The position numbers were made by a program, and so were the translations under genes. Below the pieces are notes generated by a model, which saw nothing but the letters and a program-made list of their open reading frames with translations, had not been told where the DNA came from and did no database searches. From NCBI GenBank assembly GCA_951406725.2, contig OX597818.1:34534001-34598000 (forward strand): a stretch of DNA of 64,000 nt, read 5' to 3'. Position 1 is the first letter of the stretch; each line of letters begins with the position of its first letter. Source of the DNA: Octopus vulgaris (lineage: Eukaryota). Shown here piece after piece: positions 1 through 64,000 of this stretch.

Positions 1-302
1 TCAGTTAGAGAGCGCGCACTTTCTATGGCTATTCAAAACCGTCCAAGTGTGGTCGTGCACATCTTTACATTTCCCCAGTCACCACGCAAAGCCATTAAAA
101 AATCAATAGAAGTAACTTTTTTGTGAATTTTCTATCCAAAACCCAATCAAAATGCCCAAAACTTGATATGCCAATTGAATGCCAGCTAGCTGTATGTGAT
201 TGGTCGGAGATTTGGACAGTACTCGCATGTATGTGCGCATGCACGCAGCTTTATATGCATGCACTAGCACTATGACCCAGCGTTGCTGGGTCGTAGTGCT
301 AG
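1..302 (+). mobile_element. Probable Helitron 3' end
   Basis: Terminal hairpin ending CTAG followed by T; the paralogous site near 38230 reads ...gttA|Tcattatt with no element. Confidence 0.55.
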
Positions 303-642
303 TCATTATTAAAGAAGCAAGCTGGCAGAATCATTAGCACATTGGCCAAACTGCTTAGCGGTATTTTGCCCGTCACTATGTTCTGAGTTCAAATTCCATC
401 AAGGTCAACTTTGCCTTTCATCCTTTCAGGGCCAATAAAAAAAGTACCAGTAAAACACTGTATTTCACCCATTGCTACATTCTGAATTCAAATGCCACCA
501 AGGTGAACTCTGCCTTTCATCTTTTCAGGGTTGATAAATTAAGTACCAGTCAAGTACTGGGGTTGATGTAATCGACTTAACCCTTCCCCTAAATTTCAGG
601 CCTTATGCCTATAGTAGAAAGGGTTATTGTCATTACTATTAG

Positions 643-681
<39 letters not shown>

Positions 682-689
682 TATTATCA

Positions 690-1720
690 TTGAGCGAGAG
701 AGCAGAGAATGCCATCAAAGTGACACTGGGGTACAATTATACGACGCCCAATATACCCATCATTACTACCTGACTGATAAAGGTAAACCAAGCACATGCA
801 TCACAACAACATGTGTGCAACATGGTGATCTTATATCAAGATAAATAGCGCACGACCTTGCAGGTGGAGCTCAGTTACAATTTTTTCAGGTTGAGTAGCC
901 CATCTTGCTCAAAAGGTCCTTGAATAAGGTTTATTTAAGGATGATGAACAAAACACCCATGTTTCCAGAGGTGAATTATTCAAACCCCAAAGAGTTCCTC
1001 TCAACACATGGCTTATGCTCATGATCAGAGATGCACATAACATCATCCATTAAGGGATATGCTCAACTGGTTAAGGTCAAGCAACTGATAAGCAAATCTG
1101 TGGTATTGAGCTGAATATTTGCTCTAGCCCATCATTTATACCAAGACAAAACAATGTACATGATAACACTTCCAATCAGTTAAGATCAGAAGCCGTGAGA
1201 GCTAATGCCTGGTATTACATCAGGGCATTTATTATTATTATTATTGAGCGCAGTGCATACCATCATAGTGAGACTGGGGTAAAATATATGAAGCCCAGTA
1301 TACCCATCATGAGTACCGGTCTGATAAGGGTACACCAGGCACATGCATCACAGCTATATGTGCATGATATGGTGATCTCATATCAAGATTAACTGTGCAT
1401 GACCTTGCGGGTGGCGCCCAGTTAGAATTTTCTTCAGGCTGAATAGTCCATCCTGTTCAAATGGTCCTTGAATAAGAGTTGTTTAAGGATATTGAATGAA
1501 ATACCCCTGTTTCCTGAGGCGAATTATCCAAACCCCAAAGAACTCCTTTCAACACATGGCTATGATGCTCCCCCTCTACTTCTGCTCATGATCAGAGATG
1601 CACATATCATCAGCCACCAAGGGACATGCTCAACTGATTAAGGTCAAACTACTGACAAGCAAATCTGTGGTATTGAGCTGAATATTTACTGTAGCCCATC
1701 TTTTATACAAAGACAAAATA
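690..1720 (-). repeat. Two tandem copies of a ~500 bp interspersed repeat with (ATT)n ends
   Basis: ~690-1225 resembles ~1245-1720; mirrored at ~36700-37460. Confidence 0.7.
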
Positions 1721-2093
1721 TTATTACTATTATCATTATTATTTTTTTTTTATTTTATTTATTTTTTTTTTATTACGGTAGCAAGTTAGCAGAATCATTA
1801 GCATACCGGGTGAAATGCTCACCAACATTTCATCCATCCTTACGCTCTGAGTTCAAATTCTGCCATGGTCAACTTTGCCTTACCTACTTTTGGGGTTGAT
1901 AAATTAAGTACCAGTGAAACACTGGGATTGATGTAATTGTTTAATGCTCTGCCCAAAAATTTCACTATGCAAGGAGGTTTTCTTCTAATTAATCAATATA
2001 TATTACTATCATTAGTAATATTATGAAACTAACATATATTATATCATCATGACTATGTAATTATGTTATTGTCATTAAACAACTATTACTAAC

Positions 2094-2168
2094 CTTATTC
2101 TGGTTTTGGGGCTGATAGCCTCAAGAGCTCCTCGATCCCAAATAGCATTAAACTGTCCTTCAAAATCT
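2094..2168 (-). CDS. TPMT: TPMT (- copy) coding exon 5: [24 protein letters not shown]
   Basis: Reverse-complement match to 36253-36327. Confidence 0.87.
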
Positions 2169-4323
2169 CTGTGTTTTGGCAGAAAAGAAAAAGAAGTAAA
2201 ATTAATTGCAAGATTTATTACAATTGGTTGAAATTTAAAAGCACTTTTAATTATATTCTGGAAGAAAAGAAATAACCTATTTTTACTTCCTTTATTTTAG
2301 ATGAAGTTAAAGGAAGGCCTAGAAAGAATTACTGCAAGTGAAATAAATGTCAGAGATGCTTTGCCCCATGCAGAAACTAGGAGCTACGTCCTGTACACAT
2401 CACATGAATGGGGCAGTGAGGACTTAAGTAGCCTTTGTCTGAAAAAGGATTCCATCTGCAGTCCCTTGTCAACCACCACCACCACCACCACTTTGAGATG
2501 ATTTCAATTGCCATAGTTATCTTCGTACCTACTTGGAGGTTTTCTTCAAACTAACACACAGACCTAAAGGCAGTCTTCTACACCATGATTATTAATAATA
2601 ATTAACAATCATTGTAAATTGAAAAAAATAAGGAAAACAGTCACATTCATTAATAAAATAACATCTGATAATATTTTCTCAAAACTTGAATTGGTAAATT
2701 AATAATAACTGTTGTCATCATTGTCCATTTTTCTCTAAAAAGTTTATGAAGTTGTAGAAAATCTGCCTCAATAAAATCCATCTGACTCATGCAAGCAAAG
2801 AAAAATAGAAGCTGAATGATGATGATGATGATGATGATGCAAATGAGGATCTCTAATTACCAAATAGCTAATTAATACATGTAGCTGATATGGAATAAAG
2901 ATATGTAGATGGCATGGAATGAATGCTACAAAGCACTTTTATTCAGTTTATCAATTTATGAGCAACTCCTTTCTCACATGTGTCCCAAATTAACAACATT
3001 AGCATTTCCCACTGAAGTTATTTTCCTACGACAGGGGGAAATTGAAATTCTTGGACATGAGACAAAACTACTACAGCCACTACTACATCACCACCACCAC
3101 AACTGCGCTTCCTTTTGCCAACTCTCATCTGTTTCCAAACAAGTTAATATTTCCCAATGTCCAGACATCATGTGACCACGTGATATACATCACTGGTTAC
3201 AAAGTGCTCCTCACCATTTTAGCTTTCAAAAGATACCATACCATTGCATGGACGAGCAGCCCGATGTCCACACTTAATATTGGAAATGAATGACATTGCT
3301 TCTTTGACACTGACACACATTTACAAATACCACAAGATATCAAGTCAGGGAGAGACAAACCCATGCACCACCACACACAACTGGCTTTTTTTTAAGCTCC
3401 AGGCTATAGAAAGAAACACTTTCCCAAGGTGCACACATAGGGATTGAACCTGGAACTGCATGGTTGCAAAGCTAGCTACTCAGTCATTCCTCTGTGTCCA
3501 TGTTCTAATATTGAAAATTTAGTAGAGTTTTAAAAATTGCAATACTTACTTTGAAAATTTAAACATATCCATGCAATATAGTTTGATCTTTCCATCTTTG
3601 CTCTAGAAGAAAGATATAATACAAATGAAATACTTATTGAAACAATTTTTGAACAGCTAACTTCAATTTTCTGGATTTCTTTACTATAATACTCTAATTT
3701 CAGTTCTTAAGTTGCCATTTATTATTTACTCATTAGTATCCAGATCACTCTGTCAAATACGATTGCTTATTTATTCTCATCATTCTGTATTACTCATGCA
3801 TTGTCTCTGAGCTTCGAGATTTCAATGCTGTGATTGTTTCTTTTTAGAATGACATTGTGGGGAAGGTGAAAGAGGCTGGATCTGATCAGTCTGAACATAG
3901 AATATTTCAGCCGGATTTGACTTGTTTAAATGCTAAACAATTAAGCATTGTGTATGTGTAAATGCACTTAAGGTGAGAATGAGCTCACAAAATTATATTT
4001 CAATTAGAATTTCAATGCAACTATCCACTGTACCATCAATATACTACAGCTGATGGAAAAAAAGAACAAAAAAAATAATAACAATGTGAGGACATGGTAC
4101 ATACAAAGTATTAAAAAGACATTCAGAGAAAGAAAAAAAAAAGGGTGTTTTACGTTTCGAGCAAAGCTCTTCTTCAGAAACAGGAGACAGAGGAAAGTCC
4201 AAGAGAAAGGAAGTCAGAGGAAAAAAATCACCAACAATCCACATGTGGTTACATATCTATATATGTATGTATGCATCTGTTTATATATATATGTATATAT
4301 ATATATATATGTATATATATAGA

Positions 4324-4367
<44 letters not shown>

Positions 4368-4522
4368 TGTGTGTGTGTATGTATATACATATATGTGTGT
4401 ATGTGTGTATATGTATACATACATATACGTATATATATATATATGTATGTATATATAAATATATATACGCATATACGTATATATATATATGTATGTATAT
4501 ATATATATATACACATATATAT

Positions 4523-4575
<53 letters not shown>

Positions 4576-4578
4576 TAT

Positions 4579-4628
<50 letters not shown>

Positions 4629-7600
4629 ATATATATGTATGTAAATATATCTGTATGTAAATATATATATATATATATATGTACACATATATATATATAC
4701 ATATATATATACATATACATACATATATATATATATATATATTATATAGAGGGAATTACTATACATAAATGTCACACGCTAGGAGGGACTCTTAAAGTCA
4801 AAACTACCAAAATAAATAAACACATTGTACCAAATGCAACTCTCGAAGCAAGTCACTTAAAAACAGAATTCAGCCGCAAACCACGTTATTTCATAATTAG
4901 TGCAGTAATGCACTTTTTAATCATCAATGCAAGCATAATTCAAAATTTATAACGAATGAACAAAATCAACATACCAGATGATATATATACATACATATAT
5001 ATAGGATTTTCTTTCAGTCTTTGTCACACCAAATCCAATTCACTCACATGGCTTTGGTCAACCTAGAGATATACATGAGGCTAGAGTGCCACATGCTGGG
5101 ACCGAACTTCAAACTGTGTGGTTGGAAAGCAAATTTTATACCACACACCCACACCTGCACCATTATTTCAACATTTCTATAAAAGCTTCTACTATAAAAA
5201 TGAATATTTACTGCAAAGAGTTTTCCTGTGTTGTCCTTTAATTCTTCAACAGTATATTCCAAATTCTGGTCTGTAAAGAATTCCTGTAAAGCTTGTTCAG
5301 CAACGTCAACTCCAACAATATTGTGCCCTTTATCTGCTAATCTGAAAAATAAACAAACTATACATATATATATTTCTTTACAGCCCACAAGGGGCTAAAC
5401 ATAGAGGGGACAAACAAGGACAGACAAACGGATTAAGTCGATTACATCGACCTCAGTGCATAACTGGTACTTTATTTATCGACCCCAAAAGGATGAAAGG
5501 CAAAGTCGACCTCGGCGAAGTTTGAACCCAGAACGTAATGCATTTCACCTGGCGGGCTAACGTTTCTGCCAGCTCATGGATCATCATCAGCATCATCACC
5601 ATCATCATTTAACATCCGCCTATATTTATACACACACACACACACACTTGTGCACACATACAAACGCGCACACACACTCAAACACACACACACATCACTG
5701 GAGATAATGTTCTGTTGGATCCTCATAAATTTAGTGGGTGAGGGAAAAAACAAGAGCAGAGAATGGGTTCCAGAAGGATGAGAGGCTGAGAAAAGGAGTG
5801 GAAACAGTATTTATTACAGGATGAGGCGTTGCATCTCTATGGGTGATTGCTAAAAATGGACATCATTTTTATTAGATGTTGTTCTCATTACTTGGAAGTA
5901 GATCAGCTTCCATGAGCAAGTCCTTGAACAAGTATTTCAGCATGTGAGTAACTTCCACCTTGACACAGAGCCACTGTGTCCATGTTGCTATTGGTATTTA
6001 CAGAATACTAATGCAAAACATTTCCTATCAAAGACCTGCTGTTAGTTAATGAAGAAGCTTGAATCCATATGTAATGGCCCTGGAAGCTGTCCCATCTTTC
6101 AGACGGTGCATAAAACTTGTGGATTATTTAGTCTTAATTAGTGATTGATGTAAATCTTTTACAAGCATAACATAATCAAAAGACTGATACAGATTTCTTC
6201 AGTCTTTAGATAGAGCACGTAAGGTCCAGAAACTATACAAGCACTTCCTTGCTGGTTCTTTTTATAAGGTGTTCAGGTAATCTCCTAACTTATTGAGTCA
6301 CTGTTATTCAAAGACAATACTTACTTTTTCATATCTACACATTTCCCACAAAAGGGAAAGAAAATTTTTATTCCATTTCTTCCATCAATAAATTTGTCCA
6401 AGTGTTTCTCAAGTGATCTTAAAGACAAAGGAAAAGAATAGCAAAAATAAACAATTATTTGAATAATATTCCATAAAAAACAATAATAATTTCTTTTGAC
6501 AGAGTACCATGCCAGTTATTTAAAGGGAAAGGTGTAATCAAAAGATTGAACCTCAATATGTTACTGATACTCATTTTGTCAGTAATGTAGGCACAAGAAG
6601 CAAAGAAAACCTGGCAGAATTAGAAACCAAGAACAAGATAGGGAGCCTTTATGAAATCACTCAAACTGCTGGTAATAACAGCTAAACCCTTCAATGGTAT
6701 CCTTGCATGAAAATTATTGAGGTGAGAAAATGTGATGCTTCTTGACATCCCCCAGCTTCATACTGCTGAAGATGCAAGAGGAAATAAAAGATAAATCCTT
6801 CACACAGGGAAACAAGCAAGGCTTAGGGTGATGAAGGGCATTTGATTGTGAGAACAATGACTGCGAAATGTATTTGATAGCAAGGAAAAGAAAACAGATA
6901 TTAGACAAATAAATTCATTTTCATGTAACTGAGAAATAGTGGATTGACCTCTGTAATTCTTGTTTCCCTTCATCTTCTCCCTACCCCTCTTACATGTCAC
7001 TCCTTAATTTCTGTTACCATTTGCAGACAATACTACTTCTCTCTCTCTCTCTCTCTGTGTTTCTCAGTTGGAAGAAAGTGTAAGAAAAAAAATGGTAATT
7101 AGACTTAGCAAACTCTTCTAAGAACTTTACTATAGGTTAACCCATTTGATACCAACCCACCTGAGATTGACCCTAATTTTATGATACAAATTTCTCATTT
7201 TAACCCTTTAACATTTAAAGCGGACATATCTAGCTAAAATATTCTACTTGCTTTATGTTCAAACTGGCCAGATCTGGAGTCTCACATCTACCCTGAATGT
7301 CATTTTGAACATAAACAAACACATCATCAAAATCTCAAAGTTACAAGATAATGCAGGATAAATTCATGACAATCATCATCATCATCCTCCTTTCCCTCTT
7401 CATCATCATCATTTAGCATCTGCTATCCATGCTGGCATGGGTTAGATGGCTTGGTTGAAACTGCTAAACTGGAGAGCTGCACCAGGTTCCAATCAGATCT
7501 AGGACGGTTTCTACAGCTGGATGCCCTTCCTAAATGCCAACCACTCCTCTGACAGAATAATCTGAATGCTTAAGGGTAAAGTGATCTAAATAACAAATTT

Positions 7601-8286
7601 CTTTCAAAATTTCAAGTTGATTGATGTTTCAAACATCATTTTAATTACTGCAAAGTTATTTCATTATTAAATTCTTCATTACTTTCAGAATTAATTAAAA
7701 TAAAGACTGGGTATTTTAACAGAAATATGGTAACAAAAGAGTTGACAATAGGTATGATGCAGTATCAGTGATGTGACAGGAAATGTTCATCCCTCAGCTG
7801 ATCACCCAGCATCCTTATCAATTCAAGACATGTAAGGGAGTCTCTAGGCAGTCACCTGATGTGCTAGAAGTAGCAGATAAGCCTCCCTCAAATAACACTC
7901 TGCTATCTTATAAAGGGTGGATCACCTGTGCTATGTAGCTCTTAAACAATAAAAAAACAGCCCCTGGGATCATATCTTGGGTCAAGCGGGACTGACTTTA
8001 GGCCTGTTATAAGTTTAAAGACTCTTTAGGTCAAAGTTTATTTCAGTTCCATGGCATATGAACATAACTAAATAGTATGGCAGAACAATCATGGCAAAAC
8101 TAGACAGTTACAACTTGAGCCAGATGTGGTGCTTGAATAAGTTAATTAATTAAAAGATAATTGAGTAACTTACACATGCATTTCTTCCTGGTGGAAAGGA
8201 ATATTTTTAGTGTTCCACAGATTGATCCAGTAACCATTTTCATCAAATTCGCCATCAGAGGTAGTTTTCTTTTCACTCTCAGTCAT
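2094..8286 (-). CDS. TPMT: Second TPMT paralogue, coding exons 1-5 (3' exons not in window)
   Basis: Exons 8174-8286, 6325-6417, 5212-5341, 3550-3602 and 2094-2168 have intact splice sites and no stop or frameshift; 14 nt differences in 464 nt versus the + copy. Functional versus pseudogene status cannot be decided inside the window. Confidence 0.85.
3550..3602 (-). CDS. TPMT: TPMT (- copy) coding exon 4
   Basis: Identical to reverse complement of 34826-34878. Confidence 0.85.
4146..4182 (-). ncRNA. Minimal type I hammerhead ribozyme motif (Penelope-like-element type)
   Basis: Minus strand reads TGTTT CTGAAGA A GAGC TTT GCTC GAAA CG TA AAACA: stem I TGTTT/AAACA, CUGANGA core, stem II GAGC/GCTC, GAAA, palindromic ACGT stem III, GUA cleavage triplet. 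Confidence 0.7.
4255..4748. repeat. Complex (TA)n/(TG)n/(CA)n microsatellite
   Basis: ~500 bp dinucleotide tract; source of the YIYI ORFs. Confidence 0.95.
5212..5341 (-). CDS. TPMT: TPMT (- copy) coding exon 3: [22 protein letters not shown]...KLFA
   Basis: Contained in ORF 5044..5388; matches 33749-33878. Confidence 0.87.
6325..6417 (-). CDS. TPMT: TPMT (- copy) coding exon 2: [30 protein letters not shown]
   Basis: Reverse-complement match to 32905-32997. Confidence 0.87.
8174..8286 (-). CDS. TPMT: TPMT (- copy) coding exon 1: [37 protein letters not shown]
   Basis: Reverse-complement match to 30941-31053; ATG and gtaagt retained. Confidence 0.85.
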
Positions 8287-10169
8287 ATTTGGTTCTTCAA
8301 AACAAACAGAAAAATAAATTCAAAAAGGAACAACACACATTTATTAAAAGACTGGTTCAAGAGTGTGAAAGGGATAAATTTTTCAGGCAAGTATTTATCC
8401 GTCTTCACCAAGTGCTTCTTTCTTCACTACTTTGGTAAGTATGGTGAAGTCCATTATTTGCTGAAGAGAGCTAATCCAATTGAAATGTGTTTGGAGTTAT
8501 CTCCCTTATGTTCTGAAATACCACTTGCCATTGAATTAATGCTGACTTTTCATCAGTAGATTATTATTTTTAATTATCTTTCTGCAGCTTGTGACATTAA
8601 ATACATTAATACTAATTCAGATAAGGTAAGACAATATGAAGCTATGTGGTCTTAGTTAGGGTGTTGGATTCATGATTATAAGGTTGTGGTTTCAATTTCA
8701 AGACTGTCTGGGATTTCTTGAATAATATACTTCATTTTACACTGTTTCACTCCTCTCAGCTGAAAATTAGAACCAGCAACTGCGATGGTCTGACATCATG
8801 TTTAGGAGGGACTTCTCTATTCTTGAGTTGCTCATAAGCCCTAGAAACCAAGATAAGCTCTGATGTAAAAAACTTGTAGGCTCATGACAGACCTAAGTTT
8901 GAGCTTATGATGGGGTCTTTGCATGATCACTTGAACTGCAAGACATAGCAGTCAAATGAAAGGACAGGTCAAGGTAAGTAAAAGCAGGTCCTTTATTGCC
9001 ATGAACTCCCTCACACACACATAGTCTCTCCCCTGTCAAAACTCCCCTACAACACATTTTCCCAACACCTCCACCACCAGCTGAAGGAACCCCCTCCCCT
9101 CCACTCTCGGTCACATGCCTATCTGCTCATTCTTCATGCCCTCACATCTGCCATACACCCCTCCCAATTTCTCTCATCATCACTTGCAACAGCCGTGTCT
9201 TCCCCATCTCTAAGCGTCTCCCCTCACATTCTTATGGAACATCTTCCTCCCCTCCCACAGTACTACTTATTTATAAAAAAATTTTAAATCCAGTTTTCGG
9301 AAAGTTGTGAGGAGACAAAGACAACTCGTGTGAATTTTTCGAAACTCCTCTCCCCATCCTTGGAAAAACCCTTTCATAAAAACATTTCCATATAATCGGA
9401 ATCTAGAGCACCTGAAGCATATTTATAGAGGTTTTCATTGGAAAACATCCATTTTCCACGCAGTTATGAGGAAACAAAATCGATGGGGCACATTTGTGTA
9501 AGTATGCTCTGATAAATAACTCACATGAATTACGGTAAGTTGAATAACGAAAACAACGCAACAGTTTACGGTGTGCGACCTACAAAAAGTAACAGCCAAA
9601 TCTCTCTCAAATCACAGTTCTAGATGCACTAAGTCTGAATAAAATACTGGATGATAACAGATAGATTGTCTTCGATCACAGATCAGAGTTATACGTCTTA
9701 TCGATTATTTTTACTCTGTTCAATAGAGCATATAAATATGAACTTTTCTAAAAAGTATTTTAAGACAATGGATGCAGTTATTACTGCATTACAGCTTGAG
9801 GCAATTCAGTCTTTTATCTAGACTTAGTGTATTGAGGACCGTGATTTTAAAGATCTACCTGCTATTTCTAATAGATCGAGCGACGGCATAAAAGCTCTTT
9901 TCTTAATTGTCATGTTGTGCTTGCTATTCAACTTAAGCTATTCACATGATTAATAAAAATTGTTTTTTAAAAAGGTGACAAAGTAGTTCGTTTCTAAACG
10001 ATCTTGTTCCAGGTTCTGTACCACTGAGCAACACCAGTACCTTAGCTTCAATATAGTATTTAATTGGTGTTGATCAGCCTAATAGGGAAAACTTATGATC
10101 AATGACGTTCCCTCCATCTCTTTTAATTATAGAGAAACTACCCTGCTCGAAAATCGTATTAAAGACTCA

Positions 10170-10473
10170 TCTTTATATATAAAAATGAAGTTGTGTGAGA
10201 GTCTGTCTCCTCCAATTTAGATTCCTAACTACTCCCACATTTTGCGGTGCAGTTTAACCAAAAGCGGGTATCTTATAGTCGGGATTCATATCGAGCCCTT
10301 CTAGGTATTAGCGTGCGTCTACGATGAGTCTACGATTTAAAAAAAAATTTACCATCATTTTTTCGTTTTTTAATGCTTTTTTTGCTCGTTTTATATAAGG
10401 GAAGTAACTCTCTAAAAATGCTTATATAGTTATTTCCCTTACAAACCCGAGCAACGCCGTGCGATACTGCTAG
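10170..10473 (+). mobile_element. Non-autonomous Helitron
   Basis: A|TC...hairpin...CTAG|T; empty A|T site in the other arm at ~28300; near-identical family member at 27141-27402. Confidence 0.88.
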
Positions 10474-11444
10474 TATTTAAATAAAAATTTTCGATGCAAA
10501 CCTTGTAACAAAAATCTATTCTTTTCTACTCTAGGCACAAGGCCCGAAATTTTGTGGGAGGTGGACAGACCTATCGGTACTTAATTTATCGACTCCGAAA
10601 GGATGAAAGGCGAAGTCAATTCAGTTATGTCCCTTGGCACAATGAAACCCAGTGTTTACGTTCTTCTTCCTACGAGGGTGTAGTCTAGTGCATATGTTAG
10701 AAATGATTCCCTGATCATTTCTTTATGATTTTATTCGACGTATATATATATACTAGTCTGTTGTCTATAAGAATTAACCGAATTGGTTAATTTAACTGTA
10801 CACACGGATCTTTGTATTATTGTATCTTATTTTAAAATCAGATCGAATACACTTATCCATTTAAATTTTATCGCCTAAAATATTTTACTGACGCACTAAA
10901 TTGATTGCTTCCCAAGCGCAAAGTTTACAGATTTACCCCTAAAAAGCGAAATGAGAGATAATGATAACGTCTAATACGCATTTGTGAGTATATTTCTAAT
11001 GAGGAGACTGTGATGTGTTACATTCAAATTACGATGAACGTAAACAAACAAACGAAGTTTGCTTTAGAAGCGTTTCCACGTCTTAGAAAGGACCAAACTG
11101 GGGCGTAGGTCTACGCAATTGCTATTTCCCCTTTGGTAAGCAAAATGCTTAGCGGTATTTCGTCGGCCGTTACGTTCTGAGTTCAAATTCCGCCGAGGTA
11201 TGGCTGAGTGGTTAAGTATGCTTCGTAACCGAGTTATGGGATGTTTTCCTTTTGAACAGCAGTTTTCAACACAATTTCTAGTTAACTAAACACTTTTAAA
11301 CTTCGTATACTGGTATAATGTGTCAAAATAAAACGTTTTTTTCTCTTGGCTTTCTTGAGAAAATTGTAATTTGTAAGTTTAACGTTGTTTAATTTTTCGA
11401 ATTTTAACCAATCAATTGCCTCTATTGAGCTAAAATCATTTGCT

Positions 11445-11692
11445 GCGTCTAAGGAGGCAGACCAAAAGGGAACAGAGACAGTTCCTGCCAATTCGAGGCG
11501 TTGTTGGATAGGCAGAAGTTCTTCAGTAGTTTCGAGAGAACAAGGGCGAAACAAGTCCGAGCACCCTAAGGGATCTGATTGACAAGCTTCAGCTTGGACA
11601 AACCCAGGGATCTGGAATTCAGAGCAAGGTTCTTCGGTCCTACTAAGGATGTCAGAGCTGAAGTGATATCAGTTGCATGTCCAGTTAGAAAA
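11445..11692 (-). mobile_element. Remnant of the CRE-like element in the left arm
   Basis: Reverse-complement match to ~23722-23960. Confidence 0.8.
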
Positions 11693-11796
11693 TGGCCCAT
11701 TGTATCAGGAACGAAGTATATATTATAGTTTCATCAAAATGTTACTACATGTATTCATGGAAAACAAAACAAAATATAACGAGTTACGCAAATTAG

Positions 11797-12390
11797 GGCG
11801 ATGTTTCGCTTGTCGTAGCACACGTTTCCGTCGATTTCCGTAAAAAATGTAAACACTGAATCGGCCATACATACATACATACATACATACATACACACAT
11901 ACATACACACATACATACATACACACACACACACATACATAGATACATACACACACACATACATGCAGACATAACTATACACATACACCGAGTAAAAAAT
12001 TACGATGAATCGGCCATACATACATACACACACACATACTTACACACACACACATACATAGATACATACACACACACACACACATACATGCATACATACA
12101 TATACACATACACCGAGTAAAAAATCAGTTATCTCTCTCTTTCACACATTACTCTCTCTGTCTCTTCGCACACACTAACAGAAGCACTTCACTTACACAA
12201 CATACTGTCTGTCTCCCACACCCCATCAAACACACACACGGGGACTTCAAAGGGAAATTTCCTCGTCATAAAATCGCTTCCTCTTAGTCTCTTTCGCTCT
12301 CATTACTTATGTAAAAAAATAAAAGTTTTTTTACGGAAATCGACAGAGGAAATCGACGGAAACTTGTGCTACGACAAACGAAACATCGCC
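11797..12390. mobile_element. MITE with ~43 bp TIR (GGCGATGTTTCG...), 2 bp TSD AG, internal (TACA)n
   Basis: TIRs at both ends; the empty site in the other arm (~23135) shows a single AG. Confidence 0.85.
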
Positions 12391-14221
12391 AGAAATAAAA
12401 TACAGTTTTTACCTTTGTTATGTATCTGATGGACTTTCCCGCCGATTTCAACGTATCTGCACCCAAGTTGTTCGATCAACTGAATGGTCTACTAACTGAA
12501 CTAACCTCTATTGTTATCATGTAGTAGCATCAACGTGACGCAGTGTGATAAGGCTGAATTAATATTGTATGCAGCAGTAAAGCTTTCAGTTATTTATAAA
12601 TGCAGTACACATTTTTAACTCCTTTCCCACCAACCCAAATTCATTCACAAGCGATTATATGATCTGCGACTATGGCGAAAGAATTTACCCACGTTGTCAT
12701 ATATGCGGATTGATTCCTGGGTCTGATGGTTACGAAGCATACTTAACCACTCAGCCATACCTCGTTTTGTGTCCTATATACAGATATATACAATATTATT
12801 CCAAAAATGTGTTTCAGTCCAATTGTTAAAGAGAAGAAGCGCCCGCCCTGTCTACTTCTCATCAATAAAACCGTATTTACATAGATGACACACTTTTTTT
12901 TTTCTTTTTTTTTTTTTTTTGATGTACAAAAGATAGTCCTGTGCCTGATACTGCCCTATTTCGAATGAGAGACATTGATGCTCACTAAGGATCCTGATGT
13001 GCGTAAGACTACTAGGAACGATAATTGCTCTTAATAATAAAGTCTAAATTATCATAGGCTGTTAACACAAACAAAACAATTGCTTCTAGTAGTTTAGCAG
13101 TTATGTAAGAAAATAACATTATCTGCCCCCGAGGTTACTTTGTCACATTATTGCTTAGTCACCAAGGCGGCGGGCTGGCAGAAACGTTAAACCCCGGGCG
13201 AGATGCTTAGCAGTATTTCGTCTGTCGTTACGTTCTGAGTTCAAATTCCGCCGAGGTCGACTTTGCCTGTCATCCTTTCAGGGTCGATTAAATATGTACC
13301 AATTACGCACTGGGGTCAATATAATCGACTAATCCCTTTGTCTGTCTTTGTTTGTCCTCTCTGTGTTTAGCCCCTTGTGAGTATTAAAGAAATAGGTATT
13401 TCGTCTGCCTTTACGTTCTGAGTTCAAATTCCGCCGAGGTCGACTTTGCCTGTCAGCCTTTTGGGGTCGATAAATTAAGTACCAGTTACACACTGGAATC
13501 GATGAAATTCGAATCCTAACAATCTCATTATACCTCCTTTTTCAACATACACAACCCACACAAATACAAGTTTCACGTCTTTTATGGCAATTCTCTTCAC
13601 CAAAATATAAACAACAGTTGATCTGAAGGAAGATAAATTTGAAATATAGTACTACTATACTGTAGTTTAGATATGAAAGATTTATACTTTCATACTTTAT
13701 TCCAAAATATTGGCACAATATTCTATTTATATGCACAGAATTATACATTTTCCTCCGACAAAAACCACAAGCGAATGGGACTACCTTCCATTTAGTTTTA
13801 AATAATTTCTACCTCAGACTATAAAACCCGGGATTTTCATTGCAGCATTTTCGAATATGGGAATAACAATATCTTGTTATACAGACTTATCGCTCACCCT
13901 GTTACGCTGATTGTATCTGAGAATTATGTTAAGGATACACGTGTCTGTAGAATGACAACCGCTTATACTTAAATTCTGTAAGTAGGTAATTTAGTTGATC
14001 GGACAACTGAATCCTTATCGTCGAAACTGACGGAGATCTATTTTATATTCAAGACAAATTTTACGACCCGTAGAAATTGAAGATACAATGGTTTCAAAAT
14101 TTGGCATGGGGCCAGTTATTTTAAGGAAGTGGTTAGCCGATTATATCAACCCTAGTGCTCAACTCGGAACATATTTTATCGAGTCCGAATGGACGAAAGC
14201 CAAAGTCGAAACTAAAGTATA

Positions 14222-15508
14222 TTATGTCGTCGGGTATGAAATTTGTAGTAAGGTATATGGTAAACTTTGACAGCTGCTCATTTTGCGCCATTATTATATT
14301 TTGACAATCTTAATTTTTTTGTTAGAAAGCTGATACATCTATTTCTTTTTTCTAACTCATTTTTCGCTTTATAAAGTATTTATAAATCGTTTTTGTTTTT
14401 TTTTTGCTATTTTTGTTCAGAGATGGATAAGTCGGAAATTCGTACAGTTTTGAAATATTAGTTCTTTCTTGGAAATACAGCATCACAGACAGCTCGGAAT
14501 ATTAACGGACTATTTCATTCCAATGTTATTACACTGCAGGTAATATCAAATTGGTTTGCAAAATTTCGTTCTCGTAAATTTGACTTCACATATAAGCAAC
14601 GCAATCGACCAGAAACAAAGGTGGATAATGAAGAACTGAATGCCACCGTCGAGTCAGATCCATCTCAAAGTGCCTGTGAATTATCATTGTTGTTTGGTGT
14701 TAGCATGCAAACAATATTGACTCACCTAGTTCAAATCGGTAAAGTCAAAAAGTTGAATAAGTGGGTTCCACATGAACTCAACGAACATCAGAAACAGCCG
14801 AGTTTGGAATCTGCCTTATGCTACTTTCTCGTCACAAAAATTAATCATTTTTTAATCGAATCGTAACATGTGATGAGAAATGGATCCAATACAACAACCG
14901 TAAACGTTCAGCACAATGGTTGGACAAAGATGAGCCATCAAAACAGTCCAAAAAGCAAAGTTCATCAAAAGAAGCTGATGGTGTGTGTTTGGTGGTCTGG
15001 TGCAGGTGTGATCCATTATGATTTCATTAAACCTGGCTCATCAGTCACGGCCGAAGTATACTGCTGCCAACTGGACCAAATGATGGAGAAACTTATAAAA
15101 AAAACAGCCTAGATAAGTCAACCGATCTACTCCTATTTTATTGCAAGACAACGCCAGAACACACATTGCAAAAATGACATTGGCGAAACTACAAGAGTTG
15201 GAGGTTCTCCACCATCCACCATACTCACGTGACTACCTCTTTGGATAACTTTTTAATAGTTGAATTTGGATAACTTTTTAATAGGAAAAAATTTTAATTC
15301 CACCGGTGCTGTAAAACAGGCCTTCCAAGATTTTATTGACTCTAGATTGCCAGACTTTTACAGTTCCGGGCTGGACAAGCTACCGTTGAAAAAGCAGAAG
15401 CGTATTGACAATATGGGTGCAAGCTTTGATGAATAAAACTATTCCTTGTATTTATAAAACATTAGCAAACTTTTTTCTTTTCTACAAATTTCATACTTGA
15501 CGACCTAA
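14222..15508 (+). mobile_element. Full-length decayed mariner transposon
   Basis: ~28 bp TIRs, TA TSD, 1287 bp; transposase from ~14423 with WVPHEL, CDEKW, LQDNAR and HPPYS motifs, broken by stops and frameshifts. Confidence 0.93.
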
Positions 15509-17942
15509 TAGCTATGAATAAAAGATACGTAGATTATGAATTTTCATTGAGGGATGGGATCTCGAAACAAAAAATCGCAGGGGTTCTCTAAAAGTCACGC
15601 GACTAAACTGATGCTAAGTATGAGAACTTTTGCCCGAAGTAAAATTTATGCGTGCATTAGTTACGTGCATGCTGATAAGCTAATCCTAACATTCTGTAAA
15701 CAAGAAACAATGAACTTTAATCTTTATTAATCCATCTTATCAGCATTTTATGCGGTCAGTTTGTACCTTATCTCAGATTTGAATAAAGTTAGGTGATGTA
15801 GAGTAACTGTTAGATCTATTTTCTTTGCTTCTTTCTCCTTCTTCTGTAATTAGTTCATACAAATAAAGTATTTTTCTCACAGTGATACAAAGCCAAATGA
15901 ATCTCATTTGTTATGGTGAATTTTGAACTCACCGCAGTAAAAACAACAAGCAGGTAGAATCGTTGGAGCATCGGAAAAATTCCATGTGGCATTTGATCCC
16001 GTTCTTTACGTTCTGATTTCGTATTCCGCCGTGGTTATCTTTGTTTTTCATTTCTCCGAGGTCGATGAAATAAAGTACCATTTAAGTATTCGGGTCGGTG
16101 GTGTCGACTAAACACCTCCCCTAAAAATTGCTGTATAGTGGTTCAAACCCTAACCGCAATATCCTCCGTTAGGCAGTTTCACGTGACTGATCAATAAGTC
16201 GACCAATCAGCGTGAAACTGTGTCGTAATACGACTTCTTGGATGTTCTAGAATCTACCCTCTTTCCACCCAGTGGAAATCGTTTGGTGCCTAATTCACTT
16301 GGCAGTCGACCTCCGACTTTCGTGCAGCTGGTTTTAGACTTTGGACTTTCGCGCAGACGACTTCGGATACTCTGACAGACCGATTCTGAATCTTCACACA
16401 ATGTCCCATCTTACGGATGCAGCACGGTTTCCTCAACTCTCAGTCTCAATTATATTATTAGCACCTTTGATTGTAAATAGCCAACACAAAATATATCCGT
16501 CAATGAATATTAAAGTTAAGGGTACGTGAGTTTGCTTCAATTATTCTACACGCAGCTTTCTCCTGATAAACGAAGGTCCAGCAAAGATACGATATCCGCG
16601 ACACGAAGAAACAAGCGACAATAAACCCTTCATAACAACTGTCCTGCCGGTAATATCAGAAACATTGTTAATCTAACGAAGTTCAAATGTGTTCACAAAA
16701 ATAAATTCGTTGCGCAATTCTACCAGTGCTGTATCGTGAGTGGGTCCACAGGAGCGGTTGTTCTGGGCACACACACTATATATATATATATATATATATG
16801 GTTTGTAATACTTACCTTGCTCCAGGCGCTGGCAATCCAGTTTATGACACTGAATCATGCAATTAATTCAGTATATTTGTTTCACGTTGTCTCAGAGCAT
16901 AAGCAGTACGTTTTATTTAAGTTTGTATTAACCTGCTTTGTGCAACGAGCATTATAACACCGTCCTCTACAGGACCGCCACATTTAGTTGGCAAATACAG
17001 GCATACCTCACCCTACGTTGTTAATTGATTCCAGGAGACACGACTTAAGTCGAAAAACGACTGAAGCCGAATTAACTTGTCTCTAAGCTAGGCTAGGCCG
17101 AATTAACTTGTCTCTAGGCTAGGCTAGGCCGAATTTACTCGTCTCTAGGCTAAACCGATAATAAGGGTATCTTTTTTCTTCACAAATGTAAATAAACCCA
17201 ATCTGTTTTTTAAAGGAGGGACATATTCATTATGCACAGAATGTTATTTACCTAAATGGACGCCAGTGATTGGTTAAAATTGCCGAAATGCAAGAAATTA
17301 AAGACGAAATATGTTGCAACCTATAGAATTTTCTCAATAAAGCCAAGAGAAAATGATGTTTTATAAACACATTCTACCAGTATACGAAGTTTAAAACTTT
17401 TTAGTTACCTAGAAATTATGTTACAAAGTGCCGTTCAAAAGGAAAAGATCCTTTTTTTTTTTTTAAACAAAGTAAATAAAACAAAAACACAAAGTAAGGA
17501 TCGACTAGACACATCTAGCTAGCCCCGCTACGCGAGTGCGCGCACCAGGACCATTCTTCTTCAATAGTACCTGTTTATCGCATGTAACGTGTTGTTTATC
17601 GCATTTGCATTAAGTGTATGTTGAATGTTTAAATGATTTTTTACTCGCTTCTTTTTGTCATTGAGCATTGAGGTACTTGTGAGGTGTGCTAAAATTAACT
17701 GCTAGATAAGATTTGGGGGATAAATCTTTTGAATTAACATAAACATTTATTTACATGAAAGAAAATAACCGGAAACATAACACGTATTGTTTACAAATAT
17801 TGACAACACGTGCTATTTTCAGGATGTTGACGCACAAAATGTCAGCTTCCAAATCCTGTTTCCTGAGTGGGTGAAAATGATCAAACTTTAAACCTCTATA
17901 ACTTTTTAAAAGCAATTTTCTGGGGAATAAATGAAATAACTC

Positions 17943-18811
17943 GGATCTTTTCCCTTTGAACGGCAGATCGAGAAATGTAATTTTTGTAACTAAACACTTT
18001 CAAACTTCGGACACTGGTAGAATGTGTCATATAAAAGATCTTTTACTCTTAGTGTTTTTGAGAAACGTTTCTGTTTACGAAGTTATTTCGTGTTAAAGTT
18101 GTCGTATTTCGGTAATTTCAACCAATCAATGACGTGTATTCAGCTGAATAAAATTACTGCCGTTGTTTGTCAATAACAACTATCGGTGGTGTACATTTCA
18201 TTTGTCACTGTTATTTACGACATATTTCATCTCAGTTACGTTTGTATGAATAAATGAGTGTATCTGAAGCATGTTTACTTCATGGTACTACCATAATCGT
18301 TCGTGCATTTCTACTGCTTTTAGTTGTTTTTTCTGTTTTTAAGCTACTATTTCCAGAAAGACTTTCCCCACTCACTCTCCAATTTCTTCATTTTCACTTT
18401 TTTCTGTAACTCTAACCCTAAAACCCCAACCCTAACCCTAACCCTAAAACCTTAACCCTTACCCTAAAACCCAAACCCTAACCCTAACCCTAAAACCAAC
18501 CCTAAAACCAAAACCAGTACAAACGCACGAACGATGTCATAAATAACAGTAACAAACAAAATATACACCGCCGATAGTTGTTGACAAACAACGGCAGTAA
18601 TTTTATTCAGTTGAATACACGTCATTGATTGGTTGAAATTACCGAAATACGACAACTTTGACACGAAATAACTTCGTAAATAGAAACTTTTCTCAAAAAC
18701 GCTAAGAGTAAATGATGTTTTATATGACACATTCTACCAGTGTCCGAAGTTTGAAAGTGTTTAGTTACAAAAGAATTAATTTCTCGATCTGCCGTTCAAA
18801 GGGAAAAGATC
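17943..18811. mobile_element. Fold-back MITE with ~280 bp TIRs (GGATCTTTTCCCTTTGAACGGCAG) and central degenerate (CCCTAA)n
   Basis: 17943-18225 mirrors 18530-18811; telomere-like tract at ~18410-18510. Confidence 0.85.
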
Positions 18812-19720
18812 TTAATTCTCAGATACATTCAGCGTAACAGGGTGAGCGATAAGTCTGTATAACAAGATATTGTTATTTCCATATTCGAAAATGCTGCAAA
18901 GAAAATCCCGGGTTTTATAATCTAAGGTAGAAATTATTTAAAACTAAATGGAAGGTAGCCCCATTCGCTTGTAGATTTTGTCGGAGGAAAATGTATAATT
19001 CTGTGCATATAAATAGAATATTGTGCCAATATTTTGGAATAAAGTGTGAAAGTATAAATCTCTCATATCTAAACTACAGTATACTAGTACTATATTCCAA
19101 CTTTATCTTCCTTCAGATCAACTGTTGTTTATATTTTGATGAAAAGAATTTCTATAAAGGATGTGAAACTTGTATTTGTGTGGGTTGTGTATGTTGAAAA
19201 TGGAGGTATAATAAGATTGTTAGGATTCAAATTTCAACCAGTCAGTTGAAGATCACGACAAAACGACGACAGTTTCACAGAAATCGACCAATCAGCGTGG
19301 AGCTGTGGCGTGACATAGCTCTTCTGATGACCTAAAATTCACCACCTTCTCACTCTATAAAAACCATTTGGCGCTTGCCTCAGGCGGACCTTGAACACTC
19401 ATAGAAAGCTGACCACTAAGACCGAGTCACCTCCGGCAAGAAACGATTTTGAACACTCACACGCGACGTATTACAGCTAGCGTTCTACAAGACACAGCGC
19501 AGTTCTCTCCTCTCAGTCATCGGTCATAATACCAGCATCTTTCTTTTGTGAATAGCCAACGCAATAAATCATGTCCAGCAATAAATAAGTTAAAAGTTTA
19601 AAGTTCGTGAGTTGCTTCGTTTATTAATCACACAGCCAGCTGGGCCTCACGATTATGGTCTTCAACCACACCGTACACATTCAACATTGCGATCTCAAAG
19701 CAACGGTGACTAAGCAATAA

Positions 19721-20150
19721 CCCTTTCTACTATAGGCACAAGGCCTGAAATTTGTGAGGAGAGGACTAGTCGATTACATCGACCCCAGTGTTTCACTGGT
19801 ACTCAATTTATCGACCCTGAAAGGATGAAAGGTAAAGTCGACCTCGGCGGAATTTGAATTCAGAACGTTGTGAAATACCGCTAAGCATTTTGTCCAGCGC
19901 GCTAACGATTCTTATTTCTTTGTTGCCCACAAGGGGCTTTGTTGCCCACAGAGAAGACAAACAAGGACAGACAAACGGATTAAGTTGATTATATCGACCC
20001 CAGTGCATAACTGGTACTTATTTAATCGACCCCGAAAGGATGAAAGGCAAAGTCGACCTCGGCGAAATTTGAACTCAGAACGTAACGGCAGACGAAATAC
20101 CGCTAAGCATTTCGCCCGGCGTGCTAACGTTTCTACCAGCTCGCTACCTT
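19721..20150 (-). mobile_element. Dimeric tRNA-derived SINE with 16 bp TSD
   Basis: TSD GGTGACTAAGCAATAA at 19705-19720 and 20151-20166; truncated paralogous copy at ~13165-13503. Confidence 0.85.
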
Positions 20151-20204
20151 GGTGACTAAGCAATAATGTGACATTGGTGACAAAATAACCTCGCGGACAG
20201 ATAA

Positions 20205-22409
20205 CACAATGTAACACATGTTTGGTTTTTTTGTATTTTTTAATGTTCATATATGCATTTTTCGCCACTAAATTCTAAAATCATATTCGTTTTGACGTAA
20301 CATCGATAGTTATTTATTTATTTATTCCTAATTTCATATTTACTCGTTATATTTGTAACTTTTCTCTACGGCACTTTGCTGGTTCAATCTATTCTAGTAT
20401 TGTAAGGATAATTATACAACATTTAGTACTTTTCCATATATTGAAAGATATTTAGGATGTATAATATTAGAACAAAAAGAAACTCTAACATTCTGCGCTG
20501 TAAATGCCTTGATAACTCTTTTTTTAAGATGCGAAGTGCTTTGACGATCGAGATTTTCTGGAGTGTATACCTTCATCTCTTCAGACTAGAGAGCATATAT
20601 TATCTCCCATTATAGCAGTATCCCATCGTCCTTGGTATCTTCTTTCCATAGTTGCGATGTCCTGATGAAATCTCTCAACATGCTCCTCACTGACATCGAC
20701 CAAGTTTTCGTGGGAGAAATCTAAAAAATGAACCTTTAAGGACATATAACCCATCCCATTTTCTTGAAGTTTTCAATAGGCTTTGCTACCAGCTGTTTAT
20801 AATTAGGATCCTTCTGATTTCCTAGGAATCTACGAACTACATCACGAAATGTACACCAAGCTTCTTTTTCAACTTTTGTTATCGCTCTTTCTAGTTTCTT
20901 CGACTTTCACATTGCATTTACTTGGAGCCCAACAAATATGCCACCCTTGATCTTATCCTCAGCTTTGGAAACGTAAGACAAGTTTCTTGAAAAGCGTCTC
21001 CTCTAAAATCTAAGGTCTTCACAAACTGTTTTACCAATCCGAGTTTGATATGAAGTGGGGGTAATAAGATTTTGTTGGAACCTACTAGAGGCTGTTTGAG
21101 AACATTTAACATTCCTGGCTGCAGTTCCACTGGTGGGGGGGGGGCAATGTACTCACTTGTAATGATCATCATCAGCTCTGCTGTCCTATAAGCATAGGAA
21201 ACATGAATACTTTGTGTATCATCTTTTGCAAACCAAGCAAGAAGGCAAGCATCTTGAAATCACCACAAACATCCCACTTGAACTCAGCGTAATTCATTTT
21301 GTCGAGAAGTTCTTTGACATTATCGCAATTTTCTTTCTTCTGTATGGAGTGTGCAAGAGGCAAAGAAGGATATTTATTTCCATTGTGGAGCAACACTGCT
21401 TTGAGACTTCGTGTTGAGCTATCTATGAACAGTCGCCATTCTGAAGAATTATGCTTGAGTCCAATAGCAGTAAACAAACCAATCACACCTTTACAAAAAC
21501 ACAGATCATTAATATTTTCATAGTAAATTTCAAATTCTTCATGGCGTTTCCGGTACACAGATATCTTGCAGTCTTCCCCCAGGTGATTCCATTCCTTCAA
21601 CCTTGATGAAAGAAGTTCAGCTCCTGACTTAGTAAGACCCAGATCCCTGATTAAATCATCTAGCTCACTCTGATTTGGAAAGTGAGGCTCCGAAGTCATT
21701 CTTGGTACGAAAGCTTCCTCCATTTCTTGGTTGCTGCTACTTGACTCTTCAGATGAAATATTTTCTGGTGGTAGTGGTACTCGTAAACTCATCATGTGGG
21801 ACAGGTGCTCTAGATGATGATATGTCCGGATATTGAAGAGCTTGTCTTCTTTTCACTTTTCTGTACTTTGTCACAGCGATCATACAAAAGTAACAGTCAT
21901 CGTGATGTTTCTTTGGCTCTCTCCATACCCTTGCAATGGCAAAAGGCATTGACCTTCCTGTACCTCTTAACCATCCTTTTAGAGTAGATCGACAGCTTCC
22001 ACATATCACATGTGGGGCCCATGGTTTGTCCTGGTCACCCATGGGCATTTCGAAATAGAGTCTGTACGCTATCCACAATTTGGCACCTTTCATGATCTTA
22101 TGTAATACCTGCTTTTTCCAATACAATAACCACACACACAGCCAAATGTATTTGGAGAATTTTTACATACTCTAGTAGCCATCCTGAAAGTAACAGAACT
22201 TTGTTATTGGTCTGAAAGAGAAAATTAGATATACATTTAGTAGCGGAACATTATAACAATACCGAATATATAATAACATAGAAAGTCGACATATTTTTGT
22301 AACTGTAGATGATACACAAAAAATAATTTCCTTTTTGGAATCAGCAGAAAGACTGGATTGATAAACAATAAAAAAATACAATAAACATTTTTTTAATTGT
22401 TACGCTGTG
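20205..22409 (-). mobile_element. Chapaev3-like (CMC) DNA transposon, frameshifted transposase
   Basis: CACAATGTAACA/TGTTACGCTGTG TIRs; TAA TSD confirmed by the empty site at ~13120; peptides QDKPWAPH, WREP..HHDDCYFC, WRLFIDSS, LPPLHIKLGL and ERFHQDI spread over several frames. Superfamily assignment rests on recalled motifs and TSD. Confidence 0.8.
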
Positions 22410-23244
22410 TAATGTTATCTATCTCCTTACATAACTGCTGACCTACTATAAGAGATTGTTTTGTTTGTGCTAACAGCCTATGATAATTTGGTTTGTTTTC
22501 GATACTTCATTATTAGTAGCAGCTATTGTTCCTAGTGGTCTTACGCACATCCGGCACCCTAGTGAGCATCAATGTCTCTCATCCGAAATAGGGCAGTATC
22601 AGGTACAGGACTATTTTTAGTGCATTAAAAAAAAATTGAAGTGTGTCATATATGCAAATACGGATTTATTGATTAGAAGTAGACAGGGCGGGCGCTTCAT
22701 CGGTTTAGCAATTGGACTGAAAAGCATATATGGAATAATATTATATATATCTATAGGACAGAAAATTAGGTGTGACTGAGTGGTTAAGTGTGCTTTGTAA
22801 CCATCAGATCCCGGAATCAATCCGCATGTATGACAACGTGGGTAAATTCTTTCGCCATAGTCGCGGATCATATAATCGCTTGTGAATGAATTTGGGTTGG
22901 CGGGAACGGAGTTAAAAATGTGTACTACATTATAAATAACTGAAAGCTTTACTGCAGTATACGATATTAATTCAGCCTTATCACACTGCGCCACGTTGAT
23001 TCTAATTGATAACGAGGATTCTACTTGATAAGAGTAGAGGTTAGTTCAGTTAGTTGATGAACAACTTGGGTGCAGATACGTTGAAATCACCGGGAAAGTT
23101 CAACAAAGGTAAAAACATTAAGTGTATTTTATTTCTAATTTGCGTAACTCGTTTTATTTCGTTTTGTTTTCCCTGAATACATATAGTAACACTTCGATAA
23201 AACTATAATATATATTTTGTTCCTGACACAACGGGCCGTTTTTG

Positions 23245-26200
23245 GTGTGGGTGAGATCAAACAAGAGGCGGTGCCCATAACCGCTGACATTGAGTTAGCG
23301 GGAGGAAGGTATCCTCAAACTAAAAACTGGCCTGAATGCTTCCAACACACATAACGAACTCCGTTAAAAATACTCCAGGTGGCAAGTTAAGTCTACCACC
23401 CAAGTAGCCCATTGCGTGTTTTTGAACTCAAAGCGTGAAAAGTCGGAACAAATACCGCAAGGCATCCGGTGCTATGTTCTTACAGTTCTGTTTTTGGTTT
23501 GGTACTTACTTTGTCGATTCCGAAAGGATGACACTACCTCCAGCGCCATTCTTTCACCACCACTACCTTCCCCGTCTGAATTCTAATTCTAAAGCTGACC
23601 CCACTAATACTGCCAGTTCACCTCCAAGCATGTTCTCTATTTGAAGACCATCAAATGCCACTTGTGTAGTTTAAGGTACCACAGGAGCTGAGTCGGCATC
23701 ATTAAGGTTCAAGCCGAAAGTTTTTCTAACTGGACATGCAACTGATGTCACTTCAGCTCTGACATCCTTAGTAGGACAGAAGAACCTTGCTCTGAATTCC
23801 AGATCCCTGGGTTTATCCAAGCTGAAGCTTGTCAATCGGATCCCTAAGGGTGCTCGGACTTGTTTCGCCCCTGTTCTCTCGAAACTACTGAAGAACTTCT
23901 GCCTATCCAACAACACATCGAATTGGCAGGAACTGTCTCTGTTCCCTTTTGGTCTTCCTCCACGTGTCGAATGGGAATAGTGGATCCCTAACTTCTTCCC
24001 TGAAACAGCAGTTCGAGCTGCTTGAATCTACCCCAACCACTGTTTGTCTCAGGTCGGTCGTCAGCTCTACCCCGAACAACGGTCAACCACCTAATCAGAA
24101 TGCTGATAATGCCAATTCAGCGAATTTTATATTAAAGGAGCTGTTCGCCTTCTTTCGTTTCTGTCCTCTTTCGTCCCGTGTACCACAGACCCCGCTCTAC
24201 CAACTGAAGAAGAAACATTCTCCGGCCCCAACAGATGATCACCTACACTGCTCCGATCCACCAAATTTTCTACAACCCATCTTCACCCCTGACAATGTCA
24301 GAAGAGCAACTGCTTCTTTTCCAGCAGGTTCTGGCGCTGGGATCGATGGCTTATGAATTCAGCATCTCAAGGGTGGTATCTCCCTGTCAGCTGGTGATGT
24401 TGGGCTCGAACTCTTGGAGAACCGAATACAGTTCATAAACTTGTTCTCATCCGAAAGTATCCATGCCTACATTCATCCCCTGTTCTTTGAGGTCAGACTA
24501 TTTGGTCTCACCAAGCCCAACGATGACCTCCGCCCCATAACAGTTGGTTGTACTCTACAACAGCTCACAGCAAAAGTGTGCCTGTCCTCAGTTTCTCAGT
24601 GCCTGACCGAGGAATTTCCTCCTATTCAGTTAGGAGTGGATACTAAGCTAGGTTGTGATGCTGTTTCTCATACCACCGGGACTTTCACCAACTTACCCTC
24701 TGAGTCCCCAAAGGTCATTCTCAAACTTGACCATAAAAATGCTTTTAACTCCATCAGTCAAGATTTCATCCTCTGCACAGTAAAGGAGAATTCCCCACCA
24801 CTTTATCCCTTTGCTTGGTAAGCCTATCAGGAGCCCTCCTACCTCTCCTTTGGTGACCACCTCATTCCATCTGCCTCTGGAGTCCAACGGGGTGATCCAC
24901 TTGGTCCTGCCCGATTTACATTGGGTATTGAGGATATCAACAAGATGGGAGTCGTCCTAGACCTAAATGTTTGGTACCTCGATTATGCTTGTTTGGGAGG
25001 CTCTCCTGACAAAGTCATTGCAACTGCGAGGGCGATGATCGGGGAACTTAGTCGTAGAGGTCTTAGCTCCTCAACCACTCAGTTTCGCATGAGCAGACTA
25101 CTAAACTATTTGTTGACTCCCTCCCCTATCGTGATTCCTCCTTCATGAGCGTGGTGCTCGTTTGGAGCCTCAATTACTGACCTAACTTTCGAGTCCATCT
25201 TTTGATTCGAAATGGTTAACCTCGAACAACATTTAGAAAACTTTGAAGTAACTGAACCACACAAAGGCTTTTTTGTACTTTTTTTTTTTTGATTCCTGTC
25301 ATCCCTCCAATACTTTGACGACCAAATTTTCAGGAAACTCGAATGCTTGGTCAACGTCAAACTCACGCCAGACTCCCGCAACCAAGCTGCTTTGCCAAAA
25401 CGGTTTGGGGTCTAGATCTGCGCAAGTGCTCCTTTTTTTTTTTATCTCTTCCCTATTTTCCTTTCTCCATCTACGCTTGCTCATCTTTGGTAGGCAACAT
25501 CTTCTCTTCTCCAACATGGTCTAATTCCAACAGGGAGATGGATGAAGCTCTATGACAGTGGAGGGAGCTGGGTTTGTCAGTTCCGGTTACAGTGGAGGAT
25601 AGATGGAAACAGAGGGTATAGGACAATATGCGTTCAGGTACCACTTTCAACTTTCTCCTTCATCAATCTGATCAATTTTCAAGGTGTCGCCTACTTTCAG
25701 CTTGTGCAAAATTCTCAGGGAACTGGATTGATGTCTTGCCTGTGGCCAACATTCGAGGTCTACTCAGTCTAGATGAGTTCCGCATTTCCCTCGCACTCAG
25801 AGTGGAAGCTAACGTCTGCAAGGGACTGAGATGTCGCTGTGGTAGGCTCCCGCGACCGCACAAGTTCACGGTGTGTCTTGCGCCTAAATGCTGGTCGTTT
25901 CGCTTGTCACACCGAGCAAAATTTAATCATTAAGCGAGCCCTCAGTTCTGGAGCCGTCGGAGTTATCCAGAAGTCATATCCCTGGGTTAGAAGTAGGTGC
26001 TTCATTTGCGATACCACAGTCTGCGACTCCTTTGCTTCCTCCCATATCTTGGATGCTACAGTTAAGGGGAGGGTCACTGCTTCCGTAGCCGAGAGGAAGA
26101 AAAGCCCTGAGTTATCGGAACCTGGGTTAGAAGTAGGTGCCTCATTTGGGATACCACAGTCTGCGACTCCTTTGCTTCCTCCCATATCCTGGATGCTACA

Positions 26201-26525
26201 GTTAGTGGGAGGGTCACTGCTTCCGTAGCCAAGAGGAAGAAAAGCCCTGAAGTATCGGGACCTGACAGTGAACTACCTCTTTCAACCTGTGACGTTTGAG
26301 ACGTTCGGAGGGACTGGGCCACTGACCGCGAAGTTCTTGTCAACGTTGGCAGCTCGCTTCACCGAGGCGTCATGTGATGCCAGTCAGAGCGCTTGGCTTT
26401 CCCAACGCCTCAGCCTCGTCATCGCCCGTGGTAATGCTGCGAGCGTGCTGGCTTCCTTCTGTTGGTTCCGTCAAACCTTGCAGTATGCGACCCGTGGCTA
26501 TGATAAAAAAAAAAAAAGAAGAAAA
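23245..26525 (+). mobile_element. Decayed CRE-clade-like non-LTR retrotransposon (RT plus restriction-like endonuclease)
   Basis: GAGIDGL, LRPITVGCTL, PIQLGV, LKLDHKNAFNSI, GVQRGDPLGP, WYLD, CRCG zinc knuckle, FETFG and QRLSLVIARGNAASVL; A-rich 3' tail; many stops and frameshifts; 5' boundary approximate. Confidence 0.82.
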
Positions 26526-27140
26526 TTCCCCACAAATGGTTTCAATAGTTTTAACAGAAAGATTTGAAGAATTAAATGAAAGTTCACTTGTAATTTTCTT
26601 TCATGTAAATAAATGTTTGTTAAAATGACAATATTCTAAAAGAAGTACATGTTTATGAAATTGAAACGTAAAGTTGAACTTGAAAAGGTGTATTTTTTTA
26701 TATATTCAGTTTAAACGATAGCAGTTAAGATATATGGTTAAATGAATTGTTTCAAAATCATTTTCGTGTAATTAACGCAACATGAATTCCTCCAAGTGAC
26801 TCGGTGTTTGTTCGCTAAACAATTTTAAAAGAGGGCCTTTACAACGTTCTCTCAAAGTGTTTTCTACTAAAATCTATGAACATTTACAGAGATGTACTTG
26901 CATAGCGAGAGACTTGATCTGAGATCGTGTGCTGTAACGAAAACAATTGCAGCGTGGAAGGTGTTTATAAGCCATTTAAAAAACACAAAACCGGTAGATT
27001 CATTTCAATATTTACATTTAATTTGTTAAAATATTTTCATCAAATTTGTCAATGAACAGGTCGCGGTCTCAAATCGATGAAAATATTTTGACAAATTAAA
27101 TTTAAATGTTGAAGTGAATCTAACGGTTTTGTTTCTTAAA

Positions 27141-27402
27141 TCTTTATATATAAAAGAGAAGTTGTGTGTCTGTCTCCTATGATTTAGATTCCTAACTACT
27201 CCCACATTTTGCGGTGCAGTTTAACCAAAACCGGGTATCTTATAGTCGTGATTCATATCGAGCCCTTCTGGGTATTAGCGCGCGTCTACGATGAGTCTAC
27301 GATTAAAATGCATTTTTTGCTATTTTTTGGCTATAACTCTCTAAAAATGCTTATATAGTTATTTCCCTTACAAACCCGAGCAACGCCGGGCGATACTGCT
27401 AG
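27141..27402 (+). mobile_element. Non-autonomous Helitron (same family as 10170-10473)
   Basis: A|TCTTTATATATAAAA ... CCCGAGCAACGCCGGG ... CTAG|T. Confidence 0.88.
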
Positions 27403-30400
27403 TAGCTTATAAACACCTTCCACGCTGCAATTGTTTTCGTTACAGCACACGATCTCAGATCAAGTCACTCTCCGTAAATGTTTATAGATTTGGCGAAGTT
27501 TCGAGATTTAAGTAGAAAACACTTCCACGCTGCAATTAATTGTCTCTGAACATTACAATTCAGTTATGTCCCTTGGCACAACGAAAACTAGTGTTTGAGT
27601 TTTTCTTCCGACGAGGGTGCAACCTTGTGCAAATGTAAGAAACGAATTTCTGATCATTTCTTTATCTCATTCGACATATATATATATATATACTAGTCTG
27701 TTGCCTATAATAATTAACCGAATCGGTTAATCTAACGGTAAGCACGGATCTTTGTTTGTGTTATTGTATTTTATTTTAAAATCAGATCGAATACACTTAT
27801 CTATTTAAATTTTATCGCCTAAAATATTTTACTGACGCACTAAATTGATTGCTTCTCAAGCGCAAAGTTTACAGATTTACCCCTTAAAAGCTAAATGAGA
27901 GATAATGATAACGTCTAATACGCATTTGTGAGTATATTTCTAAGGAGGAGACTGTGATATGTTAAATTCAAATTACGATGACCGTAAACAAACAAAGTTT
28001 ACTTTAGAAGCGTTGATAAAGGACCAACCTGTTAGGGCGCAATTGTTCATCTTTATCTCTTTCTTGTTTTCTTTCCTCCATCTACGCTTGTTCCTACGCT
28101 TGGTAGGCAAAATGCTTAGCGGTCTTTACGTTCTGAGTTCAAATTCCGCTGAGGTCGACTTTACCTCTCTTTCTTTCCGAGTCGATAAATTAGGTGCGAG
28201 TAGGTCTGGCCCCTTCCCACCAAATTTCGGGCCTTGTGCCTAGAGTAGAAAAGAATATATTCTTGTTACAAGGTTTGCATCGAAAACTTTTATTTAAATA
28301 TGAGCCTTTCATACGATTTTCGTGCTGAGTAGTTTTTCTATAATTAAAAGAGAGACACATTGGTTTATGTACTTTGGAAGATAAGATGATTGTGGAAGGA
28401 GCGTCATTGATCATAAGTATTCCCTATTAGGCTGATCAGCACCAATTAAATACTATATTGAAGCTAGGGAACTGGTGTTGCTCAGTGGTACAGAACCTGG
28501 AACAGGATGGTTAAGAAACGAACTTCTTTGTCAACTTAAAAAAAAAACAAACAATTTTTCTTAATCATGTGAATAGCTTAAGTTGGATAGCAAACACAAA
28601 GTGACAATTAAGAAAAGGGCTTTTATGCCGTCGCTCGATCTATTAGAAATTGCAGGTAGATCTCTCAAATCACAGTCCTGGATGCACTAAGTCTAGATAA
28701 AAGACTGGATTGCTTCCAGCTGTACTGCAGTAATAGCTGCATACATTACCTCTAAGTACTTTTTAGAAAAGTTCATATTTATATGCTCTATTGAACAGAG
28801 TAAAAATAATCGATAAGTCGTATAACTCTGATCTGTGATCGAAGACAATCTATCTGTTATCATCCAGTTTTTTATTCAGACTTAGTGCATCTAGAACTGT
28901 TATTTGAGAGAGATTTGGCTGCTATTTTTTGTAGGTCGCACGCCGTAAACTGTTACGTTGTTTTCCTTATTCATCTTACTCTAATTCATACAAGTTATTT
29001 ATCCCAGCATACTTACACAAATGGGCCCCATCGATTTTGTTTCCTCATAACTGCGAGGAAAATGGATGTTTTCCAATGAAAACTTCTATAAATATGCTTC
29101 AGGTGCTGTAGATTCCGATTATATAGGAATGTTTTTGCTAAAAGGTTTTTTTCCAAGGATGGGGAGAGGAGTTTCGAAAAATCACACGAGTTGTCTTTGT
29201 CTCCTCTCAACTTTCCGAAAACTGGATTTTAAAATTTTATATAAATACCTTTCAGGTGGTGTATATTACGATTATATTCGAATTTAATATGAAAAAAAAA
29301 AAAAAAGTGGTTACTGACACACATCACGAAATGAAAATTGAAATATCGAAAAAAATTTGTGAGGAGTCTCTTAATATATGTGTGAACGCCCACCATTTTT
29401 TCGTCTTAAATTCCGATATAATCATAATCCACATCATCTGAAAGTTATTTGTAGAAAGTTTCATTTTAAAATACCCAATTTTCTGAAAGTTACGAGGAAA
29501 CAAAACTGACTTTTGTGAATTTTCAGAAACTCCCCTTCCCACCTTCGGGAAAATTCTGCACCAGGCTCCATTTAACTGTTTTGATGTGGTTTCTCCAGCT
29601 GGTTGCCCTTTCTAATGCCAATCATTTTATGGAGTGTACTCAGTGCTTTTTATGTGTCTCCAGCACAGATGCTTTTTACATGCAACCAGCACCAGTGGGG
29701 TCACCAGTTACCTTGCAAGTCAAAAACCTCTCAGCTGCAAGAGGGAGTGGAACTGTGGAAAGTGGTTATGTGCCAGGCAAGAGGTTCAAGTGAAACAGAG
29801 GGACAGGGATAGGTGTCTTATTATAGAGGAGGTACTTGACTACACCTGTAGCACAGGGATGGAGAGGAAAGTGGGAGAGAGAGAGAAGTAGATGGTGTTG
29901 AAGGAAGCCTGTCAACAGGAAACATTGGAGGGAGTATAAGTAGTACTGAGGGAACAGAGGAGGATTTTCCATTAGGGTATGAGAGGAGATGTTTAGAGAT
30001 GGAGAAGACACGGCTGTTGCAAGTGATGTTGAGAGAAATTGCGGTAGCTGGGAGGGGTGTATGGTAGATGTGAGGGCATGGAGAATGAGCAGATAGGCAT
30101 GTGACGGGGAGGGGGGAACTTTCAGGTGGTGGTGGAGGTGTTAGAAAGATGGTTTGTTGGGGAGTTTTGACAGGGGAGAGACTATGTGTGTGTGAGGGAG
30201 TTCATGGCCATAAAGGACCTGCTTGGATGTGTGGATGGCCACACATTTACTTACCTTGACATGTCCTTTCATTTGACTGCTATGTCTTGCAGTTCAAGTG
30301 ATCATACAAAGACCCCATCATAAGCTCAAACTTAGGTCTGTCATGAGCCTTCAAGCTTTTTACTATCAGAGCTTATCTTGGTTTCTAGGGCTTATGAGCA

Positions 30401-30940
30401 ACTCAAGACTAGAGAAGTCCCTCCTGAACATGATGTCAGTCCATTACAGTTGCTGGTACTAATTTTCAGCTGAGAGGAGTGAAACAGTGTAAAATGAAGT
30501 ATACTGTTCAAGAACACCAGCCAGTCTGGAAATTGAAACCACAACCTTATAATCATGAATCCAACACCCTAACTAAGACCACATAGCTTCATATTGTCTT
30601 ACCATATCTGAATTAATATTAATGTATATATTGTCACAAGCTGCAGAAAGATAATTAAAAATAATAATCTGCTGATGATAAGTCAGCATTAATTCAATGG
30701 CAAGTGTTATTTCAGTATATAAGGGAGATAACTCGCGACATATTTCAATTGGATTAGCTCTCTTCAGCAAAGAATGGACTTCACCATAGTTTCCAAAGTA
30801 GTCATGAAAAAGGCACTTGGTGAAGAAGGATAAATACTTGCCTGAAAAATTTATCCCTTTCACACTCTTGAACCAGTTTTTAATAAATGTGTGTTGCTCC
30901 TTTTTGAATTTATTTTTCTGTTTGTTTTGAAGAACCAAAT

Positions 30941-31053
30941 ATGACTGAGAGTGAAAAGAAAACTACCTCTGATGGCGAATTTGATGAACATGGTTACTGG
31001 ATCAATCGGTGGACCACTAAAAATATTCCTTTCCACCAGGAAGAAATGCACGT
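30941..31053 (+). CDS. TPMT: TPMT (+ copy) coding exon 1: [37 protein letters not shown]
   Basis: ATG at 30941, donor gtaagt at 31054. Confidence 0.9.
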
Positions 31054-34000
31054 GTAAGTTACTCAATTATTTTTTAACTAATTAACCTAATCAAGTACCA
31101 AATCTGGCTCAAGTTGTAACTGTCTAGTTTTGCCATGATTGTTCTGCCATACTATTTAGTTATGTTAATATGCCATGGAAACTAAAATAAACTTTGACCT
31201 CATGAGCCTTTAAACTTATGACAGACCTAAAGTCAGTCCCACTTGACCCAAGATATGATCCCAGGGTCTGTTTTTATTGTTTAAGAGCTACATAGCACAG
31301 GTGATCTACCCTTTATAAGATAGCAGAGTGTTATTTGAGGGAGGCTTATCTGCTACTTCTAGCACATCAGGTGACTGCCTAGAGACTCCCTTACATGTCT
31401 TGAATTGATAAGGATGCTGGGTGACCAGCTGAGGGATGAACATTTCCTGTCACATCACTGATACTGCATCATACCTATAGTCAGCTCTTTTGTTACCATA
31501 TTTCTGTTAAAATACCCAGTCTTTATTTTAATTAATTCTGAAAAATAATGAAGAATTTAATAATGAAATAATTTTGCAGTAATTAAAATGATGTTTGAAA
31601 CATCAATCAACTTGAAATTTTGAAAGAAACTTGTTATTTAGATCACTTTACCCTTTAGCATTCAGATTTTTCTGTCAGATGGAGTGGTTGGCATTTAGGA
31701 AGGGCATACTAAATCAGATTGGAACCTGGTGTAGCTCTCCAGTTTAGCAGTTTCAACTAAGCCATCTAATCCATGCCAGCATGGAAAGCAGATGCTAAAT
31801 GATGATGATGAAGAGGAAAAGGTGGAGGATGATGATGATTGTCATGAATTTATCTTGCATTATCTTGTAACCTTGAGATTTTGATGATGTATTTGTTTAT
31901 GTTCAAAATGACATTCAGGGTAGATGTGAGACTCCAGATCTGGCCAGTTTGAACATAAAGCAAGTAGAATATTTTAGCCAGATATGTCCGTTTTAAATGT
32001 TAAAGGATTAAAATGAGAAATTTGTATCATAAAATGAGGGTCAGTCTCAGGTGGGTTGGTTTCAAATGGGTTAACCTATAGTAAAGTTCTTAGAAGAGTT
32101 TGCTAAGTCTAATTACTATTTTTTGCCCTTATCCTTTCTTCCAAAGGAGAAACAGAGAGAGAGAGAAGTAGTGTTGTCTGCAAATGGTAACAGAAATGAA
32201 GGAGTGGCATGTAAGAGGGGTAGGGAGAAGATGAAGGGAAACAAGAATTAGGGAGGTCAATCCACTATTTCTCAGTTACATGAAAATGAATTTATTTGTC
32301 TAATGTCTGTTTTCTTTTCCTTGCTAGCAAATACATTTCGCAGTCATTGTTCTCACAATCAAATGCCCTTCATCACCCTAAGCCTTGCTTGTTTCCCTGT
32401 GTGAAGGATTTATCTTTTATTTCCTCTTGCATCTTCAGCAGTATGAAGCTGGGGGATGTCAACAAGCATCACATTTTCTCATCTCAATATTTTTCATGCA
32501 AAGCATCGATACAGGCATACTATCCTAAGCCTTTATTCATGCATATGTGTATGCTTGCACATGTACACACATGCTCACTGCTACATTTGTAGTGCTGCAG
32601 AGATCCAAAAACCCCAGGTTGGATACCATTGAAGGGTTTAGCTGTTATTACCAGCAGTTTGAGTGATTTCATAAAGTCTCCCTATCTTGTTCTTGGTTTC
32701 TAATTCTGCCAGGTTTTCTTTGCTTCTTGTGCCTACAATACTGACAAAATGAGTACCAGTAACATATTGAGGTTCAATCTCTTGATTACACCTTTCCCCT
32801 TAAATAACTGGCATGGTACTCTGTCAAAAGAAATTATTATTGTTTTTATTGAATATTATTGAAATAATTGTTTATTTTTGCTATTCTTTTCTTCTGTCTT
32901 TAAGATCACTTGAGAAACACTTGGACAAATTTATTGATGGAAGAGATGGAATCAAAATTTTCTTTCCCCTCTGTGGAAAATGTGTAGATATGAAAAAGTA
33001 AGTATCGTCTTTGAATAACAGTGACTCAATAAGTTAGGAGATTACCTGAACACCTTATAAAAAGAACCAGCAAGGAAGTGCTTGTGTAGTTTCTGGACCT
33101 TACGTGCTCTATCTAAAGACTGAAGAAATCTGTATCAGTCTTTTGATTATCTTATGCTTGTAAAAGAGTTACATCAATCACTAATTAAGACTAAATAATC
33201 CACAAGTTTTATGCACCGTCTGAAAGATGGGACAGCTTCCAGGGCCATTACATATGGATTCAAGCTTCTTCATTAACTAACAGCAGGTCTTTGATAGGAA
33301 ATTTTTTGTATTAATATTCTGTAAATACCAATAGCAACATAGACACAGTGGCTCTGTGTCAAGGGTGTAAGTTACCCACACGCTGAAATACTTGTTCAAG
33401 GACTTGCTAATGGAAGCTGATCTAATTCCAAGTAATGAGAACAACATCTAATAAAAATGATGTCCCTTTTTAGCAATCACCCATTGAGATGCAACTCATC
33501 ATCCTGTGATAAATACTGTTTCCAATCCTTTTCTCAGCCTCTCATCCTTCTGGAACTCCTTCTCTGCTCTTGTTTTTTTCCCTCACCCACTAAATTTATG
33601 AGGATCCAACAGAACATTATATCCTGTGATGTGTGTGTGTGTGTGTGTTTAAGTGTGTGTGTTTGTGTGTGTGCACAAGTGTGTGTGCATAAATATAGGT
33701 GGATGTTAAATGATGATGATGATGCTGTGTAGTTTGTTTATTTTTCAGATTAGCAGATAAAGGGCACAATATTGTTGGAGTTGACGTTGCTGAACAAGCT
33801 TTTCAGGAATTCTTTACAGACCAGAATTTGGAATATACTGTTGAAGAATTAAAGGACAACACAGGAAAACTCTTTGCAGTAAATATTCATTTTTATAGTA
33901 GAAGCTTTTATAGAAATGTTGAAATAATGGTGCAGGTGTGGGTGTGTGTGGTATAAAATTTGCTTTCCAACCACACAGTTTGAAGTTCACTCCCAGTGTG

Positions 34001-36648
34001 TGGCACTCTAGCCTCATCTATATCTCCAGGTTGACCAAAGCCTTCTGAGTGAATTGGATTTGGTTGACAAAAACTGAAAGAAAGATTCTGTTATAGATAT
34101 ATATATATATCATCATTTAATGTCCGTTGTTCATGCTGCCATGAGTTGGACACACACCCACACACATACATACATATGTAACCACATGTGGACTGTTGGC
34201 GATTGTTTTCCACTGTCTTCCTTTTCTCTTGGACTTTCCTCTGTCTCCTGTTTCTGAAGGAGAGCTTTGCTCGAAACATAAAACACTCTTTTTTTCTTTC
34301 TCTGAGTGTCTCATTAATACTTTGTATTTACCATGTCCTCCTGTTGTTTTTTTTTTTTAGTCCTTTTTTTCCCTCAGCAGTAGTGGTATTGATGGTACAG
34401 TGGATAGTTGCATTGAAATTCTAATTGAAATATAATTTTGTGAGTTCATTCTCATCTTAAGTGCATTTACACATACATGATGCTTAACTGTTTAGCATTT
34501 AAACTGGTCAAATCTGGCTGAAATATTCTATGTTCAGACTGATCAGATCCAGCCTCTTTCACCTTCCCTACAATGTCATTTGAAAAAGAATCAATCACAG
34601 CATTGAAATCTCGAAGCTATGAGACAATGCATGAGTAATACAGAATGATGAGAATAAATAAACAATCGTATTTGACAGAGTGATCTGAATACTAATGAGT
34701 AAATAATAAATGGCAACTTAAGAACTGAAATTAGAGTATTATAGTAAAGAAATCCAGAAAATTGAAGTTAGCTGTTCAAAAATTGTTTCAATAAGTATTT
34801 CATTTGTATTATATCTTTCTTCTAGAGCAAAGATGGAAAGATCAAACTATATTGCATGGATATGTTTAAATTTTCAAAGTAAGTATTGCAATTTTTAAAA
34901 CTCTACTAAATTTTCAATATTAGAACATGGACACAGAGGAATGACTGAGTTGCTAGCTTTGCAACCACATAGTTCCAGGTTCAATCCCTATGTGTGCACC
35001 TTGGGAAAGTGTCTCCTACTATAGTCTGGAGCTTAAAAAAAGGCCAGTTGTGTGCATGTGTGTGTGTGTGCGTGCACGTGTGTGATGCATGGGTTTGTCT
35101 CTCCCTGACTTGACATCATGTTGTGCTTGTAAAATGTGTGTCAGTGTCAAAGAAGCAATGTCATTCATTTCCAATATTAAGTGTGGACATTGGCCTGCTC
35201 GCCCAGCCAAAGGTATGGCACCATTTGAAAGCTAAAATGATGAGGGGCACATTATAACCAGTGATGTATATCACGTGATCACATCATGTCTGGACATGGG
35301 GAAATATTAACTTGTTTGAAAACAGATGAGTGTTGGCAAAAGGAAGGGCAGTGGTGGTGGTGATGTAGTAGTGGCTGTAGTAGTTGTGTCTCATGTCCAA
35401 GAATTTCAATTTCCCCCTGTCGTAGGAAAATAACTTCAGTGGGAAATGCTAATGTTGTTAATTTGGGACACATGTGACCAAGGAATTGCTCATAAATTGA
35501 TAAACTGAATAAAAGTGCTTTGTAGCATTTATTCCATGCCATCTACATATCTTTATTCTATATCAGCTACATGTATTAATTAGCCATTTGATAATTAGAG
35601 ATCCTCATTTGCATCATCATCATTCAGCTTCTATTTTTCTTTGCCTGCATGAGTCAGATGGATTTTATTGAGGCAGATTTTCTACAGGTTGATAACCATT
35701 CCAGAGAAAAATGGACAATGATGATGACAGTTTTATTAATTTACCAATTTAAATTTAGAGAAAATATAATCAGATGTTATTTTATTAATGAATGTGACTG
35801 TTTTACTTATTTTTTTTCAATTTACAATGATTGTTAATTATTATTAATAGTCATGTTGTAGAAGACTGTCTTTAGGTCTGTGTGTTAGTTTGAAGAAAAC
35901 CACCAAGTAGGTACAAAGATAAATATGGCAATTGAAATTATCTCAAAGTGGTGGTGGTGGTTGACAAGGGACTGCAGATGAAATCCTTTTTCAGACAAAG
36001 GCTACTCAAGTCCTTACTGCCCCATTCATTTGATGTGTACAGGAAGTAGCTCCTTGTTTCTGCATGGGGAAAAGCATCTCTGACATTTATTTCACTTGCA
36101 GTAATTCTTTCTAGGCCTTCCTTTAACTTCATCTAAAATAAAGGAAGTAAAAATAGGTTATTTCTTTTCTTCCAGAATATAATTAAAAGTGCTTTTACAT
36201 TTCAACAAATTGTAATTAATTTTTCTTCTTTTTCTTTTCTGCTAAATCACAGGGATTTTGAAGGACAGTTTAATGCTATTTGGGATCGAGGAGCTCTTGT
36301 TGCTATCAGCCCCCAAACCAGAATAAGGTTAGTAATTATTGTTTAATGACTATAACATAATTACAGTCATGATGATATAATTTATGTTAGTTGCATAATA
36401 TTACTAATGATAGTAATATATATTGATTAATTAGAAGAAAACCTCCTTGCATAGTGACATTTTGAGGCAGAGCACTAATCAGTTACATTAACCCCAGTGT
36501 TTCACTAGTACTTAATTTATCAACCCCAAAAGTAGGCAAGGCAAAGTTGACCATGGCAGAATTTGAACTCAGAGCGTAAGGATGGATGAAATGTTGATGA
36601 GCATTTCGCCCGGCATGCTAATGATTCTGCTAACTCACTACCTTAATA

Positions 36649-36683
<35 letters not shown>

Positions 36684-39600
36684 ATTAATTATAATATTCT
36701 GTCTTCATATAAAAGATGGGCTACAGCAAATATTGTGCTCAATACCAATGATTTGCTTGTTTGACCTAAATCAGTTGAGCATATCACTTGGTGGCTGATG
36801 ATATGTGCATTTCTGATCATGAGCAGAAGTAGTGGGGGAGCATCATAGCCGTGTGTTGAGAGGAATTCTTTGGGGTTTGGATAATTCACCTCTGGAAACA
36901 GGGGTATTTCATTCAACATCCTTAAACAACCCTTATTCAAGGACTATTTGCGTGGGATGAGCTACTCAACCTGAAGAAAATTCTAACTGGGCCCCACTTG
37001 CAAGGTCATGCACTGTTAATCATGATATGAGATCACCATGTCATGCACATATGGTTGTGATGCATGTGCCTAGTGTACCTTACCAGACAGGTACTCATGA
37101 TGGGTACACTGGGCTTCATATATTTTACCCCAGTCTCATGGTGATGGCATGCACTGCTCTCACTCAATAATGATAATAATAAATGCCTTGATGCAATACC
37201 AGGCAGTGGCTCTCATGGCTTCTGATCTTAACTGATTGGAAGTGTTATCATGTACATTGTTTTGTCTTGGTGTAAAAGATGGGCTACAGCAAATATTCAG
37301 CTCAATACCACAGATTTGCTTTTCAGTTGCTTGACCTTAACCAGTTGAGCATATCCCTTAATGGATGATGTTATGTGTATATCTGATCATGAGCAGAAGT
37401 AGTGGAGGAGCATCATAGCCATGTGTTTAGAGGAATTCTTTGGGGTTTGAATAATTCACAGATGCCCTGGGAATGACAGCAAAAGGCGCTGATTGCTACC
37501 TAACACAGATACCAGGAAACCAAAAAATGGCAGAAATTCAAAAGATAGTGCTCAAGAGAACTGCTCATATCCTACGCAAAATGCTTTCCATGTAATCTCA
37601 AGTTTTAAAACAAACATAATTTTCTTATGGTTTCTTAAGCATTCACTAGTACAACACAAAGTACAAAGCCAAATATATGGCACCCTAGGTATAACACCAA
37701 CATGAACTTCCAACATGTTGTCTCTTGAGGTCTCTGTGTGAGACTTGCAGCCAACTTGTACAAATGTAAAGCAAAAGTCAAACATAGAATAATTATAGTA
37801 ATGATAATAATCCTTTCTACTATAGGCACAAGGCCTGAAATTTGTAGGGAGGGTTAAGTCAATTACATCAACCCCAGTACTTGACTGGTAATTAATTTAT
37901 CAACCCTGAAAGGATGAAAGGCAAAGTTCACCTTGGCGGCATTTGAATTCAGAACATAGCAACAGGTGAAATACCACTAAGCATTTTTCCCAGCATAACG
38001 ATTCTGCCAGTTCGCTGCCATAATGATAAAATAATGGTTTTAAATTTTGCCCTAAGGGCAGCAATTACATCGACCCCAGTGTTTTACTGGTACTTGTTTT
38101 ATCAACCCTGAAAGGATCAAAGACAAAGTTGACCTTGATGGAATTTGAACTCAGAACATAGCGGCAGACAAAATACCGCTAGTCATTTCGCCCGGCGTGC
38201 TAACGTTTCTGCCAGCTTGCCGCCTTAATAATGATAACAATAATAATAATTTGTACTAAACAAATTTGTAACATTAGGATATAGTCAACTAAATTTACTC
38301 CAGTTCAAGAGAATGAAAGGTAAAATGGAAACCAGAAGGATTTGAAACCAAAATTTAACAGGTGGAACTAAATTCTGTACCATTTGTCATCAACATCACT
38401 TCCATTTTAGTTCCCCCACTTCTTTTTTAGTTAACAATTGTTGGATCTTTTCGGTTTGAACGGCAGTTTTTAACATAATTTCTAGGTAACTAAAGCATTT
38501 TAAACTTAATATACTGGTAGAATGTGTTTATAAAACATCTTTTTCTCTTGGCTTTATTGAGAAAATTCTATAGTTTGTAAGATATTTGTTTTTTTTCTTC
38601 AATTTTTGCAATTTCAACCAATCAGTGACATCCTTTCAGGTGAAAAAACATTCTGTGCCATATGAATATGTTCCTCGTTTAAGAAACAGATTGGGTTTAT
38701 TTACATTTGTGAAGAAAAAAAGGATACCCTCTCCCCACCCCTAACCCTAACACAGATTGAAATGCAATAGATCGATACTAGGGTCATAATTATGGGTGAC
38801 AATTTCATATGTTCATACCGAAAAGATCCCAATTATTTCGAAAAGAACAACCACTTATTCACAACATGTTATTGTATTAAAAAGATATATAATGCATATA
38901 AAGACCTTAGATTTAAATCCTTAACTCTTAGGTGAACTGAATGTGGTTTGTAGTAACATAATTAACTAATGCTTAAAGGCAGCAGTTAAGAGATATGTGT
39001 GTTCAAGTTTCACTTCATACTCATTATGTCTCAACTCAATTTGTACTTACTCTTGATATTGAAAATATTTAAGGCAACAAGCTGGCAAAATTGTTAGCAT
39101 TCTGAGCAAAATGCTTATCAGCATTTTGTCTGTCTTTACATTCTGATTTCAAATGTAATCGACTTAACCCCGACACCGAAATTGCTGGCCTTGTGCCAAA
39201 ATTTGAATCCAATATAAGAAGTATTGAAAAATTGCAATTGAATTATGTTTTTTTGTTCATTTTCTTTATTCTTTCCTCAGAACTTCAACAGTATAAAGAG
39301 AAAATATTTTATTTTGAAAATATAATTGTTGTTGTTGTTATTGCATTTAGGTATTCCCAGGTGATAAAAGAGTTACTTTCCCCTGACTGTCACTATATGA
39401 TTGCCGCAATGCAGTATGACCCTTCAATATTTCAAGGTAAATGAAGAATGAGAGAGCACGATACACTATAACCACTTGAATATATGGTGAGGTTTTCCTC
39501 TCTTTGAAAATCATCCCTCACAAAAATATGAACCACTTTTATTGAATTTCATATAAATTTCTAAGTAAACACGAAATACTTTCCAAAAAGTCTTAAAAAC

Positions 39601-42600
39601 AACGACCTTTCATTTTTGAAGGACAATATAAAAGAAAAAAATCCTCCATTTTATGTTTGAGTATATTATATAGTGTTTACTTGCCTTCTTTTTACAGTTA
39701 TTTGTGTTTCTTAATTACTTTTTTATTAGATTTAGTCTTGAACATTTCACATGAGTGTTGATATCTGTATTCATAAAAGGCAGGATGTGTGTGTGTGTGT
39801 ACGTGAATGTAATTTATGCACGTCCACAAATTAGCACACATGTCGCTACAATTTTAGGAGAACATTCGTTATGACCCTAGCTGTATTTTCGTTAACTTAT
39901 TTTTCCCAGAGGCACCAGCAAATAGCAGTAAAAATAAATTTTCAACCAAAACTTTTAACAATTTTCAAGTCAGAGAAATATCCATTGTTTGCAAACAGGA
40001 GTTAAGTCCCCTTCTAGTTGTTGTTTTTTTTCATCGAGGAAAAAAGTGTTTTGCTGATATATGGGGAACACACACAAATACCTGAACATGTATGCAATAG
40101 GTGTACATACGTATGTGTATGTGTGTGTGTTGCAATATATATATATATATATATATAATATAAACCAATTTCAACGGATTTCACCCAAATTTGATGTCGA
40201 TGTTACTTAGTTTAGTTTGAAATAAAGAACTTGATTAGATTAATAATCCTAACTTAATCCTGGGCAAAGCCGGGTTATACTGCTAGTATTAGATAGAACC
40301 TGGAATCTAAAGAAACTGGTGGTCTACATTGGCAAACATTATTTCATAAAAGTTGATGGACAAAAAATATATCAAGTTACAATGAGCTGATTTACTATGA
40401 GGATTGAAAGGTCCAATATTTCAGACAGTTGCCCTTCTTTGGGGATACAGAATAGAGAGGCTGATAGCACAGTGTCAGAAAAATAAATGGGAAAGAAGGG
40501 ACAGAGCAGTGTAGGGTGTTCGTATGGTCAGAGGAGTGGAAAAGGACAATGTGTGAATTATGGAAATAGAGTGATGTGTTAGGAAGTAAAGTGAGGGTGA
40601 AGAGTGGTAAAAAGTATTAGCAAGAGGCAGGTCAGTTGAAATGGAAGGGAAGTGGTGAGATATAATTATGAATGGACTGTAGAAAAAGGAGAATTTAGAG
40701 AATAAAATAAATACAAAGATGGATTTGGAGAAGAGATAGTGTGAGGGAAGTAGGTAGGGAGCTTTAATGGAATGGTTAAAATTGTTAAAAAGAAAATTTG
40801 GCAAGGACTGAGAAAAATTTCATGCAATGGTCTATGATTAGAGATAGGAAGGTGAAGGAGAAATGAGTTGAAATAATGAAAGTATAAGACTGAACAATGT
40901 GAAAGAAATGTCCTAAGTGAAAGAAATAAGTAGAAGCATGGTATGTACAGTATATACATACAGTGAATATGTGCAGTGAATGTGCAAAATATACACTGCG
41001 TTTAAAAACAGAACAGTATGCTTAAATACATGGATGCATGCATGAACCAATGAGGGAACTTTTATGTGGTCATATAATCTGCTAGAAATAGCAACCAAAT
41101 CCACCTCAAATCATACCCCATTATCATCATTATTACTATTACACTTGATTTTTCCATGCTGGCATGGGTGGAATGAGACATTTTGTGGCAGTTTTCTATG
41201 GCCACATACCTTTCCTGGTGTCAACTCTTATTTCCAAGTAAGGAACTTTATTCCATGTTTTCACACATGGAATTACCAAGCTGCTTCACTTCGTCTTATG
41301 TAGTATATAAACAATGTTACCATAACACTAATGGTATCAATATGAAGATATGCAGAGCAAACACACACACACACACACTTATGACAAACTGGTTAAAAAG
41401 TGAAATAGGGTAGACAAAGACTGCATAGAAGGGTTCCAATATTAGATGGATTGTATCCATGATGCAAAGGCAGCGATGGTGTTGGTGGTGGTGGGAGACT
41501 TGCTTCTGTATAATTTCTATTTACCAAATTTAATTTGAAAAGCATTGGTCAATCTGAGACTATGATTGTAGACACTTCCTCAAGATGCCACATTTCCTAA
41601 ATATTGTATGCAAATTGCTGGAATGTCTTTGATAATATCATAGGTTTGTCTGCGTAATCAGAGGCAAACCTGAAGCTAAATAACAACAATGCATTTTTAA
41701 ATAGCAAAACTATGGCAGTAAAGTACCCTGTAAGAGCTGCATGTATACCACACAGAGTGTGTTCAGTATTACGTACGACTGCAAGGACTACTACTTGTCA
41801 AGCTTCAAGCATATAGTTTCCATCCGGATATTGTACGATGGGTTGGTGCCTTCCTCTCAGATCGCTCCTTCCAAGTTCAAGTTAATGGTTCGCGGTCCGA
41901 CGTCTCCAGTGCGAGCAGTGGCGTGCCTCAAGGTTCAGTGCTTGGGCCCTTGTTGTTCTTAGTCTTCATAAATGACTTGCCCGACGACCTCACGCAACAC
42001 ACCCTTCTATTTGCCGACGATATCAAACTGGTCGCTCCTCGCGGTAGTATAGAGGATCTTCGTCGATGCCTCCACCAAATTTGGAAGTGGTCTAACGATT
42101 GGGACCTGTGTCTGAACGTGTCAAAGTGCTGTCATCTGCCTGTCGGCTCTACTCCTGCAACTCAACTTGATTTCGAGCCGGGTCGTCTGCTGCTGGAGAG
42201 GACCGATCAGGTAAAGGACCTGGGTATCTTGGTGGATTCCTCCTTTTCGCCTTCGGCCCAGTGCGTCCATGCTGCCAACAAAGTGCGCGGAATTCTGTTT
42301 TTGATTCGACGGTCATTCGGAATGCTCACAGCACCCATATTCCTACCACTCTATGTCACGCTGGTGAGACCCATATTGGAGTATGGGATTCAAGCCTCTT
42401 CTCCTTATCTCCTCAAAGACATACAGCATCTCGAAAGAGTCCAGAGGCTGGCTACCCGCATGGTTCATGGTCTCAAAAATTTGTCCTACGAAGAAAGGCT
42501 GAGGACGCTCGACCTTTATTCTCTTGAAAACGCCGCCGCCGTGGTGATCTCATTCTCGCCCACAACATCATAAGCAGGAAGTGTAACCTCTCGAAAGAGC

Positions 42601-44631
42601 TGTTCTTCACTCCTGCTCCGGAGCGTCGGCTGCGGGGTCATTCCGAAAAGCTCTACCTGCGACGATTTCATCTCAATCGAAGGAGAGGAGCTTTCTCCGT
42701 CCGGGTTGCGGATCCGTGGAACAAGCTGCCAGACGAGATGGTGAAGATGCCGACGACCGCTTTGTTCAAAGCCTCCCTGGACCTCAAGTGGCCTGAATTC
42801 TTTACATGAACACCACCCTGTACTTAACTCCATGTCCCCCTACATGGCCTTGCTATTTGCTTTTGAGCCAAATTAACTAACTAACTAACTAACTAAGGAC
42901 AACAAACAACAAGAGAAAAATTTCCTCTTCATCTACTCCTCATGGGACTAGAGTGAAATAACCAGGCCTTAAATCTCTTCACAGCTGAGCACACATAGAC
43001 TCCTTTTCCTTTGACTCTTTTGCTGGTTTCTGTCATGGACTCTGGCTGTTCTGGGGCACCATCTTGAAGGATTTAGCAAATGAAATTGACCCAGTAATTA
43101 TTTTTCAGTTTAGTGTATTTAGTGTACCATTCTCTTGCTGAACTGCTAAGTTACAGAGACATGAACAAGCCAACAGCAACTGTCGAATAGAGAGACACAA
43201 ATACACACCACACAACCTATGCAAGCATGGGAAATGGACACGAAGTGATAATGGTAATGATTATGATACATGTATATGGCATACTTCTGCATTGTTCCTG
43301 TTTACAAAATTCACTCCTATTTATTCAGAATTTCCTAAAACATACCATTAATGCTGATATGGAAAACTACATGTTAAGCTATATATATAGAATAAGGAGA
43401 CAAAATTCACAAGTTCATGAAAGAAATTTAGCATATCTCATTCAATAACGTTTTATATCTTCATGTTTCTTTAGGTCCACCCCACAATGTTACTGAAGAG
43501 GATATCCAAAATTTATATGGTAAGTATATAAAAGTTACTCTTCAAAGTAAAGATTTTCCCCGAAGCATAAAGATTGAATTTTCTTTGAAATTAATCCTAA
43601 TTTCTTGAAATTATCCCCTATTTTCTTTGAAAGTTACTAACAATTGTTATGAGTTTTGGTTTTCTTTCTCCAATTAATGAATCCCAATTCATTGAAACAT
43701 TTTTACAGACTTTATAGTGAACCTCACTATCTACCTAAACTATTCAGTTTTTATCAACACAATTCATCTATTAAAGATGACCCAAATTCATATAATGATT
43801 GAAAAAGACTGATTTTCAACTATTCTAAACATGGGCAAGCTTTTTTGGAAGTGGGCCACATGAGACATAGCTCAACATCAAGTGGGCAACTCAACTAAAA
43901 ATGTTCATCGTAATCTTTTGTTAGGCATGCCATTCAGAAAATCCCGTGGGGTCCCAGTTTGCCCACAACTGAACTATACCAATACAATAATCATTCTCAC
44001 ATTTGTTTACTAAATTTCCTGCTCAAATTCCACTCAGAGTACATTTTACTCTTTTATCATGATTCTGTCTTCTCTGATTTTTACTAAACACCCTCCCCAA
44101 GGTCATCAGGATAATCAACTATTTATTTTTGAATATCTAAATACTTTAATAGTGTTCACATTAAAGCTAAGCAAGGCACATTGTAGTATTTGATAGTAAT
44201 GGTTATTAACCCAACAAATAATAATAAAAAGAAAAAGCAACTTCCATATTGTTCCTCATAGGACCAACTAATGTGTCAGGATGGTGTGATTTTGAACTTC
44301 TAAGTTGTAGGTGAACTATGCAATATTCTTAATCATCAACAAGTATTATGCAGCAAGTGCAATTGTTCAGCTATTTTAAATAACCAAAATTACTTCATCA
44401 AGCTACAACATTATGTATTTCAAAACTTGGTTTCACTTTGAAATGCTTGATTAGGCAAGTTCAGTGTATCAGCTGTCATATATTTATTATTATGTACTTG
44501 ATATATATTTCTTTTTGAAAGGTGATATGTGCAGCATTGAAGAAATTGATAAAAATGACAATAGTCCACGGTTCAAAGAAAGGGGATTGGAAGAGATATT
44601 TGAAGTGATCTACTTTTTGAAAATTAAATGA
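30941..44631 (+). CDS. TPMT: Thiopurine S-methyltransferase (TPMT), complete 8-exon CDS, 234 aa
   Basis: Exons 30941-31053, 32905-32997, 33749-33878, 34826-34878, 36253-36327, 39351-39436, 43475-43519 and 44522-44631 all have GT/AG sites and compatible phases (705 nt including TGA). Translation contains W...W...[32 protein letters not shown]...GPP, matching the TPMT family. A splice acceptor just upstream of the ATG (AG at 30931-30932) implies an unlocated non-coding 5' exon. Confidence 0.95.
32905..32997 (+). CDS. TPMT: TPMT (+ copy) coding exon 2: [30 protein letters not shown]
   Basis: taag acceptor, gtaagt donor, SAM-binding motif FFPLCGK. Confidence 0.95.
33749..33878 (+). CDS. TPMT: TPMT (+ copy) coding exon 3: [43 protein letters not shown]
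   Basis: tttcag acceptor, gtaaat donor. Confidence 0.95.
34249..34285 (+). ncRNA. Degenerate copy of the hammerhead motif
   Basis: TGTTT CTGAAGG A GAGC TTT GCTC GAAA CA TA AAACA: core A9 changed to G, stem III ACGT changed to ACAT. Confidence 0.5.
34826..34878 (+). CDS. TPMT: TPMT (+ copy) coding exon 4: [17 protein letters not shown]
   Basis: tctag acceptor, gtaagt donor, 53 nt. Confidence 0.92.
36253..36327 (+). CDS. TPMT: TPMT (+ copy) coding exon 5: [24 protein letters not shown]
   Basis: cacag acceptor, gttagt donor, WDRGALVAI motif. Confidence 0.95.
38443..38829. mobile_element. MITE of the GGATCTTTT-TIR family
   Basis: GGATCTTTTCGGT...ACCGAAAAGATCC termini and a short CCCTAA run; related fragments at ~11239-11445 and ~17165-17451. 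Confidence 0.75.
39351..39436 (+). CDS. TPMT: TPMT (+ copy) coding exon 6: YSQVIKELLSPDCHYMIAAMQYDPSIFQ
   Basis: tttag acceptor, gtaaat donor, phase continuity. Confidence 0.92.
39764..40286 (+). mobile_element. Non-autonomous Helitron in TPMT intron 6
   Basis: A|TC start, subterminal CCTGGGCAAAGCCGGG hairpin, CTAG|T end. Confidence 0.7.
41795..42896 (+). mobile_element. 5'-truncated CR1-clade LINE (RT fragment) in TPMT intron 6
   Basis: GVPQGSVLGPLLF, LFADDIKL, KDLG and LERVQRLATR motifs; frameshift near 42525; (ACTA)n tail. Confidence 0.88.
43475..43519 (+). CDS. TPMT: TPMT (+ copy) coding exon 7: GPPHNVTEEDIQNLY
   Basis: ttttag-type acceptor, gtaagt donor, GPP motif. Confidence 0.92.
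44522..44631 (+). CDS. TPMT: TPMT (+ copy) last coding exon: GDMCSIEEIDKNDNSPRFKERGLEEIFEVIYFLKIK*
   Basis: aag acceptor, in-phase TGA at 44629-44631. Confidence 0.9.
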
Positions 44632-45401
44632 AAGAAAGCTGGGGTTTTTTTTAAAGGTTTGTACTTCTATTTTCTCCTATTTTCTATAAATCTGGTTTCA
44701 GAAAGGCTTCTATATTCATTTCATCATATAATAGATGTTACACTGGAAGGATTTTCCTTCGTGTATCTGGTTATAGTATCTGTCTCACTATAACCTTTTC
44801 ATCATCACCTCCTCCAATGCCTCCTCCCCTCTTAAAAGTTTTTGCCTTGCAAGTACTTGGTGACCCTGTCAGTGCAGGTGCCACTTAAAAGCACCCAGTC
44901 CACACTGTAATGTGGTTGGTGTTTGGAATGTCATCCAGCTGTAAAAACCTTGCCAAAACTGACCTCACCTGTACTTGTGCCATGTAAAAAGCACTACTCA
45001 CCTCACCTGTACTTGTGCCACATAAAAAGCATTAAGTTCTCGCTGCTGAGTGGTTGGTGTTAGGAAGGGCATCGTATGTAAAAAATCCTGCCAAAACAGT
45101 TACAGAAGTCTGGTACAGGCTTTGGCCTGGCCGGCTCTTGTGGTACTGACCCACCCTTGCTAGCATGGAACACAGGCATTAAATGATGATGAGGATGACG
45201 ATCTCTTCAACCATAGGCATGAACTTAGCTCCAGTTGTGTAAGCTGATAATGTTATCAAGCAACAGCAATGTAGTTAATAGCGGAGAAACATATTTTATT
45301 AAACTTGACAGATCAACAATTATATTGACCTTGTGTAATCCAAGTTTGCAACTGTAAACTGTAAATGTGATGTCACTATAATCATGAATCTCCAGCCTTA
45401 A

Positions 45402-46481
45402 CCCTTTCGTTACTATATTTCTGACCAAATTACACCCCTTATGTGTTTCAATTAATTTCTAACGTAATCATAAATTTAGTCTGGTTTCAATAAACAACTA
45501 TAACTTTTTTATTTATCGATATATTAATCTGATTTTTGGAAGATAATTTAATGAAATATTCTCAACCAATTCTATACTATAATTTTTGTCACAAAGTGAC
45601 TCTATTTGCAGGTAGATACAGGTAAATTCCACAAAATATAAAATCATTAAAATTTTGTTCAAACATCGCTATAGAAAATATTAGCTAATATTCAATTGGG
45701 TATACAACAAAATTTTACGATAGAATTTGTTATTCTGGGTAACTTTCTGATACCCATAATAATATCTATGGCAAAATAGGCCTTAATTTCATTTAAGGTT
45801 GTGGGAAATAACAAACTATCCTTTCTTTCGTTTTGTTTACATTTAGCGTAACGGTTCGTTTTCGCTGTAATGATTTCAAATAGGCTCATTCGAAAAAGTA
45901 AATAGAAATAGCCTAAGGCTTTACCCTTCTGGGAAAGTCTGTGGCTTGGTCCAGTTTCTGCAGAAAAATCACCGAAAGAAACAGTTTTTAAATTTTCACT
46001 CCATTCAGGTGCCAATTCGTTTTCTTTATCGCTATCGGAGATCTCAGATTCACTGTTTTCACTTTCGGAAAATGAAACATCAAATTCATTATCAAATACC
46101 ATGTGCTTTTTTTTTCAGTCATAGAGTTAGATTTATGAAGGTCTTCAGTAGAAAATCCTTTGAATTCTGACTCGCTGCCTGATATAATGAAATTCGTATC
46201 CATTTTTTGTCAGAATTACAAATTTTGAAAACACAATAGGAACAAATTTCGGAAAAAAATCTCGCAAAATTCACGGAATTAAAATTACACTTCGATTATT
46301 GTACAAAACTGTAGTTGAACTGTTTACGAAGTATAATACGTGTTTTCACGAATGTACTGAAGAGATTTGCTCTGATATTCTCATTTAAATATGAATAGGT
46401 AAATTCGGGCGGCTTTGGGCGGTTTGGTTTCATAAACCAAAATTTTTTCGGGCGGCTTTGGGCGGTTTGGTAACGAAAGGG
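45402..46481 (-). mobile_element. Internally deleted piggyBac element
   Basis: TTAA|CCCTTTCGTTAC ... GTAACGAAAGGG|TTAA; N-terminal transposase remnant (acidic tract, TNRYA, EIKAYFAI...MGI.KLP) in ORFs 45692-46203. Confidence 0.88.
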
Positions 46482-47328
46482 TTAATCAGCCAAGAAAAAT
46501 GAGGCTTAACCATTTGGCATTCTCATCTAGCATTGTAAATTTTTAGAATGAGATTGTAGGGTAGGTGTGAGAGACTGGATTTGACCAGCATGAACATAAA
46601 ACAGGTAAAATATTTGATCCAGATATGGTTGAAATGCTAAAAGGTATGGTATATTGGATGTACTATGTCAATTTAGAGAAAGATGAAGGCCATGTAAATG
46701 AGAAAAAAAAAATGCATATTGATGAATGCATACAGATGCTTATGGACGTTTATTGTTAATAGATACCTCAAACTTACTTTTATATCATTATTATTATTAT
46801 TGGTTATCTATACACATCTGTTCTTAATTTACTATTAAATTCTGCTTAAGCACTAACTTGTTTATTTTAAGCACATCAATGACACAACTAACTGATATAC
46901 ATTATATATAATGGTTTATAAAAGCTTAAAATTTTTATCCATTTACATCGTAGATTGGATTATGATTATAAAGAGTCAGCCTAAATTCTTTACCATATTT
47001 ACAAACAGTTCAAAAGAGGATTGAATTAGTTTGTTGTGAGCAAGGAGAAAAGACATTTCTTCTTCATAACAAACCAATTAATTGCAGTTTTAAACTGTTT
47101 CTTCTTTGATGCCGATCAGCACTAGTTTTCTTGGGTCCTTTCTCTAAGGGATTTAACCATGTCCTTTTATATTCTGATTTCAGATCCCTCCAACACTGAT
47201 ATGGACTTTTACCCTTTTATATATTCACATTGACTCAATCAGATATACTTTTACTTCTCTGGAACTGGATTTGTACCAAGGAAAAAATCTATACTATTTT
47301 ATTTTCCTTCACTGAAGTTAAACATGTT

Positions 47329-47372
<44 letters not shown>

Positions 47373-48108
47373 TCATACACACACATTAGGCAACCTTTCT
47401 ATCTTCTCTTCTCATTTGGCAAGGGGACTTTTAACTCTTTCAAGCTACAAGACAATCTTGCTTATGTTGTTGCTGTGGAAAAGGCACCCAGTACACTCTG
47501 TAGAATCGATGATGCTAGAAAGGTATGCAGCCATAGAAACCATACCAAAACTGAGGCACTGGAACAAGATGTGGTCCTCTGGTCCATTCAGTCGTATCTA
47601 ACCAATTCCAGTATAAAAAGTGAATGTGAAAATTATGGAGACCGTGTTGATAGCAGTGATAACAATAATTATGACAACATGAAATTTTTTTCTTTATTTA
47701 AAAATATGAATAACATTTAAAAACCATGTATTTTCTAATTGTCTATTAATCATAATACTGTAAAATAGGACCAATGTACAAAATATGTGGAATGAAGTGC
47801 AATTATATAATTTTTATTTTTAAATTCTACTTTTGTATAAATAAAGGAAATACAAAACGTTTAAATAAAAAAGAAAAGCTTTCCATTATTCAGGAATTGT
47901 ATACAAATAAATCATTTAAATTATTTAACCTTGTGTTTTGGTGACTTTATTTTCACTATGAGGACAAGAGACAAAAGATTGCTGCTCTCATTAATCAATG
48001 TTCTGTGTCTTAGATCAGTACTGTAGTGGCAGCAGTGTGAAACTGACGGATGTTTGTTTATTCTTCATATAACTGTAACTAAACTGCAAATGACTGAAAC
48101 AAGTAAAA

Positions 48109-48152
<44 letters not shown>

Positions 48153-48155
<3 letters not shown>

Positions 48156-48520
48156 AGTGGCTGTGTGGTAAGTAGCTTGCTAACCAACCACATGGTTCCA
48201 GGTTCAGTCCCACTGCGTGGCATCTTGGGCAAGTGTCTGCTCCAATACCTCGGACCGACCAATGCCTTGTGAGTGGATTTGGTAAACAGAAACTGAAAGA
48301 AGCCTGTCGAATATATGTATATATGTGTTTGTCCCCCTAGCATTGCTTGACAACCGATGCTGGTGTGTTTACATCCCCGTCACTTAGCGGTTCGGCAAAA
48401 GAGACCGATAGAATAAGTACTGGGCTTACAAAGAATAAGTCCAGGGGTCGATTTGCTCGACTAGAGGCGGTGCTCCAGCATGGCCACAGTCAAATGACTG
48501 AAACAAGTAAAAGAGTAAAA
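48153..48520 (+). mobile_element. tRNA-derived SINE (family also at ~50458-50820 +, ~54040-54423 -, ~59535-59933 -)
   Basis: GGAGTGGCTGTGTGGTAAG A-box-like head, GGTTCAGTCCC B-box-like motif, GTAAAAGA tail, multiple dispersed copies. Confidence 0.8.
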
Positions 48521-49794
48521 GTATATGGTGCTATGCAAAAAGTACTGGTGATAGTACCACATAAAAAGCACCCAGTGCACTCTGTAAAGTGGTTGGCATG
48601 AGGAAGCGCATCAGCTATAGAAACCATGCCAGAACAGACAATGAAGCCTGATGCAGCCCCAGGCATTACCAGCTCCTTTCAAACTGTCCAACCCATCCCA
48701 GCATGGAAAACATGTTAAATGATGATGACATAAAAGTGATGGGCATCTTTCTCTTTCTGTCTAACAAATCCACTTGGTCAGCCCAAGTCTAAAGTAGAAG
48801 ACGCTTGTGCAAGGTGCTATGCTGTGGGACTGAACCTGGAACCTGGAACTTTTTCAGTCTGGCATTTATTCTATCAATCTCAATTTCTTGTAGAGGCTTA
48901 AAGTGAACTTTTTAATCACAGTTATTTTACTTCGTTTTTGCATTTGGTTTTCAAGATTCTTGATGTGAATTTGTGTGTTGAAACAAATTTTGTTGTGTCT
49001 TGGCATAAAGACTCTTCCAAGACCCAACAGTTATTTTAATTTGCAATAATAAATTCAGCTTAAGCTGGCAGAATCGTTAACATGCCAAGTAAAATGCTTA
49101 CCAACATTTCGACTGTCTGCATGTTCTGAGTTCAAATTCCACCAAGGTCAACTTTGCCCTCCATCCTTTCAGGGTCAATGAATTAAGTATCAGTTGCATG
49201 CTGGGGTCGATCTAATTGAATGGCCCCCTCCCCAAAAATTTCGGACCTTTTGCCTAGAGTAGAAAAGAATAAAATAAGTAGCAGTTGAACACAGGGGTTG
49301 ATGTAATCAACTTATCCCTTCCTTTGCTGGCCTTGTGCCAAAATTTGAAACTATTATAATAGATCCAGTGGAGGCTCAATGGCCCAGTGGTTAGGGCAGT
49401 GGACTCGCAGTCGGAGGATCGTGGTTTCAATTCTCAGACCGGGCGTTGTGTGTGTTTATTAAGCGAAAACAGCTCTACAAGGCTCCAGCAGGGGGTGGTG
49501 ACAACTCCTGTTGTACTCTTTCGCCCCAACTTTCTCTCACTCTTTCTTCCTGTTTCTTGAGTAATGCTGCGATGGACTGGTGTCCCATCCAGCTGGGAGG
49601 AACACATACGCCATAGAAACCAGGCTCATGAGCCTGGCTAGGCTTGAAAAGGGCACATAAATAAGATAATAATAATAAATTCAACTTTCATTTATATGTT
49701 ACTTGAAGGTGACATTTTCAGTGGTTTCTTTACAACCTAAAAGATCATGAAATTCAAGTGTTGTTGAGCAAAAAGTTAACTCTACAATGTGATT

Positions 49795-50141
49795 TATTAC
49801 CTCTGCCTTAGTGAAGGCAGAGGTATTGTTTTTGTATTTGTTTGTCTGTGGACAAGATATCTCAAGAACTGCTGGATGGATTTGGATGATACTTTCAGGA
49901 ATATTTAGCCTCATGACTAGCACAAACTGATTAGATTCTGGGATTGATCCTATACTGGACAAAGATACTGGATTATTTTTCCTGCTTTTTGTTACTTAAT
50001 TTTTGAGAGCAGTCGGGTTCATTTTTAGTATTCTCGTTTGTGAGAGCAGTTGAGTTTATTCCAGATATTCTCATTTTAAAAATTATCTCTGGCTAATCGC
50101 TGAGAGGACGTTGGTGTTGCCTTGGCAAAGGTTTGTGCTCT
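49795..50141 (+). mobile_element. Helentron/DINE-1-like non-autonomous element
   Basis: TTATTACCTCTGCC...GGCAGAGG 5' hairpin, short TTTG repeat, subterminal CTTGGCAAAGGT inverted repeat. Confidence 0.55.
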
Positions 50142-51671
50142 TGTTCTTAATTGAAATAATTTTAGTTTGCTTACATTGCTAATGCTTTTGATAGATTTAC
50201 AATTGTCACTTTACAGAACTTCCCTCCTCTCTTCCACTATGACTTTGAATCTCAGAACCTAGTGAAAAGAAATTGATTTTCTTATTGATTAACCATTTTG
50301 ATACCAACCCACCTGAGATTCCCCTTCCCCCACTGGTTTTATGATACATGCTTCCTGTTTTGAAGTGATCTAAATTAAAAGCTTCCATCAAAGTTTCGTG
50401 TTCAGTGTTTCAAACACCAGCTTAATTACGACAAAGTTGTTTTACTGAATTCTTCAGATGTGGCTTTGTGGTAAGAATTTTGCTTCCCAACCACTATTCC
50501 AGGTTCAGTCCCACTGTGTGGCACCTTGGGCAAATGACTTTTACTATAGCCTCAGGTCGACCAAAGCTTTGTAAGTGGATTTGATAGATGGAAACTAAAA
50601 GAAGCCTGTCGTGTGTTTGTCCCCCTATCACTGCTTGACAATCAGTGTAGGTGTGTTTAAGTCCCTGTAACTTAGAGGTTCAGCAAAAGAGACCGATGGA
50701 TAAGTATTAGACTTAAAGAAAAAAGAAGCCTTGGGGTTGATTTGTTCAACTAAAAACCCTTTAAGGCAATGCTCCAGCATGGCTGCAGCTTGTTTCAAAT
50801 GACTGAAACAAGTAAAATACAAAAGACCAAAGACTTATTCCTGGAAGATTCATGGGAGAAGAGTCTCAAGCATGCCGTCCATTGGGTCCTATCAGAAGCA
50901 ATCATCTCCAATAGGTCTAGCTGGATCCCCAAGTGAGACCACTGGAGCTCATATATGTTATCCAACCTCCTTGTTCGCAGTCTACCCCTGGATCTCCTGT
51001 CAGTTGGTTTTATTGATAAAACCTGTCCTGTGATTTTTTTTTTTTTGTGTCATTCTTATTACATGTCCTTAGTTTCAGAGCTATGATCTTTCAATTCAGT
51101 GAAGTAGCAGCTCTACCTGGAGTGCCTTTCTGATCTCTGAGCTATGTACTCTGTCCAGTAACATTACTCCAAAGACCCTTCAGAGGAACCCCATTTCAGC
51201 TACTTGTATTCTTTTGGTCATTACCCAAAATTCATGACCGTAGATAAGGGTAGGCACAAACTAAAGATATAACCCTTTAGCATTCAGATTACTCTGTTAA
51301 ATGTAATGCTTTTTCACTCAAATTGTTTTGAATTAATCATGCATTATCTCACAACTTTAAGGTTTCAATAATGTGATTATTTATTTTCAGAATGTCAGTG
51401 TAGGTTAGGTGTGAGAGGCTAGATATGGCTAGTTCAAATATAAAATATGTAGAATATATTGGGCCGAATATGGCTGGCTTAAACACTAAAGGGTTAAGGG
51501 AGTATGTTTGGCTTTTACAACTACCTCCCTTTGGCAGACTGAATGCTGAAGCTAGTGCATCGCTGCACCAGCTCCTGAAATTCTTGCACTTCATTCTTTG
51601 TTATTTTCGAAATTAATTGAAACAAAGACAGCGTATTTTCACAGAAATATGATAACAAAAGGGTTAAAGGT

Positions 51672-52137
51672 TGTAACAGGATGAGAATTCAGGAACACTG
51701 GAGGGGTGCCTGGTCTGTTCCTGTCACGTTCAATTCAAGTTGAAGAAACGGAGACAAAGTCAGGCTGTCTTCGATAACAGTAAGTGGTGGTTTATTCTGC
51801 AGTTTACAGGTAAAACATGTACACATGTATTTCTTGTGGGGAAACCAGCAAACCGAATCCACAGGACTGGTTACAATGTTCTCTCGTGCGAGTCAAGATG
51901 ATTCGGTGTTCGTTCCCGCTTCGTTGGGGTGAGGTTCCCTGTGCGTAAGGTTGCTCCCTGAGAGAAAGTCAAGCCACGTCCAACCACTAGCGTTGCTCTG
52001 CCAGAAAAGACCAATTCAGGGGTCAGGCTTTCAGGTTGCAGTTCCTGCGCATGCACATGAGGAAACTTCTGGTCGCCAACCGGAAGCAATTCAGTTCTGC
52101 GCATGTGCGCTGAAACTTACACAGTAGCGTCACTACA
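51672..52137 (-). mobile_element. Solo LTR (4 bp TSD, Gypsy-like)
   Basis: TGTA...TACA termini, AGGT duplicated on both sides, GC-richer than flanks, AATAAA on the minus strand near 51790. Confidence 0.72.
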
Positions 52138-52539
52138 AGGTTATAGATGTAGACATGGTTGGCTGTGTTTAAAGAGTTCACTTTAACTTAGGGGACATGT
52201 CTTTCCTACCTTAGCTGATAGAGATTTTCTTCCGGTTGTGCTATGATGAGGACCAAACTGCATGTTCTGATATGCAGCAACAAATCCTGTTGAGTCTAAT
52301 ATGAAAGTCTCAACATACTTCACTCTTTCCAGTGTACATACTTGTGCACCTGTAGATTTTGGTGGTGGTGGTGGTGGTCACAGAGGAGGTGAGCAAGGTT
52401 GTCTTGATCATAATATGAAAGTTGCTGTTCCTCTACACTTACTGTTGTTTATATGTATCTTAATTCAGAGTTGAAGGTCAGTGAAGTTTTGATGTTTCAG
52501 TGTGTATGAGGCTTTTTTTATGTTTCTCTAGGCTGTGAT

Positions 52540-52891
52540 ATATACTTAAAATTAAATGGCCCAAATACATAAGCAATATGGAGCTATGGTAAAGAACAAA
52601 TGAAGTTTCGATTAGGGAGCAAATATTTAAGAAAAAGTGGAAGTGGATTGGTAGCACAATTAGAAAAGACACACCAAATGTAGCGAAAAGTACTTTACAG
52701 TGGAAACCGGATAGATATAGAAGGAGAGGTAGGCCTAAGAACTCATGGCGGAGATAACACAAAAGGAACTGGAGAAAGGAGGACATTCATGGCAGAGTAT
52801 AAGTACAGAAGCCAAAAATTATGCGACATGGAATTCAACTATAAGTGGCCTATACTCCGCATTGGAGGGTTAAAGGCATAAAGAAGAAGAA
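52540..52891 (+). mobile_element. RTE-clade LINE 3' fragment
   Basis: KWKWIG...LQWKP...RRRGRPKNSWRR-like peptide, (AAG)n tail. Confidence 0.65.
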
Positions 52892-53074
52892 AGCTGTGAT
52901 ATAGGTTATGGTTTTAAGATGCTATTGTGGACTATTATAGATATGTATTTGTAAATTTAAATTTTCATATATTAACAGGGACTATAAGGGTTGAAGTTTG
53001 ATGACAAAAATATCATCTGAGTCTCCTTCAATCCATGCCCTACTGTCTTAAACTCCATCTGTCTAACACCTGTG

Positions 53075-53405
53075 GACATGTTTACAAAGTCAGAAAACAG
53101 CACAGCTCCCATGACTTTTGGAAACATTCTTTCACACTAAGAGTTGCTGAAGCATGGAACAAACTGCCGCCATAGGTTGTTAGTTGTCGGAGCACTGCAG
53201 CCTTCAAAACTTCCATGCTTCCTGAGTTCGCCAACACTACACCTGATTTTGTCCCCTCCATACACACGCAAGCATGTATCTGACTCATACACTGTTCACT
53301 TTCCAGACATTTATACATTACTGCATATGCTTTATATGCACTTTTGACAAGTTGTGGTGCACCTGAGCACTGTATACAATAATTTCATTATTATTATTAT
53401 TATTA
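53075..53405 (+). mobile_element. CR1/L2-like LINE 3' fragment
   Basis: FFTLRVAEAWNKLP peptide, (ATT)n tail. Confidence 0.65.
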
Positions 53406-55754
53406 AAATGGAAGAACAAATTGAATAATTTAGTCTTAGATACACTATGTTGAGAAATAAAGATGGAATGGTGACAAGTGGAACGTCTTTGGTCATAGGT
53501 TTGCTGGATCAGAGTTGATCTGAGGTTAAACTATGACAACAACAAAGTCTTTTTCTCCATGTACGAGATCCACATTGTGCAAATGGTGAAAGATAAGTGT
53601 AATGCTTCAAAGTCAGTTGCATCTAAATATTTGGAACATAAATTTAATTCAATTAAAATAATAAGTGATTATGAGACTAGATCATTGGTTCTCGTTTGAA
53701 TTTTATTTTTTCGGTTTTTTTTTTTTTGTACTTGTGGTTCACTTTAGAAAAAAATAAAGAGATTTTGGCATAATTTCAACATAACATTAAAAATGCATTA
53801 ACAGAAGGTAATTGCAGGTTTTTGGACCAATCAGTGAAATAATTTAAACCTTTCTGAGTTTAGTTTGGTTGACATATTTACTGATATATTATGTATAATA
53901 TTGAAATTTTATATTATTTAGAATTTCAGTTTGTGCTTTTCAAACTTTTAAAATATAATTTCATTATTTTGAAGGCTCACTAATGAGTTATGGTGCACTG
54001 CCTGGGAGCAATTGTTCCAGATGCACAAACAACATTATTCTTTTACTTGTTTCAGTCATTTGACTGTGGCCATGCTAGAGCACCACCTTTAATCGAGGAA
54101 ATCGACCACCAGGACTTATACTTTGTAAGCCTAGTATTTATTCTATCGGTCTCTTTTGCCGAACCGCTAAGTTACAGGGACGTAAACACACCAGCATCAG
54201 TTGTCAAACGATGTTGGAGGGACAAACACAGACACACAAACACACACATATATATACATATATACGACGGGCTTCTTTCAGTTTCCGTCTACCAAATCCA
54301 CTCACAAGGCTTTGGTTGGTCTGAGGCTATAGTAGAAGACACTTGCCCAAGGTGCCACGCAGTGGGACTGAACCCGGAACCATGTGGCTGGTAAGCAAGC
54401 TATCTACCACACAGCCACTCCTGCTAAGTAAATTGATCAAAGGTTTTGTTTGAGGCACACAGAAATGAATAGTTGTTAAATTCTGGTTACAAAAAGATGT
54501 TTCATGAATTGATGCCTAAGATTATGTGGTTTGATGACTACAGAGTAGTAAAGACTTGGAAAAAAAAGAGGTTAGATGAGATGAAAGAAGATTAAGATGT
54601 ATGGAGAATAAGAATAAAAATAACGAAATTACTATATACAGAATATAATCAAATCAAACACAACTAAAATAAATTTGCATTATAGGTTCTTCTATCTGGA
54701 TCAATAAATTAACACCAAATATGTTACTGTGATTGTTTCAATTAACGCTGACCTCATACTAATTTATTGGCATTGTACAAATGTAAGAAATAATTTTCAT
54801 TTTTCTTCTTTAAACAAGAGTCATGAAATAGTGATGAGCTAGCAAAATGCAGCATGACCTCAATACCTAATAGAGGGAATTTAACTTAACAATTTAATAT
54901 GCATATTGCTTACAATGCAAATTTTTCCTGAGAAAAGAACAAAGTGCATAATTTGGCATACATCTAATCAATTACTTGATTTAACATCAATAGCTAGCCA
55001 AAGGGTGTATTTGGCAAGGTTGGCTCCAATTAAATAATAATTTGAAATCTTGATAAACTGCTTCTTATTGCTGTAGAATATGTCATAGTCTCCTCTTCTC
55101 CACTATACCAGTCTTGGAACCTGCAAAGTCATTACCTTCCTTCTCGTCTTACACCATAACAAAATAGTAAATAAATTTTCGGTGAACTAGTTCAGTGGTT
55201 TGATTCAATTCTCAGAAAGAAGCTCTTTACAGCTTCTTATTGACTTCAATTTTTTTATATACTTAGAAAGGAAGTATGAATATCACACTTTCTAATTTCT
55301 TTTTCTTTCAAGAATAAAAAATCATTAAACTGAGTTAAAAAGCAGATAATATTTGGCTTTAAATTTAATTTACTATTCACTCAAATGCAAATGAGTATGA
55401 AACAAAATATTTTACATTTGATTTTATATTTACTAATGATAACACACCACCAAACCAAAAGATATAATATTTGAAGTGTTGTCTAATTTCAATTGGGCTG
55501 AGTGCAAAAAAATTAACTAAAATTTAATTGTATAAGGATGGGATTTAATATATGAGACAGAGACCTAGTTCTTTATTGAATCTGTCAAAAATTTAGAGAA
55601 GAAATTTTCCAAACTTGGAAGCAAAACCTTGAATCGAGAGTCCTCAAAGTAAATCTAGCAAGTATTAAGATTTCAGTAAGAAAGATAGAACTCTGTAACT
55701 GCCATTGTTTGCTAAAGAGGTGATAAGAATAGAAGTATATATATTTATTTACTG

Positions 55755-55972
55755 CCCACAAGGGGCTAAACATAGAGGGGACAAACAAGGACAGACAAAG
55801 GGATTAAGTCGATTACATCGACCCCAGTGCAAAACTGGTACTTTATTTATCGACCCCAAAAGGATGAAAGACAAATTCGACCTCGGCAGAATTTGAACTC
55901 AGAACGTAACGGCAGACAAAATATGGCTATACATTTTGCCCGGCGCGCTAACGTTTCTGCCAGATCACCGCC
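55755..55972 (-). mobile_element. tRNA-derived SINE (family also at ~313-620, ~1777-1960, ~5372-5575, ~37810-38225, ~49060-49270)
   Basis: Shared GAGTTCAAATTCCGCCGAGGTCGACTTTGCCTTTCATCC core in many dispersed copies. Confidence 0.8.
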
Positions 55973-56487
55973 ATAGAATAGTATATAACCAAATAGAAGT
56001 TATTTCCATTTCTATTGTATGCAGTTATTGCCAGTGTTGCTGTTTGTGAAATGTGGTGTTGTTTAACTGTATTACTGTGAGAATTTTAGAAGGGTCTATT
56101 AAATGTTTTAAAGTTTGTTTCAAACAGTCATGACTTTCATACATTGTCTACATGAGAAGTTGGAATACATATTTTTGTTTGTTGCTTTTTTTTTTCCATC
56201 ATTGAATCTGTATTCAAGTTGTAACCATATTGTCTTCTTTGCTGCCATATTACATTCAGGACTAATGTATCCCTTTTAAAAAGATATGGGTAAAACTTTA
56301 AAAAGATTTGGAGTATAGTAGAGAGGGATTGAGCAGTTAAAGTATGAAAGAAGGGATAAGAGCAATTTCTTATTGTAGAGAAGATACATGGCTACCATGC
56401 ATTATATAAGGGAGAGTGGAAATAATTGGAGTGGAGGTTGAAACAGAGATAAAAACAGTGATGATAAGATGTCAGTGAATACATGTA

Positions 56488-57009
56488 CCGTAAATCCTCG
56501 AGTATAGCCCGCCCTTGAGTATAATATGCAGGGCATTTTTAGGGGGCTGTACTTCTGAAAAACCTAAACCTTGTGTATAATACGCACCCCTTCTCTAACT
56601 TGAGTCGTGCATAATGAAGCCAGCAGCACCTAGTCGAACAAACACTTCTGCGCATGCATAATACAATAATGGGTATGTTCTTAACTGTTATATAGGAATG
56701 TAAATATGTTTGCAAATTGTTTTTCTTACATGTTATTCTGTGTTCTGAGTACTTTTATTTTAATAAATGTTGCTTACTGCAAGTTATGGATGATTCTTTT
56801 ATGACTTCATTGCTTTCAGGCTTAGCTTAAGGTATTTTCGTGCTCGACATCACAAAATTCATCTGATTAAACATTGCCGGACAGCAAATAGAGACTCAGA
56901 CATTGCTTTAAAAATAATTTTCATTTTTAACCTCGTATATAGTACGCACTAGGGATTTTGACCTTTAAATTTTGAGGAAAAAATGCGGATTATACTCGAG
57001 GATTTACAG
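56488..57009. mobile_element. Tc1/mariner-pogo-type MITE
   Basis: TA|CCGTAAATCCTCGAGTATA...TATACTCGAGGATTTACAG|TA. Confidence 0.85.
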
Positions 57010-57978
57010 TATACATTAGAGAAATTTCTAAAAGATAAACATAAGATTTCTATGAATATATGTACATACAAAGAGATTTAGAATAAGATACATTTAAGCA
57101 AACATTCTATAATCCAATTCACTTAAGAAATAGAAAATAAAAATAGGATTAAGAGTTAATATATCTTCTGTTTGTTTCATTGAGCATAACTATAATTGGA
57201 ATAAATATATTCTGATACTTATACACACATTCATTCATTTATTGTAGTATACATTTATAAGGCAGATCATTTCTGAAATTCCAAAGTGGTTCTTTCTTCT
57301 CTTTGTTATTCTTTCACATTATATATAAAAGATATTTTAATACATCTAAATATTTCTCTGAGAAAAATTTTATATCCAGAATATTTTAAGGAAAATTGGT
57401 TTTCTCACAAGCAAATAATAATCAGTAGAAATAATACATTTCTAAATCTCTCGAATTATTGTATGTTTACAGAGGTAGATAGGCATCAACAGCTAGCAAG
57501 CCATGCTACTCCAGAATGATGATGAGCGATGACTCAGAAACTAGTCTCTGCAAGCTGGCATTGCTGGGTGGAGGTGCTTATCTCCCCCTTTGTAAACATC
57601 AGGACACAGGAAATATGTCGAGGCCGACAGGAAGCGGTGCTTCCTAGGGCTAAATAGCAGTAGTATTATTCCCTTTCATGGGACTGTCACATTAAGTTGA
57701 CAACATACCACCACTTTAAATATTAATCAGAAAATCAGAAATTATTCTGTGAGAAATCTATACATCATTTTCTGTGCAAAATTTTGAGGACTGTTTGGAG
57801 TAATCATCATCATCATCATCATCATCGTTTAACGTCCGCTTTCCATGCTAGCATGGGTTGGACGGTTCAACTGGGGTCTGGCAAGCTCGAAGGCTGCACC
57901 AGGCCAGTCAGATCTGGCAGTGTTTCTACAGCTGGATGCCCTTCCTAACGCCAACCACTCCGAGAGTGTAGTGGGTGA

Positions 57979-58175
57979 TTTTATGTGCCACCGACACAGG
58001 TGCCAGGCGAGGCTGGCAGACGGCCACGCTCGGATGGTGTTTTTATGTGCCACCGACACAGGTGCCAGACGAGGCTGGCAGACGGCCACGCTCGGATGGT
58101 GTTTTTATGTGCCACCGACACAGGTGCCAGACGAGGCTGGCGAACGGCCACGCTTGGATGGTGTTTGTTACGTGC
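57979..58175. repeat. 62 bp tandem repeat, ~3 copies, inside a SINE-like element with a (CAT)n end
   Basis: Unit TTTTATGTGCCACCGACACAGGTGCCAGACGAGGCTGGCAGACGGCCACGCTCGGATGGTGT starts at 57979, 58041 and 58103. Confidence 0.9.
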
Positions 58176-58594
58176 CCTAAAGTGCATAAACAATATATGG
58201 CTTCCATAACAAGTGCAGCTAGCATCTACGTGAGTAATTAGTTTCTACAAGTCTTCCTGGTTCCTACAAGTGCAGCTGTTTCCTACAATAAGTGCAAATA
58301 GCTACAACATTGACAAATTTAAAGATTAACCACTGCCTGAGTATTGTGAATTTGAAAACTGATTCATGCCCTAATACCATAAGTTTGAAAATTAATCCAT
58401 GGCCCATCACTGTGAGTTTGAAAGCAAGAAGTTACAGGAAGTCAAATACATTATAAAAGAAGGGAGAGACAAAGAATTTCTTTTTTTCTATTTTTTTTTT
58501 CATGATGTAACATTGCAAATTTTGCATATTCACCATTTTATGTGATTCAACCCAATAGCTACATATTCTATACAATTTAACAGCATTAGCAGTT

Positions 58595-58893
58595 TGATGC
58601 AAATATATGGGAAACTACCACCTGTGTCATCTCTTGTGAAAGGTAGGAGAATCCAGTTTGCTGGACATTGTTGTAGAGCTGAAAAAGAAGTAATTTCTAC
58701 TCTTCTCCTCTGGAAGCCATCTGCTCGCAATACCAGAGGGCGCACACTCTCCTACCCTGATGTAATCTCCAGGGATACAGGCATCCAGCAACAGGACCTC
58801 CGTAATGCCATGATGGACCGTGAAGTCTGGAGTAGCATGGTAAATTCCACTGTCTCGACCACGGTCGAACAATGATGATGATGATGATGATGA
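58595..58893 (+). mobile_element. RTE-like LINE 3' fragment
   Basis: RRIQFAGHC.R...LLLWKP...RGR peptide, (TGA)n tail. Confidence 0.7.
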
Positions 58894-58979
58894 ATAAGGG
58901 GTCCAGAGTTAAAATAGCTTCAAATAACTATGAATGAATACTTAACTGGGGGAATTCAATAAACCGACTTGAACAAATA

Positions 58980-59468
58980 TTGGGCTGTCCGGAAAGTCCA
59001 TGCTGATTTTTAAAGGAAAGAAAAAGGTTCACAAATACTTGCCATTATATTTTTAATCAACCAAATAGGAACCATTTTGTTGCACAATGTGTCTCCATCT
59101 TTCCTTTAACTTGAAAATACCCTCTTCTCAGAAGTGAGGTGGTTTCATGGCAAAGAATTCATCAAGGTATCTTTTTACATCATCCAAGGAATTGAAATTT
59201 TTACCATTAAGACTAGCTGAACTGCAGCAATTTTTTTCTGGTTCCCAAAGCATCAAGTGCCAAAAATGAACTTTCTTATCTTCCATTTTAAAGGGTTACA
59301 GAATTAACACAGGTTATAAGAATATAAACCTTCTTCCATGAAAAGATAGCTTAAACTGTGCTCTAAATGGATGTGTAGTCAAATCCTATTTTATGGACTC
59401 AACCATGTTCTAATATAAGTCGAAAGGTAAGCTACTATAAATCAGCACGAACTTTCCAGGCAGTCCAA
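58980..59468 (-). mobile_element. Internally deleted mariner element
   Basis: TA-flanked TIRs TTGGGCTGTCCGGAAAGT...; family member at 63068-63413. Confidence 0.8.
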
Positions 59469-60444
59469 TACTTACCCAACTTAATATTTTACCTTCTTTA
59501 TTAGTTTTATGGGGATATAAAACAACCTTGCTGCTTTACTCTTTTACTTGTTTCAGTCATTTGACTGTGGCCATGCTGGAGCACTGCTTTTAGTCAAGCA
59601 AATCGACCCCAGGACTTATTCTTTGCAAGCCTAGTATTTATTCTATCGGTCTCTTTTGCCAAACTGCTAAGTTACGGGGACGTAAACACACCAGTATTGG
59701 TTGTCAAGCAATGTTGGGAGGACAAACACAGACACACAAGCACATACACACATATATATACATATACATATATACAACGGGCTTCTTTCAGTTTCCGTCT
59801 ACCAAATCCACTCACAAGGCTTTGGTTGGCCTGAAGCTATAGTAGAAGACACTTGCCCAAGGTGCAACGCAGTGGGACTGAACCCAAAACCATGTGGTTG
59901 GTAAGCAAGCTACTTACCACACAGCCACTCCTGCTTGTTTAAAATATTCTCATGTTTGCTTTTATCTGTCCAAAAGCATTTTTTGTATGAAGTTAAAATT
60001 AATGATTTTTTTTTTCAAATTTCTATGCTGTTTTACATTAATGTCTTTTCTCACAACAGTAATTAATGTTCCAATTAACCCAAGTGAGCCAATAACTTCC
60101 ACATATTTAAATATTATGTCAAGAAGTTATTTAAGGATTAGCAAATGCGAAAACATTCTCATTAAATTCAAATTTGTCTTTTATTTGGAGAAAGAAAACA
60201 ATAAAAACCTGGTGAGAATTGTCAGTTACTCTGAAAGAAAAGTGGGAGATAATCACAATGAATTAAAAATTGATCTTTCAGAATTAATTTACATGGTTGG
60301 TAGGGGCGGATGTAATAAAAAAAACATCAGATTTTTCCCTAAGCATGCAAATTTTTAGAAATTAAATTAGAAACCCAAGAATTGTTGCATGATTAAGAAG
60401 TTTGTTTTGCAACCATATGGTTGCAAGTACAGTCCTACAGTATG

Positions 60445-60798
60445 AAGCACTCCGTCGGTTACGACGACGAGGGTTCCGGTTGATCCGATCAACGGAACAG
60501 CCTGCTCGTGAAATTAACGTGTAAGTGGCTGAGCACTCCACAGACACTCGGAGATATTCAGCGTGACACAGATAGTGACAAGGCCGGCCCTTTGAAATAC
60601 AGGTACAACAGAAACAGGAAGTAAGAGAAAGTTGTGGTGAAAGAGTACAGCAGGGATCACCACCATCCACTGCCGGAGCCTCGTGGAGCTTTAGGTGTTT
60701 TCGCTCGATAAACACTCACAACGCCCGGTCTGGGAATCGAAACCGCGATCCTACGACCACGAGTCCGCTGCCCTAACCACTGGGCCATTGCGCCTCCA
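60445..60798 (-). mobile_element. tRNA-derived SINE (related head at 49368-49550)
   Basis: GGAGGCGCAATGGCCCAGTGGTTAGGGCAGCGGACTCG...GGTTTCGATTCCC tRNA-like head followed by a non-tRNA body. Confidence 0.75.
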
Positions 60799-61604
60799 CA
60801 GTATAAGACCTTGGACAAGTGTCTTTTACTATAGCTTTGGCTGGTATATGGAAACTGAAAGATGATGGCATCTAAAATCGACGACAATAGAATTTGCTTT
60901 CAGAACGAAAATAAACGTCCATTCTATTAAATTATGACTGCTACAAATAAAATCATTTTAAGATATCATCCAGTCATCAAGCTGGTTGCATGATTCCTTC
61001 ATGTTCCTATTTTTACAATTACGAAGAAACAAACGATTAGACATGCTATAAACAACTATATCATGATAAAGAATGTTATTAATTCCCAATTTTTTAATTA
61101 AAATTAATTCATATTTTGGAAAAGAAAACAAAAAGCGTCAGATAAATTTTCCTAAGAAGGACAATATATTTTACTGATGTCTAAAGAAAAAACAGTCACA
61201 TCTTCCGCAAATAATACAAGTTGTCTTAAAAGTACTAAGGAAACAATTGACAACGGTCCGAGATACATGAAAACACGGCATCATCAAGGTCCCATTGTCT
61301 TTGATAAAAGATCTGTTCCACGAGTCATGGTTGGGAAATAACAACCGTGGGAATAACTCTTTCGGAATGAATTAAGAGTAGTAGTTTATTTTTCGGCAAA
61401 GACATCTCAGATAAACCTATAAAAAGAAAATGTATTAAAATAAAGCAAACATCGTTTACTACAAAACAGCCGCTAAAGGAGTCTCACCTTCAAGGGGAAC
61501 AACTTTGATTATCTTCATGTGGAAGCTATCAATATATGAATTCTCTGTCTTGACACAGCACATTACTTTATATTTGCCTGTTTTAGGGCTATGATGCTGT
61601 AACT

Positions 61605-62119
61605 CAGTGGTTCCCAAAGTGGGTGGTATTGCTCCCGTGGGGGCGGTGGAAAGTTCCAAGGAGGCATTGAGGAAGACTAGGGCGATAATGGGTGAGTGAT
61701 TCATGTAAAAGGTGGGGCGATAAGGGGGTAGCGATTCCTGTAAACACAACAAAATAATGGGTTCGTTAGGTTAAGTTTTATTTGTGATATACAGTTTCTC
61801 TGAATTACGGAGATGTACTTGCATAGCAAGTGACCTGATCTGAGATCGTGTGCTGGAACGAAAACAATTGCAGCGAGGAAGGTGTTTATAAGCCATTTAA
61901 GAAACACACAAAAACCGTTAGATTCACTTCAACATTTAAATTTAATTTCTCAAAATATTTTCGTCGCTTTGAGACCGCGACCTGTTCATTGACAAAACTC
62001 CGTGCTGAATTTGCTTGAGAAAGAGGTATATGTTTATGATGGTTAATTGGGGTGGGGGCGCTAGGAATGTGACCTGGGTATCAAGAGGCCGGCGACCCGA
62101 AAAGGTTTGGGAACCACAG
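61605..62119. mobile_element. hAT-type MITE with 8 bp TSD
   Basis: CAGTGGTTCCCAAA/TTTGGGAACCACAG TIRs; CTGTAACT at 61597-61604 and 62120-62127. Confidence 0.88.
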
Positions 62120-62615
62120 CTGTAACTGAACGGAGTCCCATTCAAGAGAGCTAGCATAGCAATATTTCATTTCCCCTCCAATTAAGTTAGGAGGCGAAAA
62201 TGTAGCTGTCATTTACAAACCTCTGTCTGCTAAACACTAATATCTTGATGTCTTAAGAGTGTAGATATCTGAAAGCAGTGAGACAGAGGGCAAGCGAGCA
62301 AATTGGACTCAGCCATGCAAATACATAACTATCCATCTACGCTCCGACTTCCTCTCCCAGCCGAAAGGTTTTGTCTTGCAGATACCAGTGCCATGTAAAT
62401 GCACTTGTGCTGGTACCATGTAAAATGCACTCATGCCAGGGCCATGTAGATTCACTCATGCTAGTGGCATGTAAAAAGCACCTAATATACACTGTAAAGT
62501 GGTTGGCATTAGAAAGGGCATCCAACTATAGAAACCATGCCAGAACAGACAACTGGAGCCTGAACATCTCTGGTGAAAACATTCAACCCATGCCAGTATG
62601 GAAAACGAGCATTAA

Positions 62616-62647
<32 letters not shown>

Positions 62648-63067
62648 AGAAAAAACAGTCACATCTCCCTCAAATAACACAAACTGTCTTAAAAGTACTA
62701 AGGAAACATTTGACAACATAGTCCAAGATAAATAAAAACCTTTTGGCAACTATATATTTCCCTGTTTTAGGCTATAATGCTGTAACTCAGGGGTTCCCAA
62801 AGTGGGTGGTATTGCCCCCGTGGGGGGGGGGGAGTTCTAAGGAGGCATTGAAACGTTTTTTTGAAACAATCTTAATAGCGTTCAGTTAATCACTATACAT
62901 ATCCATCATTTTCTGTTAAAATATTTTTATTAATGAGTTTCATTTCTTCACTTCCCTGAAGAGAAGATTACATTGTTTCACACCATTTTATTCCTTTGGA
63001 ATAATACCAGTGATATCTTCGAAACATGTGTCTGAAGTAAAAGAATTTGAATAACACCTGTGTTTAA

Positions 63068-63413
63068 CTTGCCATTAAGACTATTTTGCAGAGACCTGGA
63101 TAAGTGGAAATCCGAAGGAGCAATATCTGGTGCATTTGGAGGGTGGGGTAACACATCCCAGCCAAACTGCAGCAATTTTTTTCTGGTTCCCAAAGCATCA
63201 AGTTCTGAAAATGAACTTTCTTATCTTCCATTTTAAAGGGTTACAGAATTAACACAGGTTATAGGAACATAAACCTCCTTCCACAAAAAGATAGCTTAAA
63301 CTGTGCTCTAAATGGAGGTGTAGTCCAATCCTATTTTATGGACTCAACCATGTTCTAAAATAAGTCGAAATGTAAGCTACTATAAATCAGCATGAACTTT
63401 CCGCACAACCCAA
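63068..63413 (-). mobile_element. Mariner fragment (one TIR)
   Basis: WDVLPHPP.APDIAPSDFHL.RSLQNSL peptide; matches 59200-59468. Confidence 0.8.
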
Positions 63414-63601
63414 TATATTCACCACACTCTCTCTCACAATGTATAAAAGTATATAGACCATGATGAATGTGTGTTTGTTTGTTAGTGTGTGAGTGTGTAT
63501 GTGTGTAAAGAATTTCATTAGGGTGTCTGAGTGATTTTAAAAGGTATGAAAAACATAATTTATTTTTAACAGCATACTTTTCTGTTAATAATAATGATTT
63601 T

Positions 63602-63732
<131 letters not shown>

Positions 63733-64000
63733 TGCACACTAGCTGAGTATCTTGTCATTGTCAGGTAATTTTCATAATAGAATATCTTGGCAGACTTTTG
63801 GAATAGCACACTCTAAGCTGAATTTTCTCCATTTGATATTTTTTCAATTTTTTCTTTTCACCATACCTTTGCAAATGATGGTGGTGCCAGGGAGAGGTGG
63901 GTGGCTGAGAGCTTTTTTTTAAAAAAAAGTTTTGAAAATTTATGAATCTCTTTCCCCACTTCTGGATCGATTTTGTCCATTTTTTTTTTTTTGCATTATG

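What the first reader, a model, noticed from the sequence alone, without database searches (positions are those of the whole stretch)
305..38235. Head-to-head TPMT gene pair created by a >13 kb inverted duplication
Seen: the arms 305-13926 and 18813-38235 are collinear reverse complements, each with TPMT coding exons 1-5 pointing outward and a ~4.9 kb non-duplicated spacer between them. Known: TPMT is a SAM-dependent methyltransferase of aromatic thiols, and family members also methylate Se/Te compounds. Inference: a lineage-specific expansion of thiol or metalloid methylation. Homology stops at 302 at an apparent Helitron end, so exons 6-8 of the left copy probably lie just off-window.
Basis: partly seen in the sequence, partly recalled or inferred. 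Interest (0 to 1): 0.75.

Follow-up and report, generated by a model that had tools for sequence, protein, structure and literature searches.

The report
Octopus TPMT triplet with diverging pockets
An octopus chromosome carries three intact copies of the gene for the sulfur- and selenium-methylating enzyme TPMT, two in tandem and one inverted, and all three differ at two of the three charged positions that grip the substrate in the mammalian enzyme, so they likely act on different compounds.

Summary
The inverted duplication is real, but it is part of a three-copy cluster. Copies A (off-window left, minus), B (minus) and C (plus) each have 8 intact coding exons with GT-AG introns; all three pairs are 93.9% identical and no other TPMT match was found in the genome. 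B's exons 6-8 lie left of the window as predicted, but homology does not stop at 302: a 368-bp Helitron is inserted there. Part of the 'unique' spacer is duplicated in A. Copy C starts at the base after a DNA-transposon end that lacks its usual target duplication. A haplotype mis-join is very unlikely (three copies; matching exon-8 types in O. sinensis). Codons 1-130 are constrained (13 nonsynonymous:13 synonymous); codons 131-234 are not (28:4). At mouse K27/R147/R221 the copies read Q/R/K, L/R/W, R/R/R, and V146, invariant in 17 of 17 outgroup rows, is A or E in two copies. Substrate divergence is likely but untested; relaxed selection is a serious rival. Only C is shown spliced. Public protein records exist (one fuses B and A); Argonauta, Sepia and O. 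bimaculoides also have neighbouring records. The scan's index held no earlier TPMT finding.

The parts
1..17164 (-). In-window part of the copy B unit (left arm plus the upstream part shared only with A). It continues 5.7 kb left of the window, where exons 6-8 lie (G000:C5 34,533,197 to 34,530,662). Copy A, a direct repeat of B with 8 intact exons, lies wholly off-window (G000:C5 about 34,501,721-34,525,511, minus; exons 34,515,938 to 34,502,629)
1..302 (+). In-window part of a 368-bp non-autonomous Helitron-like insertion in B intron 5 (starts 66 bases left of the window; A|TC ... hairpin CTAG|T); absent from C
2094..2168 (-). Copy B exon 5 (R142 kept, E146, S149)
3478..3739 (-). 262-bp stretch identical in B and C (34689-34950) over exon 4 (B 3550-3602): probable gene-conversion tract
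5212..5341 (-). Copy B exon 3
6325..6417 (-). Copy B exon 2 (FPFCGK motif)
8174..8286 (-). Copy B exon 1 (L23)
12946..12975 (-). Homologue of an upstream exon used by public O. sinensis models; donor reads GC here, GT in A and C
13927..17164 (.). Spacer part that continues upstream of B; 13927-15032 and 16651-17164 are also in A; holds a decayed mariner transposase (HTH_48)
17943..18812 (.). Non-autonomous DNA transposon with ~280-bp terminal inverted repeats; family makes 8-bp target duplications, this copy matches only 4 of 8; its right end abuts the first base of arm C
18813..48061 (+). Copy C unit (right, inverted arm), enlarged by insertions
22572..23107 (+). Two upstream exon candidates of C (22572-22601, 23057-23107) matching N-terminal extensions of public models
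30941..36327 (+). Copy C exons 1-5 (30941-31053, 32905-32997, 33749-33878, 34826-34878, 36253-36327); R23, R142, V146
39351..44631 (+). Copy C exons 6-8 (39351-39436, 43475-43519, 44522-44631); R215, V227; intron 7 spliced in three RNA-like runs

Best explanation
Three intact TPMT genes sit in one cluster (two tandem, one inverted), and they have likely been kept because their substrate-binding halves diverged, giving enzymes predicted to prefer different thiol, persulfide or selenide acceptors. Shown: three full frames, near-equal 94% identity, a constrained N-terminal half and an excess of amino-acid changes in the C-terminal half. Inferred: the copies arose close together in time, after the split from O. 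bimaculoides and before the split from O. sinensis (roughly 7-19 million years); a DNA-transposon end made or trimmed the inversion junction; short conversion tracts move between copies. Predicted: C keeps the cationic pocket for anionic acceptors (R23, R142, R215), A is partly neutralised (Q23, A146, I149), B has the least cationic pocket (L23, E146, W215, W227) and would favour a different, less anionic or aromatic acceptor.
For: Frames: 0 stops against 3.4-3.6 expected and 0 indels against 3.8 expected at the intron rate, all 21 introns GT-AG. Nonsynonymous:synonymous 13:13 in codons 1-130 versus 28:4 in 131-234, Fisher p 0.003, breakpoint-scan corrected p 0.003. Against the intron mutation spectrum: N-half 13 observed versus 21-23 expected (p 0.02-0.04), C-half 28 versus 18-19 (p 0.016-0.039). 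Positions 23, 142, 215 align to mouse K27, R147, R221, named as acceptor-binding in PMC13089183 (passages); R142 is invariant, 23 and 215 differ in all three copies. Position 146 is V in 17 of 17 outgroup rows, 23 is K/R in 16 of 16 rows with a residue, 227 is R/K in 14 of 15. Exon 8 differs by 6-9 residues between copies but by 0 from the matching O. sinensis record in 3 of 3 cases. A146+I149 recur in one O. bimaculoides record. C is spliced in 3 of 3 RNA-like runs.
Against: Over the whole coding sequence the nonsynonymous count is neutral-like (41 versus 39-42 expected); the half-and-half split was chosen after seeing the data, and C-half nonsynonymous versus synonymous alone is not significant (p 0.23). 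The skew to the C-half is not significantly different from between-species divergence (p 0.14 and 0.22). Position 215 is never R in the cephalopod outgroup rows (K, I, L, M), so it is loosely constrained. Two of the three residues rest on simulations of the mouse enzyme; only R152 was mutated in the passages read. All three O. sinensis models have R23. No activity was measured, and expression of A and B is not shown.
Confidence: 0.5

Rival explanations
1. Redundant duplicates under relaxed selection: C is the working gene; A and B are intact but drifting, or kept only for dosage, and the pocket changes are mild decay (B perhaps inactive).
For: Whole-CDS nonsynonymous count equals the neutral expectation; B has radical changes at conserved sites (E146, W227) and a GC donor at one upstream exon.
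Against: No stop, frameshift or broken coding splice site in any copy where about 7 stops and indels are expected; N-half is under purifying selection; C itself carries 9 and 6 exon-8 differences and V227; exon-8 types are unchanged in O. sinensis.
Confidence: 0.3
2. An old coleoid TPMT tandem array that is turned over and homogenised within each lineage, with selection protecting a few pocket residues; the 94% identity then dates the last homogenisation, not the origin.
For: Neighbouring similar records in O. bimaculoides (3), Argonauta (2, 7 differences) and Sepia (2); residues shared by paralogues within a species at 6 positions while A146/I149 cross species; a 262-bp B=C tract (p 0.005 after collapsing adjacent sites); O. 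sinensis models are exon mosaics of A, B and C.
Against: Divergence is even along 9,819 columns (runs test p 0.58), as expected from one origin; the foreign records may be alleles, isoforms or mis-joined models; trees of the halves are unresolved.
Confidence: 0.17
3. Assembly artefact: two haplotypes joined head to head.
For: Read depth and spanning long reads could not be examined; only contigs were offered.
Against: Three equidistant copies cannot be two haplotypes; copy-specific transposon insertions of kilobases; O. sinensis has all three exon-8 types; one DNA-like run of another study (X2) holds both a B-type contig and a C-identical exon-8 contig.
Confidence: 0.03

Closest known systems
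Mammalian TPMT (mouse 2GB4/3BGD, human 2BZG; Pfam PF05724)
   Same: About 43% identity, TM-score 0.88, rmsd 1.6 A for the model of copy C; R152 equivalent and the WDRGA motif kept in all copies.
   Different: Three paralogues in one cluster; K32 and R226 equivalents vary (Q/L/R and K/W/R); V156 equivalent is A or E in two copies. That mammals have one gene is recalled, not tested.
Public Octopus protein records (CAI9722665.1-CAI9722667.1; O. sinensis XP_029637123-125, XP_029637162/164)
   Same: Copy C is contained in P0006 and P0008; copy A is the second half of P0012.
   Different: P0012 (470 aa) fuses B exons 1-7 to A, so B has no record of its own among those listed; the O. sinensis A- and B-type proteins are named as isoforms X3/X4 and share exons 1-3. 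The record names do not describe a triplet.
Inverted duplications by alternative (sister-chromatid) transposition of maize Ac/Ds (bioRxiv 2020.01.07.897926, 12 of 16 passages read)
   Same: An 8-bp-target-duplication DNA transposon end sits exactly at a breakpoint without its target duplication.
   Different: In maize the centre holds an excision footprint and the element lies at the distal target; here a full element lies at the centre, so a later adjacent deletion fits equally well.
Tandem expansions of detoxification enzymes (CYP, GST, UGT arrays; recalled)
   Same: Local duplication, occasional conversion, divergence concentrated in the substrate-recognition half.
   Different: Only three copies, one inverted, in a family whose natural substrate in invertebrates was not found in the searches run.

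Membership tests
TPMT family (PF05724) | Pfam score above the curated cut-off | tested here: met
   190 bits versus 26 for copy C; two stretches, 354 bits, for the B+A fusion record
TPMT family (PF05724) | Class I SAM methyltransferase fold closest to TPMT | tested here: met
   AlphaFold model of C, pLDDT 89.9; top 4 Foldseek hits are TPMT chains, TM 0.88; A and B were not folded
TPMT family (PF05724) | Active-site arginine equivalent to human R152 | tested here: met
   R142 in all three copies and 17 of 17 outgroup rows
TPMT family (PF05724) | Further basic acceptor-binding residues (mouse K27, R221) | tested here: inconclusive
   Both basic in C; K27 lost in A; both lost in B; R221 also absent in decapod rows
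TPMT family (PF05724) | SAM-dependent S- or Se-methylation activity | not testable with these tools
   needs recombinant assay
Bidirectional gene pair with one shared promoter | Starts within about 1 kb (recalled criterion) | tested here: not met
   Upstream exon candidates at 12975 and 22572 are 9.6 kb apart and each arm has its own duplicated upstream region; true starts were not mapped
Inverted triplication (DUP-TRP/INV-DUP, ODIRA; recalled) | Middle copy inverted between two direct copies | tested here: not met
   Order is minus, minus, plus
Alternative-transposition inverted duplication | Transposon terminus at the breakpoint, target duplication missing | tested here: met
   Arm C starts at 18813, the base after the terminus; flanks match 4 of 8, against 6 or more of 8 in 15 of 20 other full-length copies (5 of 20 also fail; 4 of 25 fetched loci dropped as not full-length)
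Alternative-transposition inverted duplication | Excision footprint at the centre and partner end with the matching target copy elsewhere | tested here: inconclusive
   No third copy of the sequence beyond the breakpoint among the scored candidates; no partner end recognised
Non-autonomous Helitron | 5' TC, 3' hairpin plus CTAG, insertion between A and T without target duplication | tested here: met
   -65 to 302 compared with the empty site in C; other genomic copies not sought

The most novel reading that the evidence does not exclude
Coleoid cephalopods have duplicated TPMT repeatedly and independently (O. vulgaris/sinensis, O. bimaculoides, Argonauta, Sepia), and selection has rebuilt the acceptor pocket each time, with the same A146 plus I149 pair arising twice in Octopus and copy B turning a cationic thiolate site into a hydrophobic one. 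The triplet would be a natural set of specificity variants for finding what animal TPMT really methylates.
Probability: 0.25. Interest if true: 0.68.

Novelty: new member of a known kind. Interest (0 to 1): 0.42.

Why it matters
TPMT is known from drug metabolism, and natural acceptors (selenium species, persulfides, hydrosulfide) were assigned only recently in mammals (PMC10844679, PMC13089183). Three closely related natural variants that differ at the residues thought to grip those anions make a cheap test of which acceptors matter in an invertebrate predator and of how a methyltransferase pocket is retuned after duplication. It also corrects the public models, one of which fuses two genes.

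Tried and rejected
Pfam search of the genome found nothing, probably because exons are short (0 of 9 candidates); a protein query worked. Search for shorter homologues of residues 128-234 found none. Protein trees of residues 1-130 and 131-184 left the Octopus rows unresolved, except B with O. sinensis P0001 (the rotifer row was left out of both trees, P0024 out of the second). A general mosaic of conversion tracts was rejected (runs p 0.58; A=C and A=B tracts not significant after collapsing). Inversion of a pre-existing third tandem copy with its upstream flank left elsewhere: no such flank among 40 scored candidates in each of two searches. No RNA holder was listed as on record; the RNA label of X12, X13, X19 is a guess backed by the splice joint. 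A- or B-type spliced contigs were not in the listed rows, but tables were cut and contigs drop rare variants, so this is no evidence of silence. Read depth, spanning reads and exons 1-6 were not examined with reads. The two crystal-structure papers were not held, so no full pocket list was available and no pocket-enrichment test was run. A 470-aa two-domain enzyme (P0012) is in frame but B has its own exon 8 and stop; treated as a model artefact, untested.
Full report
Coordinates are window positions; negative values lie left of the window (G000:C5 position = 34,534,000 + value; one search gives the window's place).

Observation. A self-comparison shows the two arms as collinear reverse complements. 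With 100 kb added on each side the picture widens to three units: A (-32279 to -8489, minus), B (-5717 to 17164, minus) and C (18813 to 48061, plus). Collinear chains give 93.9% ungapped identity for each pair, over 13.3, 15.8 and 15.7 kb. B-C homology does not end at 302; a 368-bp element with Helitron ends is inserted in B intron 5 and the match resumes at -65. Of the 4,886-bp spacer, 13927-15032 and 16651-17164 are also upstream of A; two genome searches found only these two full-length copies among 40 scored candidates each.

Genes. An exon-3 query found Octopus TPMT proteins. All 24 of 24 genome matches are the 3 x 8 exons of this cluster. Each copy gives a 705-nt frame, 234 residues, with all seven introns GT-AG. 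Copy C is contained in records P0006 and P0008, named O. vulgaris; P0012 (470 aa) is B exons 1-7 joined to all of A. Protein identity between copies is 88-91%. Pfam PF05724 scores 190 bits and the model of C matches mouse and human TPMT at TM 0.88.

Real or artefact. Three equidistant copies with private insertions cannot be two haplotypes. Each exon 8 has an identical counterpart in an O. sinensis record (3 of 3). On 43300-46900, run X2 (DNA-like, another study than the best holder) has a contig with B-diagnostic letters and another identical to C exon 8. Runs X12, X13, X19 (RNA by guess, three studies) all join across C intron 7 (1002 bases, GT..AG), X2 does not; X19 has a 505-nt contig with no difference from C over exon 8 (4 of the 24 listed runs were laid). 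Expression of A and B is not shown. Depth and spanning reads could not be examined.

History. Aligned non-coding segments differ by 3.4-7.4% in each pair, and single-copy changes are evenly split (A 256, B 254, C 269 of 796 variable columns; runs test p 0.58). This fits two duplications close in time. [quoted passage not shown] One stretch of 262 bp over exon 4 is identical in B and C (p 0.005 after collapsing adjacent sites, three pairs tested), a probable conversion. Arm C begins at the base after the end of an 870-bp element with long terminal inverted repeats. Fifteen of 20 other full-length copies have flanks matching at 6 or more of 8 bases; this one matches 4 of 8 (4 of 25 loci dropped). 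The transposase therefore probably cut here, either making the inversion as in maize alternative transposition or deleting adjacent DNA later; the two cannot be told apart. Candidate first exons are 9.6 kb apart, so a shared promoter is unlikely.

Selection. At the intron mutation rate 3.4-3.6 stops and 3.8 short indels are expected across the three frames; none is seen. Changes split 13 nonsynonymous to 13 synonymous in codons 1-130 and 28 to 4 in codons 131-234 (Fisher p 0.003; corrected over all breakpoints p 0.003). The N-half is below the neutral expectation (13 versus 21-23) and the C-half above it (28 versus 18-19, p 0.016-0.039, post hoc). Against this: the whole gene is neutral-like (41 versus 39-42), C-half dN over dS is not significant alone (p 0.23), and the skew is not significant against between-species divergence (p 0.14, 0.22).

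Pocket. Positions 23, 142 and 215 align to mouse K27, R147 and R221 (with a 12-residue offset that reproduces all three numbers). PMC13089183 (abstract and 14 passages) names these as binding HSS-, GSS- and MeSe- in simulations and shows R152E lowers activity; PMC10844679 (10 passages) concludes that TPMT recognises anions through basic residues. The copies read Q/R/K (A), L/R/W (B), R/R/R (C). Five codons encode a different residue in all three copies: 23, 146, 213, 215, 227. In 17 outgroup rows 146 is always V, 23 always K or R where present, 227 R or K in 14 of 15, but 215 is never R, which weakens that site. That 146, 149, 187 and 227 face the acceptor is inferred from position and from recall; the structure papers were not held. 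All three O. sinensis models carry C-type exon 1 and mixed exons 2-7, from conversion or from model errors.

Other cephalopods. O. bimaculoides has three distinct record types on a contig of one length, Argonauta two consecutive records differing at 7 positions, Sepia pharaonis two on a contig of one length; alleles or isoforms are not excluded. O. bimaculoides P0004 shares A146 and I149 with copy A while sharing six residues with its neighbour P0009 against all three copies here: parallel change after independent duplication, or an older array homogenised around a protected patch.

Prior knowledge. Searches for TPMT with octopus gave 1 and 4 papers, none on this subject by their listings; none of 20 listed of 200 papers on mollusc expansions mention TPMT; one search gave 0. 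The library lacks most subscription papers, and genome-paper supplements, which could list this expansion, were not read. The scan's index showed no TPMT note (8 of 21 shown; empty).

Verdict. A real, intact, three-copy cluster of a known enzyme family, made by ordinary means. Its interest lies in the pocket divergence, which is suggestive, not proven.

Noticed in passing
window 20921-22162 (-): Broken transposase-like frames (likeness recalled) inside an insertion private to arm C (about 20205-22409); no Pfam hit in 3 of 3 frames.
   Followed up: partly
window 23675-26564 (+): Decayed non-LTR retroelement (RVT_1 below cut-off) upstream of C; pieces of it are also in A and B, so it predates the triplication. 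Record P0012 takes its first exon from this piece in B (11605-11700).
   Followed up: partly
window 41734-42839 (+): LINE reverse-transcriptase fragment (RVT_1, 59.5 bits) inserted in C intron 6 only.
   Followed up: partly
window 45695-46114 (-): piggyBac-like transposase remnant (DDE_Tnp_1_7) downstream of C exon 8, in a stretch absent from B.
   Followed up: partly
window 38443-38829: Shorter relative of the junction element in C intron 5 with a normal 7-of-8 target duplication; a truncated relative lies at 17165-17451 where A-B homology ends.
   Followed up: partly
window 18410-18500: The junction element carries TAACCC-like tandem repeats in its middle.
   Followed up: no
window 43479, 44449-44513: The same synonymous change at 43479 appears on a C-type contig (X12) and a B-type contig (X2), and one shallow X12 contig has 4 differences including B-like letters: possible conversion polymorphism or chimeric contigs.
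   Followed up: no
L015, about 108791-112816 in window numbering: A 2-kb tandem duplication at 98.8% identity, 45 kb right of the window.
   Followed up: no
L008, -25584 to -24782 in window numbering (A intron 5): Tandem array of about 155-bp units at 90-92% identity.
   Followed up: no
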